Origin: Lentisphaeria bacterium
GTDB taxonomy: Bacteria; Verrucomicrobiota; Lentisphaeria; Victivallales; UBA1829
DNA: 64,000 bases
Assembly (NCBI GenBank): GCA_017503375.1
Contig: JAFVTF010000008.1
Coordinates: 64 to 64,063 of the forward strand
Reading direction: 5' to 3'
Part shown: piece by piece, positions 1 to 64,000 of the stretch
Position numbering within the stretch: the first letter of the stretch is position 1
Layout: each line of letters opens with the position of its first letter
Program-made: the position numbers and the translations under genes
The notes under the pieces: generated by a model
Told to the model about the DNA's origin: nothing
Databases searched by the model: none
The model's input: the letters and a program-made list of their open reading frames with translations, nothing else

Positions 1-123
1 AAAATGCCTCCGTACACTCAGTACACTCCGTTTTCTCCGTACGAAAATGTGCTTTCAAATTTCAGGTTTTGCAACAGTCCCTTTTTCCCCTCCTCAAGTA
101 ACAACCTTTATTGGGAACAGAGC
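1..123. repeat. Partial, degenerate copy (D) of the intergenic hairpin-repeat family, ending in TTATTGGGAACAGAGC
   Basis: The last ~45 nt (ccctttttcccctcctcaagtaacaacctttattgggaacagagc) align with the right end of the copy at 59951-59999 and with the reverse complement of 41353-41400. The left part is diverged or cut by the window edge. Confidence 0.45.
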
Positions 124-185
124 TTTCCGTAAAAATATCCTGGATATTTTTTTCTTTCAATGACGAAATAATAAAGCCAAACAGC

Positions 186-213
186 TTGAAAAAACTGGCG
201 TTTAGGTTATATT
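186..213 (+). promoter_or_regulatory. Sigma70-like promoter candidate for the TM2-domain gene
   Basis: TTGAAA (186-191), a 16-nt spacer, then TATATT (208-213), about 47 nt upstream of ATG 260. An AAAGGA RBS precedes the ATG. Confidence 0.4.
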
Positions 214-259
214 AAGCTGACGATTTATCAACAGAAATTTTTAATGAAAGGAATAAAAA

Positions 260-580
260 ATGAATTGTCCAAATTGCAATAATCCGATTACTCCGGAAGT
301 CTCTTACTGTCCCAAATGCGGACGTGCTTTTCAGAATCCGTCTTCTGAAAATATTTTACTTCAGAAAAACCGGTTGGTATATATTCTGCTTGGAATTTTT
401 CTGGGCTGCTGGGGAGTTCATAATTTTTATGCAGGATACATAAAGCGCGCAGTGATTCAGCTGCTGCTTTCTGTTCTCCTGTGCTGGACTTTTATTGTAC
501 CTGCGATTGTTTTTATCTGGGTCATTATTGATATCTGTACAGTTGACAGGGATGCAAACGGCAACATTATGGTGATGTAA
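260..580 (+). CDS. Zinc-ribbon / TM2-domain membrane protein
   Basis: N-terminal CPNC...CPKC zinc ribbon. Two hydrophobic helices follow, with a TM2-like motif GIFLGCWGVHNFYAGY. ATG start with RBS. Confidence 0.75.
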   Translation: MNCPNCNNPITPEVSYCPKCGRAFQNPSSENILLQKNRLVYILLGIFLGCWGVHNFYAGYIKRAVIQLLLSVLLCWTFIVPAIVFIWVIIDICTVDRDANGNIMVM

Positions 581-688
581 AACAGAAGGGTCTGTTGCAA
601 AATCTTAGTGTTTTTTGGAAGAGCTGTTTTGTACGGAGTGAACAGAAACATGCCGGGGGAAGTGCCGGCTGATTTCTCAAAAGAAATA

Positions 689-1116
689 GCTCTGTTCCAT
701 ATATAGGTTGAAAAATCCTTCTGCTAAATTCAGAGGTAATTTCAAAAGTCTTCAAAAGTGTCTGAAAATTCTTGACTTGATCTAAAAATGGAGTATTTTC
801 GGCTTGTCCTCCGGAGTTTTAACGAAGGAGGATGGAAAGCCACGCTCAAACTACCGTTTTCCATCTCATCAGCAATCTCTTTTCAATCAAAATTTGCCTG
901 ACTAAAAAAATTACCTCTTTAAGGTGTTTTTTGATTTTTGTGTGACAAAAATCGGAATGCCGCAACAAGGTTTCTAAAAAGATGTTGGGATTCGGGACAG
1001 AAAGGAAAATTTTTCCTTGTATATTATCTCCCCCCGTTATCAAATGGCAGCAGCTTCCTTAAAAGTTTTTTTCCCTTCTTCCCCGATCACAAATCAACTT
1101 TTATGAGAAACAGAAC
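689..1116. repeat. Long copy (A) of the hairpin-repeat family, carrying a nested ~190-bp insertion
   Basis: The left end gctctgttccatatataggttg...ttctgct and the right part ttgatttttgtgtgacaaaaatcggaatgccgc...tttttcccttcttccccgatcacaaatcaac...gagaaacagaac are collinear with copy C (59799-59999). It fills the convergent gap between the TM2 gene and the ABC-F gene. Confidence 0.7.
732..918. repeat. Nested module bounded by inverted repeats AGAGGTAATTT / AAATTACCTCT inside copy A
   Basis: Its first ~45 nt (agaggtaatttcaaaagtcttcaaaagtgtctgaaaattcttgac) recur at 19884-19928 with a few mismatches. Inside are TTGACT-N16-TATTTT and an 8-bp stem GATGGAAA...TTTCCATC. Confidence 0.55.
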
Positions 1117-1121
1117 TTTAT

Positions 1122-3068
1122 TTACTGTCCGATAGCTTCGTATTCTTCCAGAAGCTCGGCAAGAGCTGTGGATTCTTTATCCCAGGCCTCAGTATCAGCG
1201 GCGATATCCACATAAAGCTCGCTCAAACGGCGTTGTTTTGCGGAGAAATCCACAACTGCTCCGGGAGTTGCAAGTTCTTCTTCAATCTGTGCTTTTTCAG
1301 CTTCGGCTTCTTCCAGATGTTTTTCGATTTTTGCCACCAGGTTTTCCAAACGTTTTTTCTCTTTGGAGAGTTCATTGCGGCGGGCAGCGCGTTCCTTGCG
1401 CCGTTCCTTTTGATTCACAACCTCTTTGACTTCCTGTTTCTGAGGCTTTGCTTCTTCCAGTTCCCTGGCGGCAATGCGCTCCCGGTAATAATCATAATCC
1501 CCGCCGTAACGGGTCACATGATGTCCGCGCACCTCAAGGATCACATCTGCAGCACCGCGCAGAAATTCCACATCGTGACTGACCATGCAGACTGTTCCTT
1601 CGTAAGCTTTCAAGGACTGCTGAAGAGCTTCACGGGCTGCGATATCCAAGTGGGTCGTCGGTTCGTCAAGGACAAGGAAATTCGGCGGATTTACAAAGAT
1701 CCGGGCAAAGCAGAGACGGATTTTTTCGCCCCCGCTCAGAACTTTGCATTGTTTCCCGGAATCATCCCCGGAAAAACCGAACGCTCCAATCACGGAACGC
1801 ACCTGTTTTTCCGGCATACCTTCCACCGCTGCCTGTTTGACAACATCATAGACTGACATCTCCGGAGGCAGCAGTTCTGCGAATTCCTGAGCCTGATATC
1901 CGACAATCACTTTATGTCCGAGCCGCGCCTCCCCTTTGGATGGAGCAAACCGTCCGGCAAGAATCCGCAGGAGCGTAGTTTTTCCCGCACCATTATAACC
2001 GATAATTCCGACTTTTTCTCCGCGTTCAATCCGGAAATTCACATCGTCGAGAATCGTCCGGACTCCGTCATAAGAATGGGAGATATGATCTGCAGAAACC
2101 GTTTCCCGTCCGGAATGAGGCGGTGCCGGAATCCGGATGGTTCCCCGGAAATGAAGTTCATCCGGCACATCCACATCATCCATTTTATCCAGCATCTTGA
2201 TCCATGACTGCACCTGGGAGGCCTTGGAGGCTTTGTAACGGAAACGGTCAATATTCCGTTCCAGCTGTTCTTTTTTCCGTTCCATGTTTTCGGCTGCTGC
2301 AACAGCGTGTTTGCGCCGTTCTTCCCGTTCGCGGACATAGTAGGCATAATTTCCGGCATAACGGGTCGTTTTTGCACTGTCGACTTCAATCGTCACGTTT
2401 GTGAGTGAGTTCAACAGAAAACGGTCGTGAGAAATGAGCAGAAGAGTTCCTTCAAAGGCTTTCAATCTGCGCTGAAGCCACTCAACTGCGGGAATATCCA
2501 GATAGTTGGAGGGTTCGTCAAGCAGAAGAATATCCGGATTGGAAAGAATGACTCTTGCCATACATGCGCGCATCTGCCATCCTCCGCTGAAGCTTCCCAT
2601 TGCTTTGTTATGCGCCTCTTCTTCAAACCCGAGTCCTGCAAGTGCCGCTGCCGCTTTATGGCGGATCTCATAACCGCCCATGTGTTCAAAGGTCGTTTGC
2701 AGTTCGCCCAGCTCTTTCAAAACGGCATTGGAAGAATCACCGTCTGCCAGAAGCTCTTCCAGTTCCTGTATCCGATGGGAAATTTTATCCAGCTCTCCGG
2801 ATGCGGCTGAAACATAATCAATAAGACTCTGTTCTGCTTTGAAAAAATCCAATTGCTGATGAAGCAAACCGATTCGAGCTTTCTGCGGAATAACGATTTC
2901 GCCTTTATCCGCAGACATCTCTCCGCATACCAATGCAAACAGGGTACTTTTCCCGGAACCGTTCGGTCCTACGATACCGACACGTTCGCCCTTTTCCACG
3001 CGGAAGGATGCATCATTGAAAATATCGCGGGCACCAAAACTCTTTGTAACATTCTGAAAATCGATCAT
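1122..3068 (-). CDS. ABC-F family ATPase (soluble twin-cassette ABC protein, translation-factor class)
   Basis: Walker A GPNGSGKST and GYNGAGKTT. Signatures LSGGWQMR and LSGGEKIR. Walker B LLLDEP and LVLDEP. No TM domain. Lys/Glu-rich C-terminal coiled coil. Confidence 0.9.
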   Translation of the reverse strand: MIDFQNVTKSFGARDIFNDASFRVEKGERVGIVGPNGSGKSTLFALVCGEMSADKGEIVIPQKARIGLLHQQLDFFKAEQSLIDYVSAASGELDKISHRIQELEELLADGDSSNAVLKELGELQTTFEHMGGYEIRHKAAAALAGLGFEEEAHNKAMGSFSGGWQMRACMARVILSNPDILLLDEPSNYLDIPAVEWLQRRLKAFEGTLLLISHDRFLLNSLTNVTIEVDSAKTTRYAGNYAYYVREREERRKHAVAAAENMERKKEQLERNIDRFRYKASKASQVQSWIKMLDKMDDVDVPDELHFRGTIRIPAPPHSGRETVSADHISHSYDGVRTILDDVNFRIERGEKVGIIGYNGAGKTTLLRILAGRFAPSKGEARLGHKVIVGYQAQEFAELLPPEMSVYDVVKQAAVEGMPEKQVRSVIGAFGFSGDDSGKQCKVLSGGEKIRLCFARIFVNPPNFLVLDEPTTHLDIAAREALQQSLKAYEGTVCMVSHDVEFLRGAADVILEVRGHHVTRYGGDYDYYRERIAARELEEAKPQKQEVKEVVNQKERRKERAARRNELSKEKKRLENLVAKIEKHLEEAEAEKAQIEEELATPGAVVDFSAKQRRLSELYVDIAADTEAWDKESTALAELLEEYEAIGQ

Positions 3069-3075
3069 AGATGAT

Positions 3076-4566
3076 TTACTTTCCTGAATCCCGCGTCACT
3101 GTCGGGAATATATTGATCCGTTTGATTCCGTTGCGGGAAAGGACAATCCGGAATTTGACATAAGAATCGGAAAGACCTTTCATACCGTAACGGACAACGA
3201 TATTGACATGGTAAACCCGTTTTGCATCAATAGAGGTGATCCCCCCCTTGAAATCGGGAATAAAAAGTTTCTTGACCGGATTATCCATGTGCCGCAGGAA
3301 ACGGCTGAAATTGAACCGCATGATATCCACCAGACCTTCAGCTTGATATCCGCGAATCAAATCATGAAACGCCTGAGAATTCACAACAACCTGTTTCCGG
3401 GCAAGAATCACTTGTTCTCCAAAACAGCCATTCTCCAGATCAGAAAGATAAGCCTTATGCCGGATTTCCGTAACTTCACGGGGAACATCACTCTCTTTCA
3501 GAAAGTTGAAACTTTCCCGGCAGAATCCAACCTTTTCTCCGTTTTCCCCCAGGATTCTGGTCTTGTAATCATGGATAAAACGGTGCATCCTCCGTGAAAA
3601 ATAGAGCTTCAGCAATTCTTTGATCCTGTCCTTGCCCATGTATGCAACAACAAGAGTGATAAACAATACCAGAGAAATATCCTGTACGATATATTTCTGT
3701 GTGATAAAAGCCATGATCGTTGCAAAAGCCATTGCAATTCCGGCAGCAAAACTGAACAGAATATGTTCCAAAAGAACTCCGTCACGCCGGGTTTCTTTCC
3801 GCAAAAACAGAATACTCGCCATCGCTTTTTTCAAGGTTCCTTCCCGGTAAATCAGTTCTTCATTATCCCCATCCGGGTCCGGAATTGAGGGATAATTATG
3901 TGCTTTCCGGTATTCAATCTCCTGCTCTGCATGGGTTACAATACGCTTGCAGAATTCAGAAAACTGCTCTTTTTTCCGTATGGAATAATAGAGTTTGTAC
4001 AAATATTTATTGATGGCGATGCTGAGATATTCGTCGGCATGACGGAAAAGTTCCCGCACATCCTCCGGAATGGTCTGCACACAAAGTTTCGGATATAAAG
4101 CCCGATAATATTTCAAGATGGATTCTGTTTCATCAATAAATGATTGCACCAGAGAATCTGCGCCGGGATGTTCCAGAGAATTTTCAATCAGCATTTCCTG
4201 ATCCCGCATGGCACTCCGCATAATGGAACAGAATAATTTTAACCGTGCAGAATAAAGACTGACCGAATCCGGTTTCTTGGCTGTCATATCCGGAAAGGTC
4301 TGTTCCAGTTTTTCAAGGGGAGAACCGGGGCCGGTCATTCCGTTGATGGGAACAGAGGGCGTTTTCAGACGGATATATTCATGAAGGTCTGAGAAGAATT
4401 CTTCTTTCCTGTAAGTTTCACCGTTGATCCCCAGATTTGTGGGCAGAAAGAAATAAGTATCGACGCTGTATTCATTCACTTTGGAATCCGGTGCTGCCGG
4501 ATAAGTGAACTTCATCTCGACTTGATACTTGTCATGTAATTTGAATTGGTCTGCAAAATTTTTCAT
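3076..4566 (-). CDS. Hypothetical membrane protein (two central TM helices), family not recognised
   Basis: 496-aa ORF with ATG start, ending 7 nt upstream of the ABC-F start codon. Hydrophobic helices LEHILFSFAAGIAMAFATIMAFI and ISLVLFITLVVAYM. Confidence 0.6.
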   Translation of the reverse strand: MKNFADQFKLHDKYQVEMKFTYPAAPDSKVNEYSVDTYFFLPTNLGINGETYRKEEFFSDLHEYIRLKTPSVPINGMTGPGSPLEKLEQTFPDMTAKKPDSVSLYSARLKLFCSIMRSAMRDQEMLIENSLEHPGADSLVQSFIDETESILKYYRALYPKLCVQTIPEDVRELFRHADEYLSIAINKYLYKLYYSIRKKEQFSEFCKRIVTHAEQEIEYRKAHNYPSIPDPDGDNEELIYREGTLKKAMASILFLRKETRRDGVLLEHILFSFAAGIAMAFATIMAFITQKYIVQDISLVLFITLVVAYMGKDRIKELLKLYFSRRMHRFIHDYKTRILGENGEKVGFCRESFNFLKESDVPREVTEIRHKAYLSDLENGCFGEQVILARKQVVVNSQAFHDLIRGYQAEGLVDIMRFNFSRFLRHMDNPVKKLFIPDFKGGITSIDAKRVYHVNIVVRYGMKGLSDSYVKFRIVLSRNGIKRINIFPTVTRDSGK

Positions 4567-4657
4567 TTTCTCTCTGCGGCAGTGGGTGAAACTGACAGGA
4601 AAGAATTCCGGAGCGAAAAATCCTCCGGAATTCTCGGGATAAACCGGGTTGTCTCAA

Positions 4658-5365
4658 TCAGACATCCCAGTTATCACCTTTTTCCTCAAAGTATTTTGCA
4701 ACGTTGGGGATAATCGGCTTGATAAGCTTTTTGATGGCTCTTGCGTATTCACGGATCTCCCACTGGGCATGTTCGCTGTCACGCAATTCCAGGAAGTGCA
4801 GGAGGTTTGCGAGATCAACGGTTCCCCAGAAGGTGACCATCATGTTCTGCGGAAGAACACCGCGTGCCTGTTCACGGCAGACTCCGGCAGCAAGAAGATC
4901 TTCGTACAGCTTCAGAGATGTCTGATTGTGCTGTTCTACCAGCTTGCGGAGAGCTTCATCATCAAAGTTTTCATCCGCAACGGATGCCTGACGGTTGCTT
5001 TCCGCCTGTTTGCGGAGCTTTGGCGGAGTGTAGCACTCCATGTTGATCTCCGTATAACGGCGGGAAATTTCATTGTAAGACCAGGTGCGGTGACGGTGCC
5101 ACTGTCCGCGGACAAACAGGGGACAATGGATGCTGAAAGTGAAAACAATGTGTTCCAGCGGACTGGTATGTTTGTTTTCGATGAGATATTTCAGCAGAGT
5201 AACATCCCGTTCATCCATTTCTGTTTTGAGTTTCCCGAAAGAAACTCTGGCTGCGTTCACTGTTGTTGCTTCAGAACCGAGGTGGTCGATCAGACCGACC
5301 CAGCCCTGTCCGCCGAGAACTTTCACATGGTTGTCCGGCGGAACGTTCAGATTCATCATACTCAT
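4658..5365 (-). CDS. thyX: Flavin-dependent thymidylate synthase ThyX
   Basis: The ThyX signature RHRxxSxxxxSxR is present as RHRTWSYNEISRRY. The track start at 5386 is TTG. ATG at 5365 has an AGGAAG RBS 7 nt upstream. Confidence 0.85.
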   Translation of the reverse strand: MSMMNLNVPPDNHVKVLGGQGWVGLIDHLGSEATTVNAARVSFGKLKTEMDERDVTLLKYLIENKHTSPLEHIVFTFSIHCPLFVRGQWHRHRTWSYNEISRRYTEINMECYTPPKLRKQAESNRQASVADENFDDEALRKLVEQHNQTSLKLYEDLLAAGVCREQARGVLPQNMMVTFWGTVDLANLLHFLELRDSEHAQWEIREYARAIKKLIKPIIPNVAKYFEEKGDNWDV

Positions 5366-5394
5366 AGTTGCACTTCCTTTATTCAAAACAGGTT

Positions 5395-6579
5395 TCAGGC
5401 GAAACGGCGGCAGACTTTTTCAGCACCCAGCAGGAAATCATCCAGATAAAGAGCCAGAGGATCTTTATTGAAATCATCCACCAGTTTCTGTCCGGGAGTG
5501 TTCAATTCTGTTCCGGCAAGAATCGGCATGCCGATCTTTGCGGCAGCTTTCACAACTTCATCCAGTTTAGCAACCAGTTTTGCACTCTTTTCTGCATCGC
5601 CGACATTCCAGTTACGGTCCGGAATGATTGTGATGGCTTCAGCACCCTTGGATGCATGGAATTCCAGCAGCTTGACTGCATCAGCTTCGCCGCCGGACAT
5701 ACCGTTCAGCCATGCCAGACAGGGAATACCGCCGCAAGCCTTGGTGAAGGCATTCATATCTTCCAGAGAGGGGAAACTGGAGGCATCAGGTTTGATGTAT
5801 CCGGGACCGCCGCTCTTCATGAGAGAAGAACGGATATTTGCTTCGAGGGCAACATCGGATGCAGCGGCTTTTGCAGCTTTTGCATCATCCATCTTCAGAG
5901 CTTTTGTCCAGTATGCCATGGCTTTTTCTTTGGAACCGAACACTTCATTCCCCTTCAGCAGATAAGCATGGCAGAGATGACGTTCGGTGGGATTTCCGGC
6001 AGGGGTCAGAGCAACGAGATCTTTTTCGTAATCCACAGCCACTTCGGGAACTGCTGCGTTGACCCGTTCCATAACGGTGCGGGTTCTCACGCGGGAACGT
6101 TCCCGGAGATCTTTGGCAAACTGTTCTGCACAGGCAGGAACTTTGCCGGACTGGAAACCGACGCCCAGGTGATAAGCGATTCCGGGTTCGCCGGGGGAGT
6201 TGATCTCAACATCCGCCATTTCGGGAATGTAAACACGGGTTTCCATTCCGCAAACGCCCTGAACGCCGAGGAGTTTGCAGGCATAACGGAATTCATCCAC
6301 ACCGTCCAGAACATCAAAGTCAACCATTCCGGTGTAACGGAATCCCAGCAGCTTGGATGCCAGAGCATAGTGTGTGGGAGACCAGCCGAGACAGTTGAAT
6401 GAGAAGAAGGTGTGACCGTGCATATTGTGTTTGGTGGGGCTGTCGGGGAAAGCACAGCCCAGCTGAACCATATATTTGCCCAATGCTTCAAAACGGGTTG
6501 CGAGATCAAAAGAATCCAAACCCGCAGGTTCATTGGTGGTCAGAAGTGTATTGATAATTGCCTGAGTCTTTTCGTCCAT
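5395..6579 (-). CDS. Hypothetical protein, possibly a PHP/amidohydrolase-like metal hydrolase
   Basis: 394-aa ORF with ATG start. Weak PHP-like elements (HGHTFFS, MVDFD, GMETRV, AGTELN). Lies between the aldolase/SDR gene and thyX with 23-nt and 29-nt gaps. Confidence 0.5.
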   Translation of the reverse strand: MDEKTQAIINTLLTTNEPAGLDSFDLATRFEALGKYMVQLGCAFPDSPTKHNMHGHTFFSFNCLGWSPTHYALASKLLGFRYTGMVDFDVLDGVDEFRYACKLLGVQGVCGMETRVYIPEMADVEINSPGEPGIAYHLGVGFQSGKVPACAEQFAKDLRERSRVRTRTVMERVNAAVPEVAVDYEKDLVALTPAGNPTERHLCHAYLLKGNEVFGSKEKAMAYWTKALKMDDAKAAKAAASDVALEANIRSSLMKSGGPGYIKPDASSFPSLEDMNAFTKACGGIPCLAWLNGMSGGEADAVKLLEFHASKGAEAITIIPDRNWNVGDAEKSAKLVAKLDEVVKAAAKIGMPILAGTELNTPGQKLVDDFNKDPLALYLDDFLLGAEKVCRRFA

Positions 6580-6602
6580 GATTTTTACTCCTTCGTTTTC
6601 GA

Positions 6603-8486
6603 TCAGCTCAACATAACCTGTCCGCCGGTGACAGGGATTGCTTGTCCGGTTTCAAACTGCTGATTAACGCAGTAGATGATTGCCTTTGCCACATCAGCGG
6701 GGAAACATCCGCGCTGGATGGGGGACTTGGAAAGATAGAATGCCTTCACATCTGCAATGGTCTTGGCACCGGGAACTTTGCCTGCATCAAGATACTGCTT
6801 GAAGAGACCGCGTTCCGGATCGGACCACAGCGGACCGTCGTAGAAGTTTCCGGGGCAGACACTGTTGACTTTGATGTTGTTTGCAACCAGTTCCAGTGCA
6901 AAGCTCTGAGTCATACCGATGGTACCGAACTTACCTGCTGCATAAGCTGCATTCTTGTTGGAACCGACAAGTCCGCTCTTGCTGTTCACCTGAACAAAGT
7001 CTGTCCAGATTCCGGATGCCTTGTTCTGAATTGCCATCATCGGTGTGAAATGTTTGACACAAAGGAAATATCCGGTGTAGTTGACTGCGGTAACAAAATC
7101 CCATGCTTTCTTTTCAAAGGTGGGTGTGGGACCAGCCTTCAGAACACCTGCATTGGAAACAAAGAGGTCAAGTCCGCCGACTTCGCGGATGACTTCATCA
7201 GCCATTGCTGCAACAGAATCTTCGCTGGAGACGTCAACAGAAACAGCAGAAGCATTTTTGCCGAACTTGGCAGCTGCAGCTTTTGCACCTTCCAGGTTCA
7301 AATCAGCGATCACAACGTGAGCACCGGCTTTCACCAGTTCTTCTGCGATACCGAAACCAAATCCCTGAGCACCGCCTGTGACCAGAGCGATCTTTCCGCA
7401 GAGAACGCCTGCAGAATCCATCTGTTTTCTGCGTTTGGCTTCTGCACCCCAGTTTTCAATGAAGATCCGCATGGGATCGGGCATAACGGCTGCACCGCCG
7501 AATGCTTTTGCAAGACCGTTGATGGCTGCGGCGTCTGCCAGAAGAGCTTTTGCTGCGCGCATCACAGGAACATTTTTACCGACTGCAAACATTGCTTTGC
7601 CGGGAACGATGACTGCTTTGGGATAGAATCCGTATTTTGCACGGTAAGCTTCCACAACGTCTTTGTTGATCACATCTGTGACGAGGGGATAGGAACCGGC
7701 ATAAACAAGATGGTCGGGGGTAAACGGACCGTCAGCCATATCATAAAGATTCATTGCACCGACAGCTGCGGGGACGCCGTCAACAGCACAGAGACCGCGG
7801 AGCAGAGGAGCGTTTTCGCGGATGAAATCAGCATCGGGAGCGGTTCCTGCGGGAACTTCAGCGCCTTTTGCCTTGCAGTAATCAGCAAGTTTCTGCTTCA
7901 TGGATTCATAAATTGCTTCGATTTCAGCCACATCTTCACCGGCAACAAAGACACCGTGATTCTGCATGAACATCACCTGCGGCTGTTTACCGTATTTTGC
8001 CGCATACTGTTCAAATGCTTTCACAGATTCAAGAGCAAGAGTCAAACCGGGGTTGACCGGACCGAGCCAGAGAGCTTCGGGGAACAGTTCAGCACAGATG
8101 GCTTCACCATTCTTGCCGCAGGACATGGCATTGACAAGTGTGGGATGAAGGTGAACGACATAAGAAGCATCGAACAATGCATGGAGAATGGCTTCCACAG
8201 AGGGAGTTTTTCCGCTGTTGTCGATCACGGAGAAAACAGCATAACGGTTAACGAGATCTTCTTTAAGTGCTTCAGGTGCGCTGGCGCAATCGGTAAGGGA
8301 GCGTTTCAGCAGAGCGATATCCATCTGCACGAAATCTTCCGGCTGCATGTCTGCAAGCATTTTTCCACTGGGTTTGACATAAAGGATTCCGTCCTTTTTC
8401 CAGGAGGTGTTTCCGCCGCCTGCGAGAACGTATTCCGGGTTTGCTCCCATCTTCCGGGAGATCTCTGCGATTTTTTCCAATGACAT
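6603..8486 (-). CDS. Bifunctional class II aldolase / short-chain dehydrogenase (rhamnulose-1-phosphate aldolase/alcohol dehydrogenase-type architecture)
   Basis: N-terminal aldolase/adducin-like domain (GGGNTSWK). C-terminal SDR with TGGAQGFGFG Rossmann motif and YAAGK (YxxxK). The track start at 8516 is TTG. ATG at 8486 follows GGAGT by 7 nt. Confidence 0.85.
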   Translation of the reverse strand: MSLEKIAEISRKMGANPEYVLAGGGNTSWKKDGILYVKPSGKMLADMQPEDFVQMDIALLKRSLTDCASAPEALKEDLVNRYAVFSVIDNSGKTPSVEAILHALFDASYVVHLHPTLVNAMSCGKNGEAICAELFPEALWLGPVNPGLTLALESVKAFEQYAAKYGKQPQVMFMQNHGVFVAGEDVAEIEAIYESMKQKLADYCKAKGAEVPAGTAPDADFIRENAPLLRGLCAVDGVPAAVGAMNLYDMADGPFTPDHLVYAGSYPLVTDVINKDVVEAYRAKYGFYPKAVIVPGKAMFAVGKNVPVMRAAKALLADAAAINGLAKAFGGAAVMPDPMRIFIENWGAEAKRRKQMDSAGVLCGKIALVTGGAQGFGFGIAEELVKAGAHVVIADLNLEGAKAAAAKFGKNASAVSVDVSSEDSVAAMADEVIREVGGLDLFVSNAGVLKAGPTPTFEKKAWDFVTAVNYTGYFLCVKHFTPMMAIQNKASGIWTDFVQVNSKSGLVGSNKNAAYAAGKFGTIGMTQSFALELVANNIKVNSVCPGNFYDGPLWSDPERGLFKQYLDAGKVPGAKTIADVKAFYLSKSPIQRGCFPADVAKAIIYCVNQQFETGQAIPVTGGQVMLS

Positions 8487-8620
8487 TTCCTGAACTCCTT
8501 CCTTGAAATTTTTCAATCCATGTCTGATTGTTGAATAAATATCATCGGGTAAAATAGCATAAAAATGGACTTTTTACAAGTTGAATTGGAAATAAAACAG
8601 GCTTTATTTTATCATTTTCC

Positions 8621-8664
8621 GGGAAAATAAAAAGATCCCGGACTCTCTCAGTGGAAAATCCGGA
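8621..8664 (-). terminator. Weak intrinsic terminator candidate after the giant-paralogue operon
   Basis: On the minus strand a short CCGGA stem with a 16-nt loop is followed by TCTTTTTATTTT. It lies 30 nt after the stop codon at 8694. Confidence 0.3.
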
Positions 8665-8693
8665 ATCTTTCTATGAACATTCTACACTAAAAT

Positions 8694-11600
8694 TTACTTG
8701 ATATCAATCTGATAATCAAAAATCTTCACTTCAGAATCTTTCGGTATAATAATCAAAGGTCTGATCTGTTTCACCTTGGGATCAGTGATCTGGAACATAA
8801 TACCGTTCTGTTTCATCTCCGGTGTCAGCTCAACCGGCTTGGAAACAACCTTGAATCCGCCGTAACCGTAATCCGTATAGCTGAAGAAACCGAAACTCGC
8901 TTTCCCTTTTCCGGAGGCCTTGAACCGGATTGTCACAAATGTTCCAGGTTTTACCTTGACCGCTGACGGATCAAAGTAAATGAAATATTTCTTTCCGGTG
9001 AATTCTATGGAATCATGATTCAACTTCAACAGCTGATCTTTTTCCTTCGATAATGCGGCATTTGAAAACGTCCATTTTGTCAAGCTGGAAAAATCAAGAA
9101 TTTCTTTTTTGATTTCAAAACGATAATCGGAGACCTTGACGTTTGCCCCCTGCGGAACAATAATCATCGGACGGACCTGTTTTACCTTGGAATCAGTGAT
9201 CTTGAACACGATTCTGTGCTGTTTGGCTGCAGAGGTTGCATTAACCGTCTGTGAAATTGTCTTCGCTCCGCTGTATTTGTAATCCGTATAGGAAATAAAA
9301 CCGAAGGGAATCTTGCCTTTTCCGGATGCCTTGAAGCTGATTTCTGCAAACATGCCCGGGGTTACTTTTATTGCGGTCGGATTGAAATAAATCAGATATT
9401 TCTTCCCGTTCAGTTCAACGGAATCACCGCTGACTTTCAAATACTGATTCTTCGCCCTGGCAGCTTCAAGATTCGTGAAGGTCCACCGGGTTATGGGAAG
9501 CTGTTTTTCCGGAGTTTCAACAACTTTATCGGAATCAAGAATTTCCAATTTGTAATTCCGGATCACGATTTCCGCATCTTTTGCCAGTGAAAAGAGTTCG
9601 CGGACCGCAACTGTTCCCGCTTTTGTGATGGGGAATACCAGACGGAACTGCTGTTCTTTGTCTGTCAAATACAACTCTTTCCAGAGCTGTCCATGCATTC
9701 CGTAACCGTAATCTTTGTTCAGGAACAATCCGAAGGAGACCTTTCCTTTTCCTTTTGCATTGAAGGTTATGACAACAGATTTTCCGGTTGTGAGATCATG
9801 GGAGTTTTCATGCATGAACATACGGTTCTTCAGATATCCGCGGAAAGTAAGCCCGTTTCCGTCGGGGTGATACAACCGGCTTCCTTTGGTTCCGCTGAAC
9901 CGTTCGGCTGCGTTTGTAAGAACCCAGCCCTGTTCAAACGGGATTTTCGGCAGTTCAACCTTCGGCGGATTGCCGAGAACAACCATACGGTATCCCATTT
10001 TCGGAACAGTCAGAGTGATCTCATCCCCATTGGCTTTCAGCGGGGTTCTGTCGGGCCAGTTGATATAATTTCCACCTTTGACTTTCAAAACATCCCGGTT
10101 GAACTTGACTTTTCCGGTACGGTCAACTTTATCTTTGCTCAGGTTGGCAATCACAAACAGAACACTTCCGTTATCATGTTTGTAAGCGGAAACATAAACC
10201 TCTTTCATATCAGTGGATGCCGGAGGAGTATCATCGTAATAGGCATAGAAATCACTGTTGCCGTAATCGAACAAATCCAGTTCCTGACGGACACGGTCCA
10301 CTTCCCTGTTGTTGACCCACAGACGGCAGATGGGAACATCGTGAACCATACCGATCGCCATCAATTCCCGTGTGGCATCAGGCGTTTTTGTCATCTTGCC
10401 GCGCATTTCAGGCAGGAAGTAGGGAGCAATTCCCCACTGACGTCCGATGAATTCCGCACGGAACGTATCAAGGCTCATCACTTCCATATAAGATTTATCC
10501 GTAACCCATGCGGCAAAGGGATGTTCACCATCAAAATAACCGTCAAGCCAGCTCAGGACAGGGATATTCAATTTTGCAGACATGTGTCCCCAGATCCAGG
10601 TTTCCCACGGCTGCTTTTTGATGACAGAATACATCCGTTTGAAGAGCTGTCTCTGTGCCCGGATTGGATAAGTCGGATAAAAAATACCGTTTTCTTCATA
10701 TCCCACATTCGCATTTTTTCCGGCGTTTGCGTATGGATGAAGCTGGTCATAATAATAACCGTTGAGCTTATGCGCCTCTACAAAATTCTTTGCAGACCAC
10801 ACATAGAAATCTGCAAGACTCTGTACTGCCGGAGAACAGCAATACCAGTTTTTCTTCCAGCCGGAACGGGAGATATAAGGATCTTCAAAACCGAACCACC
10901 AGTGTTTCTTGAAGAAGACAGCTTCGGGGCGTTCTTCCGTGATAAATGTCGGAGCCGTATAGGGAGTGACTTTCACATTCTTTGCATGGAAAAATTTGAC
11001 CATGTCGGTATAATACTGCGGATCAGCAGCTTTCATAAAACCGGCCCCGGTCGTGAGCGGAGTATTCACAAATTCAAGATTTTTTCCATAGCCGTACATA
11101 CGGATCACACGGTTTTTCCGGGCATCATAGTTCTTGACCGGAGTCGCCTGAAGCATGAAATTCAATTTCCAGTTGGGCTTCACTTTCTGTCCGGGTTTGA
11201 TGATATTCAGACACAAGGTGACAGCATCTTTGGAACGGATGAACTGAACAGTATCTTTTCCTTTTTTATTGGGCCACATTTCATCGGATTCGCAGCACCA
11301 GAAAAGTCCGCGATAGTTATCGCCCAGCCAGCTGAAGGGCATCCAGGAACTGGATTCCACAACGCCATTTCCTTCGGGAACAGCTTTCGGCAAAACAACT
11401 TTGAGCACGCTGAACAGATGGCGGTACAAAGCATTTTTCTTGTTGACGGAGATATTCAAGCTCAAAGTATCAAAGGGAAGAGCTTTTCCATTCAGCGGCT
11501 TGAAGGTAACGTAAATGAATCCGTCATATTCCATTTCGCTGCGAATTTCAAAATCAACACCTCCGGCAGAGATCACTCCGACAATTGTTGCTTTTGTTCC

Positions 11601-12521
11601 GGAGAATTTTTCAAATTTGACAGGTCCTTTTGCTTTCCAGGTGAGAGGCTTTCCGTTTTTCATCATGGAAAACGCAATCGGCTGTTTCAAAAGCTGCTGT
11701 CCTTTGGCAACAATCTGTGTCGGCAAACCGTGGCTGCCAAAGGTATATTCCCGGTTCAGACAGGAAATGGTATTTCCCTTTTTCGTCATGGGCGTCCACG
11801 GCGGAAGAACTTCATCTTCCATTCCCAGCTTGTTGCCCATCCACTCCAGGGTGGGAATGATCATTTCATCCTTGACCTGAATCTTTTTCCCGGTATTCAG
11901 TACAAGTTCTGCGGAGAGCTGATATTTTCCGGGCGTATGAGGTTTCGGAAGAGCAAGTGTTGCTCTGGCAAGTGTACTGCCTTTCCGGAATTTCAACGGA
12001 GCTTTCTTTCCATTGAATACAGCTGTTCCGGAAATTTTTTCTGCTGAAATACCTGTATTTTTGATATCGGTAATGATTGTAATGGTATTGTCATCGGGGT
12101 CAATCGTGTAATCCAGTTTGACTTTATCAGCCGAGAACTGAGCGGTGGGAGCTTTTTCAGCAACATCCAGATTCACGAAAATATCGAAAAAGAATTTGCC
12201 GTCAAGCTGAACCATTCCGGCCATATTGTATCTGCCCGGCTTCGGGAGCGGAAGAACACAGAACCCTTTTCCATTGACAAATTTTTCCTCTTTCCGGATT
12301 TTTGTTCCCTGAACATAGCAGACCAGCTTGATGCGGCTGTCCGGAACCGGAGTTTTTCCGGTATCAAAGGTGATGAAGATCTTTTTCTGTGCATAATCCA
12401 CATAGAACTCCATCTTACTGGCTTCCTGACAGAGCGGGTGCAATGCAGGAACATTCTGCGCCTGAGCCGGAATCATCCACACGGCAGCAAGCAATGAAAC
12501 AATCCATAATAAATGCTTCAT
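8694..12521 (-). CDS. Giant secreted glycoside-hydrolase-like protein (paralogue 1, 1275 aa) with three C-terminal beta-sandwich modules
   Basis: Signal peptide MKHLLWIVSLLAAVWMIPAQA. Two N-terminal ~100-aa repeats. Central region with LPPWTP and WCCESDEMW motifs (DUF6067/GH-like; the family needs an HMM check). Collinear with the ORF at 12534-15968. Confidence 0.8.
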   Translation of the reverse strand: MKHLLWIVSLLAAVWMIPAQAQNVPALHPLCQEASKMEFYVDYAQKKIFITFDTGKTPVPDSRIKLVCYVQGTKIRKEEKFVNGKGFCVLPLPKPGRYNMAGMVQLDGKFFFDIFVNLDVAEKAPTAQFSADKVKLDYTIDPDDNTITIITDIKNTGISAEKISGTAVFNGKKAPLKFRKGSTLARATLALPKPHTPGKYQLSAELVLNTGKKIQVKDEMIIPTLEWMGNKLGMEDEVLPPWTPMTKKGNTISCLNREYTFGSHGLPTQIVAKGQQLLKQPIAFSMMKNGKPLTWKAKGPVKFEKFSGTKATIVGVISAGGVDFEIRSEMEYDGFIYVTFKPLNGKALPFDTLSLNISVNKKNALYRHLFSVLKVVLPKAVPEGNGVVESSSWMPFSWLGDNYRGLFWCCESDEMWPNKKGKDTVQFIRSKDAVTLCLNIIKPGQKVKPNWKLNFMLQATPVKNYDARKNRVIRMYGYGKNLEFVNTPLTTGAGFMKAADPQYYTDMVKFFHAKNVKVTPYTAPTFITEERPEAVFFKKHWWFGFEDPYISRSGWKKNWYCCSPAVQSLADFYVWSAKNFVEAHKLNGYYYDQLHPYANAGKNANVGYEENGIFYPTYPIRAQRQLFKRMYSVIKKQPWETWIWGHMSAKLNIPVLSWLDGYFDGEHPFAAWVTDKSYMEVMSLDTFRAEFIGRQWGIAPYFLPEMRGKMTKTPDATRELMAIGMVHDVPICRLWVNNREVDRVRQELDLFDYGNSDFYAYYDDTPPASTDMKEVYVSAYKHDNGSVLFVIANLSKDKVDRTGKVKFNRDVLKVKGGNYINWPDRTPLKANGDEITLTVPKMGYRMVVLGNPPKVELPKIPFEQGWVLTNAAERFSGTKGSRLYHPDGNGLTFRGYLKNRMFMHENSHDLTTGKSVVITFNAKGKGKVSFGLFLNKDYGYGMHGQLWKELYLTDKEQQFRLVFPITKAGTVAVRELFSLAKDAEIVIRNYKLEILDSDKVVETPEKQLPITRWTFTNLEAARAKNQYLKVSGDSVELNGKKYLIYFNPTAIKVTPGMFAEISFKASGKGKIPFGFISYTDYKYSGAKTISQTVNATSAAKQHRIVFKITDSKVKQVRPMIIVPQGANVKVSDYRFEIKKEILDFSSLTKWTFSNAALSKEKDQLLKLNHDSIEFTGKKYFIYFDPSAVKVKPGTFVTIRFKASGKGKASFGFFSYTDYGYGGFKVVSKPVELTPEMKQNGIMFQITDPKVKQIRPLIIIPKDSEVKIFDYQIDIK
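8697..9940 (-). repeat. Three tandem ~130-aa coding modules (approx 9540-9940, 9100-9497, 8697-9080)
   Basis: Modules 2 and 3 align closely: (I/L)T(R/K)WTF(T/S)N...GKKY(L/F)IYF(N/D)P(T/S)A(I/V)KV(T/K)PG...FKASGKGK...SYTDY.Y.G...KV(S/K).(Y/F)D?Y..(E/D)IK. Module 1 is more diverged. Confidence 0.7.
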
Positions 12522-12533
12522 GTTTTCCTCTCT

Positions 12534-15500
12534 TTATTTTTTAATTTGAATCTGATAATCTGTAATTTTTGCGTCTGTATCTTTCAGTACCATCATCATG
12601 GGACGAATCTGTTTGATGGCAGGATCTTTGATCTGGAAACGCAGCATACATTCCTGCATTCCAGGCTTCACTTTCACATAAGTTCCAGCATTGTTCAACC
12701 CGCCGTAACCGTAATCGGTATAGCTGAGATATCCAAGTTTGATCTGTCCTTTTCCGGAAAATTTACATTTCACGATAACTGTATCTCCGGTCTTGACTTT
12801 CAGCGGTGTCTGCTGGAAATAGATGAAGAATTTCTTTCCGGTCAGATGAAGAACGTTCCCGTTTTCCTTTGCATATTGATCCAATACGCTCCGCAATGCA
12901 GGTTCGGCAATGGTCCAGTTTGCAAAAGGAGTTCCCCCTTTCAACTCCATCGGTTCAGCTTCTTCTCCGGTCTTTGCCACCGTGATTTTGCAATCATAAA
13001 TGGTAACTTCTGCACCTTTTTCCAGTGAGATCATGTGACGGACTGCTTTCACCCCAGCCTTGTCAATGGGGAAATGCAGACGGTACTGCTGCGGTTTATC
13101 GCTCAACGCAACACCTTTCCAAATCTGTCCGGCAATATCATAAGCATAATCTTTGTTAAGATAAAGCCCCATCTTGAACACGCCTTTTCCTTTTGCGGTG
13201 AAGTCCATGGTGACGGTCTGTCCGGGAAGCGCATCCGTCAGCCGTTCATGCATGAACATTCTGAACTTGTCCACGCCGAAAAATTCAGCTCCGGTATGAC
13301 TGTTCAGCAGACGCATAGTCTTTGCAGAATCTTTCAGACGGTCCTTGAAGTTCACAAGCACCCAATCCTGTCCGAAGGGAGGATTCGGCAGTTTGATATC
13401 CGGCGGATTGCCGAGAACGATCATCCGGTATCCCATTTTCGGAACAGTCAGCTTAATGGTATCGCCATCGGTTTTCAGCGGAGTTTTATCCGGCCAGTTG
13501 ATATACTTTCCGGGTTTGACTTTCAGAATATCACGGTTGATCCGGATGGTTCCGGTACGGTCCAGTTTTTCCTTGCTCAAGTTGGCAACATAGAAGAGAA
13601 CACTTCCGTTATCATGTTTGTAAGCGGAAATATAAACATCCTTCATATCCGTTGCTGCCGGGGGAACATCATCGTAATAGGCATAAAAATCACTGTTGCC
13701 GTAATCAAACAAATCCATTTCCCGCTGAATCCGGTCAAGCTCATGACCGTTGCACCACAAACGGCACATGGGAATGTCATGAACCATACCGATCGACATC
13801 AGCTCCCGGGTGGGTTCTGATTCTTTGATATATTTACCTCTGTATTCCGGCAGGAAGAAGGGCGCAAGTCCCCACTGACGTCCGATGAATTCAGCACGAA
13901 CCGTATCAAGACTCATGACTTCCATATAAGACTTGTTCTGAACCCATGCGGCAAAGGGATGTTCTCCATCGAAATAACCATCCACCCAGCTGAGAGCGGC
14001 AATATTCATTTTGGCAGACATGTGCGCCCAGACCCAAGTTTCCCGGGGCTGTTTCTTGATGACTGTATAAAGCCGTTTGAACAGATTTCTCTGTGCCCGG
14101 ATGGGATAGGTCGGATAGTAAATCCCGTTATCTTCGTACCCGGTTCCTGCGCTCTTCCCGGCGTAAGCATACGGATGGAACTGGTCATAATAGAACCCGT
14201 TGAGTTTATGCTGTTCGATAAACTTTTTGGCATTCCAGAGTACAAAATCCGCATATCCTTTTCCGGCAGGAGAAGCACAATACCATGTTTCATCCCAGCC
14301 GGAACGGAGAATGGCGGGATCTTCAAACCCGAACCACCAGTATTTCTTGAAGAAAATACTTTCCGGAGCAGCTTCGGTAATAAACGTGGGAGCGGTATAC
14401 GGCGTAACCAGAATTCCCCGTTTCTGACGGGCTGCAACATCGTAGGAATAACGTTCCGGATCACGTGCTTTGTAAAAACCGCAGCCCACTGTGGTCAGCG
14501 GATACATGATGAATTCCAGATTTCTGCCGACACCGTAAGTCCGGATTTTCCGGGCCTTGCGTGCATCGTAATTCTTCACAGGCGTCGCCATCAGCATGAA
14601 GGAAAGATTCCAGTTCTTCTTGATCTTCTGTCCGCGCTTGATCACATTCAAACGCAATGTCACAGAATCATTATCCCGGACAAATTCCACAGCATTACCT
14701 TTTTTATTGGACCACATTTCATCGGATTCACAGCACCAGAAAAGTCCGCGGTAATTATCCCCCAGCCATGCAAAGGGACGCCATTCGCTGGTTTCAACGA
14801 TTCCCTTTCCGGCAGGAACTGCTTTTGGAAGAACAACTTTGAACACGCTGAACAAGTGACGGTAAAGAGCATTTTTCTTATTGACAGGCAATTCCAGACT
14901 CAAAGCATCGAACGGAAGAGGCTTGCTGTTCAACGGTTTCACTGTGATGTAAATAAAACCGTCATATTCCATTTCGCTGCGGATTTCAAAATCGGTATTC
15001 CCCGCAGAAATTTTGCCGATGATTGTCGCTTTGGTATCTGTAACTTTTTCAAACTTCACACCTTTTGCTTTCCAGTTCAACGGTTTCCCGTTTTTGGACA
15101 TTTTCAGTGTGATGGGGGATTTCAGCAGAGGCTGACCTTTTGCAATGATCTGATCAGGCAAACCGTGTGCACCGAACATATATTCCCGGTTGAGACAGAA
15201 CAGAGAATTTCCTTTTCTTTTGATGGGAGTCCACGGCGGAAGAACTTCATCTTCCATCCCGATCTTATTGCCCATCCATTCCAGAGAAGGAATCGTGACA
15301 TTCTTTTTGATCCGGATTTTTTTCCCGGACTTTAAAGAAAGATCCGCCTCAATAAAAAATGTGCCAGGGGTGTGCGGTTTCAGCAGAGGAAGTTCCGTAC
15401 TTGCAATGGTACTGCCTTTTCTGAACTTCAAAGCACCTTTCTTTCCCTGAAATGTAACAGATCCGGCAACAAGTTCCGCTGAAACACCGGTATCTTTGAT

Positions 15501-15968
15501 ATCTGTTGTTACGGAAATCGTATTTTTATCGGGATCGAAGGAATACAAAAGTTTTACCTTTTCCGGAACGAACTGGGCGGCAGGAGCTTTTTCTGCAATT
15601 TCCAGATTCACAAAAATATCAAAGAAGAACTGTCCGTCGAGGCGAACCATTCCTGCCATACTGTATCTGCCCGGTTTCGGCATGGGAAGAACACAGCTTG
15701 CTTTGCCGTTGACAAATTTTTCCTGTTTCCGGTAAGGCGTTCCCTGAATATAACACTCCAGCAGGATCTTACTGTCAGGGACAGGCGTATTTCCGGTATC
15801 AAATGAGATGAACACCTTTTTTTGAGTATAATCGACGTAAAATTCCATCTTGCTTGCTTCCTGACAAAGCGGATGCAGTGCAGGAACGTTTTTCTGTTCC
15901 GCATTTACTGCGGCAGGCAATAGGGAACACAACAATAACGGGATGAATAAAAAAAACTGTTTTTTCAT
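12534..15968 (-). CDS. Giant secreted glycoside-hydrolase-like protein (paralogue 2, ~1144 aa) with two C-terminal modules
   Basis: Collinear with 8694-12521 (shared NVPALHPLCQEASKMEFYVDY..., WCCESDEMW, NSDFYAYYDD). Start set at ATG 15968 (MKKQFFLFIPLLL signal peptide) rather than the track start at 16013, which would overlap the upstream gene. Confidence 0.8.
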   Translation of the reverse strand: MKKQFFLFIPLLLCSLLPAAVNAEQKNVPALHPLCQEASKMEFYVDYTQKKVFISFDTGNTPVPDSKILLECYIQGTPYRKQEKFVNGKASCVLPMPKPGRYSMAGMVRLDGQFFFDIFVNLEIAEKAPAAQFVPEKVKLLYSFDPDKNTISVTTDIKDTGVSAELVAGSVTFQGKKGALKFRKGSTIASTELPLLKPHTPGTFFIEADLSLKSGKKIRIKKNVTIPSLEWMGNKIGMEDEVLPPWTPIKRKGNSLFCLNREYMFGAHGLPDQIIAKGQPLLKSPITLKMSKNGKPLNWKAKGVKFEKVTDTKATIIGKISAGNTDFEIRSEMEYDGFIYITVKPLNSKPLPFDALSLELPVNKKNALYRHLFSVFKVVLPKAVPAGKGIVETSEWRPFAWLGDNYRGLFWCCESDEMWSNKKGNAVEFVRDNDSVTLRLNVIKRGQKIKKNWNLSFMLMATPVKNYDARKARKIRTYGVGRNLEFIMYPLTTVGCGFYKARDPERYSYDVAARQKRGILVTPYTAPTFITEAAPESIFFKKYWWFGFEDPAILRSGWDETWYCASPAGKGYADFVLWNAKKFIEQHKLNGFYYDQFHPYAYAGKSAGTGYEDNGIYYPTYPIRAQRNLFKRLYTVIKKQPRETWVWAHMSAKMNIAALSWVDGYFDGEHPFAAWVQNKSYMEVMSLDTVRAEFIGRQWGLAPFFLPEYRGKYIKESEPTRELMSIGMVHDIPMCRLWCNGHELDRIQREMDLFDYGNSDFYAYYDDVPPAATDMKDVYISAYKHDNGSVLFYVANLSKEKLDRTGTIRINRDILKVKPGKYINWPDKTPLKTDGDTIKLTVPKMGYRMIVLGNPPDIKLPNPPFGQDWVLVNFKDRLKDSAKTMRLLNSHTGAEFFGVDKFRMFMHERLTDALPGQTVTMDFTAKGKGVFKMGLYLNKDYAYDIAGQIWKGVALSDKPQQYRLHFPIDKAGVKAVRHMISLEKGAEVTIYDCKITVAKTGEEAEPMELKGGTPFANWTIAEPALRSVLDQYAKENGNVLHLTGKKFFIYFQQTPLKVKTGDTVIVKCKFSGKGQIKLGYLSYTDYGYGGLNNAGTYVKVKPGMQECMLRFQIKDPAIKQIRPMMMVLKDTDAKITDYQIQIKK

Positions 15969-15991
15969 ACGTGCAACCCTTATGGCGTGTT

Positions 15992-16624
15992 TTAGAGATT
16001 CCAACCTGTGCAATTTGACATTTCTGTCATTGCTTCAGTCAGGGATTCTACATGTCCATCAAGGAATGTCATATTTCCACGACTGCTGTGGGGAGCAAAG
16101 AAATTTACCACATACTGATTGGTGGAAAGGGTTGTTCTCTTGCAGAAATACTGATTGGCACTATTGAATTCCCGTAATCTCGGATAGTTATTGCAGGTAC
16201 AGCCTGTCATGTAATACATGCCGGCAGGACGTTTGAAAGCATTGATCTTCTTCGGATTGTAGAACTGATGATAGTTCAGTGCAAGTGAGGTCCCCCGGTA
16301 AACTTTATTATTGCTTTTGTAGGAAAAACGGGTGTCGGGACAGCTGGATTTTCCCTGCTCCGGATTCAGATAACCTAAATATCTCAAAACTCCGCGCCAT
16401 TCAGAGTACTGCGGAGTAGATAAAACGACCCAAACGACCCAGTCTTCATAATCTGTGCTGTACTGCAACACGCTGAGCATTGTTTGTTTTTGCATGTTCA
16501 TGCAGTCTGCCCCGCGACCTTTGGCACGGGCATTGTTCAGGGCGGGCAGAAGCATTCCTGCCAGAATTGCAATGATGGCGATCACAACCAGCAGCTCGAT
16601 CAGGGTAAATCTTGTTTTTTTCAT
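15992..16624 (-). CDS. Type IV pilin-like pseudopilin with C-terminal H-X9-DG motif
   Basis: The N-terminus [33 protein letters not shown] is a class III signal/methylation motif of TIGR02532 type. C-terminal [12 protein letters not shown] is H-X9-DG (TIGR04294 type). AAGGAG RBS. Confidence 0.85.
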
Positions 16625-16649
16625 TAGATTCTCTCCTTATGTTAATTTT

Positions 16650-17687
16650 TTAACTTTGTTTTTTTCTTTGTATCGAAGAGTGTCTGATCTGAAGTGAGAC
16701 AGACAATAACTGATTTTGTATTTTTTTCCCTTTTTTCTTTTCGATGGCATCAATGATGGAATCAGTGACAATCTTTCCCATTTTTTCAAAATCCTGAACA
16801 ACACTGGAAAGCATGGGATAAGTCGTTTCAGAGATCATGGAACCGCCGAATCCGATCAGCGAAAAAACCTCCGGAACATGATACCCTTTAAAAAATGCAA
16901 TGTTATTCAATGCCGATGCAAGAACATCTGATTCACAAATCACGCCATCCACTTGATTTTTCAGCAAATCCGATAACACCGATTCCATATATTTCAAATC
17001 ATGGGAACGGGAATAGTCAATCCGCTGAAGATACGGTGTTTCCTCCGGATAAATCTTCCGGATTCCGGACTCAAATCCGGAAATACGGCGTATTTTATAC
17101 TCAATATCCGGAATCACTTCTGATTTTCCGGTGTAAAGATAAACAATTTTTCGGTGTCCGCTCTCTTTCAGATAACGGACAGATTCCATCACTCCGGCAG
17201 CGTCATCTGTCGTAACTCCGATCCCATCCGGATTGCTTAAATTCACAGTTCCGTAAGGAATTTTTTCATGGTCCAGCAATTCTGCCAACGGTTCAATCTG
17301 TCTCAGCTGGGAAACGTGAAAAATCACTCCGGCAACGCGCCATCCGGTGAGTTTCCGCAACAAAGCTTCCGGCGAATCTCCAATATGATGAACAATCAGA
17401 GTATATCCCCGTTCTCCCGCTGCTTCGATCACGCCATTCTGAATCCGTCCGGTATATTCCACGGTTCCCATATCAGAGTGAACAAATGCCAGAACATTAC
17501 TGTGTTTTTTCCCGATGGCAGCCGCCATTTGATTTTTACTGTATCCCAACCGGGAGGCTGTCTCCAGAATCAGCTGACGCGTCTCCGGACGCAACGATTG
17601 CGCACGGGGATGGTCATTCAAAACCTGGGAGACCGAACACAAATTGATCCCTGTCTCCCGGGAAATGTCTTTGAGGGTAACAGCCAT
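16650..17687 (-). CDS. LacI-family transcriptional regulator
   Basis: N-terminal HTH VTLKDISRETGINLCSVSQVLN. A periplasmic-binding-protein-like sugar-binding core of ~280 aa follows. Confidence 0.85.
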   Translation of the reverse strand: MAVTLKDISRETGINLCSVSQVLNDHPRAQSLRPETRQLILETASRLGYSKNQMAAAIGKKHSNVLAFVHSDMGTVEYTGRIQNGVIEAAGERGYTLIVHHIGDSPEALLRKLTGWRVAGVIFHVSQLRQIEPLAELLDHEKIPYGTVNLSNPDGIGVTTDDAAGVMESVRYLKESGHRKIVYLYTGKSEVIPDIEYKIRRISGFESGIRKIYPEETPYLQRIDYSRSHDLKYMESVLSDLLKNQVDGVICESDVLASALNNIAFFKGYHVPEVFSLIGFGGSMISETTYPMLSSVVQDFEKMGKIVTDSIIDAIEKKKGKKIQNQLLSVSLQIRHSSIQRKKQS

Positions 17688-17707
17688 GATTGCTTATCAC
17701 TCCGTTT

Positions 17708-19684
17708 TTACTCTGCAAATTCCACTGCCGCAAGACCGTAACCGCAAATCTTCGGAACAGTAAACATTACATGATCATTTTCCTGTACAAACGGAATTTC
17801 TTCTTCCGCAGGAGCCATGACAACACGCTTGACCGTTCTGCCATCCAAACGCAGTTTCAGCTTGATATTATATGCTTCCACAGCTTCTTCCACAATCAGC
17901 ATTTCTCCGCGCTTTTCCGGCAGATAATTCAGCAGATGCACCATCATTCTTCCGGGCTGTTCTGAAACGATCGCTCTGGCAAAGGACGGGAAACCGGATT
18001 CCACCTGAAGCAGAGGATCCGGCAGCAGACGCTTCAGCATTGCCCCGAACACATCACGCAATTCCACTGATGCCGCTGTATTATATCCGTCAAACAGCTT
18101 TCCGGAACAATAAGCAACCTGCCCCGTAAACGTCACAAAAGGAAATTCCGTAACCTTGTCCGGCGGCGTATAGAAGAAGGAATAAACTCCATCCCATTTA
18201 TGATCATAGTAAGGAGCAATAATATTTCCGGCAACAACTGTTCCTGTCAGAGCTTCTGTTTCCACACAATCAGAATTTACAGAAAGCGGCAGCGCGGGAA
18301 CCAGTTCTTTGTAATCGCCTGTCATAGTGAAATATGCTGGATTGAATGTTTTTTCCTTCCGGAAACGGACACCCCATTCCTTTTCAAAGCAGAAGACTTT
18401 CTTTTCCGGATCAAGTCCGGATTCTCCGGTTGCAATCAGCTTTCCGCCATTCTTCAGAAATTCCGCAACTTTTTTCTGAAGGGAATCTGTCAGAAGAATA
18501 TCATCCGGCAAAACAATAACCTTGTATTTCGACCAATCATTCAGTTCATCAATACAATCAAACTGCATTTTCAGTTCACAGAGCATGCGGACTGCGGATT
18601 TTGTGCTCCGTGTTGCCATTGTCCCGGAAAACAGAACAGCAAGATCAACAGGATTTTTTGCGCCGCGATACCAGGGGTCATACTGCTTCAATGTTCCGTA
18701 CACTTTTTTGAGCCTTTCCACAATTCCTCTGTGGTAAAGTCCGCTGGGGTGAATATGATCGCCCACGTTCGGGCGCATTCCGTTGGCAAGACCATAGAAC
18801 AAATCATATTCGATGGCAGCATCAGTTCTCAAACTGCCGAAATCGCCCCAGGCATAAAAACGCCCGGTCATATTGAACACAGGTTCCCCCTTTGAAACAG
18901 TCCGCAGATAACGGGACCGGATCGGCAATGCATCATATCCCCAGTTCGGATAGGTGGGCAGACACTCACATTCCAGATAAGAACCGTACTTCAAATTGTC
19001 TCTTGCAGAAAGCCCCAGACAATACATCAGCAATCCATCTCTGCGGGGCTGAACGATTTCAGAAATCTCCGCAGCCAGACTCTTTGCGGAAATCAATGCG
19101 TACTCCGCCACTTCATTATCATTTTCGGGATTCATCCCCAGTTTTCTCATTCCTTCCATGCAGTGACGGCAATAGCAGGGAAATGCGTTGAAGCTGTCAA
19201 GCAGGAATCCGGAAACTGGATATTTTTCTTTCACTTCTTTGATCAGACTGAGAATATATTGTCTGTAAGGGGAATTGATACACATGATTCTGGCATAGGG
19301 CGTAATCATGCTGTTTATCACTTCCGGATGGAAAAACTCTCCGTTTTTTCCGATCTGACACCATTCCGGATGAACCACGCCGTCTTCATTGCTCAAACCG
19401 CAGTTGAGATAAGCAGTAACTTTAACTCCCACTTTATTGCAGGCTGCAACAAGGTCCCCGAAATAATCATGTCCCGGCTTCATGGAAGGATGACGGATTC
19501 CGATTTTCGTATCATAATAACAGAATCCCTGATTGCATTTTGCCGGAAAACCGACGAGTTCGGCTCCGATCTCTTTCACGGATGCAGCAAACGAATCTGC
19601 ATCAAAGTTGTGTCCGACATTATAACATGCCTGCATCGTGTGGTTATCAAAAAACAAAACATATTCCGGATAACTCATAAACAT
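17708..19684 (-). CDS. Cytoplasmic TIM-barrel glycosidase-like protein (GH29/GH42-like N-terminus plus amidotransferase-like C-terminal domain; family uncertain)
   Basis: No signal peptide. The segment FDADSFAASVKEIGAELVGFPAKCNQGFCYYDTK resembles the FDA..W...AK.AGAKY...KHHDGF..W motif of fucosidase-type barrels. The second in-frame ATG at 19678 has better RBS spacing (GGGAG + 6 nt). Confidence 0.6.
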   Translation of the reverse strand: MFMSYPEYVLFFDNHTMQACYNVGHNFDADSFAASVKEIGAELVGFPAKCNQGFCYYDTKIGIRHPSMKPGHDYFGDLVAACNKVGVKVTAYLNCGLSNEDGVVHPEWCQIGKNGEFFHPEVINSMITPYARIMCINSPYRQYILSLIKEVKEKYPVSGFLLDSFNAFPCYCRHCMEGMRKLGMNPENDNEVAEYALISAKSLAAEISEIVQPRRDGLLMYCLGLSARDNLKYGSYLECECLPTYPNWGYDALPIRSRYLRTVSKGEPVFNMTGRFYAWGDFGSLRTDAAIEYDLFYGLANGMRPNVGDHIHPSGLYHRGIVERLKKVYGTLKQYDPWYRGAKNPVDLAVLFSGTMATRSTKSAVRMLCELKMQFDCIDELNDWSKYKVIVLPDDILLTDSLQKKVAEFLKNGGKLIATGESGLDPEKKVFCFEKEWGVRFRKEKTFNPAYFTMTGDYKELVPALPLSVNSDCVETEALTGTVVAGNIIAPYYDHKWDGVYSFFYTPPDKVTEFPFVTFTGQVAYCSGKLFDGYNTAASVELRDVFGAMLKRLLPDPLLQVESGFPSFARAIVSEQPGRMMVHLLNYLPEKRGEMLIVEEAVEAYNIKLKLRLDGRTVKRVVMAPAEEEIPFVQENDHVMFTVPKICGYGLAAVEFAE

Positions 19685-19715
19685 CTCCCGTTTATTTTGC
19701 CAATAAATACCAATA

Positions 19716-19733
19716 AAGCTAAACGTTTAGCTT
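19716..19733. promoter_or_regulatory. Perfect 18-bp palindrome AAGCTAAACGTTTAGCTT, a LacI-family operator candidate
   Basis: Read directly. The core AAACGTTT is the classic LacI/GalR/CcpA-type centre. It lies 6 nt downstream of the predicted -10 and 32 nt upstream of the start codon at 19684. Confidence 0.65.
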
Positions 19734-19739
19734 CTAATT

Positions 19740-19768
19740 AATTTAACACTGTTTTAAATAAATGTCAA
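19740..19768 (-). promoter_or_regulatory. Sigma70-like promoter of the locus-1 operon
   Basis: The minus strand reads TTGACA (19768-19763), a 17-nt spacer, then TAAATT (19745-19740). Confidence 0.55.
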
Positions 19769-19816
19769 ATTTTTTTGAAAAAATATATTGATTTTTTTCT
19801 TTTTTTTTCATACACA

Positions 19817-19865
19817 AATAAATATAACAGTTGTTGTGGATTAATTCCAGTCATTTTGGCTGAAA
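19817..19865. repeat. 49-bp repeat, copy 1 (identical to 49027-49075)
   Basis: aataaatataacagttgttgtggattaattccagtcattttggctgaaa is identical base for base in both copies. Both lie in divergent intergenic regions. Confidence 0.85.
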
Positions 19866-19883
19866 CATTAAAGAAATAATGTT

Positions 19884-19948
19884 AGAGGCAATTCCAAAAG
19901 TCTTCAAAACTGTCTGAAAATTCTTGCCGGACTATTGAAATTACCTCT
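19884..19948. repeat. Short copy of the AGAGG(T/C)AATT-bounded module
   Basis: AGAGGCAATTCCAAAAG ... CTATTGAAATTACCTCT is a 17-nt imperfect inverted repeat around tcttcaaaactgtctgaaaattcttgccgga. It matches 732-776 with a few mismatches. Confidence 0.55.
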
Positions 19949-20084
19949 ATATGAAAAAAAAATCATTTTTTTTCTGTTTTGCATTTGTCTAATAAAAAAA
20001 AGAGATTATGTTACAGGTATAATACAGGTTCCGTATTTTCCGGAATAATTTTCTGTTGCAACATACAGACCCCAGGAGTTTTTT

Positions 20085-20864
20085 ATGTTTTTTGATTGTA
20101 AAATTACAGCACATGAGGTGATCAGCAGAGATTACCGCAGGATCCGGTTTTATGCGCCGGAAATCTGCCGCAGTGCGAAGCCCGGACAGTTTGTCCATGT
20201 TCAAATCCCGAATCTTTCAGACAGAATTCTCCGCAGACCGTTCAGTATCTGCGATATGGAAGATGATACTTTGACCGTTGTTTACAAAATCGTCGGTTCC
20301 GGAACAGCCCGGCTTGCAGATGCAGTTCCCGGAATGATGTGCAGCATCATGGGACCTCTGGGAACGTACTTCCCGGAAGCTGGGGAAGGTATGACTCCTG
20401 TTCTGATCGATGGCGGTTACGGTGCAGCCGCAACGCTTCCCATTGCCCGCCGCTGGAAACAGAAGGGGATTCTTCTGCTGGGCGCAAGAACACAGGATGA
20501 TGTACTTTTGACAGAGGAATACAAAGCTTGCGGTTACGATGTCCGTGTTGCAACTCAGGATGGTTCTGTGGGAACAAAAGGTCTTGTGACAGATTTGATT
20601 CCCGCTGCAATTGCTGATACGAACGGAAAATGCGTTTTCTATTCCTGCGGTCCAAACGGAATGTTGATGGCTGTCGGAAAACTGGCTCTGGAACAGAATG
20701 TGGAATGTTATCTGACACTGGATCATCAGATGTGCTGCGGAGTCGGAGCCTGTTTTGCATGTGTTGTTAAAGTAAAATCTGATTCTTCCCCGGATGGCTG
20801 GAGATATTCCAGAAGCTGCTGTGAAGGACCTGTCTATCCCGCCAAGGAGGTGTGGTATGCCTGA
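20085..20864 (+). CDS. pyrK: Dihydroorotate dehydrogenase B electron-transfer subunit
   Basis: Ferredoxin-reductase-like fold with a C-terminal Cys cluster (CCGVGACFAC...C) for 2Fe-2S. AGGAG RBS. The stop overlaps the pyrD start (ATGCCTGA). Confidence 0.85.
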   Translation: MFFDCKITAHEVISRDYRRIRFYAPEICRSAKPGQFVHVQIPNLSDRILRRPFSICDMEDDTLTVVYKIVGSGTARLADAVPGMMCSIMGPLGTYFPEAGEGMTPVLIDGGYGAAATLPIARRWKQKGILLLGARTQDDVLLTEEYKACGYDVRVATQDGSVGTKGLVTDLIPAAIADTNGKCVFYSCGPNGMLMAVGKLALEQNVECYLTLDHQMCCGVGACFACVVKVKSDSSPDGWRYSRSCCEGPVYPAKEVWYA

Positions 20865-21774
20865 TCTCTCTGTAAAACTCGGTCCTCTGACCTTGAAAAA
20901 TCCCGTTATGACAGCCTCCGGAACCTTTGGTTACGGAATGGAATATGCCGGATTCTTCCCGCCGGAAGATCTCGGTGCCGTTGTGGTGAAAGGGGTTACT
21001 ACCCGGCAGGTTCACGGCAACCCGACTCCCCGTGTGGCGGAAGTTGTCAGTGGTATGCTGAATGCAATCGGATTGCAGGGGCCCGGTGTGGATCTTTTTC
21101 TGCACGATGACCATTATCTCCCCGGACTGCGGAAACGCGGTGCGACTGTGATCGTCAATATCTGGGGCAGAAGTCTGGATGAATACTGTGAAACGGCAGA
21201 AAAGCTGGATGCAGAATCCGAAGGAATTGCAGCTCTTGAGATCAACGTTTCCTGTCCGAACGTGAAAGAGGGCGGAATTTCTTTCAGTGCAGATCCTCAG
21301 AAAATGGCAAGTGTGATCTCTGCTGTCCGCAATGCCACAAAACTGCCGATCATCACCAAGCTCAGCCCCAATGGCGCGATTCCCGTATTTGCCAAAGCCG
21401 CTGAAGATGCCGGAAGTGATATTCTTTCCATGATTAATACAATCCCTGCAATGGCGATTGATATCGAAACCCGTCGTCCGAAACTTGCCAATGTAACCGG
21501 CGGTTTGAGTGGTCCCTGCGTGAAACCTGTTGGTATCAAGGCTGTTTATGATGCTGCAAAAGCGGTGAAGATTCCCATTATCGGTATGGGCGGAATTGAA
21601 ACCTGGCAGGATGCTGCAGAATATCTGATTGCCGGAGCAACAGCTGTGGCTGTTGGAACCGCAACATTCACGAATCCCATGGCTCCCATCGAAGTCGTTC
21701 AGGGCTTGGAAAAATGGCTTGAGAAGATCGGTGCAAACTCTTTCTCAGATGTCATCGGAACCGTCAAACTCTGA
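20857..21774 (+). CDS. pyrD: Dihydroorotate dehydrogenase (class 1B) catalytic subunit
   Basis: Motifs NPVMTASGTFGYG, EINVSCPN, GGLSGP, GMGGI. Start set at ATG 20857 (MPDLSVKLG). The track start at 20794 would run inside pyrK. Confidence 0.85.
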   Translation: MPDLSVKLGPLTLKNPVMTASGTFGYGMEYAGFFPPEDLGAVVVKGVTTRQVHGNPTPRVAEVVSGMLNAIGLQGPGVDLFLHDDHYLPGLRKRGATVIVNIWGRSLDEYCETAEKLDAESEGIAALEINVSCPNVKEGGISFSADPQKMASVISAVRNATKLPIITKLSPNGAIPVFAKAAEDAGSDILSMINTIPAMAIDIETRRPKLANVTGGLSGPCVKPVGIKAVYDAAKAVKIPIIGMGGIETWQDAAEYLIAGATAVAVGTATFTNPMAPIEVVQGLEKWLEKIGANSFSDVIGTVKL

Positions 21775-21783
21775 GGCATCTTT

Positions 21784-22713
21784 ATGGACCGGGATTTATT
21801 TCCATCGGATGAATTGATTCTCCGTGCAAAAACGGGTGATCTTGAAGCGGCTGCAGAGTTGGATCAGGCAGGTTTTCTGGTCCAGCCCGGAGAATCGGCA
21901 GAAGAGTATGCTGTCCGGATCGCTGAAACGAAAAGGCATGGATTGGATTTCTATAACCGTTTTGACCGCAAAGGTTCTCTGGAAATATTTCCCGGATTGA
22001 AAGTTAATCTGAAAGATCAGATTTCCCGTGAAATCATCGAAGAAGCCATGGAACGGACCCGTGAAGCATACGGTTTTTCGGTCCGCTGGGTTCCCGGCTT
22101 TTTTCCGGAACGGGAATTCGGACCGTTCTGGGGCGGTTGCGCTGTCTGGGAAGAGGAAAATCCCACGCCTGTGATCGTGATCCGGAAAAACTTTGCAAAA
22201 AAACAGAAATGGTTTATCTATGACCGTACAGAACTGATCTCCCATGAACTTTGTCATGCGGCGCGAATGCCGCTCATGGATCAGGAACTGGAAGAACACT
22301 TTGCCTACGGAATTTCAAAAAAATGGCTGCGCCGCACTATCGGAAATTGTTTCCAGAGGGATACGGATGCGATTCTTTTTGTGATTCCTGCAATCATTCT
22401 TGCTCTGGTTCAATCAGCAATTACATTTCTGCAATTGGAACGGCTTCCCATCTGGCCTTTCTGGATATTGGCTCTTGTCTGGCCTGTCTACCTGATCGCA
22501 AGGAACTGTGTCCAAACAGGGAAATACAAGAAGGCTTATAAAAACCTGCAGATGGCAGGATTTTCCAATCCCCGGAGAATTCTCTTCCGCAGTATTTATG
22601 AAGAAACCTCTCTTTTCGCAAAAACCCGTCCGGATCATTTGAAAACATTATTGAATGAAAAGGCAGAAAAAGAGTTCCGCTGGCGGGTGATCCTTCATTC
22701 TGCAAACCAATAA
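21784..22713 (+). CDS. Hypothetical HExxH-motif membrane protein
   Basis: 309-aa ORF starting 9 nt after pyrD. HELCH motif, then two hydrophobic helices (AILFVIPAIILALVQSAITFL and IWPFWILALVWPVYLIA). Confidence 0.55.
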   Translation: MDRDLFPSDELILRAKTGDLEAAAELDQAGFLVQPGESAEEYAVRIAETKRHGLDFYNRFDRKGSLEIFPGLKVNLKDQISREIIEEAMERTREAYGFSVRWVPGFFPEREFGPFWGGCAVWEEENPTPVIVIRKNFAKKQKWFIYDRTELISHELCHAARMPLMDQELEEHFAYGISKKWLRRTIGNCFQRDTDAILFVIPAIILALVQSAITFLQLERLPIWPFWILALVWPVYLIARNCVQTGKYKKAYKNLQMAGFSNPRRILFRSIYEETSLFAKTRPDHLKTLLNEKAEKEFRWRVILHSANQ

Positions 22714-22728
22714 GCCGGACGGTGAAAA

Positions 22729-23787
22729 ATGAGTTCCGTATTGGATGAAATTTCAGAATTTTTGAAAGGCAGATATCAAATCAGTGAATATCCGGCTTTG
22801 CATTATCAGTTTGAAAAATGGCACGCCGGAAAACCGTTTTCCGGAAAGAAACTGCTGGATGGAACTCCGGTTTTTGCTAATACTCTCCTGAAATATGCAG
22901 CTTTGATTGCAGGCGGAGCTGATCTGACAATCGGTTACAGCGAAAATATCCCTTATGATCCGGAGATTATCCGTTTTCTGGAATCAATCGGGGTGAAATG
23001 TCTGAGTGAACTTCCCGTTCCGGGAACCTTTGATGTGATTATGGATTGCAACGGAGTTTACCGGGATTGCAAACCAAAATATGGGTTTGTGGAACTGACC
23101 CGTTCCGGAGCTTACCGTTTTGCAGGGACAAAAGAACCCGTGATCATGGTGGATGACAGCCGGATCAAAGCAATTGAAACCTGTTTGGGAACCGGAGAAG
23201 GTTTTCTGCGGGGAATGAATCATTTGGGGTATGCTGATGTCAGCGGAAAAAAGATTGTTGTCTTCGGCTGCGGGAAAGTCGGGCGCGGTGTGGTGTTTTA
23301 TGCAGGCCGTGCCGGAGCGGATGTGTTTGCGGTGGATGATCCGGCAATGGTTGAAAACCATATCGGGGGCGAACTTGTCAGCCGTTTTGAACGGGAAAAG
23401 GTGCTTGAACTTCTGAAAAATGCCTGGTGTGTCGTCTCCTGTACCGGAAAGGCATTGGCACTGGCGGATGAGGAATATCTTCAAGTTCTGCGTAATGGCG
23501 ACCAGATTATGGTCAATATGGGTGTGGAAGATGAATGGGGTTCCGGAATTCCTGCGGACCGTGTACTGAACCGGAAACAGCCCTTGAACTTTATTTTACC
23601 GGAGCCGACTTTGCTGCGGTATATTGATCCGACAATGGCATTGCACAGCCATGCAGCATTGGAATTGATTCAAAGTGATTATCTGCCTGGCATCCGGAAA
23701 GCCTCTTTATCAGTTGAACAGGAATATTGGCAGATCGTGGAAAAGCACGGAATGATTTCCGGTGAACTTTCCGCTGCCGGACTGTAA
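22729..23787 (+). CDS. Adenosylhomocysteinase-like NAD-binding domain protein (short form)
   Basis: GKKIVVFGCGKVGRGVVFYAGRAGADVFAVDDP parallels the SAHH NAD-domain motif GK..VV.GYG.VGKG.A......GA.V...E.DP. At 352 aa it is shorter than canonical SAHH. Confidence 0.5.
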   Translation: MSSVLDEISEFLKGRYQISEYPALHYQFEKWHAGKPFSGKKLLDGTPVFANTLLKYAALIAGGADLTIGYSENIPYDPEIIRFLESIGVKCLSELPVPGTFDVIMDCNGVYRDCKPKYGFVELTRSGAYRFAGTKEPVIMVDDSRIKAIETCLGTGEGFLRGMNHLGYADVSGKKIVVFGCGKVGRGVVFYAGRAGADVFAVDDPAMVENHIGGELVSRFEREKVLELLKNAWCVVSCTGKALALADEEYLQVLRNGDQIMVNMGVEDEWGSGIPADRVLNRKQPLNFILPEPTLLRYIDPTMALHSHAALELIQSDYLPGIRKASLSVEQEYWQIVEKHGMISGELSAAGL

Positions 23788-23824
23788 TTTTAAGACATTT
23801 TTCAAAAATAAATCATTTTCTCTC

Positions 23825-23860
23825 TTGACATTATTGTGTACTGCAAACTATATTGTACGC
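23825..23860 (+). promoter_or_regulatory. Promoter of the regulator gene with candidate operator box
   Basis: TTGACA (23825-23830), N18, then TATATT (23849-23854). ATTGTGTAC at 23833-23841 and ATTGTACGC at 23852-23860. The 22-mer cttgacattattgtgtactgca matches 25902-25923 at 20 of 22 positions. Confidence 0.55.
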
Positions 23861-23882
23861 AAACAGAAAGAGGATGCGGAAA

Positions 23883-24995
23883 ATGCCTTTACCGTCAAAA
23901 CAGGAAATGATTTATTCCTATCTTCTCGATATGTTTGAGAAAGATACATTAAAAAATGGACGGCTGCCATCGGAAAATGAACTGGCGGCACGGATCGGTG
24001 TCGCCCGGAGAACTTTGCGGTACACATTGGCGCGTTTGGAAAATGAAGGGTTTCTGATCCGGACGAATCACGGAACCTTTCTCCGGAAAAAACACCGTCG
24101 GACAGAAGCACTTCCCGTTACCGTACTGGTTCCATGTTCAGATTATCATACAGCCAGCGGTTACTGGTCCTCGTTTCTGACTCATCAGACGATACTTGGC
24201 GCAATGGAAGCATCTGTCAAAGCGGGGACGTATGCAGTAACACTTCCCGTTACCACAGATAACGATCCGACAGTATTGGATATCCGGCAGATCAACCATC
24301 TTGATCAGGAAAGCATGGTCATTTTTCATGGAATCGAATGGGCTCCCGGATTGATTCCGATTCTGATCGAACGCAAATGCCGCTGCGGTATCATCAGTTA
24401 CTATAAAGTTGACCTGGAAAAGTTTGCAAAATATGATATCCCTATTTTCAATATTTATTTGGAGGAATACTGGGAATGTCTGGGGAGCGCAGTGGAACAG
24501 CTTGTTCAAGATGGCGCGGAAAAAGTTGTTTATTTCGGAAGAAATTCCACGGATATTTCCAAAAATGGGAAGATCTATTTTGAAGAGGCCTGTAAAAAAC
24601 TGCAATTGGAATGTGATATGAAGGAACAATATGTTCTTTTTGACAAAAATCTTCCGCATCATCAACTGCTTGCGCAGCTGCGGGATATCTATAACCGCAC
24701 TCATTTTGACGGATTGATTTTTGACAGCAATCTTTATTATGAACTGCCCGGAGATCTGGATTTCTTCGGAGAGACCGGTATTCCCGGACGGACAAAGATG
24801 ATTCTGGGGGTAAGTGAATTACTGAAGCATCCTGACCTTCCGGAGCATACGCGGGTTCTGCACCGTCCGCAGAAAAAAATCGCAGGACAACTGGCTGAGT
24901 TTTTGCTTTCCGGAAAGAAAGGTCAGTTTTCATGTCATTGTGAATATGAATTTCCCTTGCTGGAAGAATTTTTCCGGCGGACAGAACGGGAATAA
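23883..24995 (+). CDS. AraR-type regulator (GntR winged-HTH fused to a LacI/PBP1-like sugar-binding domain)
   Basis: HTH region LPSENELAARIGVARRTLRYTLARLENEGFL, followed by ~300 aa with alternating beta/alpha PBP-like pattern. The track start at 23853 is TTG. ATG at 23883 has a GAAAGAGGA RBS at about 8 nt; ATG at 23874 is also possible. Confidence 0.75.
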   Translation: MPLPSKQEMIYSYLLDMFEKDTLKNGRLPSENELAARIGVARRTLRYTLARLENEGFLIRTNHGTFLRKKHRRTEALPVTVLVPCSDYHTASGYWSSFLTHQTILGAMEASVKAGTYAVTLPVTTDNDPTVLDIRQINHLDQESMVIFHGIEWAPGLIPILIERKCRCGIISYYKVDLEKFAKYDIPIFNIYLEEYWECLGSAVEQLVQDGAEKVVYFGRNSTDISKNGKIYFEEACKKLQLECDMKEQYVLFDKNLPHHQLLAQLRDIYNRTHFDGLIFDSNLYYELPGDLDFFGETGIPGRTKMILGVSELLKHPDLPEHTRVLHRPQKKIAGQLAEFLLSGKKGQFSCHCEYEFPLLEEFFRRTERE

Positions 24996-25019
24996 GATAT
25001 ACAGTTAAGGAGATGTGAT

Positions 25020-25883
25020 ATGGGATTTTTGAAAGATCGTATTTGGACCTGGGGCTATGTGCTTGACAAAGTTCCCTCCGCTGCGCCTTTTACTTTTGAA
25101 AAGACAAGATGCAGTCTGGAAACGCAAACTGCCTATCTCGGCGCAGAACGGACTTTTTACATGAACAGTATGTTCAGCCGGGAGCATATCGAAAAGAATT
25201 TCAAGGAGTGGGACCCGGAAATCATCGAAAATTGTACCGATAACCGTCTTTCCGATATGCACATGGACCGTTTGAAAAATATGAAGGAAATTTACTGCAC
25301 GCTGGAGCATGACAATTATCTGGAAAGTGCCATCCGCATTGCAACGCTTTCTCTCAAATACAAAAATATTGTTGGTGTTCATTTTGATGATTTTTGTGCT
25401 TCACGCGGCGCAAAAAAAGCACTTCCGGAAATTCATGACAGAATCAAAGAGATCAATCCGGCTTTGAAAATTGCGATAGTTACCTATTCTTTCTGGGATC
25501 AGGCGGAATATAAAGATACGGCTGAATATGTGGATCAGTATTCCCGCTGGTGCTGGGTTCCCTCGGAAGATTATTGGCGTCAGCACAAAGATGATATTGC
25601 CCGTTTGCGTGAGATTACCGGACCGGACAAGAAAATCGTACAGGGGATTTATCTTCATGATTTCGGCTCATCCGGATTGCCTGTCACGCAGTGTCTGAGC
25701 AAAGTTCCGATGGAAATTTTCCGGTACAGTGTGGAAACGATTTGTGAAAATACCTGGAACGGAACGCTGGACGGAATCATTCTGCCTCAAGCGGCATACT
25801 TCAGCTGTCTGAGCCATAAACCGCTGGTCAGTTTTCTGAAAGAATATGTTGACTGGTTTGACGGAACCACAACAGTTCTCTGA
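25020..25883 (+). CDS. Hypothetical cytoplasmic protein
   Basis: 287-aa ORF with an AAGGAG RBS, 24 nt after the regulator gene. No signal peptide and no recognised motif. Confidence 0.55.
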   Translation: MGFLKDRIWTWGYVLDKVPSAAPFTFEKTRCSLETQTAYLGAERTFYMNSMFSREHIEKNFKEWDPEIIENCTDNRLSDMHMDRLKNMKEIYCTLEHDNYLESAIRIATLSLKYKNIVGVHFDDFCASRGAKKALPEIHDRIKEINPALKIAIVTYSFWDQAEYKDTAEYVDQYSRWCWVPSEDYWRQHKDDIARLREITGPDKKIVQGIYLHDFGSSGLPVTQCLSKVPMEIFRYSVETICENTWNGTLDGIILPQAAYFSCLSHKPLVSFLKEYVDWFDGTTTVL

Positions 25884-25902
25884 AAAAAATGAAAATGAGG
25901 GC

Positions 25903-25932
25903 TTGACACTATTGTGTACAGCAGAGTAAAAT
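25903..25932 (+). promoter_or_regulatory. Promoter of the 15-kb enzyme operon with the same operator box
   Basis: TTGACA (25903-25908), N18, then TAAAAT (25927-25932). ATTGTGTACA at 25911-25920. Confidence 0.55.
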
Positions 25933-25968
25933 TTATTCAGAAAATGATAATATAAGATACTGAAAGGA

Positions 25969-28900
25969 ATGATAAAAATGTACAAGATGAAGCTGTCTGC
26001 GCTTTTGTTGACCGCAGCTTTAACAGTCGGTTCTTTTGCACAGAATCTGATTGAAAACAGCGGCTTTGAAACCGGGATTTCCAAATGGGGGCCTCCGAAA
26101 TGGAAACGCTATGACGGACGGGTCTGGCTTTTTCCGTCAGAAGACAAAGCAGTTTCTCAGGGTGCCGGCGGAAGCACTTCTCTGAAAATGGAGTGGACAA
26201 AAAAGCATATTTGCAATCTCTGGTATGACAAAGAGATTCCGCTGAATGGTTTGAAGGAAGTTGAGTTTTCTTTCTGGGGGAAAAGTATCGGATATGACAA
26301 TACACATATCCTTGAGCTTGCCGTCGAATTCCCGGATGCCAAAGATAAAAAACTGAAACTGACCAATGTCGGCAACAAATGGAACCGTCCGCCGGAAGAT
26401 TGGACTCATTTCAGTAAGATCGTCAAAGTTCCGGAAGGTGCAACCAAAGCGAAACTCTGTATCCGGATTCATGGATTCAAGAGTACAAAAGGCACCAGCT
26501 GGGCAGATAATATCTATTTCGGACCTGTTCAGAAAAAAGTAGATGAGCCGAAAGCAAAGAATGTGATCACGCTGAAACGCGGTGTTCCGGTTTGTGACCA
26601 CGGCGGAGTCTATTATCCGGGCGAACAGAAAATCTATTCTATTGAATTCTGTGATAATGCTGTCCCCGGAAAGAAAATGGATTTTATCTGGGAAATTCAG
26701 GATTTTGATAAGCAGAAGATCGCCGAAGGAAAGCAGTCTGTTACCATTCCTGCGGCGAAAGAAGGGGCTTTTCAGGTCAAACTCCCCGATTTGAAAGAGT
26801 TCCGCGGCTGGTTTGTCATGAAGGGAAAATTCATGGAAAACGGCAGAACTGTTGCTGAGGTGACAAGCACCGGGATCGTGATTGAAAAACAGAAAGGGAA
26901 ACGCGACCCCTTTTTCTCTGCGAAAACACCCGGAACTATTGAAAAACAGATTCGCATGGGGAACGGTTCCAGCAATTTTATCGCACAGCGCAGACACATG
27001 CAGACCGGACCGGACAGTTATTCCCGGAAAGAGGTGAAACGGCTGAAAGACTGGCTCGCAATGTGTGATAAATACGGCTTTGAACCGTATATCATTTTCC
27101 ATTCATCCCAGCATGCCACTCCCACCAATCCGCAGCAGCCTCTTTATATGCGGAAAATGATCAACGATAAAATCGCCAAAGATATCAATCCTTATGATGA
27201 GGCATACTACCAGACATGGAAAAATTTCTTTGCCATGCTTGCAAAAACAGCAAACGGAAGAGTCCGTGACTGGTATATGGGCGATGAGATTTACAATACT
27301 CACCACCGTTCAAAATGGGAAATTCCCCACTATATCGGCGTGCAGAAAGCTCTTTATGAAACGATCAAAAAGATTGATCCCAAGATGATGGTTGGCGGCG
27401 GAGGAACGTTTATGGACAAACACCCCATCGGCAAAAAGATGTGGCCTCATGTCAAAAATCATCTTGATGGTTTGACCTGCAGTTTATATCTCGGAAAAGT
27501 GACCGTTGCCAAAGGTGTTGCCATTGATGGTCCGGAAACCGGAAAACTTGCGGGCCGTTTTAAACATACCCGTTCCATAATCGGGAACAAACCGTTTATT
27601 GCCGCAACAGAAAGCGGTTACAACTTTCTGGATTTCCCGAAAATCGATTCCGATGCTGTCAAGGAAATGGGAAAAATCAATGCAAGAAACCTTGTCGTTC
27701 TGCGTGCAATGGGGGTCCGGAAATGGACATTCTTCACCTTTGACAACAATATTTCCTATGAATCCAAAAAGAATGGTTCCGGCAGAACAGATTACGGAAT
27801 GTGGAATAAAAAGACCGGATGTCCGAAACCCCATGCCGCAACCTGGGCTGTTGCCGCGCGTGCATTGGCTTTCGTGACGGATCCTGTGGATGCTTCTCCC
27901 CGGCCGGATGTTTACTGCTATGTGTTCAAAAAGGGAAATAAAACACTGGCTGCATTCTGGGCATATATCAAGGGGGATGTTGATGCGAAAATCAACATGC
28001 CTTCCGACTGGTCCGGTATGGATTTCCTCGGAAAACCGCTGAAAGGAAAGAAGGGTCTCAATACGTTGAAACTCAATGACAGAGTGCTTTATCTGGAATT
28101 CGATGCACCGCAGGATGCTGTTGTCAATGCATTCCGCAATGGAAATTATGTCCTGCCGGAAGTTTATGTGACCCTGCACCGTGTCAGCGGCGGAAAAGTC
28201 TGTGTTGATGTACAGAACAAATCCGGCAAGGATTTGAAAGCTGAAGTTATTCTCAACAAACAGCCGTCAAGAAAGGTTACGGTCAAACGCGATACGATCG
28301 GAAAAGTTCTCTTCAATTGTCCTCCGGGCAAAGGGAAACTTTTTGCGTCTGCCGTGGTTAACGGAGTGAAATATCCGGTGGAAAAAGATGATGAATGGTA
28401 TGGCGTTGCAAAATTGGCATCTGCGCCTTCCATTCAGAACGGAGTGCTGAAAGGTTTTGAAAAAGCCAAACCTCTGGTCATGGATACTCAGAAACATCTG
28501 AAACCCACAGAGATCGACGTTTACGGTTACTGGACCGGAAAGAATGACTTGTCTGCCAAAGTTTATCTCGGCTATGACAAAAATTATTTCTATCTGGGTG
28601 CAGAAATCACAGATGATGTTCAGATTTCCCGGAATTCCGGTGTTCAGTCCTGGAGTCAGGATTCTCTGCAATTTGCTTTTGACACTGCAAACAATGCTTA
28701 TGACCCTGTTCTTTCTCCCGGCGGTTATGCTGATGATGACCGGGAATATGTTGCAGCCGCAACTCCGAAAGGACCGGAACTCTTCAGCTGTAAAGAACGG
28801 AAAGTGATCGGTAAACCGCAAATCGTCCGGAATGGAAACAAAACCATTTATCTGATGCGTTTTGCCTGGTCAGAGCTTGGCAGTTTGAAACCTGTCAAAG

Positions 28901-29037
28901 GTACTGTATTCGGATTCAATCTGGTCGCATTTGATTATGATTCCATGGAGGCAAAAATCTCCTGCCAGATGGAATTTTCAATGGGTATCACTTACGGTAA
29001 GTTCCCTGCAATGTTCAGACGTTTTATTCTGGAGTAA
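25969..29037 (+). CDS. Secreted multidomain glycosidase-like protein, paralogue A (CBM4_9-like, Ig-like, clan GH-A-like barrel, CBM9-like)
   Basis: Signal peptide ending SFAQ. QNLIENSGFE...WADNIYFGPV (CenC-type CBM). DWYMGDEIYN and ATESGYNFLDFP are candidate acid/base and nucleophile. C-terminal [25 protein letters not shown]. The start could instead be ATG 25978 or 25987. Confidence 0.8.
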   Translation: MIKMYKMKLSALLLTAALTVGSFAQNLIENSGFETGISKWGPPKWKRYDGRVWLFPSEDKAVSQGAGGSTSLKMEWTKKHICNLWYDKEIPLNGLKEVEFSFWGKSIGYDNTHILELAVEFPDAKDKKLKLTNVGNKWNRPPEDWTHFSKIVKVPEGATKAKLCIRIHGFKSTKGTSWADNIYFGPVQKKVDEPKAKNVITLKRGVPVCDHGGVYYPGEQKIYSIEFCDNAVPGKKMDFIWEIQDFDKQKIAEGKQSVTIPAAKEGAFQVKLPDLKEFRGWFVMKGKFMENGRTVAEVTSTGIVIEKQKGKRDPFFSAKTPGTIEKQIRMGNGSSNFIAQRRHMQTGPDSYSRKEVKRLKDWLAMCDKYGFEPYIIFHSSQHATPTNPQQPLYMRKMINDKIAKDINPYDEAYYQTWKNFFAMLAKTANGRVRDWYMGDEIYNTHHRSKWEIPHYIGVQKALYETIKKIDPKMMVGGGGTFMDKHPIGKKMWPHVKNHLDGLTCSLYLGKVTVAKGVAIDGPETGKLAGRFKHTRSIIGNKPFIAATESGYNFLDFPKIDSDAVKEMGKINARNLVVLRAMGVRKWTFFTFDNNISYESKKNGSGRTDYGMWNKKTGCPKPHAATWAVAARALAFVTDPVDASPRPDVYCYVFKKGNKTLAAFWAYIKGDVDAKINMPSDWSGMDFLGKPLKGKKGLNTLKLNDRVLYLEFDAPQDAVVNAFRNGNYVLPEVYVTLHRVSGGKVCVDVQNKSGKDLKAEVILNKQPSRKVTVKRDTIGKVLFNCPPGKGKLFASAVVNGVKYPVEKDDEWYGVAKLASAPSIQNGVLKGFEKAKPLVMDTQKHLKPTEIDVYGYWTGKNDLSAKVYLGYDKNYFYLGAEITDDVQISRNSGVQSWSQDSLQFAFDTANNAYDPVLSPGGYADDDREYVAAATPKGPELFSCKERKVIGKPQIVRNGNKTIYLMRFAWSELGSLKPVKGTVFGFNLVAFDYDSMEAKISCQMEFSMGITYGKFPAMFRRFILE

Positions 29038-29040
29038 AAT

Positions 29041-32000
29041 ATGAAAACATTGTCCGCACTTTTTCTGACAGCCGCAATGACGGTTGGAGCTTTCGCTCAG
29101 AATCTTGTGGAAAACAGCAGTTTTGAAAACGGGGTTTCTCTGTGGAGTCCTCCCGGCTGGAAACGTCCTGATGCCCGGATATGGCTTGCCCCTGTTTGGG
29201 ATAAAGCCAACTCTCAGGGAGCAGGCGGAACCGCTTCATTGAAACTGGATTGGACAAATAAACATATTTGTTATGTCTGGTATAAAAAAGAGATACCTCT
29301 CAACGGGATGAAAGAAGTTGAATTTTCCTTCTGGGCAAAGAGCGCAGGTTATGAAGATATCAGCATTATTGAAATGTCTGTTGAGTTTCCGAGAATCAAA
29401 GACCCGAAAAAGAAGAATATTGTTCTGGGAAGCAAATGGAACCGCCCGCCGAAAGAATGGACCTGTTACAGCAAAGTGATTACAGTGCCGGAGGGTGCGA
29501 CGAATGCAAAACTCTGCATCAGAATCCATGGGTTCAAGAGCAAAAAAGGTACCAGCTGGATCGATAATGTCTACTTCGGACCTGTTCAGAAAAAAGGGAA
29601 TGAACCGAAAGCAAAGAACGTTATCACACTGAAACGCGGTGTTCCGGTATGTGATCACGGCGGGATTTATTATCCCGGTGAACAAATGACCTACTCTGTT
29701 GAATTCAAGGAAAATTCCGCTCCCGGAAGGAAAATGGATTTCTCATGGGAGATTCAGGATTTTGACGGGAAAAAAGTTGCAGATGGAAAGCAGACCGTAA
29801 CACTTCCTTCTTCAAAAGAGGGTGCTTTTCAGATCAAACTTCCTGTGTTGAAAGATTTTCGCGGGTGGTTTGCGCTCAAGGGAAAATTTACCGAAAACGG
29901 AAGAACAGTTTCAGAAATGCTGAGTTCCGGTGTGATCGTGGAAAAACAGCAGGGAAAACGTGACCCGTTTTATTCAGCCAAGGACCCCGGCACAATTGAA
30001 AAACAGATCCGTATGGGGAACGGTTCCTGCAATTATCTTGCCCAGCGCAGGTTCATGCAGTCCGGTCCGGACAGTCTTGATCCGAAAGCGGAAAAACGGC
30101 TGAAAAATTGGCTTGAAATGTGTGAAAAATATGGATTTGAACCTTACATTATTTTTCATGTTTCCCAATATACAACGCCGAACAATCAGCAGCAGCCGCT
30201 TTACATGCGGAAAATGATCAACGATAAACTTGCCAAAGGGATTTATCCGTACGATGAAGCATATTTCCGGACTTGGAAAAATTACTTTGCTCAGCTTGCA
30301 AAAATTTCCAATGGAAAAGTCCGTGACTGGTATATCGGTGATGAGATTTATAATGTTTATCACCGCTGCAAATGGGAAGTTCCCCACTATGTAGGCGTTC
30401 AGAAAGCCCTTTATGAAACGATCAAGAAAATCGATCCGGCAATGATGGTCGCAGGCGGCGGAACGTTCATGGATAAAGACCCGCTTGGAAAAAGAATGTG
30501 GCCGCAGGTGAAAGATTATCTGGATGGACTCTCCTGCAGTCTGTATCTGGGAAAAGGAACCGTTGCCAAAGGTGTTGATCTGGATGGTCCGGAAACAGGT
30601 AAACTGGTGGAAAGATTCAAGGACACCCGTTCTGTGATCGGAAATAAAAAATTTGTTTCCGGAACAGAAAGCGGATACAGTTTTCTTGATTTCCCGAAAC
30701 TTGATTCGGAAAAAGTGAAAGAGATCGGGAAGATCAATGCCAGAAATCTTGTCGTTCTGCGTGCAATGGGTGTCCGGAAATGGACATTCTTCACCTTTGA
30801 TAATGACGGTATGTACGAATCCAAGAAATGGGGTTCCGGCAGAATTGATTACGGGATGTGGAACAAAGCCTCCGGTTCTCCGAAACCTCATGCGGCAACC
30901 TGGGCAGTTTCTGCCAGAGCATTGGCGTTTGTGACTGATCCGGTGGATGCTTCCCCCTGTCCGGATGTGTATTGTTATGTGTTCCGCAAAGGAAACAAAA
31001 CGCTTGCGGCATTCTGGGCTTTCGTCAAGGAAGATATTGATGCAGTGATCAACATGCCCTCCGATTGGAGCGGTGTGGATTTTCTCGGCAGACCGTTGAA
31101 GGGGAAAGCCGGAAAGAATCATTTCAAACTGAATGACAGAGTTCTTTATCTGGAATTCAATGCTCCGCAGAAGACTGTTGCAGAGGCGTTCCGCAGCGGA
31201 AAATATGTGCTGCCGGAAATTTATCTGAGTTTGCATCGTGTCAGCGGCGGAAAAGTCTGTGTCACCTTGAAAAACAAATCCGCAAAAGATTTGAAAGCTG
31301 AAGTTGCGTTGAATAAACTGGCTGCGAAAAATATTTCCATCAAACGCGGAACGGTTGCAGAGGTTCTCTTTGATTGTCCTCCGGGCAATGGAAAACTTTC
31401 AGCCGCCGCACTGGTCAACGGTGTGAAATATCATGCGGAAAAAGAAGATGAATGGTATGGAGCAGCAAAACTTTCCGTTGCGCCTTCCATTCAGAATGGA
31501 GAATTGAAAGGGTTTGAAAAAGCCAAACCTCTTGTCATGGATTCCATTAAATATCTGAAACCTGCGGATATCGACAGTCACGGAATCTGGACCGGAAAGG
31601 ATGATTTGTCTGCAACGATTTATCTGGGATATGATAAAAACTATTTTTATCTGGGAGCTGTTGTCACGGATGATATCCCGGTTACCCGTTATGCCGGAGA
31701 GTTGTCCTGGAATCAGGATGCCGTTCAGTGTGCGTTTGACAGCGGCAACAACAGTTTTGACCCGGTTCTTTCACCGGGCGGTTATGATGCGGATGACAGT
31801 GAATTTATCGCTTCTGCCACCCCGAAAGGACCGGAACTGTTCTGCTATGTCGGTTCCAATGCGATCCAGCGGAAGATGATCGGCAAACCGCAAATTGTCC
31901 GCAAAGGAGACAAGACTGTTTATCTGATCCGGTTCCCCTGGTCATATCTTGGCAAGCTGAAACCGGTTCCGGGAACAGTTTTTGGATTCAATGTGGTTGC

Positions 32001-32109
32001 TTTTGATTTTGATGCAAAGAATGCAACGACATCCTGTCAAATGGAATTTTCACCGGGGATCACCTATGGAAAGACCCCCGCATTGTTCAAACGTTTCATT
32101 CTGGAATAA
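29041..32109 (+). CDS. Secreted multidomain glycosidase-like protein, paralogue B
   Basis: 1022 aa, collinear with paralogue A over its full length and starting 3 nt after A. Same motifs (DWYIGDEIYN, GTESGYSFLDFP). Confidence 0.85.
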   Translation: MKTLSALFLTAAMTVGAFAQNLVENSSFENGVSLWSPPGWKRPDARIWLAPVWDKANSQGAGGTASLKLDWTNKHICYVWYKKEIPLNGMKEVEFSFWAKSAGYEDISIIEMSVEFPRIKDPKKKNIVLGSKWNRPPKEWTCYSKVITVPEGATNAKLCIRIHGFKSKKGTSWIDNVYFGPVQKKGNEPKAKNVITLKRGVPVCDHGGIYYPGEQMTYSVEFKENSAPGRKMDFSWEIQDFDGKKVADGKQTVTLPSSKEGAFQIKLPVLKDFRGWFALKGKFTENGRTVSEMLSSGVIVEKQQGKRDPFYSAKDPGTIEKQIRMGNGSCNYLAQRRFMQSGPDSLDPKAEKRLKNWLEMCEKYGFEPYIIFHVSQYTTPNNQQQPLYMRKMINDKLAKGIYPYDEAYFRTWKNYFAQLAKISNGKVRDWYIGDEIYNVYHRCKWEVPHYVGVQKALYETIKKIDPAMMVAGGGTFMDKDPLGKRMWPQVKDYLDGLSCSLYLGKGTVAKGVDLDGPETGKLVERFKDTRSVIGNKKFVSGTESGYSFLDFPKLDSEKVKEIGKINARNLVVLRAMGVRKWTFFTFDNDGMYESKKWGSGRIDYGMWNKASGSPKPHAATWAVSARALAFVTDPVDASPCPDVYCYVFRKGNKTLAAFWAFVKEDIDAVINMPSDWSGVDFLGRPLKGKAGKNHFKLNDRVLYLEFNAPQKTVAEAFRSGKYVLPEIYLSLHRVSGGKVCVTLKNKSAKDLKAEVALNKLAAKNISIKRGTVAEVLFDCPPGNGKLSAAALVNGVKYHAEKEDEWYGAAKLSVAPSIQNGELKGFEKAKPLVMDSIKYLKPADIDSHGIWTGKDDLSATIYLGYDKNYFYLGAVVTDDIPVTRYAGELSWNQDAVQCAFDSGNNSFDPVLSPGGYDADDSEFIASATPKGPELFCYVGSNAIQRKMIGKPQIVRKGDKTVYLIRFPWSYLGKLKPVPGTVFGFNVVAFDFDAKNATTSCQMEFSPGITYGKTPALFKRFILE

Positions 32110-32121
32110 GGAGATATTTTG

Positions 32122-34356
32122 ATGAGTACTTATTTTTCACGGGAAAATCCACAGGATTTAAACAGGTATTATTCTCCGGATATTCTGATTGTCGGCGGCG
32201 GTATGGCTGGAATTTCGGCAGCGGTTGCGGCGGCACGGCTCGGGGCAAAAACTTTGCTGGTCCACAACCGTCCGGTTCTGGGCGGTCCTGCCGGAACGGA
32301 ATGTGAATGTGAATCCATCGGAGCATTGATCGTAGGCGGAACGAACTGGACGACCCGCGATGCCCGGGAAACAGGTCCCATCGAAGATTTCCGTATGACA
32401 ACGGAATATCTTTATGAAAACGGATGGCGCAATCATCTCAGTCAGGTTTTGCGTGATGTGGCGGAAAAAGAGGAAAATCTGACTCTTCTTCTGAATACGG
32501 AAGCCTATGATGTCAAGGTGGAAGATGGAAAAATCACGGAAATCCTTGCCCGGACTTTGAACAGTGATCTCACCAATTATATCAAGCCGAAAATGGTTCT
32601 GGATTGTTCCGGAGACTCTTTTGTGTCAGTCAAAGCCGGAGCACAGTACCGTCACGGCAGAGAAGCAAAAAGCGAATTCAATGAAACATTGGCTCCGGAT
32701 GAAGCAGACAGCTGCACGCTCGGTTCCAGTCTTTATTTCCGGGCAATCGATACCGGACACCCCGTTCCGTTCAAAGCACCGGAATGGGCGGAAAAGTTCA
32801 CCGATGAAATGTTGGGGCCCGGCCGTACTCACAAGGATCCCCGCAAAGGTTTCTGGTGGATCGAATGCGGCGGGGAAATGGATACTATCTGTGACAATGA
32901 AGTAATTTATAAAAAACTCCTCGGAATCGTTTACGGTGTTTGGGATCACATTAAAAATCACGGAGATCACAATGCGGAAAATTATGCGATCGAATGGATC
33001 TCAAGCATTCCGGCAAAACGGGAATCCCGCCGTATTATGGGGGATTATATTCTGACAGAAGGTGATGTGGTTGCTCATGCGGTTTATCCGGATGGTGTTG
33101 CTTACAGCGGCGGGAATCTGGATATTCACCCGCTCAAAGGGATTTTCAGCGGAAACCACCCCTGCGGTCCCCAGCACGGAATCATGTCTCCCGGACTTTA
33201 TCAGATCCCGCTGCGCTGTCTTTACGTGCCGGAAGTGAAAAACCTGATGATGGCAGGAAGAAATATCAGTGTTACCCATGCAGCATTGTCGTCGACCCGT
33301 CTGATGGGAACCTGTGCGTTGTGCGGTCAGGCTGCCGCTGCAACGGCGGTTCTCTGCTGTAAATATGGAGAAACTCCCCGGGATATTTCAGAATCCCGCA
33401 TGAAGGAGCTGCTCCGGATTCTTTACCGTGTGGACCATACCCTGCCGGATGTCGTTGTGGATGATCCGGATAACCTTTGCCGCAATGCAGATGTGAAAGT
33501 CTCTTCCAGTATGGGACTTTCTCTGCTGGATATGGAATGTGCCGGAACAGAAGCATTGGGAACCGGAGAAGCTCCTGCGGCACAGTCTTTCATTGCCACA
33601 ACACAGGAAATCCGGGAAGCAGCATTCCTTATGAATCATAACGGTTCCGAACCTGCAGAAGTCTGCGCGGAACTGGTTCTTCAGGAGGAAATGTATGACT
33701 TCAGCAAAGGAACTGTTCTTGCAGAGTCAAAAGTGCAGGTTGCACCGGGCAAAGCTCAGAAAGTTCTGTTCCGGTTCAATGCAGCTGTTGAATATGGAAA
33801 ACGTTATTACATCAGATTGAGCGGTCCGGCTTCTGTGGAAAGCTGTTTGAATAAACGGTATCTGCCCGGTATCTGGCGTTCCAATCTGCCGATTTCATGG
33901 CCGCCGCAGGGGGATAATACCAATCACAGTTTCAATCTGATTCCGGAGCAGAGACCTTTTGAAGGTGAAAATATAATCAAAAGCGAAAACCGCGGCGGTG
34001 ATGCGCTTTCCATCTGGATTTCCGATCCAAAGGCAGCCTTCCCGCAGACTGCTCAGGTCACGTTCCCGGAAAAGAAAACAGTTTCCTGCGTGGAACTGGT
34101 CTTTGATACCTCTCTCGAACACATCAATATTTATTCTTCTCAGCAAGAGTGCGTGAAAGAGTATGTTCTGGAAGGTATTTGCGGAGATAAAACAATTGTT
34201 CTGGCTGAGGAAAAAGACAATTATCTGCGGTTCCGGAAACATGTTTTCCCGCCTGTGGAACTTTCCGCGTTGCGTTTGACGGTCCGTTCAACCCGGGGAG
34301 ATGCTTCTGCCCGTGTCTATCAGATCAGAGCCTACGAAAAAGCGGAAATCTCTTAA
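32122..34356 (+). CDS. FAD-dependent oxidoreductase with C-terminal jelly-roll (discoidin-like) tail
   Basis: [28 protein letters not shown] dinucleotide fold at the N-terminus. No signal peptide. The track start at 32119 is TTG; ATG at 32122 follows AAGGAG by 8 nt. Confidence 0.8.
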
Positions 34357-34372
34357 TACTGGAGAATAGAAA

Positions 34373-37300
34373 ATGAACTGCAAAAACATGTTGTTAAGTC
34401 TATTGGCTGCGGTTCTTCCGTTGGGAACTTTTGCTCAAAACCTGATTGAGAACAGCAGTTTTGAAAACGGCGTTTCCCAATGGAAACCCGCCGGATGGAA
34501 ACTGGGCGACAATAAAAAATGGCTGTTCCCTGTTCCCGATTCCTCAACCTCTCAGGGGGCAGGCGGCAGTACCTCCATGCGGCTGGATTGGACAAATCAG
34601 CATATCTGCTATATCTGGTATCACAAGGAGATCAAACTTCCGGCGGAAAAGAAACTGGAACTTTCGTTCTGGATGAAAGCTGCCGGATATACCACCTTCA
34701 ATCAGGTGGATGTCTCCGTTGTTTTTCCGGAAATCAAAGATAAAAAGAAAAATATCATTTCCCTGAAGAATCCGTGGAATCGCAGACCGGAAGAGTGGAC
34801 GCAATATAAGAAAATCATAGATATTCCGGGAAATGTGACAAAGGCAAAACTTCTGCTCAAGGTTCACGGATATAAAAATGTGAAGGGTACGAACTGGCTG
34901 GACAATCTTTATTTCGGTCCGGTCAGAAAGGCAGCCACTGAAAAGCCGGTGGAAAAACTGGTCGATTTGAAACGGGGAATTTCCGTTTGCGATCACGGCG
35001 GAGTTTATTATCCGGGCGAAGAAATCATTTATTCTTTTGAGTATAAAGATAATAAACTGCCCGGTTCAAAAGCTGAATTTTCATGGAAAATCTTTAATTT
35101 TGATGGAAAAAATGTTGCAGCAGGAAAGCAGAATATCATGCTCCCGGCAGAGAAGGACGGCTCATTCCGGATCAAATTATCCGGCCTGGAAAAACAGCTC
35201 GGATGGTTTTTCATCAAAGGAACTCTTTCTGCAAACGGAAAAAAACTTTCTGACGTGAAAACTTCCTGCGTTATTGTGAATAAACAAATCGGAAAACGCG
35301 ATCCGTTCTTTACTGCAAAAGGTGCCGGATCTTTTGAAAAACAGATTCGCATGGGAAACGGTTCCAATGTTATTGGTCTTCAGAGACGTTTTATTCAGAC
35401 CGGGCCGGATTCTTACAGGATGCCCAGAGAAGAAAAACAGCTGGAAGATGCGCTCAAGCATGGGATGGAACCGTTCTTCCTCTTCCATATCTCCCAGCAT
35501 TCCACGCCGAAGAATCCACAGCAGCCAAAGTTCCTGCGGGAAAAAGTGGATTCAAAACTGGCAAAAGGAATCAATCCTTACGATGCAGAATATTACCAGA
35601 CATGGCGGAATTTCTTTGCCATGCTTTCCCAAAAATATAAGGATAAAATTCAGGACTGGTATCTGATGGATGAAATTTACAATATCTATCATCAGTCAAA
35701 GTATGAGCTGGAGCATTACGTTCAGGTTCAGAAGATCATGTATGAGGAAGTGAAGAAGCAGAAACCTTCCAATATTGTCGGCGGCTGCGGCACATTTATT
35801 GATATGAATCCTCAGCTCGGAACCTATCTGTGGAAAACGCTCCGGAATCATACCGATGGTCTGGCATGCAGTCTTTATCTGGGCAAAGGAACTGTCGCTA
35901 AAGGATTGATGCTGGACGGTCCGGAAACCGGAAAATTGCTCAACAGATTCAAAGTGACCCGTTCTGTGATCGGGCAGGATACATTCATCACCGGAACCGA
36001 AAGCGGTTATTGTTTTCTGGATTTCCCGGAACTGGATTCGGAAAAAGTCAAAGAGGTTGCAAAGATCAACGCAAGAAATCTTGTGATCCTGAAAGCGATG
36101 AAAGTCCGGAAATGGATTTATTTCATGTTTGAAAATGATCCCAGCTGTGAATCAGCACGGCGCGGTTACGGCAGAACCGATTGGGGAATGTGGAACCGGA
36201 AATGGGGTTCTCCGAAACCTCATGCCGCGACATGGGCGGTTTCCGCAAGAGCTTTGGCTTTTGTCTCGAATCCCATAGATGCTTCTCCCTGTCCGGATAT
36301 TTACTGTTACGTATTCAAAAAAGGTAAGAAAACCCTTGCTGCATTCTGGGCTTATTCCAAAGAAGATGTGGATGCTAAGATCAATATGCCTTCGGATTGG
36401 TCCGGAATGGATTTCCTCGGCAGACCGTTCAGCGGAAAGAAGGGGAACGCAAACCTGAAACTGAACGACAGAGTGCTTTATCTGGAATTTGATGCACCCC
36501 GGGAGACTGTTGCAAATGCGTTCCGTAAAGGAAAATATGTCCTGCCGGAGGCTTATGTGGCAATCAACCGCATTAACGGCGGAAAGGTCGGAGTCAGTAT
36601 CAAAAACAAAACCACTGGTGATTTGAAGGCGGAAGTCAGCTTGAATGGCTGTCCGTCACAGAAGATCGTTGTCAAACACGGAACCATCGGCGAAGCCGCT
36701 TTTGTGAAAGCTCCCGGAACCGGAAAACTTTCTGCAACTGTGAATGTCAACGGCGTGAAATACCATGCGGAAAAAGAAGATGAATGGTACATAGTAAAAA
36801 AACTTTCTGTTCCGCCGTCGCTTTCGGGGAATCAGCTGAAAGGCTTTGAAAAAGTCAAGCCGCTGGTGATGGATTCCATGAAGCACATCAAGCCCGCAGA
36901 AATTGAAACTCATGGAATCTGGACAGGAAAAGATGATTTATCCGCAAAGATTTATCTCGGTTATGATAAAGATAATTTCTATCTGGGCGCAGAAATCACT
37001 GATGATGCTCACATTTCCCGTTACAGTGATCAGCTTGCATGGAATCAGGATGCCATGCAGTTCGCGTTCGATATGGGCAATAACGATTATGACTTGGTTC
37101 TGTCACCGGGCGGTTATGGCGATGATGACCGGGAATTTGTTCTGTCTGCCACTCCCAAAGGACCGCAGCTGTTCTGCTTTACCGGTCCTGCGGATGTCAG
37201 AAGAAAACAGGTTGGAACACCGCAAGTCGTCCGGAATGGGAATAAGACTTTGTATTTTGTCAAACTTCCGTGGACACTGCTGGGCAAACAGCCTGTCAAG

Positions 37301-37438
37301 GGGAATGTATTCGGGTTCAATTCCGTGATCTTTGATTTCGACAAACCGGATGCGACCATATCCTGTCAATTGGAATTTTCACCGGGGATCACTTACGGAA
37401 AGACCCCGGCTTTGTTTAAACGTTTTATCTTGGAATAA
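34373..37438 (+). CDS. Secreted multidomain glycosidase-like protein, paralogue C
   Basis: 1021 aa, collinear with A and B but more diverged. Motifs [10 protein letters not shown] and [12 protein letters not shown]. Same C-terminus [17 protein letters not shown] as B. Confidence 0.85.
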
Positions 37439-37451
37439 GGAGAAAGGTTTT

Positions 37452-38222
37452 ATGAAAACACAGAGAAAACAATTCACATTAATCGAATTGCTTGTCGTTA
37501 TTGCAATCATTGCAATTCTGGCAGGAATGCTGCTTCCGGCATTGAACAATTCAAGAGCAACAAGTTTGAGAACAAACTGTCAGGGCAATCTGAAACAATG
37601 GGGAACCGCGATACTCCAATATGCTTCAGATTATAACGATATCATTCTTCCCTGCAATGTCAAAGACAGTCCTGAGGAAAGCCGGGGAATGCTATACACC
37701 GATGTGACCCGCAGCTGGAATATGTTTGCCGCCCCTTACGTTGGGATGGATTTTACTGGGAAAGTCGCTGATAATGAAGGTTCAAGCAAAGGTGTTCCCC
37801 GGGAATGGCAGTTCGGTGTCATGAAATGTCCTGCGTCTCCGATCGGTGTTGGAACATTCATGTATGTTCAGTATGGAATGAATCAGTACAACACTGGCGG
37901 AAAACCTTATACTTCTCTTCCCGCCATTCAGAAATTCGGTCAGGCAAAACGTGCCAGCGGAATGTCTTATCTCATGGATTCCACAAATGTAAATACAAAT
38001 TTGGATGCTGTTGACACATCTCTGACAAAAGAACATGGGAGAGTTGCCACTACCCTCGGACAGTATTCCAACAGAAGCCGTCATCGCGGATACTGCAATA
38101 TCCTGTTCCTGGATGGTCATGTACAGTCTATGGCGGAAAAAGAAATGATGATGAACAAATGTTCCTCCAAATATGCTGAATTGAAAGTAAACGTACTTTT
38201 CGGCTTCGGCGGAAATTACTGA
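37452..38222 (+). CDS. Type IV pilin-like pseudopilin with H-X9-DG motif
   Basis: [36 protein letters not shown] and [12 protein letters not shown]. Start set at ATG 37452 (AAGGAGA RBS). The track start at 37332 lies inside paralogue C. Confidence 0.85.
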
Positions 38223-38234
38223 GTAAGGATAAAA

Positions 38235-39599
38235 ATGAATCAGTCAAATGTCAAAAACGAAACTGTCATGGAACGGCTTTGCAGAATCAAAGCTTCCCGT
38301 TCTCTGACCGGTGCTTTTGCAAACGTGCCCGCACGGGTTCTGCCCGCAAATACACATGTGAAATTTGAACTCAAAATACAGAATGCTTATTTCAAAAAAT
38401 ATGCAGATGAAATCGACGTGAAATATATCCGGGACGATCACCGTATGGCTGATGAATCAATCGCCCGTCTGACTCCCGACAGGGAACTGCTCTGGCAGAA
38501 AGTCAAATCCCATGTTTCCGGCGATACATTGTTCTTTGAACTGGATTTTTCCGGAGAACATGAACACTGGGTCGGAATTTCCGTGATCGACGGAACAACA
38601 GAATACCGGGAAGATTTTTATTTCTATACTCTGGAAGAAGACCTTCTGAAGTACAATGTTTATAAAGGAAGTGTTCATACCCACAGTACCGGATCTGACG
38701 GGAATTATCCTCCGGAATTTGTACCTGCTTACATGCGTCAGGCAGGGTATGACTTCACTGCCGTGACCGATCATAAAATCTATGAGCCAACCCTTCAGGC
38801 AATCGAAGCAATGAGCAAATTCGATTCCGGATTGGAAGTCTATCATGGAGAAGAAGCGGAAAGTTACGGGGCAGGAATCAATCATATCCTGAGTTTAGGC
38901 TCTTCCGCCTCTGTCAGCAATTGGGAATATGATCCCGAAAGCGATTTCAATGAACGGGTCGAAAAAATCAAACAGGAACTTGCCGGATATCCGGAACACG
39001 AAGCAAAATATGTTGCTCAGTTTGAAGCAATCACAAGCAAAATCAAAGAGCTGGGCGGGATTTCCGTCTTCTGCCATCCTTACTGGAAACAAAATGGACG
39101 TTATGCCAGTGCTCCGCTCATGACGGATCTCATTCTCCGGAGAGGAAACTTCGATGCGCTGGAACTGGGGAACTTCACCGTTCCGCGTATGGCATTGCTG
39201 AATGCCAAAGTCATGGAGGCTATCCGGGAATATCAGTTCCGGAAACCGTTCATCGGCAGCAGTGACTGGCATGGACGCCCCAGTCAGAAAGCAACCGTAG
39301 ACTATACCATCATCTTTGCGGACAGTGCAGCGTTCCCGGATTTTGCTGAAGCGGTTCGCTCGGAACGCTGTGTGGCAGTCGGCGGACAGAATGATGAATT
39401 CCCGTTCGGTCCATACCGTCTGGTGAAGTATGCACTGTTCCTGATGGATCACTATTTCAAGAAAATCCACGATCCTCTTTGCGCTCAGCAGGGGGATTTA
39501 ATATTGAAGGCGTTGAACGGAGATATGACCGTTCTTCCCGCCATCGCAGAGTTGAAAACACAAATAGCGGAAGCTCAAGCCGCTTTTTTCGGAAAGTAA
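38235..39599 (+). CDS. PHP-domain metal-dependent phosphoesterase-like protein
   Basis: PHP motifs VHTHSTGSDG, AVTDH, HGEE, FCHPYW, SSDWHG. An N-terminal ~140-aa extra domain. No obvious signal peptide. Confidence 0.7.
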   Translation: MNQSNVKNETVMERLCRIKASRSLTGAFANVPARVLPANTHVKFELKIQNAYFKKYADEIDVKYIRDDHRMADESIARLTPDRELLWQKVKSHVSGDTLFFELDFSGEHEHWVGISVIDGTTEYREDFYFYTLEEDLLKYNVYKGSVHTHSTGSDGNYPPEFVPAYMRQAGYDFTAVTDHKIYEPTLQAIEAMSKFDSGLEVYHGEEAESYGAGINHILSLGSSASVSNWEYDPESDFNERVEKIKQELAGYPEHEAKYVAQFEAITSKIKELGGISVFCHPYWKQNGRYASAPLMTDLILRRGNFDALELGNFTVPRMALLNAKVMEAIREYQFRKPFIGSSDWHGRPSQKATVDYTIIFADSAAFPDFAEAVRSERCVAVGGQNDEFPFGPYRLVKYALFLMDHYFKKIHDPLCAQQGDLILKALNGDMTVLPAIAELKTQIAEAQAAFFGK

Positions 39600-39608
39600 G
39601 AGGAATAA

Positions 39609-41336
39609 ATGAGTTTGATCAGTTACGCATCTACCGCATTGAAGGCGATTTCTGTTCCGTTCGGAACTGTTCCGGTGCAGGCAGATGATTTTTTCAAGTT
39701 CCACGGCGGCGAACCCGATGGAAAAATGGAAATGAAACTTTCCCGTTCCCGGACAGAACTTTTTCTGGAAGTGATCTGTCAGGAACCTGCTGAGATCCAC
39801 GCTCAGAATACAAAAAATGACTGGAGCATTTTTGAAAAAGGAGACCGTCTGGAAATCTTTTTCGGTACATTGGCTCCGGAACCGTGGCTGATGCAGTTTG
39901 CCATTGGCGCAGGCGGCGGAAAAGCCGACAACAGAGGTCTTGACGATCAATGGACCGCTGAGGTGGAAACCGGAACAAATTTTTGGAAAGCAAAAGCTGT
40001 ATTCCCTCTTTCCATTTTCAAAATGAACAATCTTTCCGTCTATTTCAATGTCTGCCGGTATGCTGAAGCCAGAAAGGAATATTCCTGCTGGACCAATCTG
40101 ACCCGCGGATTCCATGAAGTGGAAAATTACGGTCTCCTCCTGCTGGATGATTATTCCAGAGTTTACTTTGCAGAAACCGGAATTTACCCCGAAAAGGAAC
40201 TTTCCCGCGCAGAGTTTGAAACAGAAATGGAAAAACTCCGGGTTCCTGCTCACAAGATCCAGCATGGTCCCTGGATTACCAATCCGGCTCAGACAGAGAT
40301 GACTGTTTCTTTCGGAAGTGCCGGAAACTGCGGAGCATTTCTGGAATACCGTCAGAAAGGATCAGAAGAATGGACCCGGCTGGCATTTGACCGCCGGAAT
40401 GCGATCCTGATCCGCAACCGCAGAATCCATGTCCGCCATCTGCAGAATTTGAAACCCGGAACCGGTTATCAATACCGGGTCATTACACTGCATCCCATCA
40501 CCATGCAGGAAAATATCAGTGAAATTTATGAGTTCAAAACACTGGAAACAGAACGGAAAACATTCACGTTTACAGCATTTTCCGATCTTCATTCCAATAC
40601 CGGACGCGTTCGTGGACTGCTCGAAAAAGATGCCCTGAAAAAGAGTGATTTTCTGATCAATATCGGAGACCTCCTTTCCAGTGCCTGCGGAGATGAATCT
40701 TTCTACAACGGATTCCTGGATTTGGAAGCCGATTGGTGCAAAGAAACCGGAAAACCGCTGGTATTTATCCGCGGTAATCATGAACAGATCGGTTCTTTTG
40801 CCGGACTTTATCAGGAGCTGCTGCCCCATCCATCGGAAAAAAGCTATTTTACGTTCCGTCAGGGAGATACTCTTTTCATTGCTCTGGATGCCGGAAACGA
40901 TAAACCGGATGATGATGCCGGAATTTACAAGAATCAGGAAATGATTCAGGAACAGCAGGAATGGCTCAAAAAATTGTCCCGGACAGAAGAATACCGCAAT
41001 GCAAAATGGAGAATCGTTCTTATCCACATGCCCGTTTATGAACGGAGATATGATTCTGATATGGCATATTCCATGATCAGTCTGATCCCCGAAACAGATC
41101 TGATTCTCTCCGGTCACCTGCATAAATATTTTACCGTTGAACCGGAGACCGGAATCTGCAACTTCAAACGGGAAAACAGAACGACTGTTTCTGCCGATAA
41201 AATTCCCGCTTTGACCGTCGCTAACGATACTGATACTCTCCTTCAGGTGGATATCACAGAAGATCAGATCACAGTGAGTGCAATCAGCATTGACGGCGAA
41301 CTGATTGATTGCCGGACGGTTAAAGCAAAGAGATAA
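39609..41336 (+). CDS. Calcineurin-like metallophosphoesterase with N-terminal CBM9-like and purple-acid-phosphatase-type Fn3-like domains
   Basis: The five MPE motifs are present: AFSDLHS, NIGDLLS, IRGNHE, VLIHMP, LSGHLH. Confidence 0.8.
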   Translation: MSLISYASTALKAISVPFGTVPVQADDFFKFHGGEPDGKMEMKLSRSRTELFLEVICQEPAEIHAQNTKNDWSIFEKGDRLEIFFGTLAPEPWLMQFAIGAGGGKADNRGLDDQWTAEVETGTNFWKAKAVFPLSIFKMNNLSVYFNVCRYAEARKEYSCWTNLTRGFHEVENYGLLLLDDYSRVYFAETGIYPEKELSRAEFETEMEKLRVPAHKIQHGPWITNPAQTEMTVSFGSAGNCGAFLEYRQKGSEEWTRLAFDRRNAILIRNRRIHVRHLQNLKPGTGYQYRVITLHPITMQENISEIYEFKTLETERKTFTFTAFSDLHSNTGRVRGLLEKDALKKSDFLINIGDLLSSACGDESFYNGFLDLEADWCKETGKPLVFIRGNHEQIGSFAGLYQELLPHPSEKSYFTFRQGDTLFIALDAGNDKPDDDAGIYKNQEMIQEQQEWLKKLSRTEEYRNAKWRIVLIHMPVYERRYDSDMAYSMISLIPETDLILSGHLHKYFTVEPETGICNFKRENRTTVSADKIPALTVANDTDTLLQVDITEDQITVSAISIDGELIDCRTVKAKR

Positions 41337-41352
41337 CCCGCTTACAGGAAAA

Positions 41353-41554
41353 GGCTTTATTCTCAATAAAGGGTGTTTTGTGATCGGGGAAGAAGGGAAA
41401 AACTTTTCAGGAAAGTTTTTCCCTTCTTCCCCGAACCCCATCATCCTTTTTCAAACCTTTTTGCGGCATTCCGATTTTTGCAACGCAAAAATCAAAATGC
41501 CATCATTGAGTTAAAAGAACAGAAAGATTTACCAACCCATATGGGGAACAGAGC
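41353..41554. repeat. Copy B of the hairpin-repeat family (inverted relative to copy C)
   Basis: Perfect 18-bp stem GGGGAAGAAGGGAAAAAC/GTTTTTCCCTTCTTCCCC (41386-41432). Second hairpin GATTTTTGCAACGCAAAAATC. Terminus GGGGAACAGAGC at 41543-41554. It fills the convergent junction. Confidence 0.8.
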
Positions 41555-41555
41555 T

Positions 41556-43574
41556 TCAGATATCTTCCAGAATACAGGTGAACTCACCGCGTTTTTCTAT
41601 TTTGAAGCGCATTCCCTGGGATGTTTCCAGCGTGCCTTTTGCATGAACTTCAGCCCGGGTTGCAAGCAATACCGGATTTCCCCAGTACTCTTCCACAGGA
41701 ACAGGCGAACCTTTCATCATGGAATAACGTTCCTCTTCCGGAAGTTCCACATGGGCATGAACCATTGCGGCACCGATCCGTCCGGCCTCTTCTGCCGCAA
41801 GACGGTTGGAAACCGGAAACGGCGGAATCGTTTTCAATATTATTTCCGGAAACTTTTTCTTCAGCTGAAAGTGGGAAAGATTTGCGGCACAAAAAAGCTT
41901 TTCACCCGCCCGTATTGAGCGTTCAACTTCTTTTTCCAGAATATTCCATTCCAGTTCCGACGTAAAGAACGGCAGTTCTTTTCCTCCATCGTATTTTGAA
42001 AGACCGCCCTTGAATTGCATCATTTCTGCATGCTTCAGTAAATTTTCAGCACATTGTTCTGAGCGTTTCCGAAGTTCTTCCGTGGAGATTTTATCGGCAA
42101 TCCAATCCCGGAATTGACGCCGGAGTTCTTTCAGGACCGGAGCCGGCAGAAACCAGTCTCCGGAAATTTCAATTTTCCGGACTTCCGGCGAAAAGGAAAG
42201 CGTTCCCAGCGTTTCAAAGGCTTCTTTCAGCTTGAGTTCTGTCACCGGGTATTTTTCTGACGGTTCCAGCACCAGAGGAACGGAAAAACTGTGCTGTTCC
42301 GCCTGAATGGTGAATTGTTGTCCGTTCAGTCCGATTTCAAGCTGTACAGCCGGTTTGAAGGGCGGAAGATTGCCAATCCGTTTTTCCATGGTATCATGGG
42401 TGTATCCGATCCGGTAAATAATCCCTCCCGCTGCAATATTCCGTCTTGGGGCTCCGATTGTACAGCGGCATCCTGCAGGGGCCTGTTTGACCTTTCCCGC
42501 AGACGTGGAGAGGTCCAGAACCGTAAACGCCTGTGCATCATCGCCATTGACACTTTGCACCCGTATATTATCGCCTACATGCAAGCTGGCACTGAGTTCG
42601 GCCTCAAAGGAATTTTTTCCTGCACGGATCACCTTTCCCCGGATTTGACCGATTCCGCCGGGTGCATCGGAACGAATCAGATTCGATGAGGATTCTCTGG
42701 TATAATAACCGTGAGAACGTTCCCGGGAACAGGTTCTGTCTAAAATTTGATATGCTTCTTTGCGGGCCTCCGGATTTTCCGGATTGTCCAGAACAGTACG
42801 GTAGGCTTTTACCACACCGGAAACATAATCCGCTTTCCGCAGACGTCCTTCGATTTTCAGAGAGGAAATCCCCATCCGGATAAATTCCGGAACAAGATCC
42901 AATCCGCACAGGTCTCTGGTTGACAGGAAAAATCCGCTTTTTCCGGTAGAATCTTTATAAAGCATCCGGCAGGGCTGTTTGCACTTCCCCCGGTTGCCGC
43001 TGGCATCGCCATGACTGATCCGGGAAGATAAAAGACAAATCCCGGAAAGAGAACAGCACAGCGCACCATGAATGAAAACTTCCAGTTCAACAGGCGATTT
43101 TTTCACCATTTCCCGCAGTTCATCCAGTGTTGCAGCACGTTCCAGAATCACACGGGAACAACCCATTTCCGCAGCAGTTCTGATTCCCGCCGAATTGTGA
43201 ATCGCCATTTGGGTGGATGCGTGAATTTCCAATCCCGGAAAAAATTCCCGGATCATGGCAGCCGCCCCGATATCCTGAACAATCAGAGCGTCCGGATGAA
43301 GATAATGAAGCTCAGCAAGAGCCGCAGCCGCTTCCCGGAGTTCTGAATCCCGGAGCAATGTATTGAAGGTCAGATAAACTTTTTTTCCGTTCCGATGGGC
43401 ATACGTGATCAGCCGCCCCATCTCATCTGCGGAAAAATTATCTCCCCGCTCCCTTGCATTGAATTTTTTCAGCCCGGCATAAACTGCATCGGCTCCTGCA
43501 TCAAACGCCGCCAGAGCCGTATTCAAATTCCCGGCAGGCGCAAGCAATTCTGGAATATGAAGCGGGGTAGACAT
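41556..43574 (-). CDS. U32-family protein, long (RlhA/YdcP-length) class with Fe-S Cys motif
   Basis: ELLAPAGN...AGADAVYAG N-terminus, HGALCCSLSGICLLSS...CKQPC cysteine cluster, SLKIEGR motif. The track start at 43577 is GTG. ATG at 43574 overlaps the upstream stop (ATGA). Confidence 0.8.
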   Translation of the reverse strand: MSTPLHIPELLAPAGNLNTALAAFDAGADAVYAGLKKFNARERGDNFSADEMGRLITYAHRNGKKVYLTFNTLLRDSELREAAAALAELHYLHPDALIVQDIGAAAMIREFFPGLEIHASTQMAIHNSAGIRTAAEMGCSRVILERAATLDELREMVKKSPVELEVFIHGALCCSLSGICLLSSRISHGDASGNRGKCKQPCRMLYKDSTGKSGFFLSTRDLCGLDLVPEFIRMGISSLKIEGRLRKADYVSGVVKAYRTVLDNPENPEARKEAYQILDRTCSRERSHGYYTRESSSNLIRSDAPGGIGQIRGKVIRAGKNSFEAELSASLHVGDNIRVQSVNGDDAQAFTVLDLSTSAGKVKQAPAGCRCTIGAPRRNIAAGGIIYRIGYTHDTMEKRIGNLPPFKPAVQLEIGLNGQQFTIQAEQHSFSVPLVLEPSEKYPVTELKLKEAFETLGTLSFSPEVRKIEISGDWFLPAPVLKELRRQFRDWIADKISTEELRKRSEQCAENLLKHAEMMQFKGGLSKYDGGKELPFFTSELEWNILEKEVERSIRAGEKLFCAANLSHFQLKKKFPEIILKTIPPFPVSNRLAAEEAGRIGAAMVHAHVELPEEERYSMMKGSPVPVEEYWGNPVLLATRAEVHAKGTLETSQGMRFKIEKRGEFTCILEDI

Positions 43575-44083
43575 CACCGTACCGAGATCGTGTTCGTTTC
43601 CGGATAATAGGTCCCCGTTTTCCGCCCGTGAAGACCTTCTGTTTCAAATGAAACTCTTAACTCTTTTCCGTCCGGAGAGACTTCTTTCAAATCCATAATC
43701 CAAACTTTTCTGCCATTGTGGTTAAGATTGTTTCCAACTTCCCGGTAACGGTAAAACTTCAGCTGTTTTCCCTTCGCAGGAAGCTCAATGCGGACAATGG
43801 AGGTATTTTTCTGTCCGAACAAATGAACGGAAAGATAAATCAACGGTGCTTCGGAACAGCTGAACAGTTTTTCCTGATCAGCTCTGTTTCCGGGTACGGA
43901 AATTGCCTGCCGGTCATCCTCTCTGGAGAGAACCAGAAGCTCCCCGTCTTTACTCATTCCGGCTGAAACTCCGGATACCGTATTGATTACCTGAACAGTA
44001 AATTTTCCATACTTTTCATGGGCACAGCCGGAGAACAATGCAATAAGAACTCCGGCTGAGATCAGCAGGAACAGATTCCTCAT
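43574..44083 (-). CDS. Hypothetical lipoprotein
   Basis: Lipobox LFSGC after a hydrophobic leader (MRNLFLLISAGVLIALFSGC). ATGA overlaps with both neighbours. Confidence 0.65.
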   Translation of the reverse strand: MRNLFLLISAGVLIALFSGCAHEKYGKFTVQVINTVSGVSAGMSKDGELLVLSREDDRQAISVPGNRADQEKLFSCSEAPLIYLSVHLFGQKNTSIVRIELPAKGKQLKFYRYREVGNNLNHNGRKVWIMDLKEVSPDGKELRVSFETEGLHGRKTGTYYPETNTISVR

Positions 44084-45132
44084 TCCGCATCTTCTTTCTT
44101 ATCTGTCAAAGCAGCAAGAGCCGCTTCCAGCTGTTCAATACGGGCAGCCAGACGTTTGACTTTGCGGGGCAGAGTATGACGTTCAAAGTATTCTTTTTCA
44201 TTGGCTGCCGGTATTCCAATCATTGTAGCTCCCGGCGGAACACTGTGCTGAACTGCAGAAGCACCGGCAATCTTGCAGCCGTCTCCAAGTGTGATATGTC
44301 CGTTGATTCCTGCCTGAGCGGAAACCACAACTCCGCAGCCGATTTCCACACTGCCTGCAATTCCGCACTGACCGATCAGAACAGAGGAATTTCCTACAAT
44401 AACGTTATGGGCAATGTGAACCATATTGTCGATTTTGACACCCTTCTTGATCCAGGTTTTGCCGAAACGGGCACGGTCAATGGTGGAGTTTGCACCGATT
44501 TCAACATCATCGTCAATCTGAACAATACCGTTCTGCGGCACTTTCACCAATCCGCGGAATGTCGGTGTGAAACCGAAACCGTCTCCGCCGATGGCTGCAC
44601 CGGGATGAATAATGATCCTGTTTCCGAGAACACAGTAATGCATGATGGAAACATTCGCATTGATAAAACAGTTGTCGCCGACTTTGGCGAAATGTCCGAT
44701 GTAAGCTCCGCCGCAGATCACGGTGTTTTTCCCGACGGTTGCACCCTCCTGGATCACCGCATTGGGGCCGATGGATGCTGTGGGATCAACAACCGCTGTC
44801 GGATGGACAAATGCACCCGGCGCGATTCCCGGCTCATAATGAATCGGTTCCGGTGTGAACAGATTGCAGAGCTTTCCGAATGATTTATCTGCATCTTCAC
44901 ATACAATATAGGTCCGTTTTTCGCCGGGTTCCGCCTTGATATTCTGTCCGATCAGAATAATACCGGCTTTGCTGCTTTCCATTTTGTTAAGATATTTGAT
45001 CGTGGAAAGGAATGAAACATCCTGTGCTGTTGCAAGTGCAAGAGAGTTCACTCCGGAGATTTTGCGTTCTGCATCACCGAGAACTGTCCCGTTTACCATT
45101 TCTGCCAATTCTGCTGCTGTATATTCTGCCAT
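44080..45132 (-). CDS. lpxD: UDP-3-O-acylglucosamine N-acyltransferase
   Basis: The N-terminal domain (AELAEMVNGTVLGD...) is followed by a long left-handed beta-helix of hexapeptide repeats and a C-terminal helical tail. Position downstream of skp. Confidence 0.85.
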   Translation of the reverse strand: MAEYTAAELAEMVNGTVLGDAERKISGVNSLALATAQDVSFLSTIKYLNKMESSKAGIILIGQNIKAEPGEKRTYIVCEDADKSFGKLCNLFTPEPIHYEPGIAPGAFVHPTAVVDPTASIGPNAVIQEGATVGKNTVICGGAYIGHFAKVGDNCFINANVSIMHYCVLGNRIIIHPGAAIGGDGFGFTPTFRGLVKVPQNGIVQIDDDVEIGANSTIDRARFGKTWIKKGVKIDNMVHIAHNVIVGNSSVLIGQCGIAGSVEIGCGVVVSAQAGINGHITLGDGCKIAGASAVQHSVPPGATMIGIPAANEKEYFERHTLPRKVKRLAARIEQLEAALAALTDKKEDAE

Positions 45133-45150
45133 TTTCTTCTATCCTTTCCC

Positions 45151-45735
45151 TTATTTTGCAGGAGCTTTATTGTTCGTCCGGTGTCCGGCATTCAGCTCTT
45201 TCAGAACGGAATCGGTGATATCTGCTGCTTTTTCTGAGTACACCACAACCGGAAGTCCGGAAATCGAAAGAGCTTTGCTGTCCAATACCATATTATAACC
45301 ACCCAGAACTGCCCGGTTCTGAATGACTGCTTTTATATCATTCAGAATTTTGGTTCTCTGTTTATCCTGATCATCCCGGAGCTGTGCCTGTTTTTCCCGG
45401 TTATAATTTTTCAATTCATTTTCTTTTACAGTGATCTCTGCATACTTGTCCTTTGCCGCAAGGCGTTTGCTTTCTCTGGAAGCTTCCGTCAAAACAACAT
45501 TCAGTGCGGCATCACGCAATTCAATAAACTGCGCTCTCAAACGCTTGATCTCTTCCTGCAGTCTGATGGAATATTCCTTGTAAATATCCGCCTGCCGTTT
45601 CAGATTGGCTTCCACGATTTTTGTCTTGTAATATTCTCTGAACAGTCTGTCCATATCCACAACCGCAATTTTCTGTTGTGCCGAAACTGCAAATGCACAG
45701 AGAAATACCGTCAGAAGCAAAATCTTTTTCAGCAT
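45151..45735 (-). CDS. skp: OmpH/Skp-family periplasmic chaperone
   Basis: Signal peptide MLKKILLLTVFLCAFAVSAQ, then KIAVVDMDRLFREYYKTK and a long charged coiled coil. Start set at ATG 45735. Confidence 0.8.
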   Translation of the reverse strand: MLKKILLLTVFLCAFAVSAQQKIAVVDMDRLFREYYKTKIVEANLKRQADIYKEYSIRLQEEIKRLRAQFIELRDAALNVVLTEASRESKRLAAKDKYAEITVKENELKNYNREKQAQLRDDQDKQRTKILNDIKAVIQNRAVLGGYNMVLDSKALSISGLPVVVYSEKAADITDSVLKELNAGHRTNNKAPAK

Positions 45736-45736
45736 A

Positions 45737-46948
45737 TCAATATCCTTTGGTTCCATTCAAACAGCGTTTGAATTCTTTGTTGTAAAGTTTAGCAAGCTCA
45801 ACATTGCGGATAATGATAATGTTTTCATCATTTCCTTTTTCTGCATTGTCAGAAAAGTTGTAGCTTCCGGTGATAACAGTATCTTCATCTATTGTGATTA
45901 CTTTATGATGCATTTTTCCTTTTGAGTTCGGGGAAATATCCATCTTCACTCCGCAGCTGAGAAGATACTGACTCTGACTGTAACGGGTTCTTGCCTGTCC
46001 TCTGTCAAGCACACAGTGAACTTCAACTCCATTTTTTGCCAGTTCTCCCAACTTCTGGGCAATCTTTTCTGAAGTCAATACAAACGCCATGACATACACA
46101 CATGCTTTTGCATCGGAAAGCTGGGCACAGATAATGTCCGCTACTCCGTCACTGGGAGAAAAGGCCACCTGTACAGGCATTTTGCCAAGTGAGGTTTTGC
46201 CGAATTCTTTTGTCTTGATCACAGCTGTTTTGCTGAAGTTGCCGGACATATATTCTTTGAATTTTTCCTTGTAAAAAGCAGCAATTCCTCTGGAATCAAG
46301 AATCAGGGCGTTATTGTCATTCCGGATCTTTCCGTTCTCTGTAAAATTGAATGAACCTGTCCAGACTTTCTGTCCATCCAGAACAACAAATTTATTGTGC
46401 ATGATCGTGGAACGTTCATCTGCAACAACCCAGATTCCGGCCTTCTCCAGTCGGTCTATCGCTTTCAGTTTCCGATTGTCTGAATCAGTAACGACACGAA
46501 CAGATACCCCGCGGTTTTTTGCATTGACTAATGCTTCTGTAACTTCCGGAAGATCAAGGTCATAAATACATACATCAAGGGTTTGCTTTGCTGAGTCGAT
46601 AAACTGGCAAAGGCCTTTCGTAATCTGTTTCCCGGGTGCAAAATACACTGCAATGTCGGGAGAGCCTGTTGTCCGGACCGTTACCGCTTCATCATAACGG
46701 TGCAAATCCAATCCCGTCTTCAGAATCAAATTGTTTCTGTTCCGGAGGCAGAATGCGTGTACCTGTTCCAGAAATCCCGGAACATCCTCTTCCGGGACAT
46801 AGGAAAAGGCTGTTCCAAGCCCCAAAAGAATCAGAATCGTCAGAAGGGACCAGAATTTCCATTTACTGAAAAAACGGAATCCTTTTGCAGCAGAAGCTGT
46901 ACTTCCTCCGCTGGTCTTTTTACTCGTTTTCTGGCTTGCTTTTGCCAT
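45737..46948 (-). CDS. Membrane-anchored phospholipase D-family protein (two HKD motifs)
   Basis: HNKFVVLDGQKVWTGSFNFT and HHKVITIDEDTVITGSYNFS. N-terminal TM helix FWSLLTILILLGLGTAF. Confidence 0.8.
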   Translation of the reverse strand: MAKASQKTSKKTSGGSTASAAKGFRFFSKWKFWSLLTILILLGLGTAFSYVPEEDVPGFLEQVHAFCLRNRNNLILKTGLDLHRYDEAVTVRTTGSPDIAVYFAPGKQITKGLCQFIDSAKQTLDVCIYDLDLPEVTEALVNAKNRGVSVRVVTDSDNRKLKAIDRLEKAGIWVVADERSTIMHNKFVVLDGQKVWTGSFNFTENGKIRNDNNALILDSRGIAAFYKEKFKEYMSGNFSKTAVIKTKEFGKTSLGKMPVQVAFSPSDGVADIICAQLSDAKACVYVMAFVLTSEKIAQKLGELAKNGVEVHCVLDRGQARTRYSQSQYLLSCGVKMDISPNSKGKMHHKVITIDEDTVITGSYNFSDNAEKGNDENIIIIRNVELAKLYNKEFKRCLNGTKGY

Positions 46949-46973
46949 AAAAATTCACCTGCTGACTCAGGAA

Positions 46974-48752
46974 TTACTTCCGGGGAAGTTCCTGCTGTGC
47001 CTGTTGCTGCTGAAGAACATGGTTCTTTGTGTTTTTATTGATCCATTCATAAAATGCGGCAATGCCTGTCTGCTGCTTTTCTGAACTGTAAAGCTCATCA
47101 AAAACACCTTTCTGAGAAGCAAGTTCCTTTGCTGTCGGAACAGTGCGCTTCATCACAAAATAAACCATATCTCCTTCTCCGGAAATTGTATCTTTGGAAA
47201 GTGCTCCGGTTGCTGTTTCAAGAATGGGCATATACTGCTGCATCTGCATCATGGCAAACTGCATCTGCATCTGTCCCTGCATCATTTTCATATTCATTTC
47301 CTGTGCGGAAACCTTCGCTGTGGACAGTGCCTGAAGCTCTTTGCTGATCTTCAGAACACCTGCTTTAATGGTGGAAAGTTTGATGGCAGGAACTTTTTCA
47401 ACAGTACCGCCTTTGGCAAGTGCACGGATCTTCTTTTCGTCAATTGCCTGTTTGGCTTTCTTTGCACCTTCCAGTGCTGCACGGAAATTCCGCAGAGCTT
47501 CTTTTGCATTGATTGCAGCTTTCTGATCAATATATCTCTTCTGAACTTCTGATTTTGCTGCGGCAAAGCTCAGCTGTGCAGGTGCTTTTACATCGGTAAC
47601 TGCTGCAACATAAACTGCCTTTTCGCCGATGACAGGATCGGTGACAGGAGCATTTTCTTTGGCTTTCATGACCAATGCAGCTTTCAGAGCGGCTTCTTCA
47701 CCGACTCCGGGCAGTGCCTTGTCAAGTCCGCTGAACCAGCCGATTGCAAGACGTTTGCTGGGAACTGAAGCTGCAAGTTTCTGATATTCCTGCAAATAGG
47801 CTTTCCTGTTACCGGCAATCAGTTCTGTTGCCTTGTAAACTTTTTCGCGGAAAGCTTTTGCATCTGCCAGCGCAAGCTGTTTCTGCTGGTTTTTGACATA
47901 ATCAGCCTTGAACTGCGCATAAGTCATCTGTTTTCCGTCGGCGGGATTGATCAGAGTTGCTTTGTTCTTGTTGTAGAAATCTTTTGCAGCCTTTTCGCTG
48001 ACCTTGTAATCATTGTAACGGAACGCAACGGTTTCGCCCTTGTAGGTTTCCTGTGAAAGGAACATACCTTTATTATTGTTATAGAATGTCTGAAGATCTT
48101 TTGCGGTGGGCTTGATTGTCTTCTTGAAATCATCTGTTTTGAAAACGATCTTCAAAGCTTCGGTGGTGGTCAAATCGTTCTTGAGAGCTTCTTCTGCTTC
48201 GGAGGGAGAAAGAACCTTGTTGTCCAGATACTGGGGTAGAGCATTGAATGTGAGCATCATGCGGACAGCTTCTTCAAGATCTTTTGCATTGAATCCTGCA
48301 GGATGAAGCTGAGCTTTTTCATAATTGATGTAAGCATCTGCATTGAACTTGCCGTCTTTCTGGAATGCGGGCAGAGCGCGGAGAGTCTTTGCTACTTCGC
48401 TGTCAGGAATGACCACACCCAAACGCTGAGCGGCCTTGTACATAGCTGCCATGGGGAACGCTTCTTCAAATTGGACATTGATTCTTGTTTCGTTGGGGGA
48501 TTTGCCCAGCTGAACTGCCTGGAAAAGGGTTGCAGCCTTGATGACATCGGAAATATCCTTGTTTGTGACGGGGGTTCCTGCCACGTCACCGAAGACGGCA
48601 TCGGGTGAATTTGGATTTGCCCCGAAAAGGATGCTGCCGTCTGCGCCCGGAGTAAAGAACCAGACGAATGCAACGATGATGATTGCAGTGATGATACCGA
48701 ACATGATTTTACCATGTTTCACGAGAACGTTGTTGAGTTGTGTAATAGCCAT
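46974..48752 (-). CDS. PpiD/SurA-N-terminal-domain periplasmic chaperone-like protein
   Basis: The N-terminal anchor KIMFGIITAIIIVAFVWFF resembles the PpiD N-terminus. Long helical body. I could not recognise a parvulin motif. Met/Gln-rich segment near the C-terminus. Confidence 0.65.
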   Translation of the reverse strand: MAITQLNNVLVKHGKIMFGIITAIIIVAFVWFFTPGADGSILFGANPNSPDAVFGDVAGTPVTNKDISDVIKAATLFQAVQLGKSPNETRINVQFEEAFPMAAMYKAAQRLGVVIPDSEVAKTLRALPAFQKDGKFNADAYINYEKAQLHPAGFNAKDLEEAVRMMLTFNALPQYLDNKVLSPSEAEEALKNDLTTTEALKIVFKTDDFKKTIKPTAKDLQTFYNNNKGMFLSQETYKGETVAFRYNDYKVSEKAAKDFYNKNKATLINPADGKQMTYAQFKADYVKNQQKQLALADAKAFREKVYKATELIAGNRKAYLQEYQKLAASVPSKRLAIGWFSGLDKALPGVGEEAALKAALVMKAKENAPVTDPVIGEKAVYVAAVTDVKAPAQLSFAAAKSEVQKRYIDQKAAINAKEALRNFRAALEGAKKAKQAIDEKKIRALAKGGTVEKVPAIKLSTIKAGVLKISKELQALSTAKVSAQEMNMKMMQGQMQMQFAMMQMQQYMPILETATGALSKDTISGEGDMVYFVMKRTVPTAKELASQKGVFDELYSSEKQQTGIAAFYEWINKNTKNHVLQQQQAQQELPRK

Positions 48753-49026
48753 TATGTCTACCTTCCTTGAATAAGATTATTTTTCTACTATTCCGTACTT
48801 TAGCACAATCCTGCAAATGTTCAAGTCCATTGTGAAAGTATTTTTTGAAAAAAAACACAGATATCCCATAATTTTTCAAAAAACAGGTATTTTTACACTT
48901 TTTGAGCGGAAGAAAATTGATTTTGTCAAATACAGCAAACAAGAAATACCGGAGTGGTAATGGTTCCGAAAGAAAAATCCTTCAAACAGCAAGAGTTCGT
49001 CCATTCAATAAAGACAATTTATCAAG

Positions 49027-49075
49027 AATAAATATAACAGTTGTTGTGGATTAATTCCAGTCATTTTGGCTGAAA
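49027..49075. repeat. 49-bp repeat, copy 2 (identical to 19817-19865)
   Basis: Base-for-base identity, read directly. Confidence 0.85.
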
Positions 49076-49204
49076 AGATAAAAATTAATCATTTTCAAAT
49101 GTATTTTATATCAACAAACACTTGCAAATTGAAAAAACGGAGGTATGGTAACATCAGAAGATGGTTTATCGTCCGGAATTTCAATCGAACGAAAGGAGCT
49201 TATT

Positions 49205-49651
49205 ATGGCTGATATCTCTCAAAGCGTTTGTCTCAATCATCCCGAAACACCGGCTGTCATCCGATGCGCAACTTGCGGAAAACCTATCTGCGAAAAGTGT
49301 ATCGTCTATATGAACGGTTCCGCTTATTGTTCCACACAATGCGCTGTCAATGCAGCAAATTCATCCGGACGCGTCAATGATGTCCTCGAAAGTAAAAAAC
49401 GCGCGGACAGCAAGTCCAAAGGAAAATTTATTGTTGTTTTGATCATACTTGCAGCCCTTGCAGCAGGCGGATATTGGTATTATCAGAACAATCAGGCAAA
49501 AGTACAGCGCGCTATCAAGAAAACAGAACGGAAACTGCGCCGTGCAGAAAACTCTGTCAAGGCAGATGCCCGTGAGGCGAAAAAAGAGATTCAGAAGAAT
49601 CTTCCCGGCGATTCCAAATATAAAAAAGACCGTGAAAATCTTGTGAAGTAA
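49205..49651 (+). CDS. B-box-like zinc-finger membrane protein
   Basis: CLNHPETPAVIRCATCGKPICEKC...CSTQC Cys/His pattern, one TM helix (FIVVLIILAALAAGGYWYY), and a Lys-rich tail. ATG at 49205 has AAGGAG at 7 nt. The track start at 49145 has no usable spacing. Confidence 0.6.
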   Translation: MADISQSVCLNHPETPAVIRCATCGKPICEKCIVYMNGSAYCSTQCAVNAANSSGRVNDVLESKKRADSKSKGKFIVVLIILAALAAGGYWYYQNNQAKVQRAIKKTERKLRRAENSVKADAREAKKEIQKNLPGDSKYKKDRENLVK

Positions 49652-49682
49652 AGGTAAAATCTGCCGGAAAGAGGAGGCGTAG

Positions 49683-50000
49683 ATGGAGAAAAATGAATCT
49701 GTCAGCGAAATCATGAGCCGTTTACAGAAGGAATATGATTTTTCCGGCAAGACGAAAAAAAAGATAGAAGGAGAGGAACCTGCGGTTGAATTGGTTTTGA
49801 ATGACCGCTGGTATGCCCGGATGACAAACGGATGGGGCGAGATTTATGAATTCTGGGATGGGAAATACAATGATGAATCTTTTGTGGAGATAGAAGCTGA
49901 AGCCGATACCGCAGAAGAGGCTTTGCGAAAACTTGAGGAATTGTGCAAAAAATACAAAGCTGAAAAATATATCATTGTTGATCCGACAAATTGGAGCTGA
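49683..50000 (+). CDS. Small acidic hypothetical protein
   Basis: 105-aa ORF with a GAGGAGG RBS 6 nt upstream. No recognised motif. Confidence 0.5.
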   Translation: MEKNESVSEIMSRLQKEYDFSGKTKKKIEGEEPAVELVLNDRWYARMTNGWGEIYEFWDGKYNDESFVEIEAEADTAEEALRKLEELCKKYKAEKYIIVDPTNWS

Positions 50001-50047
50001 AAACTTCAATCCCATATACCGGTATTAATAAAAAATGGAAATTTCAT

Positions 50048-50076
50048 TTGAAAATTATTGATTTCCGGTGTATATT
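50048..50076 (+). promoter_or_regulatory. Sigma70-like promoter candidate for pgi
   Basis: TTGAAA (50048-50053), N17, then TATATT (50071-50076), 45 nt upstream of ATG 50122. Confidence 0.45.
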
Positions 50077-50121
50077 TCCAGTCATTTGTATTGGACAATC
50101 AATCTCACAGGAGTATACATT

Positions 50122-51711
50122 ATGAATGATTGGATGGATCGCTGCCGCAAATATACGTTTGTGGATGGAAAGACCGGTTTTCAGATCAACTTTGCCGGGA
50201 TGAAATTTCAGGATTCTGCCGTTACCGAAATGGCAGAACGTTTTTCCGGTGTTCATGCAGAAATGCAGAAAATCGAAAAAGGCGAGATTAAGAACCCGGA
50301 TGAGAACAGAAAGGTTACGCACTTTACGGACCGTTCTGTCTATACCGGTTCCGCAGAATTTCAGGCAGTGGAAGAATTTGCTCAGGCAATCCGTACCGGA
50401 GCGATCACAGGTTCCACCGGAAGGAAATTTGAAGCTGCTTATATCAATGGAATCGGCGGTTCCGCTCTCGGTCCCCAGCTTCTTCAGATGGCTGTCAACG
50501 GTCCTTACTGGAATGAAAAAAGCGATGCCGCAAGAAATGGTAATCTGAAGATTTATTTCCTTGACAATACCGACACCGCAGGTTTGGCCGATGCACTTGA
50601 AGTGACCGATCTGGAAACAACTCTTGTAATCAATATTTCCAAGTCCGGCGGAACACAGGAAACAAAGAACAATATGAAAGCCTGCATGGATAAATATGCC
50701 GCGGCAGGACTTGATTTTGCAAAGCATGCCTGCGCGATCACGATGCGCGAAAGTGAACTGGATAATCTGGCACGCGGTTCCAAATGGCTGAAAGTTTTTG
50801 AAATGGCAGAGTCCATCGGCGGACGTACCAGCGAAACAAGTATCGTCGGTCATCTTCCCGCAGCTCTTGCAGGAATCGACTTCAAAGCTCTGCTTGACGG
50901 AGCCTGTCACATGGATGCGCTCACACGCAATCCTGAACTGACAGAAAACCCCGCATACATGCTTTCCGCAGTCTGGTATATTGCCGGAAACGGAAAAGGG
51001 GACCGCAATATGGTGATTGTTCCTTATTCCGACAGACTTGTGCTGATGTCCCGTTACCTCCAGCAGCTCGTTATGGAAAGTCTTGGAAAAGAAAAAGACC
51101 TGGATGGCAAACCTGTTCATCAGGGATTGAATGTGTTCGGCAACAAAGGCGGAACAGATGCCCATGCCTTTATTCAGCAGCTGAATGACGGAAGAGATGA
51201 TTTCTTTGTGACATTCATTGAAATTCTGGAAGATGCAATGGGGGCACCCATATCCAAAGGAATTGATATGGGTGATTATCTCCACGGATTTATGACAGGA
51301 CTTTCCAATGCACTCCGCAGCAAGGGACGCCAGGTGATCGAACTCCGTCTCAATAAAGTCGATGCTTTCAATCTCGGTATGCTGATTGCTCTTTATGAAA
51401 GAGCTGTTGCTGCGTATGCGGAACTGATCCACATCAATGCATTCCATCAGCCGGGCGTTCAGGCATACAAACTTGCAAGCCGCAGTGTAATTGATCTGCT
51501 CACGTCCTCCGAGGAAAAACTTGCGGCAAACGTTCCTTTCAGCGGAACATCTGCAGAGTTTACTGCTCTTCTCGGACTTGCTCCGGAAAAAGAATATGAG
51601 CTTGACGGAATCCTTGCAAAGCTTGCAGCAAACCCCGGAAAACGCATTCTCCCCTTTGCCATTACACGGTGCTGGGATGATAAAAAAGGCTGGGTTTTCA
51701 GCATCAAGTGA
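50122..51711 (+). CDS. pgi: Glucose-6-phosphate isomerase
   Basis: PGI motifs GIGGSALGP and ISKSGGTQET. Start set at ATG 50122 (AGGAG RBS at 9 nt). Confidence 0.85.
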   Translation: MNDWMDRCRKYTFVDGKTGFQINFAGMKFQDSAVTEMAERFSGVHAEMQKIEKGEIKNPDENRKVTHFTDRSVYTGSAEFQAVEEFAQAIRTGAITGSTGRKFEAAYINGIGGSALGPQLLQMAVNGPYWNEKSDAARNGNLKIYFLDNTDTAGLADALEVTDLETTLVINISKSGGTQETKNNMKACMDKYAAAGLDFAKHACAITMRESELDNLARGSKWLKVFEMAESIGGRTSETSIVGHLPAALAGIDFKALLDGACHMDALTRNPELTENPAYMLSAVWYIAGNGKGDRNMVIVPYSDRLVLMSRYLQQLVMESLGKEKDLDGKPVHQGLNVFGNKGGTDAHAFIQQLNDGRDDFFVTFIEILEDAMGAPISKGIDMGDYLHGFMTGLSNALRSKGRQVIELRLNKVDAFNLGMLIALYERAVAAYAELIHINAFHQPGVQAYKLASRSVIDLLTSSEEKLAANVPFSGTSAEFTALLGLAPEKEYELDGILAKLAANPGKRILPFAITRCWDDKKGWVFSIK

Positions 51712-51721
51712 GAATGGTAAA

Positions 51722-52744
51722 ATGAAATCTTCCGGAAACAACAGTCAGTCTGAAAAGGAGATCCTTCTCCCCGATGGAAGACCTGTTTCCGAAAGATTCA
51801 TGAAAACCGTTTCCTGCGATACCGGATCGGTTCAGATCAATACCGATTCGATCATGATTCTGCCGGATCTGGAGCAGGAGTACCGCATTATCAGTGAATT
51901 AAGTTCCGGCGGGACTGCTGTGATATTTCTGGCAGAGGATCGTTTTCTCAAACGGATGGTTGCGCTGAAATCTCTGCACAGAAAACATCTGTCTGATCCG
52001 AAACGGCGCAGAGCCTTTATCCGTGAAGCCCAGCTCATGGCCCAGCTGGAACATCCCTCCATCGTTCCTGTACATGGAATCGCCAAAGACTCTTCCGGCG
52101 GTCTTCATATCATAATGAAACACGTCGGCGGTGAATCATTGCGGGATCACCTCCGGCGTTTACGGGAAATGTATGCTGCAAAGAAATTATCCCGTGCTGG
52201 GGAACGGAAATCCCTGCATGACCGGATCGAGTTGTTTATCCGCATTTGTGATGCTGTGGCGTTTGCCCATTCAAAGAAGGTTTTGCATGGAGATTTGAAA
52301 CCGGCAAACATCATGATCGAACAATCCCACAATGTTTATCTCATGGACTGGGGGAATGCTTCGGTTATGGAGGACCATCCGGAAGATACAGAGTTGAAAG
52401 ATACTATTTCCGGAACACCGTCTTACCTTTCTCCCGAACTTGTCCGCGGAGAATATATGGATTGCCGTTCTGAGATTTTTACTTTGGGGCTGATCCTTTT
52501 TGAGATAGTGACTCTCTCCAAAGCTGTAACGGGAAAATCCCCCAGAGAGCTCCTGCTGAAAATCCGTGACGGAAAACGGAATCCGATCCGCCACAGATTC
52601 GGATTGCAAATTGCCCCGGCTTTGCGGGGGATGATTAAAAAAGCATTGCACCCGGACAGAGAAAAACGTTATCAAAGAGTTGCTGATTTTGCGGAAGAGC
52701 TGCGCAATTATTTGACGGTTTTTTCCTGTAAAGACGCAAATTGA
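51722..52744 (+). CDS. Ser/Thr protein kinase (Hanks type), kinase domain only
   Basis: VALK, HGDLKPANIM, DWG and GTPSYLSPE motifs. Start set at ATG 51722, after the pgi stop. The track start at 51491 lies inside pgi. Confidence 0.75.
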   Translation: MKSSGNNSQSEKEILLPDGRPVSERFMKTVSCDTGSVQINTDSIMILPDLEQEYRIISELSSGGTAVIFLAEDRFLKRMVALKSLHRKHLSDPKRRRAFIREAQLMAQLEHPSIVPVHGIAKDSSGGLHIIMKHVGGESLRDHLRRLREMYAAKKLSRAGERKSLHDRIELFIRICDAVAFAHSKKVLHGDLKPANIMIEQSHNVYLMDWGNASVMEDHPEDTELKDTISGTPSYLSPELVRGEYMDCRSEIFTLGLILFEIVTLSKAVTGKSPRELLLKIRDGKRNPIRHRFGLQIAPALRGMIKKALHPDREKRYQRVADFAEELRNYLTVFSCKDAN

Positions 52745-52809
52745 AGCAATTGAGATTTGTCAATTTTTGTCATTTTAGTCAAAAACAGCTCTATGATTGA
52801 AAAGAATAA

Positions 52810-52838
52810 TTGATTTTTTCAGACTTTTGTGCTATTGT
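52810..52838 (+). promoter_or_regulatory. Weak sigma70-like promoter candidate for locus 3
   Basis: TTGATT (52810-52815), N17, then TATTGT (52833-52838). Confidence 0.3.
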
Positions 52839-52871
52839 TCCGGAAGTTTATAAACAAACGGAATAAGAACA

Positions 52872-53915
52872 ATGAGTCTCAGAGAGCAAAAAAAAGTTTA
52901 TACTATGAATGAGATTTCTGCGGAATGCGGAGTCTCTCTCTCAACTGTATACAGAATATTGCGGGACCCATCGCGGGCAAACAATCCATTGCGCCGTCAG
53001 GTCCGGGCTCATCTTATTCAGAACGGTTATCTTCCGGAATATCATTCGGACGATGCAATTACAATAGTCAATGTGATTACAAGCGGAAATCATTTGCATC
53101 AATCCAGTTTTCATTTTCTTCTGCAAAAAGTTTGTCTGGAACGGCAGATCAATCTGGTTCTCTGTGAACATTCCAATCTGGAAAAAACTGTTCATTCTGT
53201 CAAACCAAGCGGTTTGATTTACAATATCTGTCCGGAAACATTCTATGAAAAACTTCCATCCGTTATCATTCATGCGGGGTATAACTCTGCAATGTGTACT
53301 TCGGTCGGGGAAGATGATATCGGCGGGATTTCCGCGATATTTGCAAAGCTGAAAGATCTTGGACACAAAAGGATTTTTTATTTTTCCCCGGATCTTTATG
53401 ATGATGATCAGATGTTTCAGGATCGTTTTATTGCAGACCGGATCAAACGTTGTTATGTTTTGAATGGTCTTGAATTCAAGGAAGAACTTCTGTGTTTCCG
53501 GAAGATATCAAGAGAGACTCATGAAGAGGTGATGAGTGAAGCCGTGAAATATTTTCTCTCAATGGAAGACCGTCCGACAGCAATTGTCACTCCAAGCGAT
53601 GTTTATTGTGAAGCCTTTTATAACAGATTCAGACAGCTTGGGATAAAGATTCCGCAGGATGTGTCGGTGGCCGGATATGGCAATATCCGCCGTTACAAAG
53701 ATTTTATGGATGAAAGTTCGCTGCCGTTGAAGCGGGCGGCAGCTCTGGAACCGCCTCTGACAACTTGCGATATGCCGGAAGAATTGGCTTCTACTGCGCT
53801 GGATTTTCTGTTGGAAAAAATAAATAATCCGCTTGTGAGAAATAAAAAATTGCTGATCATGCCGCAGATGATTTTTACAAATTCCATCGGACCCGCATCC
53901 GAAAACAGAAACTGA
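52872..53915 (+). CDS. LacI-family transcriptional regulator
   Basis: HTH YTMNEISAECGVSLSTVYRILRD followed by a PBP-like core. Confidence 0.8.
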   Translation: MSLREQKKVYTMNEISAECGVSLSTVYRILRDPSRANNPLRRQVRAHLIQNGYLPEYHSDDAITIVNVITSGNHLHQSSFHFLLQKVCLERQINLVLCEHSNLEKTVHSVKPSGLIYNICPETFYEKLPSVIIHAGYNSAMCTSVGEDDIGGISAIFAKLKDLGHKRIFYFSPDLYDDDQMFQDRFIADRIKRCYVLNGLEFKEELLCFRKISRETHEEVMSEAVKYFLSMEDRPTAIVTPSDVYCEAFYNRFRQLGIKIPQDVSVAGYGNIRRYKDFMDESSLPLKRAAALEPPLTTCDMPEELASTALDFLLEKINNPLVRNKKLLIMPQMIFTNSIGPASENRN

Positions 53916-53941
53916 ATTGAAAACATACAAAGGAAGGAAAC

Positions 53942-54682
53942 ATGAAAAGTCAAAAGAAAAAAACATCATTTACACTGATCGAGCTGCTTGTAGTGATTGC
54001 GATCATTGCGATCCTTGCAGGAATGCTGCTGCCCGCGCTGAACAACGCAAGAGAAAACGGAAGAAGATCCAACTGTTTCGGAAATTTGCGACAGTTCGGA
54101 TTGATCACGATCAATTATTCTGATGAAAATGATAATTGGGCTGTTGCATCGCATCTTGCAAAATTCAATTACAGTTCAAATAAAACATTTTTCCAGATGC
54201 TGACAGATGCCAAATATATTGAGCCGGGTTGGCAGGGCGCTGGAACTCCCAAGAAAAATTCTATCTTTTTCTGTGCATCCGGCAAACAGATTTCGACAAA
54301 CTTTCCTTCCACTCATTACGGTATGAACTGGATGATGGCAGAACACAGGGCTGGCGGTACTTATGTTAATGCATACGGAACACAGGCTTCGAAAGGAGCT
54401 AACAAGAAACCCTGGAGCATGAATCTGGGGTTCCTGAAGATAAATACCCTCAACCGTCCATCTTCCATTGCTGAAATGTCCGATTCTCCTGATGACGGAA
54501 GCGGATATAACTATGAAATCGCATCCAGAATGAAACATTTTTCGGCATTCCGTCACAATGGAACCTGCAATTATCTGATGTGGGATGGGCATGTTGAAAC
54601 CCATAGAAAAAATACCGTTACGCTTCTCACTGATTCCGAAACGATGGATCATCCCGCTGCATGGAAATTCCCCTGGTGGTAA
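53942..54682 (+). CDS. Type IV pilin-like pseudopilin with H-X9-DG motif
   Basis: [37 protein letters not shown] and [12 protein letters not shown]. Confidence 0.85.
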
Positions 54683-54726
54683 TAAACAAAATTTGTTTCC
54701 AACATAACCAAAGAAAGGATTACAAC

Positions 54727-55209
54727 ATGAAAAAAGTATTACTCACACTCGCTGCAACCCTCAGTATCGCCGCCGCAAACGCTTTTGAACTGAATTGCAC
54801 CTTTGACAAAGAACAGCCCGCTGGAATCAAGATGAACGGAACCGTTCAGAAGGAAAACGGCGCTTCTGTTCTCGTCAATGACAAAAACTATTATATCGGT
54901 ATCGCCAGCTTTGTGGCTGATAAAAATGCCGGCGGAGAACTGACTCTTGAACTGACTGCTGCAGGAAATCCCGCTTCTCTGCTCGGTGTTATCCTGTTTG
55001 AAAACAACAGCGGTAAACTGAAAACTCTCAAACATCTTGCATGGATGAGAAAAGTTGCAACAGATAAATATGAAAAACTGACTTTCAAGATCGCTCCCGG
55101 AATGTTGGCTGAAGGAAAGAAATATGATATCTATTTCTATCGTTCCAATCAGAAGGGTGCTTTGAAAGTCAAGCAGATCAATATCAAAACGATTCCTGCC
55201 GCAAAATAA
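54727..55209 (+). CDS. Small secreted beta-sandwich (CBM-like) protein, a stand-alone copy of the N-terminal domain of the next gene
   Basis: Signal peptide MKKVLLTLAATLSIAAANA. The mature part (FELNCTFDKEQPAG...GTVQKENGASVLVN.KNY...) aligns residue for residue with 55234-58626 residues ~20-160. Start set at ATG 54727. Confidence 0.7.
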   Translation: MKKVLLTLAATLSIAAANAFELNCTFDKEQPAGIKMNGTVQKENGASVLVNDKNYYIGIASFVADKNAGGELTLELTAAGNPASLLGVILFENNSGKLKTLKHLAWMRKVATDKYEKLTFKIAPGMLAEGKKYDIYFYRSNQKGALKVKQINIKTIPAAK

Positions 55210-55233
55210 TGCGGTCAGCAACGGTGGTAAGAG

Positions 55234-58200
55234 ATGTATAAGTCATTTTTATTGACGGCGATTCTTTCCTGTTCGTTCTTTGTGAACGCACTGGAATTGA
55301 ACTGCACCTTTGACCGGGCTTTGCCCAAAGGAGTCACCGTGGCAGGTACTGTTCAGAAAAAAGACGGTGTATCTGTTATGGTCAACAGTAAGAATTATGT
55401 TGCGGCAATGCTGAAATTCAAGGGGGAAGATAATACCAATGGTACTCTCGACCTTGATTTGATGACGACCGGACAGCCCCCGACTACTCTGGGCGCAATC
55501 CTTTTCCGCAAAGATAAAGGAAAACTTGTCAAGATTTCCATGTTCGCATGGCTCAAACAGATTCCCAGAGACAGTTTCGGAAAAATGACTTTTACCTTCC
55601 CTCCCGGACGGTTCAAATCCGGACAGGATTATGAAATTTATCTCTACCGCGCCAATCAGAAAGGTACGTTGATTTTCCGTAATATCACCTTCAAACTGGA
55701 AAAGGTGAAACGGGGAATCAAAGTCAATTACAAAAACACCCCGGACCTGGTGGGACCACTGAAAAGCGGTCCTTCCGGAAAACCTGATTTTCATATTCAG
55801 ATCACAGGGGTGAATCCGGCAAAGAAAATCAAGGAAATCGTCGTGACCTGTCCCGGCGGACGCTGGGTTTCCGGTGATGATGTCAAGAAAAATTTCTGGA
55901 TGATCCAGTATTATGACTCCGCAGATTTTCCCACACGGAAGAATCCGAAAAACAACTTCAACGGTGTTCTGCACTCCAATTTGAGCTGTATCGACATGGT
56001 GTTTGAAAACTCTTATGTGGAAGGTGTTCAATATCTCTGCGAAGTCTTTTATTCCGATGGAACTGTGGATCAGTGGAAAACGGAAAAGGAAAAAATCGTT
56101 CCTCCTCCGGTTCCCCTGACCTTTCAGAAAAAGATTCTCGCTGATGCCGGAAAACATTCTGTGCCTGCCAGCTGGAAACAGCCGGAAGTCGGCAGCAGAA
56201 GTTTCTATTCTCTGATCAGCGATAAAGAAGAGATGAATAACGGTTTCCTGATGCGCGGAAAGGCGCACCGCCGTGTATGGAGTCTCGGCTGGTTCCTGCC
56301 GTTCGCCGGACACAACAAAAAACCGCCGAAGTATCAGGTGGAAAAATATTGCTCCATCTCTTCCAGAGCCGCTCTAAGGGAATTTCAGGTCTTTGACAGC
56401 ACCGGAAAAAATATTGCAGCTCAGGCTGCCGTAACCGGAGAATGCAAGCCCGGATGGACTGATCTTGCAAAAGTTATTGACGGTAATACCTCTATCGACA
56501 GTGCCGCAAAAGCAGCTGATGCATCCATCAATCAGCCGCAGCAAGCTCAGATCACCTTGAACTTCAAAAAGCCTGTAAAACTTTCCAAAGCAGTGCTGTA
56601 TCACGGCTGCCGTAACGGAAGTCTCGCAGGATATATCGCAAGAGATTTTTCTCTGGAATATCTTGACAATGGGAAATGGACACCTGTCGGCAATGTGAAA
56701 GACAATACAGCAGAACGTACCGAACACGTTCTGAATAATTTGGAAACCGCAGCGTTGCGCCTGAATATCACCAGAGAAAATACTCTGGTTGATTTCAGCA
56801 AATTCAACTTCTCTTTCAGCAATGACTATTTGAATATTCTTGAAAAAACAGGAAAAATTCCGGAAGACGTGACCTTCCATTTCTGGTATCTGGGCCATGA
56901 TTCCTCAATCTATTTCGCCTTGCCGAAAGATGATTATGTTCCCGCCGGAATGGATGAATATAAAAAATGGCGCGCAAAACACCCCAATTTCATGGGATTC
57001 CAGGTTGTTGAATTCGATAATGACCTGTCCCATCATCTTGGCTGGGGCTCTTACAGAGATCAGAAAGGGGCTCTTGGCGGATACCGCTATGCAAGCAAAA
57101 ATTTCGTCGTGCAGCGTCCTCTGGTCAAATTGCCTGATACCCGTCAGGAAGCTCTGAAACAATACGAAAATCTTTATAAATTCTATAACCGCATGATGTT
57201 CAATGATGCGGCAAACTTCAGTTCCATCACCATGTGGCATCATCAGACAATGGAATGGGGCGCACCTTCCACTGTTATGGAATGTTTCGGCGGCGGCTGT
57301 CCGGTATTCTCCGCTCAGATTGCTTCTGCAAGAGGTGCATCCCGTCAATACGGCAACAAGCCCTGGGGATGTTATTTTGCCACATATCTCGGAAACGGTT
57401 ATTTGAACTATCATAAATCGAGCAGTGTCTCCGGACCGAATTGCGGGAAATCCGCTTCTCTCTACCGCAGACAGAATTTCTTCGCTTATCTCATGGGAGC
57501 AACTTATGTTGATTTTGAACATCCGGATATAGCTTTCCTCAAATCAAAACCCGTGAAAGGAAAAGCACCGGAATTCACACCTCATGGAAAAGCCGTTGTG
57601 GAAACTGCAGAATTTGCCCGGAACGACAAGGATCGCGGGGATGTTTATACGCCCATTGCCCTGTTGATGGATTTCTGCCACGGATGGGACAATCATGAGT
57701 CCCGGAAAGTCTGGTACGGTATGTTCAAACCGACCCTTGCGGACCGCAACACAGATGCCTGGATGTACGGCATCTTCGGAAGTTCCGTTTCACCTCAGGA
57801 AGGTTATGGCTGCAATATGAGTCAGACCGGATTCAGCGGACTTGTGGATATTCTCACTTTGAATCCGCCCTCCGGAGCTCCGGCGATCCTCAAAGATTAT
57901 CCTGCCGCAATTCTTGCCGGCGGAATCAACTGGAACAATAATGCTGTTCAGGCAGTAAAGAAATACGTTGAAAACGGCGGGATTCTCGTCATCAACTCCG
58001 AACAACTCCCGAAAGCTCTTGACAGCAAATTTACGGGCATTGAATTTACAGGGAAAACAGCAAAACATACCGCCTCTGTAACAGCTGACGGACAGAAACT
58101 TGCAGACAGCAAGATCCCTTACGAATATCATTTTGTAAAATTGCGCGGAGCAAAAACACTCCTGAAAACCCCCGCCGGACAGCCTCTTGCAACTGTCTTC

Positions 58201-58626
58201 AACGTGGGAAAAGGAAAAGTTATTCTGACATTGCAGAAATATCTTGTGGAAGACCCCGCAACTGCCGGACAGAAAAAAGGTTTGCCCACGGTTCATTATC
58301 TGCTTTCCCTGCTGCGGCATGAATTGCTGCCGTTCCAGGTCTCCGGAAACAGCCCCGCTGAAATGGTGGTCAGCCGTCTGAAAAACGGATGGCGTGTTTC
58401 TCTCCTGAACAACCGCGGCGTTTACAAGCAGCCTTTGACGGCTCCTGTCATTGTCAAAGCAGAAAAAACAACGCAGACTCTGAGATTCCCTGCAGAATTT
58501 ACCTCTGCTGTGGAAAAAATCTCAGGGAAAAAACTTACGATCAAAAAGAACAAAGGACAGAATGAAGTGACTGTTACCATTCCGGCAGGAGATTTGGCAG
58601 TGATTGATTTCGTTTCTGGAAAATAA
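55234..58626 (+). CDS. Large secreted multidomain protein (CBM-like N-domain, discoidin-like domain, unassigned catalytic-size core, amidotransferase-like C-domain)
   Basis: Signal peptide MYKSFLLTAILSCSFFVNA. F5/8-type-C-like segment (REFQVFDSTGKNI...FSLEYLDNGKWTPV...AALRLNI). 1130 aa. Confidence 0.75.
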   Translation: MYKSFLLTAILSCSFFVNALELNCTFDRALPKGVTVAGTVQKKDGVSVMVNSKNYVAAMLKFKGEDNTNGTLDLDLMTTGQPPTTLGAILFRKDKGKLVKISMFAWLKQIPRDSFGKMTFTFPPGRFKSGQDYEIYLYRANQKGTLIFRNITFKLEKVKRGIKVNYKNTPDLVGPLKSGPSGKPDFHIQITGVNPAKKIKEIVVTCPGGRWVSGDDVKKNFWMIQYYDSADFPTRKNPKNNFNGVLHSNLSCIDMVFENSYVEGVQYLCEVFYSDGTVDQWKTEKEKIVPPPVPLTFQKKILADAGKHSVPASWKQPEVGSRSFYSLISDKEEMNNGFLMRGKAHRRVWSLGWFLPFAGHNKKPPKYQVEKYCSISSRAALREFQVFDSTGKNIAAQAAVTGECKPGWTDLAKVIDGNTSIDSAAKAADASINQPQQAQITLNFKKPVKLSKAVLYHGCRNGSLAGYIARDFSLEYLDNGKWTPVGNVKDNTAERTEHVLNNLETAALRLNITRENTLVDFSKFNFSFSNDYLNILEKTGKIPEDVTFHFWYLGHDSSIYFALPKDDYVPAGMDEYKKWRAKHPNFMGFQVVEFDNDLSHHLGWGSYRDQKGALGGYRYASKNFVVQRPLVKLPDTRQEALKQYENLYKFYNRMMFNDAANFSSITMWHHQTMEWGAPSTVMECFGGGCPVFSAQIASARGASRQYGNKPWGCYFATYLGNGYLNYHKSSSVSGPNCGKSASLYRRQNFFAYLMGATYVDFEHPDIAFLKSKPVKGKAPEFTPHGKAVVETAEFARNDKDRGDVYTPIALLMDFCHGWDNHESRKVWYGMFKPTLADRNTDAWMYGIFGSSVSPQEGYGCNMSQTGFSGLVDILTLNPPSGAPAILKDYPAAILAGGINWNNNAVQAVKKYVENGGILVINSEQLPKALDSKFTGIEFTGKTAKHTASVTADGQKLADSKIPYEYHFVKLRGAKTLLKTPAGQPLATVFNVGKGKVILTLQKYLVEDPATAGQKKGLPTVHYLLSLLRHELLPFQVSGNSPAEMVVSRLKNGWRVSLLNNRGVYKQPLTAPVIVKAEKTTQTLRFPAEFTSAVEKISGKKLTIKKNKGQNEVTVTIPAGDLAVIDFVSGK

Positions 58627-58640
58627 TATTGGAACGGAAA

Positions 58641-59783
58641 ATGGAAAATAAAAAAATCGGTGTTGCCGTAATCGGATGCGGCATGCGTTCAAAATATACC
58701 GTCGGAAACCTGCTGCGGGACTCCGGACAGAATGTGGAAGTTTTATCGGTATATGACCCTATTGATAAAGTTGTAGATGAAGCGTTGGAACAATGGAAGG
58801 TTGATAAAAGCCGCTGCCGGAAATGCTCCGGCAGTCTGGAGGCAATCAACACTCCCGGCGTGGAATGGGTGCTTGTCTATTCCCCGAACGTATTTCACAG
58901 ACAGCATATTCTTGAGGCGTTTGCTGCCGGAAAACATGTTTTTTCTGAAAAGCCTCTTGCCTCAACACTTGAGGCTTGCAAGGAAATTTACGATGCTCAT
59001 GCCGCTGGCAATCTCCTGTTTGCTACAGGTTTTGTCTTGCGTTATTCCCCGATTTACCGGAATATCAAATCCATGCTGGAGTCCGGTGAGTTCGGAAAAC
59101 TTCTGAGCATTGAAGCAAATGAAAATATCACGCCTGCACACGGCGGTTATATCATGAGAAACTGGCGCAGGAAAAGCGAGATTTCCGGACCGCACATTCT
59201 GGAAAAATGCTGTCATGATCTTGACTTGATCCTGTGGTTCTGCAATTCTCTTCCCAGCAAAGTGTTCTTCTGCGGAGCAACCAATGTCTTCAAACCGGAA
59301 AACCGTTATATGGAAGAAAAGTACGGAGCCGATACTTTCAATAACTGGGGCGGACACGATCAGATCGAAACTGCGTTCAATGATGATTCCGATATGATGG
59401 ATACCAGCATGGGAACAGCGGTTTTCCGGAACGGCGTGCAGGTTTCTTTCTGTGCCACCATGTGCAACGCTCTTCCGGAACGCCGGATGCGTTTCAATTG
59501 TGCGGAAGGTACAATCATGGTGGATTTGTACACCTCCACCATCACTTACCGGAAACTTGGTGATGATACCGCTCATACCTTGAAGTATTACAATGATCTT
59601 CACGGCGGCGGGGATGAATACATCATGAAAGATCTGTATGATACTATGAAAAACGGAACTCCTCCGAAATGCAGCGGAAACGAAGGTTTGGAAAGTGCAG
59701 TTTTTGCGCTTGCTCTGGATCAATCTGCAAGAGAGGGTAAACTAATCGATCTGGAACCCATCTGGAAATCTTTGAACCGGTAA
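58641..59783 (+). CDS. Gfo/Idh/MocA-family NAD(P)-dependent oxidoreductase
   Basis: KIGVAVIGCGMRSKY Rossmann start and the EKPLA motif (FSEKPLASTLEACKEI). The track start at 58629 is TTG; ATG at 58641 was used. Confidence 0.8.
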   Translation: MENKKIGVAVIGCGMRSKYTVGNLLRDSGQNVEVLSVYDPIDKVVDEALEQWKVDKSRCRKCSGSLEAINTPGVEWVLVYSPNVFHRQHILEAFAAGKHVFSEKPLASTLEACKEIYDAHAAGNLLFATGFVLRYSPIYRNIKSMLESGEFGKLLSIEANENITPAHGGYIMRNWRRKSEISGPHILEKCCHDLDLILWFCNSLPSKVFFCGATNVFKPENRYMEEKYGADTFNNWGGHDQIETAFNDDSDMMDTSMGTAVFRNGVQVSFCATMCNALPERRMRFNCAEGTIMVDLYTSTITYRKLGDDTAHTLKYYNDLHGGGDEYIMKDLYDTMKNGTPPKCSGNEGLESAVFALALDQSAREGKLIDLEPIWKSLNR

Positions 59784-59798
59784 AATAAGTAAAAAAAA

Positions 59799-59999
59799 GC
59801 GCTGTTCCACATATAGATTGGTAAATCTTTCTGCTATTTTAACCCAATGATGGCATTTTGATTTTTGCATCGCAAAAATCGGAATGCCGCAAAAAGGTTT
59901 CTAAAAGGATGATGGGGTTCGGGGAAGAAGGGAAAAAATTTCCTCAAAAGTTTTTCCCTTCTTCCCCGATTACAAATCAACCATTATTGGGAACAGAGC
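59799..59999. repeat. Copy C of the hairpin-repeat family (best-preserved copy)
   Basis: Termini GCGCTGTTCC (59799-59808) and GGGAACAGAGC (59989-59999) are inverted. Flanked by A8 on the left and T7 on the right. 17-bp stem GGGGAAGAAGGGAAAAA/TTTTTCCCTTCTTCCCC (59921-59967). Hairpin GGCATTTTGATTTTTGC/GCAAAAATCGGAATGCC. Confidence 0.8.
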
Positions 60000-62458
60000 T
60001 TTTTTCTTAAACGATAGATTTTTGTTCTTTCGGCATCCTCCCAAGATCGATAATCTGTACTACGGAACATTGGAGACGTGCCAAATAAATGTCCATATTT
60101 TTCTTTGATTTGTTCTTCACAGGCTGAACCGGAAAAAGCGTCGGGGGCAATACAGATAATATTATCCGGCAGAATCACCTCTGTCAAGACTGAACAATTG
60201 GCAAATGCCATCCGGTCGATGATCAAAGGACCGGCATCCTGCGGAAATTCTACTTTTTTCAATGCATAACAGTTGGCAAAAGCATAAGGGTCGATACTCT
60301 GCACACTTTTGGGCAGTACAACCTCGGTCAAAAAAATATTTCCGTCAAAACATCCGGTGTATATTCTTTCCGGTTTTCCGCTAATCGTATATTTTTCGGA
60401 ATATGACGGGGGTAAATATTTTACTCTTCCATGGTTGCGGCTGTGCAATGCCCCCTGTTTATCATAGTAAAAATAATCAACTTTATCAGAGATGATGATT
60501 TCTTTTACCCCGGAAAATGCAGCGGTCCAGAAGCATTCATTCCCTGGCTCATACTGATCTTCGCCTGCATTTGCAAACGTTGAAAAGAGCAAGGTCAGAG
60601 AAGTACATCCGGAAAATGCCATTCGTCCGATCCTGTGCAGCGGTGCATTGATCTCAAGGACTCCGCTGAGATTTGAACAGCCGAAAAATGCCATATCAAG
60701 GATTTTGTTTACATTCCCGGGAATGGTATATTCTCCACGGTATGAATATGGAAATGCAACAAGAGAATACAGACGGCAATTTTTTTCAAACGACCAAACA
60801 TCTGCTTTGAATAACGCACCGGCACTATCACATACATAATGCTGATTCCCGGGGTCAACAGAAAATGATTCAATCAATGCAAGAGCTCCCGGATCAATAT
60901 ATTCAACAGAGGCAGGAATCCTGAGTTTCAACTCCCTGCAGTTGAAAAAGGCTTGTGATCCAATGCTGTATAAGCCGTCCGGTAAATTGATTTTCGATAA
61001 TGAGAAGCATGAATCAAAGGCATTTTTGCCAATGCTGCCTACACATTCTGGAAGCAAAACCCGTTGCAAACTGTCACAATGCTCAAAAGCATACAGCGGT
61101 ATGAAGGTCACCTTGCAGTAAAGCAATATTTGCTTCAGTGCAGAACAGCCGGAAAAAACCTCACTTCCCAATTCTGTCAGTTCGTATGGAATATTAATGT
61201 CTGTTAAGGAACTGCATCCGTAAAAAGCCCGGTCCCCGATTACGGATACAGTTTCCGGGATTTGGATTTCTTTCAAATTGCAGCACTTGAAAAATGTATC
61301 ATCGGGAATACGTGTAAACAAAGACAGTTCATCATCCAAAATCTGGATTTTGACTTTATACAAGTTCACACAGCCGGAAAAAACGCCTTTCCCAAATGAT
61401 GAAATGTCTTCGAGTTTTACATATTTCAGATTTGCACACCCGGCAAAGGCATAATCATAAATGTTCTCAATGAAATCTATATCAACAGAAGTCAGACCGT
61501 CACAGTGATAAAACGCATAGGGCGCAATATGATATATTTCCCGCGCTTCCCGGGATAACCCATCAAAAGAGTATTCCCCGGAAAATGTTTCAGGTGCATA
61601 AACAAGCGTCTTCCTGCATATATTATATAAAATGCCGTCATCTGTTCCAAATTCAAAATTTGGACATTTTGCAATATCTATTGATTTCACACCATACAAA
61701 CCGCCATTCAGATCCGTCAGGTTTTCCGGCAGACCCAAATCTAAATTACGACATCCCCAGAAAGCCATTGTTTCGATCGTTTCCAGCAGATAAAGCTGCG
61801 ACATCCCGGCACGGAAAAGATTGACACAATCCTTGAATGCGCCCTCCCGGATTTTTATAAGCCCATCAGGAAAAATTACTTCCCTCAAATTAAGACATTC
61901 TGAAAAAGTATAAGAAGAAATTTGACTTAACAGAGAACCGGATAAATCTGATCGCTCCAGGGATACACATTTTTCAAAAGCATGGTCTCCGATTGTTTCA
62001 ACAGATGCAGGAATATTGATAGAATGCAGATTTGAGCATCGCCGGAATGCTGAATTTCCAATTTCTTTCAGTTTTCCGGGCAATCTGATTTCACACAATG
62101 ATGTACAGTTGTCAAATGTTTGACTCGGAATCGTTTTCAATGTGTCAGAAAAAATAACTTTTTTCAGACTGCAGCAGTCCGCAAATACATTGGAACCTAA
62201 CTCTTTGAGTTTTGTGGAAGAAAGATCTATTTCTTCAAGAGAACTGCACATTTGGAAGGCATGATCTTCTATTTTTTTCAAATTGCCATGAAAAACGAGC
62301 TGTCTCAATTTATCGCAGTTGAAAAACGCACCGGAAGCAATTTTGGTAACATTGTCAGGAATAATAAAATTTTCAACAGTTTTATCGCAGCATTGATATA
62401 AAACAGTACCGCTGGAACTGTATTTGCATTGAATTGTTTGCATTCCAGGTATCTCCAT
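59984..62458 (-). CDS. BspA-type leucine-rich-repeat protein (LRR_5-like), no signal peptide
   Basis: About 25-residue repeats of the form IP..V..IG..AF..C..L..I are reiterated through the 824 aa. Cys-rich. The last five codons and the stop lie inside repeat copy C. Confidence 0.8.
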   Translation of the reverse strand: MEIPGMQTIQCKYSSSGTVLYQCCDKTVENFIIPDNVTKIASGAFFNCDKLRQLVFHGNLKKIEDHAFQMCSSLEEIDLSSTKLKELGSNVFADCCSLKKVIFSDTLKTIPSQTFDNCTSLCEIRLPGKLKEIGNSAFRRCSNLHSINIPASVETIGDHAFEKCVSLERSDLSGSLLSQISSYTFSECLNLREVIFPDGLIKIREGAFKDCVNLFRAGMSQLYLLETIETMAFWGCRNLDLGLPENLTDLNGGLYGVKSIDIAKCPNFEFGTDDGILYNICRKTLVYAPETFSGEYSFDGLSREAREIYHIAPYAFYHCDGLTSVDIDFIENIYDYAFAGCANLKYVKLEDISSFGKGVFSGCVNLYKVKIQILDDELSLFTRIPDDTFFKCCNLKEIQIPETVSVIGDRAFYGCSSLTDINIPYELTELGSEVFSGCSALKQILLYCKVTFIPLYAFEHCDSLQRVLLPECVGSIGKNAFDSCFSLSKINLPDGLYSIGSQAFFNCRELKLRIPASVEYIDPGALALIESFSVDPGNQHYVCDSAGALFKADVWSFEKNCRLYSLVAFPYSYRGEYTIPGNVNKILDMAFFGCSNLSGVLEINAPLHRIGRMAFSGCTSLTLLFSTFANAGEDQYEPGNECFWTAAFSGVKEIIISDKVDYFYYDKQGALHSRNHGRVKYLPPSYSEKYTISGKPERIYTGCFDGNIFLTEVVLPKSVQSIDPYAFANCYALKKVEFPQDAGPLIIDRMAFANCSVLTEVILPDNIICIAPDAFSGSACEEQIKEKYGHLFGTSPMFRSTDYRSWEDAERTKIYRLRKKLCSQ

Positions 62459-62640
62459 ATTTTTTGATGTAATTCTATAAAAAAGAATATTTATGTATCA
62501 CTTTGAGTTTCTGATTAATATACTGTCAAGGCAAGCTTTTTCAACTGCAAAAGGTATTTTTTTTGAAAAAAATCAAAAGAGAAGGTTCGCGAATGAACTG
62601 CCGTTATGTGTTATGAGAAATATTTCTTAATTTTACAAGC

Positions 62641-62677
62641 AAAAAAAACGGCACGGTATTCATCATACCATGCCGTT
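62641..62677 (-). terminator. Rho-independent terminator of rplQ
   Basis: The minus strand reads AACGGCATGGTAT-GATGA-ATACCGTGCCGTT, a 13-bp stem with one mismatch, followed by a T run (six Ts directly after the stem). It lies 19 nt after the rplQ stop. Confidence 0.8.
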
Positions 62678-62695
62678 GTAACTGGCAAATAAAGC

Positions 62696-63112
62696 TTATT
62701 CAGCTTTTGCTTCTTCAGCAGCCGGAGCAGCTTCGACGAGCTGGATCAGACATGCTTCAGCAGCATCACCGATGCGATGACCGATACGGATGATACGGGT
62801 GTATCCGCCGTTACGGGTTGCATAACGCTGAGCGAGATCAGCAAAGAGCTTGTCCAGAACCATTTTCTTGGACTGGAGTTTGCCGGCTTCGGTATTGATC
62901 TTCATTTTGGCAGCAGCGAGTCTGCGTGCATGAGGTGTACCGGTTTTACCGAGAGTAATGAGCTTGTCCACGAGAATACGGACTTCTTTTGCTCTGGTGA
63001 CAGTGGTCTTGACCTGTTCATGTTCGAGGATGGAGCAGGCAAGGTTGACGAGCAAAGCTTTTCTGTGACCGCAGTTACGGCCGAGCTTGGCTGTATGTTT
63101 CAGGTGACGCAT
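62696..63112 (-). CDS. rplQ: 50S ribosomal protein L17
   Basis: MRHLKHTAKLGRNCGHRKALLVNL is a typical L17 N-terminus. The track start at 63121 is TTG; ATG at 63112 was used. Confidence 0.9.
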   Translation of the reverse strand: MRHLKHTAKLGRNCGHRKALLVNLACSILEHEQVKTTVTRAKEVRILVDKLITLGKTGTPHARRLAAAKMKINTEAGKLQSKKMVLDKLFADLAQRYATRNGGYTRIIRIGHRIGDAAEACLIQLVEAAPAAEEAKAE

Positions 63113-63117
63113 AAGTG

Positions 63118-64000
63118 TCAAGCCTCCTCTTTCTTAGAGTTTTTAAGTTGTTCGGCATCTGCATTGATCAGGTCTGCGACTTCTTTCTTGAACGTCATAC
63201 CGAGAGAGAGATTCATGGAAGCAAGTTTTTCCTTGATCTCTTCCAGAGACTTCTTACCGAAGTTACGGAACTTGAGCATTCTGGATTCGGACTTGGTGCA
63301 GAGTTCACCGAGCATTTTAATATTCGCATTGTTAAGGCAGTTCATAGCACGGACGGAGAGGTCAAGGACCTCAACAGGTCTGATAAACTGCTGATACTGG
63401 CGCATGACATCGGGATCAGCAGGAGCTGCGGGACGGGCAACATCACTTCCGAGGAAGGGATTGAGGTGATCTCTCAGGATCTTTGCAGCCTTTTCGAGAG
63501 CATCCTTTGCGGTCACGCGGCCATCAGTTTCAACTTCCAGCACAAGGCGGTCCATATCGGTTTTGGCACCCAGACGGGTAGCTTCAACCTGATAACGGAC
63601 GTGTGTGACAGGACTGAAGAGACTGTCAATTGCGATGGTTCCGAGGGGAGCATCTTTAGCAAGTTCCAGCTTATTCTGTTCAGCGGGAGTCCATCCACGG
63701 CCATTTTTGACTTCAATTTCTGCGCGGAAATCTGTGTCTTTATCAAGAGTACAGATAACCTGTTCAGGATTGAGAACGGTCAAAATGCCATCTGTGGAAA
63801 TATCACCGGCGGTAACGACACCGGCCTTATTTTTACGGATTTCAAAGGTCTTGGGACCTTCAGCGTTCAGGATGAGGGAAACTTTCTTGAGGTTCACAAC
63901 AATCTCAGTACCGTCTTCAACAACGTTGGGGATGGTTGCGAATTCATGGGCGAATCCATCAATTCTTACTGCGGAGATTGCGGAACCTTCCAATGAGGAG
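63118..64000 (-). CDS. rpoA: DNA-directed RNA polymerase alpha subunit (5' end outside window)
   Basis: MEGSAISAVRIDGFAHEF parallels E. coli MPGCAVTEVEIDGVLHEY (about residue 51), so roughly 50 codons are missing. CTD motif LDLSVRAMNCLNNANIKMLGEL...NFGKKSLEEIKEKL. Confidence 0.9.
   Translation of the reverse strand, partial: SSLEGSAISAVRIDGFAHEFATIPNVVEDGTEIVVNLKKVSLILNAEGPKTFEIRKNKAGVVTAGDISTDGILTVLNPEQVICTLDKDTDFRAEIEVKNGRGWTPAEQNKLELAKDAPLGTIAIDSLFSPVTHVRYQVEATRLGAKTDMDRLVLEVETDGRVTAKDALEKAAKILRDHLNPFLGSDVARPAAPADPDVMRQYQQFIRPVEVLDLSVRAMNCLNNANIKMLGELCTKSESRMLKFRNFGKKSLEEIKEKLASMNLSLGMTFKKEVADLINADAEQLKNSKKEEA

Follow-up and report, generated by a model that had tools for sequence, protein, structure and literature searches.

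A pilin-like protein encoded within a glycan-degradation cluster has been described in Verruconatronum alginivorum. Most alginate-induced proteins of this bacterium are encoded in its alginate gene cluster, which also includes a gene for a pulG-like pseudopilin; the genome encodes at least 67 homologues of this pseudopilin, and the alginate-induced proteins include a pseudopilin (PMC13274419). Characterized enzymes of glycoside hydrolase family 151 (GH151) are active on aryl-fucosides and disaccharides only, and in the GH151 enzyme ALfuk2, D154 is the nucleophile and E235 is the acid/base (PMC10154630). For the DUF6067 family (PF19543), the only published mention that we found concerns DSSM_1, a PF19543-type protein that was left out of the testing (PMC11087588).

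Here, we analyzed a five-gene unit in a 64,000-nucleotide stretch of DNA (the window) from a Lentisphaeria bacterium. Reading from the sequence along the minus strand of 8627–19768, we found a promoter, an operator, a GH151 gene, a LacI gene, a pilin-like gene, two genes for giant proteins (A and B), and a terminator (Table 1). The original prediction of a glycosidase, a LacI regulator, a pseudopilin, and proteins of 1144 and 1275 aa, in this order and with gaps of 12–25 nt, held throughout: all five open reading frames were confirmed on the minus strand where they had been placed, and the gaps are 20, 25, 23, and 12 nt. As predicted, none of the genes from promoter to terminator encodes a transporter. 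Shine-Dalgarno-like purine runs precede all five gene starts. A TTG start that would lengthen giant A to 1159 aa overlaps the pilin gene and lacks a ribosome-binding site, and the ATG was preferred. Long antisense open reading frames opposite the giants (e.g., 9693–12047, 784 aa) had no homology support and were treated as by-products of codon usage.

Table 1 Features of the five-gene unit, with positions in the window.
Feature	Position	Strand	Basis
Intrinsic terminator, 21-bp stem, 6-nt loop, U-rich 3' arm and tail	8627..8674	-	RNA fold
Giant B, 1275 aa, tandem paralogue of giant A	8694..12521	-	BLASTP, PF19543
Giant A, 1144 aa, secreted DUF6067-family putative retaining glycosidase	12534..15968	-	PF19543, AlphaFold
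Putative catalytic (beta/alpha)8 barrel of giant A, residues 470-775	13644..14561	-	AlphaFold, conservation
Pilin-like protein, PVC DUF1559/H-X9-DG family, 210 aa	15992..16624	-	Pfam, NCBIfam
LacI-family repressor, HTH and periplasmic-binding-protein-like sugar-binding domain, 345 aa	16650..17687	-	Pfam
GH151-family alpha-L-fucosidase, 658 aa	17708..19684	-	phmmer vs PDB 6tvk, Pfam
LacI-type operator, perfect 18-bp palindrome AAGCTAAACGTTTAGCTT, central CG	19716..19733		sequence read directly
Sigma-70-type promoter, TTGACA-N17-TAAATT with TG extension	19740..19768	-	top-ranked match

The product of the first gene, expected to be a cytoplasmic glycosidase, aligned over residues 10–657 with PDB 6tvk, which is ALfuk2 and the first GH151 structure solved (phmmer, E 2.1e-81). 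Both catalytic residues are retained, with Asp163 and Glu240 aligning with D154 and E235 of ALfuk2, and the Pfam families GHL6 (E 1.5e-22) and Glyco_hydro_42M were also matched. No signal peptide was found on this protein, which is predicted to be cytoplasmic. Translation probably starts from the ATG at 19678, 6 nt past a GGGAG ribosome-binding site. The second gene encodes a full-length LacI-family protein, as anticipated, with matches to Pfam Peripla_BP_3 (7.9e-23), Peripla_BP_1, and the LacI HTH. It aligned along its full length with the RbsR, CcpA, GalR, and PurR models but scored below every equivalog cut-off, which places it in an unnamed subfamily.

The pilin-like protein and its genomic context

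The N-terminus of the pilin-like protein, MKKTR|FTLIELLVV..., has Glu5, with Arg rather than Gly at position -1. Matches to Pfam N_methyl and DUF1559 and to NCBIfam IV_pilin_GFxxxE and H-X9-DG cover both the methylation motif and the DUF1559/H-X9-DG tail, which agrees with its earlier identification as a pseudopilin. The AlphaFold model (pLDDT 79.6) consists of a 50-residue N-terminal helix and a small beta-sheet, and its best PDB matches were full-length type IV pilins at a non-significant E of ~0.2.

The genome encodes 137 pilin-like paralogues including this one, and 26 DUF6067 giants; the five-gene unit is one of ~25 similar cassettes. A pilin gene lies immediately upstream of 12 of the 26 giants, compared to ~1 by chance (P = 1e-10), and within three genes of 18 of them. 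Several of the paralogous giant loci carry exo-glycosidases of GH20, GH36, GH78, GH38 with GH2, and GH106, whose N-termini have no recognizable signal peptide, and a GH151 neighbor was also found at a second giant locus (C39) and at an Armatimonadota locus (L029). On the pilin tree, giant-adjacent pilins barely clustered (13 changes vs 14–16 in shuffles, P = 0.03), giving little sign of co-evolution between cognate pilins and enzymes.

The pilin-like protein may be an element for glycan capture or uptake rather than a helper of secretion. It would then act as a substrate-specific pilin or as an uncleaved, membrane-anchored binding protein in place of a SusD-like or solute-binding function, which would explain the missing transporter gene. 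Consistent with this, transporters are absent from the neighboring cassettes as well, and each cassette has a single pilin-like gene. Of 129 pilin-like genes in the gene set, 84 are followed by a large protein (at least 600 aa, vs 15% of all genes), and a crude hydrophobicity test indicated a signal-peptide-like N-terminus for 70 of these proteins. The N-terminal helix of the pilin-like proteins is nearly invariant, their heads vary strongly (17% mean column identity), and the Pfam short name of DUF1559 is SBP_bac_10. Canonical prepilin peptidases require Gly at -1, which is lacking in 130 of 132 pilin-like paralogues, so that membrane anchoring may persist. However, the modeled head is of a small pilin type and not a solute-binding-protein fold, none of its structural matches is a sugar-binding structure, and the two A24 prepilin peptidases and seven secretin matches in the genome could process and assemble pilin-like proteins. 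We regard a capture function as unlikely and favor a role in secretion.

Transcription and regulation of the unit

A promoter and an operator had been predicted upstream of the glycosidase gene, and both are present in the sequence. The promoter was the best match in 8300–20200, agreeing at 10 of 12 positions, and the operator palindrome begins 6 nt past the -10 hexamer. Within the 3.6-Mb genome, the operator is the sole site at up to 3 mismatches, and the remaining two TAAACGTTTA cores both lie within coding regions. The terminator, described in the original prediction as weak, proved to be strong (-27.9 kcal/mol, z = -4.65, none of 200 shuffles as stable), and this hairpin was absent from the list of a simple terminator scan.

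The whole unit recurs in Lentisphaerae SIG79 (L001) at 71–89% amino-acid identity (75% for LacI, 71% for the pilin-like protein), and the flanks of the two loci are unrelated. In every gene, codon differences that preserve the amino acid outnumber those that change it. Giant B has a one-to-one orthologue at 89% identity, indicating that the giants were duplicated before the two species diverged. An equivalent promoter, TTGACT...TATAGT, is found at the same place, and the operator is CAGGCTAAACGTTTAGCCTG: the 14-bp core GCTAAACGTTTAGC is conserved, the flanks of both arms have changed, and the palindrome is kept. The conservation of operator core and gene order between unrelated flanks, together with the uniqueness of the operator in the genome, supports control by the LacI-family protein and a single operon, which we infer from sequence.

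Alternatively, GH151 and LacI could form a regulated pair, with the pilin-like protein and giants expressed from internal promoters. A promoter-like match, ATGACA-N16-TAGAAT (10 of 12 positions), lies at 16072–16045, ~77 nt before giant A starts, and in many paralogous cassettes the pilin-giant pair has no LacI gene directly upstream. Single matches of this kind carry little weight, because the region holds 29 compared to 19.5 ± 4.5 in shuffles, a modest excess. The gaps are short, none of the four junctions contains a hairpin terminator, and order and spacing are kept in L001 despite different flanks, which also makes separate transcription distinctly improbable. Besides a probable common transcript of all five genes, the giants may have some independent expression, given the internal promoter-like matches.

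The giant proteins

BLASTP aligned the two giants over 1138 residues with 63% identity, and both contain the LPPWTP and WCCESDEMW motifs noted previously. As proposed, the pseudopilin gene lies directly upstream of secreted giants: the gap to giant A is the one of 23 nt, and both giants have Sec-type signal peptides (...VNA|EQ and ...AQA|QN). All 27 giant paralogues have hydrophobic, signal-peptide-like N-termini, as judged by eye. In giant A, the signal peptide is followed by two Ig-like domains (40–226), a beta-sandwich (250–462), the (beta/alpha)8 barrel, another beta-sandwich (778–852), and two ~130-aa beta-sandwich modules (869–999 and 1018–1143); giant B carries a third C-terminal module.

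In the confident AlphaFold model of giant A (pLDDT 89.6, pTM 0.82), the core consists of the barrel between two beta-sandwiches, an architecture resembling that of the retaining alpha-glycosidases GH101, GH36, GH31, and GH13. The top Foldseek matches were GH101 (E 1e-25), followed by lmo2446, GH31, GH36, and GH13; whole-model TM-scores were low (0.2–0.47) because of the many domains of the giants. The candidate nucleophile is Asp595 (codon 14184–14186) and the candidate acid/base is Glu669 (13962–13964), with Asp592 (10746–10748) and Glu666 (10524–10526) as equivalents in giant B; all four codons were checked. All 66 homologues, which come from many phyla, and all 27 paralogues in the genome keep both Asp595 and Glu669. 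No further invariant Glu column was found in the 66-sequence alignment, where E708 is kept in 49.

With the barrel profile, PDB sequences gave marginal matches (E 1e-3 to 1e-2), the best being GH151, GH66, and GH13. Asp595 aligned with the nucleophile Asp of GH151 and also with the Asp of the DG-x-x-x-D motif, the nucleophile site in GH66 and GH13. Against a clean GH151 set, hhalign gave 89.7% (E 1.8e-6) for a partial match of 136 columns. The giant barrel thus appears to be remotely homologous to GH151.

The original prediction had named, as the opposing case, non-enzymatic adhesins without catalytic-domain homology; what we found is a confidently modeled barrel with an invariant Asp and Glu. 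The giants could still be non-catalytic surface proteins, such as glycan-binding adhesins or scaffolds, that retained a glycosidase-like fold. For no protein of the DUF6067 family has an activity been measured, more than 40% of each giant is made up of Ig-like and CBM-like beta-sandwich modules, and the C-terminal module also occurs in stand-alone, secreted ~170-aa proteins beside other giants, as binding modules would. However, Asp595 and Glu669 are located at or just past the C-terminal ends of strands 591–594 and 664–667, where (beta/alpha)8 glycosidases bear their catalytic carboxylates, and His649 is likewise invariant among the paralogues at ~20% identity. A fold without catalysis would not be expected to keep such conservation, and we consider non-catalytic giants very doubtful.

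The earlier suggestion of kinship with DUF6067 and GH123 stood only in its first part. PF19543 scored 85 bits for giant A and 82 bits for giant B (cut-off 22 bits), and hhalign of the giant profile with the canonical DUF6067 protein of the genome gave 98.6%. PF19543 is currently labeled "GH123_N" (Glycoside hydrolase 123, N-terminal domain), one annotation resource equates it with GH123 (PMC13355591), and WCCESDEMW contains an S-D-E triplet. The defining feature of GH123 is a consecutive DE motif (PMC11087588). In WCCESDEMW, which precedes the barrel, the D is kept in 36 and the E in 23 of the 66 homologues; the true GH123 proteins carry their motif as H[CI]SDEP, which has no counterpart in the giants. 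That the giants are GH123 beta-N-acetylgalactosaminidases, using substrate-assisted catalysis with an adjacent Asp-Glu pair, is hardly credible and their membership is refuted, since they have no such conserved pair, no catalytic domain (PF13320, GH123_cat/DUF4091, unmatched at E <= 0.1; no giant locus among its matches in the genome, where two true GH123 genes scored 1e-114 and 9e-105), no profile homology (0.2% in hhalign of the 66-sequence profile with these two proteins), and no GH123 structure in their top 50 Foldseek matches. The GH123 association applies only to the beta-sandwich preceding the barrel.

Proposed function of the cassette

We think it fairly probable that this gut Lentisphaerota (Victivallales-like) bacterium uses the unit as a self-contained, autoregulated cassette for harvesting glycans. 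Without inducer, the repressor would occupy its single palindrome and block all five genes, its own included. An inducer, probably a small fucose-containing sugar, would release it, and one transcript would run from ~19735 to the terminator. The giants would be exported via Sec, bind a complex glycan outside the cytoplasm through their Ig-like and C-terminal beta-sandwich modules, and cleave it by retaining double displacement with the candidate nucleophiles and acid/bases given above. Their products would be taken up by transporters encoded elsewhere, and the GH151 alpha-L-fucosidase would strip fucose from the imported products in the cytoplasm; an alpha/fucose-related substrate for the giants is a guess from their GH151 partner only. 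The pilin-like protein would be produced together with the exported enzymes for a role in the envelope, and most probably joins the type II secretion or type IV pilus-like machinery encoded in the genome in enzyme export, retention, or presentation.

The cassette is real and ordinary in its logic, with two uncharacterized parts, the DUF6067 enzymes and the pilin-like protein. The five-gene unit is a clean test case for the big DUF6067 family and for pilin-like genes.

A regulator, pilin-like protein, and giant enzyme cassette

The window covers C44:64-64063 in an assembly that comprises 3.6 Mb in 128 contigs (94% complete). Between 19768 and 8627, the minus strand carries five head-to-tail open reading frames, with intergenic gaps of 20, 25, 23, and 12 nt and a purine-rich ribosome-binding site before each start. 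The originally predicted gene order, with its gaps of 12–25 nt, was thereby confirmed together with the ORFs and their coordinates. The two last genes encode tandem secreted DUF6067-family paralogues, here called giant A and giant B.

Features of the operon (window coordinates) and domains of giant A (residue numbers)
Feature	Position	Strand	Remarks
GH151 ORF, 658 aa	17708-19684	minus	first gene
LacI ORF, 345 aa	16650-17687	minus	second gene
Pilin-like ORF, 210 aa	15992-16624	minus	third gene
Giant A ORF, 1144 aa from ATG	12534-15968	minus	
Giant B ORF, 1275 aa	8694-12521	minus	last gene
Sigma-70-type promoter TTGACA-N17-TAAATT, TG extension	19768-19740	minus	best match in 8300-20200
Perfect 18-bp palindrome AAGCTAAACGTTTAGCTT, central CG	19716-19733		6 nt downstream of -10 hexamer
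21-bp hairpin, U-rich 3' arm	8627-8674	minus	downstream of last gene
Signal peptide	giant A N-terminus		AlphaFold model
Two Ig-like domains	giant A residues 40-226		AlphaFold model
Beta-sandwich matched by PF19543	giant A residues 250-462		AlphaFold model
(Beta/alpha)8 barrel	giant A residues 470-775		AlphaFold model
Beta-sandwich after barrel	giant A residues 778-852		AlphaFold model
Two ~130-aa beta-sandwich modules	giant A residues 869-999, 1018-1143		AlphaFold model

Counts across the genome were 26 for the giants, 137 for the pilin-like proteins, and 24 for LacI-family regulators. Within a simple non-overlapping set of 3,148 genes, of which 129 (4.1%) were pilin-like, a pilin-like gene lay immediately upstream of 12 of the 26 giants on the same strand (binomial P = 1e-10) and within three genes of 18. 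A protein of at least 600 aa followed 84 of the 129 pilin-like genes, compared with 15% of all genes; in 70 of these 84, a crude hydrophobicity test indicated an N-terminus resembling a signal peptide. The pilin gene was often preceded by a regulator gene. Beside paralogous giants on other contigs (C numbers), we found exo-glycosidases of the families GH20 (C39, where a divergent GH151 was also present), GH36 (C56, C22), GH78 (C91), GH38 and GH2 (C113), and GH106 (C23), and no signal peptides were seen in their N-terminal sequences. Given this genome-wide linkage and the variety of partner enzymes, the operon is one instance of a repeated design of regulator, pilin-like protein, secreted DUF6067 protein, and finishing glycosidase. 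As judged from sequence, the finishing glycosidase lacks a signal peptide and changes family from cassette to cassette.

The order of regulator, pilin, and giant also occurred in Planctomycetota, Phycisphaerae, Verrucomicrobiota, and other Victivallales (loci L041, L044, L054, L063, L069, and L072), and an Armatimonadota locus (L029) paired a giant with a GH151. The expansion was patchy among relatives: the two congeners and certain other genera of the family had at least 19 matches, and others had none. Metagenome-assembled Lentisphaerae and Victivallales genomes, recovered from roe-deer caecum, goat rumen, and digesters, supplied the closest relatives of the studied genes.

The shorter giants (1117–1160 aa; C75, C55, C126, C120, C45, C29, and C90) were regularly followed by a protein of ~250–260 aa; two examples of this partner had signal-peptide-like N-termini, and one that was scanned had no Pfam match. 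At the second LacI/pilin locus of the same window, a 182-aa secreted protein (54661-55209) duplicated the first ~150 residues of its 1130-aa neighbour (55234-58626; E 1.4e-37), which is not a DUF6067 member.

Like the SusC/SusD polysaccharide utilization loci of Bacteroidota, the cassettes are substrate-specific, regulator-controlled units of surface or secreted enzymes with downstream exo-glycosidases, and both are multiplied within a genome with differing enzyme sets. In contrast to those loci, the cassettes contain neither SusC/SusD nor a transporter, the non-enzyme partner that recurs in them is pilin-like, and their finishing exo-glycosidases are without signal peptides. Among the five genes of the operon and in its scanned flanks, no SusC-like TonB-dependent transporter or SusD-like lipoprotein was found, as expected from the earlier reading that no transporter is encoded.

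The third gene, which had been described as a pseudopilin directly upstream of the giants, indeed matched N_methyl and TIGR02532 above their cut-offs, with a short basic leader, the segment FTLIELLVV... including Glu5, and a DUF1559/H-X9-DG C-terminus. Residue −1 before FTLIELL was Arg in the window pilin and Met in its orthologue from Lentisphaerae bacterium SIG79 (locus L001). Gly occupied this position in just 2 of the 132 paralogues with the motif, and the others had residues such as Ser (23), Arg (19), Cys (19), Lys (13), and Asn (11). The first 26 mature residues of the paralogues were almost invariant and their heads variable; H-x9-DG stood at the end of 102 of the 137 proteins. A model of the window pilin (pLDDT 79.6) showed a helix at residues 8–58 and a small sheet of short strands, and its best matches in the PDB, the full-length pilins PilA4 (TM 0.58 on target) and PAK, were not significant (E 0.2–0.3).

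Processing and assembly machinery for pilin-like proteins is predicted to exist in the genome, with two matches to A24 prepilin peptidases and seven to secretins, all on contigs other than that of the operon. No ATPase, platform protein, or secretin was found beside the window pilin, whose neighbours are repressor and enzyme genes. Either a prepilin peptidase tolerates residues other than Gly, or the pilin-like proteins stay anchored by an uncleaved helix. Elsewhere in the genome, C4:29341-39439 combined a pilin-like gene with genes for membrane proteins and for a 601-aa protein that we take, by eye, to be PilM-like at its N-terminus, and with an ORF of 989 aa that a secretin match overlaps; this region is a candidate pilus or secretion assembly cluster, which could be a shared machine for many pilin-like proteins. 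In a tree of pilin heads, the giant-adjacent pilins required 13 state changes compared with 14–16 in 1,000 shuffles (P = 0.03), and because this clustering is marginal we make no claim of co-evolution between cognate pilins and giants.

A literature search on H-X9-DG and Victivallis returned microbiome surveys only. The closest published parallel appears to be the alginate-degradation cluster of Verruconatronum alginivorum, reported in 2026, which includes a pulG-like pseudopilin gene with at least 67 homologues in the genome; a pseudopilin was among the alginate-induced proteins, and the authors suggested lyase export by type II secretion, so that the role of the pilin is hypothesized there as well (PMC13274419). 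In both systems, a pilin-like gene with many paralogues lies amid exported glycan enzymes and a regulator, whereas the V. alginivorum cluster belongs to another phylum, encodes alginate lyases, and includes a putative uronate transporter. That the pilin would be an element for capture or uptake, and not a helper of secretion, is in our view unlikely, though the least so of the alternatives.

Predicted transcriptional control and the orthologous locus

The promoter and operator that the original prediction had placed ahead of the GH-like gene were recovered as a sigma-70-type promoter followed by a perfect palindrome. The second ATG of the GH151 gene (19678) is better spaced to GGGAG and agrees with the start of its L001 orthologue. 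At the other end of the operon, the hairpin that had been called a weak terminator proved to be strong (−27.9 kcal/mol, z = −4.65), with 0 of 200 shuffles as stable. An Rfam scan of 8300-20200 gave nothing above threshold, the sole match being RAGATH-25 (22.6 bits against 49); no known riboswitch or sRNA is thus present in the AT-rich leader. Two copies of a 49-bp direct repeat, AATAAATATAACAGTTGTTGTGGATTAATTCCAGTCATTTTGGCTGAAA, at 19817-19865 and 49027-49075, were confirmed to match perfectly; both are in AT-rich divergent intergenic regions, one being the leader upstream of the operon promoter.

The second gene is predicted to encode a complete LacI-family repressor with a helix-turn-helix (HTH) and a type-1 periplasmic-binding-protein-like effector domain. 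It matched Pfam Peripla_BP_3 (E 7.9e-23), its HTH scored 23.2 bits, just below the 27-bit cut-off, and NCBIfam alignments were full-length (residues 3–338). As in LacI/GalR/CcpA pairs, an HTH and sugar-binding repressor is combined with a central-CG palindrome over the predicted transcription start, and the repressor gene lies inside its own operon, an arrangement that would give autoregulation; the operon's repressor differs in scoring below every named equivalog cut-off. A second operator that might mark a co-regulated transporter was sought and not found: the whole genome contained no other copy of the 18-mer within three mismatches, and the two other TAAACGTTTA cores were inside coding regions.

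Scanning of one genome per species identified L001, in which the gene order GH151, LacI, pilin, giant, giant is identical. The genes are one-to-one orthologues, with identities of 83% for GH151, 75% for LacI, 71% for the pilin, 77% for giant A, and 89% for giant B, so the giant duplication predates the split of the two species. Synonymous codon differences exceeded amino-acid-changing ones in all five genes, which places all of them, the pilin included, under purifying selection. The non-coding DNA upstream of the L001 operon has diverged, and it carries a promoter-like TTGACT...TATAGT followed by CAGGCTAAACGTTTAGCCTG, which has the same 14-bp core as the window operator and changed flanks in both arms, with the palindrome kept. 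The conservation of this core and the uniqueness of the 18-mer in the window's genome support a local autoregulated pair of repressor and palindrome, the latter predicted to lie over the transcription start.

The flanks of the two operons were also compared. Directly past the terminator in the window, 6603-8516 encodes a 637-aa fusion of class II aldolase and short-chain dehydrogenase (SDR) with its own upstream region, a fusion type that accompanies rhamnose and fucose catabolism. The L001 operon is preceded by an unrelated 614-aa gene and followed on the opposite strand by an ankyrin/WYL gene. The aldolase/SDR gene was rejected as a conserved flank since it is not homologous to the 614-aa gene, and the operon therefore has no conserved linkage to genes of deoxy-sugar catabolism. 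Overall, the operon appears to be a conserved, self-contained unit with a dedicated putative operator.

We infer that the five genes form a single transcript under repression, with a predicted 5' end near 19735 and a predicted 3' end at 8627. A terminator scan detected no hairpin terminators at the four gene junctions. Separate transcription of the pilin–giant part, for which an internal promoter-like site at 16072-16045 could be invoked, seems to us quite unlikely. On the plus strand, long stop-free antisense ORFs lay opposite the giants (9693-12047, 784 aa; 13959-15335, 458 aa; 13035-13820, 261 aa); having no homology support, they are best explained as a by-product of sense-gene codon usage.

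GH151, the giants, and their predicted catalytic residues

The first gene, which had been predicted to be a cytoplasmic GH-like gene, matched the PDB entry 6tvk over its full length (E 2.1e-81, residues 10–657 on 35–688), and a signal peptide was absent from both the window protein and its L001 orthologue. The entry is the structure of ALfuk2 from Paenibacillus thiaminolyticus, the first to be solved for GH151, with D154 as nucleophile and E235 as acid/base (PMC10154630). GFLLD163 aligned with GIFLD of ALfuk2 and ECE240CLP with ELESLP, so that both catalytic residues are kept, and the two proteins share a three-domain layout along the full-length alignment. In ALfuk2, His503 complements the active site from the neighbouring monomer, and this residue aligns with Phe of the window GH151 in a locally gappy alignment, with a His a few residues upstream. 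We therefore assign the first gene, from its sequence, as a GH151 alpha-L-fucosidase. Characterized GH151 enzymes cleave aryl-fucosides and fucosyl disaccharides and do not cleave longer substrates (PMC10154630), and this confinement to small substrates fits a cytoplasmic finishing enzyme.

The resemblance of the giants to DUF6067 suggested in the original prediction was borne out by PF19543 (DUF6067, renamed GH123_N), which scored 85.0 bits for giant A and 82.3 bits for giant B, the cut-off being 22. The giants covered only model positions 323–599 of 969, giant B also matching 842–924 weakly. When a 66-sequence profile of the giants was compared by hhalign with a canonical 859-aa DUF6067 protein (C93), the probability was 98.6% (E 7e-16, 516 columns). 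A word-indexed search returned 88 homologues, most with an N-terminal LamG domain, from Victivallales, Armatimonadota, Kiritimatiellota, Bathyarchaeia, and others; species-representative genomes contained 450 loci. An exhaustive search with giant A, counted in clusters of 50% identity, yielded 3,122 representatives at E <= 1e-3 and 2,222 at E <= 1e-10, and placed the conserved unit at residues ~225–855. DUF6067 proteins were spread over Lentisphaerota, Armatimonadota, Planctomycetota, Verrucomicrobiota, and even archaea, and all giant homologues were unnamed or hypothetical. Our literature search found no DUF6067/PF19543 member with a measured activity, no paper on DUF6067 by name, and one annotation-pipeline paper on PF19543.

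The AlphaFold model of giant A, built from the 66-sequence alignment, had a pLDDT of 89.6 and a pTM of 0.82. Whereas PF19543 homologues mostly have LamG, the giants have two N-terminal Ig-like domains and C-terminal ~130-aa modules, which number three in giant B and three in the L001 orthologue of giant A. An LLLC sequence in giant A was considered as a lipoprotein signal and set aside by inspection because it departs from the lipobox consensus. The ~130-aa module also occurred as stand-alone secreted proteins of ~170 aa (C22:2474-2992, C57:2176-2691, C23:20655-21152, and C43:12403-12936), those on C22 and C57 directly adjoining other giants, which suggests a mobile carbohydrate-binding-type module without a Pfam family.

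A search of the PDB with the giant B sequence found no match at E <= 1, and profiles alone gave weak barrel matches. With the giant model, Foldseek ranked GH101 endo-alpha-N-acetylgalactosaminidases first (E 1e-25), then lmo2446, followed by GH31 alpha-glucosidases and sulfoquinovosidases, GH36 (alpha-galactosidases and A-antigen galactosaminidase, TM 0.47 on target), and GH13. GH101, GH31, GH36, and GH13 are retaining families acting on alpha-linkages, and GH101 and clan GH-D have an Asp nucleophile on barrel strand 4. The best whole-giant fold matches (E 1e-25 to 1e-10, probability 1.0) were GH101 (SpGH101 3ecq/5a55 and EngBF 2zxq), GH36 FpGalNase 9awt, and GH31. The giants share with GH101 and clan GH-D the order of beta-sandwich, barrel, and beta-sandwich, followed by extra sandwich modules; at 8–12% identity and whole-model TM of 0.2–0.47, no sequence-level homology was detected, and the resemblance seen in the model is one of architecture, not of membership.

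Within the barrel of giant A, D595 and E669 (D592 and E666 in giant B) were invariant in 66 of 66 homologues, and His649, Arg627, Tyr593, and His730-Asp731 were invariant or nearly so. D595, E669, and His649 were also invariant in all 27 proteins formed by the 26 giant paralogues and the canonical member, whose pairwise identity is only ~20%. In the model, D595 directly follows the strand 591–594 and E669 comes after the strand 664–667, as in the class of retaining (beta/alpha)8 glycosidases that carry an Asp nucleophile on strand 4 and a Glu acid/base on strand 6. E708 (FLPE), considered as an alternative acid/base, was rejected because just 49 of the 66 homologues and 6 of the 27 paralogues keep it. 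A barrel-only profile of 44 sequences had GH151 6tvk as its best PDB match (E 1e-3). Next, at E about 1e-2, came cycloisomaltooligosaccharide glucanotransferases and dextranase of GH66 and a branching enzyme of GH13. In each PDB alignment, D-G-x-Y-x-D of the giants fell on D-G-x-x-x-D of the target, and the Asp of this motif aligned with D595 is, we assume, the nucleophile in GH66 and GH13. In GH151 the corresponding Asp is the documented nucleophile (PMC10154630).

Comparison of the barrel profile with five GH151 proteins by hhalign gave 89.7% probability (E 1.8e-6, 136 columns), with D595 on the nucleophile; E669 lay within one residue of the GH151 acid/base in a run that is not a homology test, its template set including three DUF6067 proteins. 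Some giant homologues matched Pfam GHL6, a model covering the GH151 catalytic domain. The giants are not GH151 members: ~136 columns align, and the giants have an added N-terminal beta-sandwich, Ig-like domains, and C-terminal modules. On the basis of conservation and remote homology, we predict that they are retaining glycosidases with Asp595 as nucleophile and Glu669 as acid/base, and that they form a secreted multi-domain sister group of GH151. The invariant carboxylates argue against the giants being non-catalytic adhesins, a reading we judge very unlikely.

Membership in GH123 was evaluated against the definition of Sumida et al. 2024, which combines a DUF4091 (PF13320) region with a consecutive Asp-Glu catalytic motif (PMC11087588). 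PF13320 matched neither giant at E <= 0.1, and its six-frame search of the whole genome hit C118, C61, and two weak sites, with zero giant loci among them. The C118 and C61 matches are true GH123 genes of ~560 aa (C118:12654-14336 and C61:16814-18445; E 1e-114 and 9e-105) that carry H[CI]SDEP; used as internal negative controls, they aligned with the 66-sequence giant profile at 0.2% probability in hhalign. The only DE of the giants, at residues 416–417 within WCCESDEMW, had its D kept in 36 and its E in 23 of 66 homologues, and in the model it sits between sandwich and barrel, outside the barrel. No GH123 structure was among the top 50 Foldseek matches.

Of the GH123 neighbourhood originally proposed, the DUF6067 or sandwich label thus holds, but PF13320, the DE motif, and profile homology all fail. 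GH123 enzymes (NgaP, CpNga123, BvGH123, and NgaDssm) and the giants both have a beta-sandwich before a (beta/alpha)8 barrel, the sandwich being the portion to which the Pfam label GH123_N refers, whereas the giants lack DUF4091/PF13320, a conserved consecutive DE, and profile homology. By these sequence comparisons, GH123 is refuted at the level of membership, and a GH123 activity of the giants is extremely improbable. A deep-sea protein, DSSM_1, was described with the same pattern as the giants, namely an N-terminal sandwich like that of GH123 and a barrel like that of GH66, with neither a DE motif nor DUF4091, and was set aside by its authors without assay (PMC11087588).

Proposed mechanism and implications

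We propose a mechanism that we hold to be moderately probable as a whole, in which the operon works as an autoregulated LacI-type cassette. An inducer, probably a small fucose-containing sugar, would make the repressor leave the palindrome. Both DUF6067 enzymes, having been exported by Sec, would then attack an extracellular glycan that is probably fucosylated and alpha-linked, and the products would be taken up by transporters encoded elsewhere. Cytoplasmic GH151 would release fucose, and the pilin-like protein may help in export, retention, or presentation of the giants.

Neither regulation nor catabolism departs from conventional logic, and the gene families involved are already catalogued. 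The unusual features of the operon are the embedded pilin-like gene with its non-canonical cleavage site, the lack of a transporter, and an uncharacterized and misnamed enzyme family. A bolder reading, which we rate as distinctly improbable, takes the ~130 pilins without Gly at −1 as substrate-specific modules of glycan harvesting in PVC bacteria that replace SusC/SusD, and the giants as a new GH family. The pilin would then be built into a common fibre of the type II secretion or type IV pilus-like kind, or stay membrane-anchored, and would export, tether, or present the enzyme of its own cassette or capture the glycan of that enzyme. If so, inducing a single LacI-type cassette would refit a shared envelope machine to handle one glycan, and the DUF6067 giants would be a secreted sister family of GH151, with 26 paralogues in the genome that together act on many different glycans.

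The name of PF19543 points to the wrong enzyme family. The operon offers a good entry to DUF6067, being compact, with its own repressor and putative operator and an orthologous copy for comparison; its fucosidase partner of a characterized family narrows the substrate search, and the catalytic-residue predictions are explicit. The cassette rule makes the expansion of DUF1559/H-X9-DG proteins in PVC bacteria a testable hypothesis, that of glycan degradation without Sus-type systems.

Follow-up and report, generated by a model that had tools for sequence, protein, structure and literature searches.

The 64-kb stretch of Lentisphaeria DNA analyzed here (the window) raises the question of what a pilin-like protein does in an operon of apparent glycan-degrading enzymes that carries no transporter gene. 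The explanation that we favor, with moderate confidence when taken as a whole, is a sugar-inducible regulon of secreted glycosidases served by a locus-specific accessory pilin; the region from 23.8 to 41.3 kb would then be a plus-strand regulon of the sugar-inducible glycan-degradation type in a Lentisphaerota host. Its features are the following:

23824..23854, plus strand: regulator promoter with shared box (promoter scan, 11/12)
23853..24995, plus strand: AraR-type regulator (Pfam GntR, iterated profile)
25020..25883, plus strand: conserved hypothetical protein, 287 aa (ORF, AAGGAG upstream)
25902..25932, plus strand: operon promoter with shared box (promoter scan, 11/12)
25969..29037, plus strand: paralogue 1, 1022 aa (AF2, Foldseek, Pfam)
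29041..32109, plus strand: paralogue 2, 1022 aa (73% identity to paralogue 1)
32119..34356, plus strand: FAD-dependent oxidoreductase, 745 aa (PF12831)
34373..37438, plus strand: paralogue 3, 1021 aa (60% identity to paralogue 1)
37452..38222, plus strand: H-X9-DG (DUF1559) pilin-like protein, 256 aa (N_methyl, DUF1559, TIGR04294)
38235..39599, plus strand: tentative PHP-superfamily (CehA/McbA-like) metallohydrolase, 454 aa (weak NCBIfam, Pfam, and PDB matches)
39609..41336, plus strand: metallophosphoesterase, 575 aa (Pfam Metallophos and Pur_ac_phosph_N)

The last seven genes (25969-41336) form an operon behind the promoter TTGACA-N18-TAAAAT (25903-25932). With the start of the pilin gene corrected to 37452 (the ORF as listed spans 37332-38222), the intergenic gaps measure 3, 9, 16, 13, 12, and 9 nt, which matches the tight packing (3-16 nt) described in an earlier note on this DNA. 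That note also proposed a single promoter with the regulator gene directly before the operon. The operon promoter is indeed present, but a second one, TTGACA-N18-TATATT (23825-23854), precedes the regulator; likewise, the regulator does lie upstream, but the overlooked 287-aa gene intervenes. These two promoters, which are identical at 21/23 bases, are the only sites in the region to score 11/12. They have in common the box CTTGACAyTATTGTGTACwGCA, a candidate operator, and the same box is kept upstream of the orthologous regulator in the related locus L002.

The AraR-type assignment of the regulator was upheld. Its N-terminus is a GntR winged helix (Pfam GntR, 35.4 bits, cut-off 27), and its PDB matches are confined to GntR-family HTH domains, AraR (4egy) among them. 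The C-terminal sugar-binding domain is invisible to Pfam and was detected only by an iterated local profile of PBP-type regulators (E 2.7e-9; E 1.9e-17 for the L002 orthologue); as judged from this profile, it is a divergent periplasmic-binding-protein-like effector domain. Sequence and the L002 gene call place the likely start of the regulator at the ATG at 23883 (MPLPSKQEMIY), after AAGAGGA. The 287-aa gene, which has a good ribosome-binding site (AAGGAG) and is absent from L002, is probably co-transcribed with the regulator. Its product has no match in Pfam, NCBIfam, or PDB; the 80 homologous clusters, from Lentisphaeria, Victivallales, and Opitutales, are all annotated as 'hypothetical', and homologues elsewhere occur in other gene contexts. 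Under the favored explanation, the regulator would probably act as a repressor that binds the box, which overlaps the -35 element and spacer of both near-identical promoters; one promoter would drive a transcript of the regulator and the 287-aa gene, and the other the seven-gene operon.

The three paralogues (1021-1022 aa) are 60-73% identical. In their translations, each starts with a Sec-type signal ending in ..FAQN, and the motifs QNL[IV]ENS.FE, W.DN.YFGPV, DWY..DEIYN, and [AG]TESGY.FLDFP were all found. Paralogue 1 (AF2 model, pLDDT 80.8) comprises the signal (residues 1-24), a CBM4_9-like sandwich (33-187), an Ig-like domain (200-305), a TIM barrel (315-635), two beta-sandwiches (637-830), and a CBM9-like domain (860-1022). 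Pfam recognized CBM9_1 in the paralogues at E about 1e-7, above the cut-off, and CBM_4_9 weakly, below it. In the barrel of paralogue 1, E440 and E548 lie at the ends of strands 4 and 7, and both residues are invariant, also in homologues with 17-41% identity. With this model, Foldseek matched GH2 and the GH39 structure 5jvk (TM 0.65). Model, Foldseek, and Pfam therefore agree with the earlier description of Sec-exported, CBM-flanked TIM-barrel proteins of clan GH-A geometry. That these proteins could not be placed in a named GH family is also borne out by the Pfam, NCBIfam, PDB, and Foldseek comparisons: no family in the first three databases accommodates the barrel, and about 1,300 unnamed 50%-identity clusters carry the same domain. 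The paralogue profile matched 5jvk weakly (E 0.025), alignment of the enzyme family to a GH39 with hhalign gave a probability of 11%, and remote relatives produced sporadic weak matches, only to Pfam families of clan GH-A (GH10, GH42, GH39, and Glyco_hydro_cc). In the close family, the residue preceding the putative acid/base Glu is Asp, whereas Asn is usual. The paralogues look like clan GH-A retaining glycosidases of an unclassified family, nearest to GH39, an assignment that draws on the model and on the weak profile matches. If so, E440 would be the acid/base and E548 the nucleophile, and the three enzymes would be exported through the Sec pathway.

The other operon enzymes differ in their predicted location. 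The FAD oxidoreductase was confirmed (Pfam FAD_oxidored PF12831, E 3e-73); its PDB matches span the dinucleotide-binding motif only, a faint discoidin-like domain is found at its C-terminus (F5_F8_type_C, E 0.24), and L002 has an orthologue in the same position. Of the two phosphoesterases previously proposed, the one at 39609-41336 stands (Metallophos, E 4e-17; Pur_ac_phosph_N, E 5e-8): it has a purple-acid-phosphatase-type N-domain plus a further N-terminal domain of roughly 200 aa, the five motifs SDLH, GDLL, GNHE, IHMP, and GHLH are all legible, and its N-terminus, MSLISYAS, is conserved in orthologues from loci L001, L002, and L006. The product of 38235-39599, which has an extra N-terminal domain and orthologues in L002 and L006, showed only weak matches (NCBIfam NF038032, E 3.8e-15, 56 bits where the cut-off is 80; Pfam PHP, E 0.11; PolX PHP domains in PDB), and we tentatively regard it as a PHP-superfamily (CehA/McbA-like) metallohydrolase. 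A Sec signal was found in none of these three enzymes, the metallophosphoesterase lacking a canonical signal peptide, nor in the 287-aa protein. The three enzymes thus appear to be cytoplasmic, which means that their substrates, the products of the secreted enzymes, would need import by an unlinked transporter.

No SusC/D, TonB-dependent receptor, MFS, or PTS gene occurs in the whole window, and no transporter gene of any kind was found at the locus or its syntenic relatives, in agreement with the transporter-less character first noted. The sole ABC protein of the window (1122-3068) has two ATPase domains and an ABC_tran_Xtn linker, an ABC-F layout, with no membrane domain found. The further proposal that a pilin may take the place of a dedicated transporter found no support in any of the results, and the Sec-less enzymes imply import; 'PUL analogue' is nevertheless a reasonable description of the design. 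Released oligosaccharides would enter through a transporter encoded elsewhere, after which the FAD oxidoreductase and the two metal-dependent esterases would act on them in the cytoplasm; the presence of these enzymes hints that the glycan is phosphorylated or decorated in some other way.

The pilin-like protein exceeds the cut-off of TIGR04294 (H-X9-DG; 21.5 bits against 19) and matches N_methyl and DUF1559/SBP_bac_10 in Pfam; by these models it is a genuine H-X9-DG/DUF1559 member, as had been claimed. Its N-terminus matches GspG and GspH models. In the AF2 model (pLDDT 92.4), a 50-residue N-terminal helix alone resembles solved pilins; the globular domain matches nothing among solved structures in PDB, so a binding function is not readable from the fold. 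Orthologues share 79% identity in L002 and 65% in L001, compared with 30-31% for the other two pilins of the window, and orthologue identities descend from 98% to 45%, with the next step at 41% or less. On these comparisons, the pilin is locus-specific and co-inherited with the enzyme family. Twenty-seven N-terminal residues are invariant in 46 pilin paralogues, and F+1, E+5, and the entire helix are strictly conserved. Synonymous DNA differences rule out gene conversion as the cause and point to purifying selection. Classical prepilin peptidases require Gly(-1), which is missing in all three window pilins and present in 5/118 close homologues, so that pilin processing and fiber assembly are not assured. 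A related Lentisphaeria contig carries a gene for a prepilin peptidase (Peptidase_A24). The window itself has no genes for secretion or pilus machinery.

The association of such pilins with secreted enzymes extends beyond this operon. The synteny of the enzyme, FAD protein, pilin, PHP-like protein, and metallophosphoesterase is conserved in independent assemblies, and the design recurs twice in the window, as reported earlier:

8694..19684, minus strand: sibling module A (GHL6 enzyme, LacI regulator, pilin, secreted proteins)
16650-17687, minus strand: LacI regulator of module A
15992-16624, minus strand: H-X9-DG pilin of module A
12534-16013 and 8694-12521, minus strand: two secreted GH123_N-like proteins of module A
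52872..59783, plus strand: sibling module C (LacI regulator, pilin, secreted protein, oxidoreductase)
53942-54682, plus strand: H-X9-DG pilin of module C

Module C also encodes a secreted protein of 1130 aa, preceded by a 182-aa stand-alone copy of its N-domain, and a Gfo/Idh/MocA oxidoreductase. Across 80 genome loci, selected for containing a pilin and analyzed with crude gene and signal-peptide calling, pilins adjoin large signal-peptide proteins 2.6 times as often as expected: 24/75 have a same-strand signal-peptide protein of at least 500 aa no more than two genes away (expected 9.9 +/- 2.2), a number reached in 0/2000 permutations. The enrichment on which the earlier note had staked its proposal was therefore found. 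Many of these large neighbors carry glycan-related domains, and a large secreted protein is commonest directly downstream of the pilin (12/72 at +1). A sugar-binding GntR/LacI (PBP-type) regulator lies immediately upstream of 11/36 Lentisphaerota pilins and downstream of none, and Peripla_BP_3 occurs in 14/43 mid-size neighbors. The design had been called PVC-specific; the regulator-pilin link is seen in Lentisphaerota loci only, but the link between pilin and secreted protein was seen in the remaining loci as well, which are mostly from Verrucomicrobiota and Planctomycetota. The layout of regulator, pilin, and secreted enzyme recurs across Lentisphaerota, which makes the function of a huge pilin-like family (>7,700 matches, a lower bound) testable.

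We suggest that the pilin is a locus-specific accessory subunit. Its nearly invariant class-III-like N-terminal helix would dock in a shared type II secretion or type IV pilus-like machine, and the globular domain, which varies, would act on behalf of the cognate enzymes or glycan. Most likely, it would aid the enzymes across the outer membrane, or keep enzymes or substrate at the cell surface.

A narrower form of this explanation, possible though doubtful, is that the pilin acts as a cargo-specific pseudopilin in a T2SS-like system, an operon-specific adaptor that recruits the Sec-exported enzymes to a shared secretin. The match to GspG and GspH, the invariant helix (consistent with one shared assembly machine), the co-inheritance with the enzymes, and the frequency of secreted proteins at +1 are all in its favor, but Gly(-1) is missing, no T2SS genes lie nearby, and no cargo-specific pseudopilin is known in the T2SS studied.

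The glycan-capture idea of the earlier note, in which the pilin is a subunit or tip of a surface fiber that concentrates substrate for the co-expressed enzymes, seems unlikely. It would fit the locus-specific globular domains and the co-regulation of pilins and enzymes by sugar-sensing regulators, and it has PVC precedents in the dextran-binding fibers of Planctomycetes and the MUL2 pilus of Akkermansia. However, the globular domain has no recognizable carbohydrate-binding fold, each enzyme already bears two CBM-like domains, and Amuc_1102 is reported to resemble an archaeal-type pilin and shows no sign of H-X9-DG membership.

It is quite improbable that the pilin is an inner-membrane-anchored periplasmic protein outside any fiber, either uncleaved or cleaved without polymerization, which binds oligosaccharide for the unlinked transporter. 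Sulfolobus sugar-binding proteins bear pilin-type signal peptides (the 'bindosome'), and by analogy such a protein would supply the uptake step missing from this operon; the Pfam name SBP_bac_10, the absence of Gly(-1) from most Lentisphaeria members, and the recovery of T. immobilis proteins with both domains in detergent-soluble membrane fractions point the same way. Nonetheless, the confident model (pLDDT 92) matches no solute-binding protein in PDB, the strict conservation of F+1, E+5, and the whole helix suits filament packing more than a plain anchor, and the pilin genes have no linked transporter. Finally, that the adjacency is incidental, with numerous H-X9-DG genes landing in glycan operons by chance or spreading as selfish or duplicating cassettes, is disfavored as very improbable: the size of the family, the three copies in the window, the 68-91 copies 'evenly spread' round planctomycete chromosomes, and the existence of some pilin loci that have no large-secreted or glycan-related neighbors would allow it, but the permutation tests, the strict polarity of regulator, pilin, and secreted protein, the constant operon position of orthologous pilins across assemblies, and a synonymous-site divergence indicative of long-term purifying selection all speak against it.

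In the literature searched, the H-X9-DG family is experimentally uncharacterized, as the earlier note had supposed. The frequent flanking of DUF1559 genes by signal-peptide genes has already been published (PMC8567305). Similarly, pilus-like fibers in PVC glycan capture are not a new general idea, and experimental precedents are provided by the dextran-binding fibers of Planctomycetes (PMC5394234) and by MUL2, a type IV-like pilus locus of Akkermansia (PMC13174399).

The regulator gene and the seven-gene operon lie on one strand, with the following sites and reading frames.

23825-23854, + strand: promoter-like site TTGACA-N18-TATATT, upstream of the regulator
23853-24995, + strand: regulator of 370-380 aa, likely true start 23883
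25020-25883, + strand: ORF of 287 aa, preceded by its own AAGGAG, after the regulator gene and before the operon promoter
25903-25932, + strand: promoter-like site TTGACA-N18-TAAAAT, upstream of the seven-gene operon
25969-29037, 29041-32109 and 34373-37438, + strand: paralogues 1-3, large secreted enzymes
37452 (true start), + strand: pilin-like protein, N-terminus MKTQRKQ before the predicted cleavage site
38235-39599, + strand: 454-aa PHP-like protein
39609-41336, + strand: metallophosphoesterase

The remaining operon gene encodes an FAD protein, and the intergenic gaps are 3, 9, 16, 13, 12 and 9 nt. This list confirms, with minor corrections, the gene list of the earlier note, which had omitted the 287-aa ORF. 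The regulator start at 23883 is favoured by the sequence, by where the -10 element lies and by the gene call of the orthologue. The 287-aa product is a conserved hypothetical protein with no Pfam domain and 80 homologous clusters in Lentisphaeria, Victivallales and Opitutales; the genomic context of these homologues is variable and not tied to the seven-gene operon. Rfam and tRNA scans of the window gave no matches. Elsewhere in the window, the gene for the flavin-dependent thymidylate synthase ThyX (4658-5386, - strand) is overlapped end to end by an ORF at 4649-5449 (+ strand), a reminder that the long antisense ORFs of the window, many of which also lie opposite the paralogues, are not genes. 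A Ser/Thr protein kinase ORF (51491-52744, + strand) overlaps the end of a phosphoglucose isomerase ORF (50068-51711, + strand) by ~220 nt, and the kinase probably starts further downstream than the mechanical ORF list gives. An 824-aa protein (59984-62458, - strand) consists nearly entirely of BspA-type leucine-rich repeats (LRR_5, E 3e-144), with no signal peptide found by the simple-rule caller.

Within the 18.5 kb scanned, only the sites at 23825-23854 and 25903-25932 reach 11/12 promoter matches. The total number of promoter-like sites was not above the shuffled-sequence level, so the argument rests on position and conservation and not on count. The two promoters have 21 of 23 bases in common (CTTGACAyTATTGTGTACwGCA), and this box overlaps the -35 element and the spacer, the position expected for a repressor, which implies autoregulation. 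The same box, with TTGTGTAC and TTGTAC half-sites, is also found upstream of the orthologous regulator in L002, a comparison locus on an independent metagenome contig. No further exact copy is present in any fetched locus, and the frequency of the operator-box 10-mer in the window is not above chance; the evidence for an operator is therefore its position and its conservation in L002. From these we infer that a repressor binds the box, a candidate operator.

The regulator itself, which had been labelled AraR-type, carries an N-terminal GntR winged helix-turn-helix (PF00392, 35.4 bits against a cut-off of 27), and its PDB sequence matches are GntR-family DNA-binding domains, including that of AraR (4egy). 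Pfam detected the helix-turn-helix alone and no effector domain. A profile iterated from the effector domains of periplasmic-binding-protein-type (PBP-type) regulators adjoining other pilin genes, which is weaker evidence than a curated model, matched the C-terminus at E 2.7e-9 and that of the L002 orthologue at E 1.9e-17; a jackhmmer search started at the regulator C-terminus returned its own orthologue only, and the reverse search from a PBP-type regulator succeeded. Because the PBP-type profile matches this C-terminus, the AraR-type label is supported, as a GntR helix-turn-helix with a divergent PBP-like effector domain.

All three large paralogues begin with a Sec-type signal ending in FAQN, and identity to the first copy is 73% and 60% for the other two. 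Their sole domain above a curated Pfam threshold is the CBM9-like C-terminal domain, the N-terminal CBM4_9-like match being weak. NCBIfam and phmmer searches of the PDB gave no placement, Pfam gave CBM matches only, with none of its GH models reaching threshold, and a Pfam search of the central 641 residues at a relaxed limit of E 5 added a faint DUF7407 and nothing else new. The earlier note could not assign the paralogues to a named family, and this is borne out against Pfam, NCBIfam and the PDB. An AlphaFold2 model with a mean pLDDT of 80.8, based on 18 family members, has the following domains after the signal.

Residues 33-187: beta-sandwich
Residues 200-305: Ig-like domain
Residues 315-635: eight-stranded alpha/beta barrel
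Residues 637-830: two beta-sandwiches
Residues 860-1022: CBM9-like sandwich

Strands and helices alternate through residues 315-635 as in a (beta/alpha)8 barrel, with a pLDDT of mostly 80-95. Foldseek against the PDB gave a probability of 1.0 to GH2 and GH39 barrels: the overall architecture matched GH2 enzymes (E 1e-16 to 1e-19, with low TM), and the catalytic part matched the Bacteroides cellulosilyticus GH39 enzyme 5jvk (TM 0.65 over 490 residues). The family profile searched against PDB sequences also reached 5jvk, at E 0.025, with weaker GH51 and GH10 matches near the first glutamate. In the model, E440 (GDEIYN) comes after barrel strand 434-437 and E548 (TESGY) ends strand 543-548, so that the two glutamates lie at the ends of strands 4 and 7, as in clan GH-A; both are invariant in the 18 family members. 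Two homologues that are 21-23% identical keep both (QNEIP or GQETP, then NNETGYS or NAETGYS), and in 45 further relatives (17-41% identity) invariance is limited to four columns, those of the two Glu, one Tyr and one Trp. The predicted structure and the invariant catalytic residues together support a clan GH-A pattern, with the glutamates as predicted acid/base and nucleophile, and agree with the earlier description of the paralogues as unclassified clan GH-A proteins with CBM flanks.

Membership of GH39 itself fails the sequence test, with no match to Pfam Glyco_hydro_39 at E <=0.01 and the GH39 structure 5jvk reached only at E 0.025. PF01229 was touched by one of 45 remote relatives, and hhalign of the catalytic-domain profile against the GH39 protein adjoining the orthologue in comparison locus L001 placed the acid/base Glu on the NEP motif with a probability of 10.6%.

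A word-indexed search returned 20 close and 2 remote homologues, whose source names, where given, are 'Lentisphaerae bacterium'. An exhaustive profile search with the central domain through 1.84 billion representatives found 1,315 clusters at E <=0.001 and 285 at E <=1e-10. Among 45 sampled members, CBM9_1 is present in 26 and CBM_4_9 in 10, and isolated weak matches are to GH10, GH42, GH39 and Glyco_hydro_cc, all of clan GH-A, and to no others. The remote catalytic-domain relatives are all annotated 'hypothetical' save one 'endo-1,4-beta-xylanase A precursor', a label due to its CBM9 domain. Two candidate relatives, the GH123_N-like proteins of the window and a 992-aa CBM9 protein of comparison locus L003, were rejected on comparison. 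With ~1,300 clusters (50% identity), this is a sizeable unnamed clan GH-A-like family with predicted catalytic residues, and as such a candidate for a new CAZy family, from Lentisphaerota of gut and environmental origin. In two independent assemblies, a paralogue is split into two ORFs, the break coinciding with the linker that follows the CBM-like N-terminal domain (L002 4662-5249 and 5267-7735; L006, a further comparison locus, 3367-3954 and 3972-6440). The products are a 195-aa secreted protein and an 822-aa remainder without a signal peptide; several 822-aa clusters exist (homologues P0010, P0013 and P0014), and the break may reflect a genuine separation of domains or a pseudogene common to the two assemblies.

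Among the other operon products, the FAD protein is a clear member of PF12831 (E 3e-73) with a faint discoidin-like C-terminus. The metallophosphoesterase has the five motifs SDLH, GDLL, GNHE, IHMP and GHLH (PF00149, 63.7 bits) and a purple-acid-phosphatase N-domain. The 454-aa protein is tentatively a PHP/CehA-McbA-type metallohydrolase: it contains the HxH motif VHTHS and scores 56 bits with NF038032 (cut-off 80), E 0.11 with Pfam PHP and E ~0.07 with the PHP domain of PolX in the PDB. No Sec signal was found in the FAD protein, the PHP-like protein, the metallophosphoesterase or the 287-aa protein; the metallophosphoesterase N-terminus (MSLISYAS..LKA) is odd and kept in orthologues, and is not a canonical signal. 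The operon thus encodes three exported enzymes and three apparently cytoplasmic ones, so that the products of the exported enzymes would have to enter through a transporter encoded elsewhere. The window contains no transporter gene, save a soluble ABC-F-type ATPase (1122-3068), and the syntenic loci contain none; SusC-like and SusD-like Pfam domains are absent from the scanned window proteins and from L001, L002, L003 and L006. The earlier observation of a locus without a transporter gene therefore extends to its syntenic counterparts. The further suggestion, that a pilin fibre stands in for the transporter, is not supported; a missing linked transporter does not make the pilin a substitute. 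The two metal-dependent esterases and the FAD enzyme conserved alongside prompt the speculation that the substrate is a decorated, possibly phosphorylated glycan.

The pilin-like protein belongs to the DUF1559/H-X9-DG family (PF07596, 46.1 bits, cut-off 23.3; TIGR04294, 21.5, cut-off 19) and has a prepilin-type N-terminus (TIGR02532, 21.9, cut-off 16.3; PF07963, 20.5, just under the cut-off of 21.2). H211, D221 and G222 are conserved in 46 pilin sequences. These paralogues are ~30-40% identical and share 27 invariant columns, most of them in the helix run F8-L31, together with two Cys and the D-G of the C-terminal motif. In the helix region, the three pilin genes of the window differ at synonymous sites, which indicates purifying selection and not gene conversion.

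Classical prepilin peptidase substrates have Gly(-1). The window pilins have the short basic leader, F+1 and E+5, the last two invariant, and residue -1 is Q, R or S (pilins at 37452, 53942 and 16624, the last on the reverse complement). Gly(-1) is found in 5 of 118 close pilin homologues (P0023-P0142), and in wider PVC loci G or A is commonest at this position. On L091, a related Lentisphaeria contig, a prepilin peptidase gene (A24_N_bact and Peptidase_A24, 2952-3815) adjoins the gene of a 776-aa protein without a Pfam domain; this peptidase is a candidate for the enzyme that would process pilins without Gly(-1).

For the role of the pilin, we rank first a subunit particular to its operon, which would join a shared secretion or pilus machine and serve its cognate enzymes through export or surface docking. 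The invariant helix fits a shared assembly machine, with which the scarcity of Gly(-1) is at odds, and the window has no pilus or secretion machinery genes. Glycan capture is ranked second. Dextran-binding pilus-like fibres are documented in Planctomycetes (Planctopirus and Gemmata; PMC5394234), and in Akkermansiaceae foraging on mucin and fucoidan has been linked to MUL2, a type IV-like pilus locus (Amuc_1099-1102 in Akkermansia muciniphila, with Amuc_1102 described as archaeal-type pilin-like; PMC13174399), so fibre-assisted glycan capture in PVC bacteria is not new. A non-fibre periplasmic binding role is third, with low probability. It draws on the proposal of a solute-binding-protein fold for DUF1559 ('SBP_bac_10', by analogy with the bindosome); however, the confident structure model (pLDDT 92.4) matches no solute-binding protein in the PDB, and its globular domain has no significant match there at all. 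Helix 10-60 of the same model matches the solved pilins 1ay2, 2hi2 and 8tj2, among them gonococcal PilE and Myxococcus PilA, at E 0.1-0.8.

The operon design recurs in the comparison loci, in the following gene orders.

L002 (126-kb JGI contig): GntR regulator, paralogue, split paralogue (195 + 822 aa), FAD oxidoreductase, two paralogues, pilin, PHP-like protein, metallophosphoesterase
L006: paralogue, the same split pair, pilin fragment, PHP-like protein, metallophosphoesterase, GHL6
L001 (GCA_045639325.1): paralogue, pilin, metallophosphoesterase, GH39, two GH123_N-like proteins

Identity to the operon pilin is 79% in L002 and 65% in L001, and 30-31% for the two other pilins of the window; database-wide, pilin orthologues run from 98% to 45% identity, after which values are <=41%. 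This pattern argues that the variable domain is inherited together with the enzyme family. All three H-X9-DG genes in the window share their module with genes for a sugar-type regulator and for large secreted proteins; the two sibling modules are the following.

8694-17687, - strand: module A, with a LacI regulator, pilin and two GH123_N-like proteins, and a GHL6 enzyme upstream
52872-59783, + strand: module C, with a LacI regulator, pilin, 182-aa protein, 1130-aa protein and Gfo/Idh/MocA oxidoreductase

Directly downstream of module A are a class II aldolase/short-chain dehydrogenase fusion of rhamnulose-1-phosphate aldolase-type architecture (6603-8516, - strand) and a weak PHP-domain protein (5395-6579, - strand), which hint that module A handles deoxy-hexose (rhamnose or fucose) glycans; its GHL6 gene has a weak alpha-L-fucosidase match. 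Kinship of the PHP-like proteins at 5395-6579 and 38235-39599 was rejected on comparison. In module C, the signal-peptide-bearing 182-aa ORF (54661-55209) is a stand-alone copy of the N-domain of the 1130-aa protein that follows (55234-58626; jackhmmer E about 1e-80).

The wider recurrence set comprised 80 loci encoding relatives of the operon pilin, on different contigs of species-representative genomes; the loci are pilin-centred, with one or few per genome, and genes and Sec signals were called by simple, crude rules. For 24 of 75 pilins, a signal-peptide protein of >=500 aa is encoded on the same strand no more than two genes away, against 9.9 +/- 2.2 expected from random non-pilin genes of the same loci (0 of 2,000 permutations reach 24). 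The enrichment of H-X9-DG genes beside secreted proteins that the earlier note had proposed as its own test was thus found. Large secreted neighbours occur at 13-17% at positions -1 and +1, and at 0-6% three or more genes off. Incidental adjacency is ranked fourth for the pilin and is unlikely. The 21 large neighbours carry Ig, DUF4838, GH123_N, beta-helix, heparinase, discoidin, laminin-G, PQQ or phosphoesterase domains, or none. Among mid-size non-secreted neighbours, Peripla_BP_3 is present in 14 of 43, with a GntR head in eleven and a LacI head in four. In Lentisphaerota (35 loci), 11 of 36 pilins have the regulator at -1 and none has it downstream; the 45 other loci hold one PBP-type regulator in total, with large secreted neighbours still linked (9/39 against 3.9 expected). 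The regulator-pilin arrangement is therefore polar and lineage-specific. Three further annotated pilin loci gave a mixed picture: in L008 the pilin adjoins a GH36 enzyme, and in L010 its neighbourhood includes a 3,977-aa protein and a GH3 enzyme. The third, L009 (4366-11388), has two divergent GntR + Peripla_BP_3 regulators, each heading a module of one or two H-X9-DG pilins and large proteins without a Pfam domain, and is the clearest outside example of the design.

Taken together, in Lentisphaerota and more loosely in PVC bacteria, glycan foraging may be organised around pilin cassettes and not around SusC/D, an account that we hold tentatively and consider possible rather than probable. Each sugar-sensing regulator may turn on an operon with its own H-X9-DG pilin and secreted enzymes, and it may be the variable head of the pilin that makes a shared type II/type IV-like fibre specific for the enzymes to be exported, docked or fed. 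On this view, the DUF1559 paralogues, hundreds in each genome, may form a combinatorial set of fibre subunits, each specific to a substrate or cargo, under a prepilin processing rule that may not need Gly(-1). Few paralogue families in Planctomycetota, Verrucomicrobiota and Lentisphaerota are as large as DUF1559/H-X9-DG, and the literature searched assigned it no function: 91 N_methyl + SBP_bac_10 proteins are listed in Tuwongella with no function given (Seeger et al., 2021; PMC8567305), and in Planctopirus it is the largest paralogue group, with 68 copies, two of them essential, and function undescribed (PMC10632474). The same literature gave no account of one pilin per operon under sugar-sensing repressors in Lentisphaerota, of the fixed polarity of the regulator-pilin arrangement, of pilin co-inheritance with an enzyme family or of the loss of Gly(-1) in H-X9-DG pilins, and searches on Lentisphaerae/Victivallis pilins and on prepilin-glycoside hydrolase links in Planctomycetes returned nothing relevant. 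The window locus and its two siblings offer a concrete, testable hypothesis of one pilin per sugar-regulated enzyme operon, backed by fixed gene order and by the co-inheritance of pilin and enzyme family. If the pilin link is functional, PVC glycan-utilisation loci would be recognisable by a regulator-pilin-enzyme signature; such loci are invisible to SusC/D-based PUL predictors.

Several known systems resemble parts of this design. Like GH39 and other clan GH-A enzymes, the paralogues have a barrel followed by a beta-sandwich, Glu at the ends of strands 4 and 7, ~108 residues apart, and an invariant Tyr and Trp later in the barrel, and their domain order (sandwich, Ig, barrel, sandwiches) is GH2-like. 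In contrast to GH39, they have Asp, not Asn, before the acid/base Glu, CBM4_9-like and CBM9-like domains on the flanks, and relatives annotated 'hypothetical'. The regulator shares with Bacillus subtilis AraR the fusion of a GntR helix-turn-helix to a sugar-binding domain, of LacI/GalR type in AraR. The AraR arabinose regulon is autoregulated, and the window regulator gene and operon likewise share an operator-like box, whose TTGTAC-type half-sites we take to resemble the AraR operator; however, the effector domain is here too divergent for Pfam, and the controlled genes differ. Similarly, T2SS pseudopilins and type IV pilins (GspG/GspH, PilA/PilE) have the same short basic leader, F+1 and E+5, and the ~50-residue hydrophobic helix of the gonococcal and Myxococcus pilins superposes on that of the window pilin. 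Unlike them, the H-X9-DG genes are scattered in catabolic operons and not in machinery clusters, mostly lack Gly(-1), encode a globular domain without a solved counterpart and are multi-copy, with three in the window and 68-91 reported per planctomycete genome.

The comparison with a Bacteroidota PUL, made in the earlier note, is a fair description of the genomic design, and it is the fibre in place of a transporter that is unsupported. In both, the genes for secreted glycan-active enzymes lie beside that of a dedicated sugar-responsive regulator and are co-regulated with it, and several modules occur per genome, as do three in the window. In contrast to a PUL, the window has no SusC/SusD pair or any transporter, its regulator is a putative cytoplasmic one-component repressor instead of a hybrid two-component or ECF/anti-sigma system, and a pilin-like gene is a regular member of its modules. 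Finally, Akkermansia MUL2 and the planctomycete fibres come from the same superphylum, and there experiments or imaging have linked pilus-like fibres to the attachment and uptake of glycans; these are single dedicated loci or undefined fibres, whereas here there are many H-X9-DG pilins, each in a different sugar-regulated enzyme operon.
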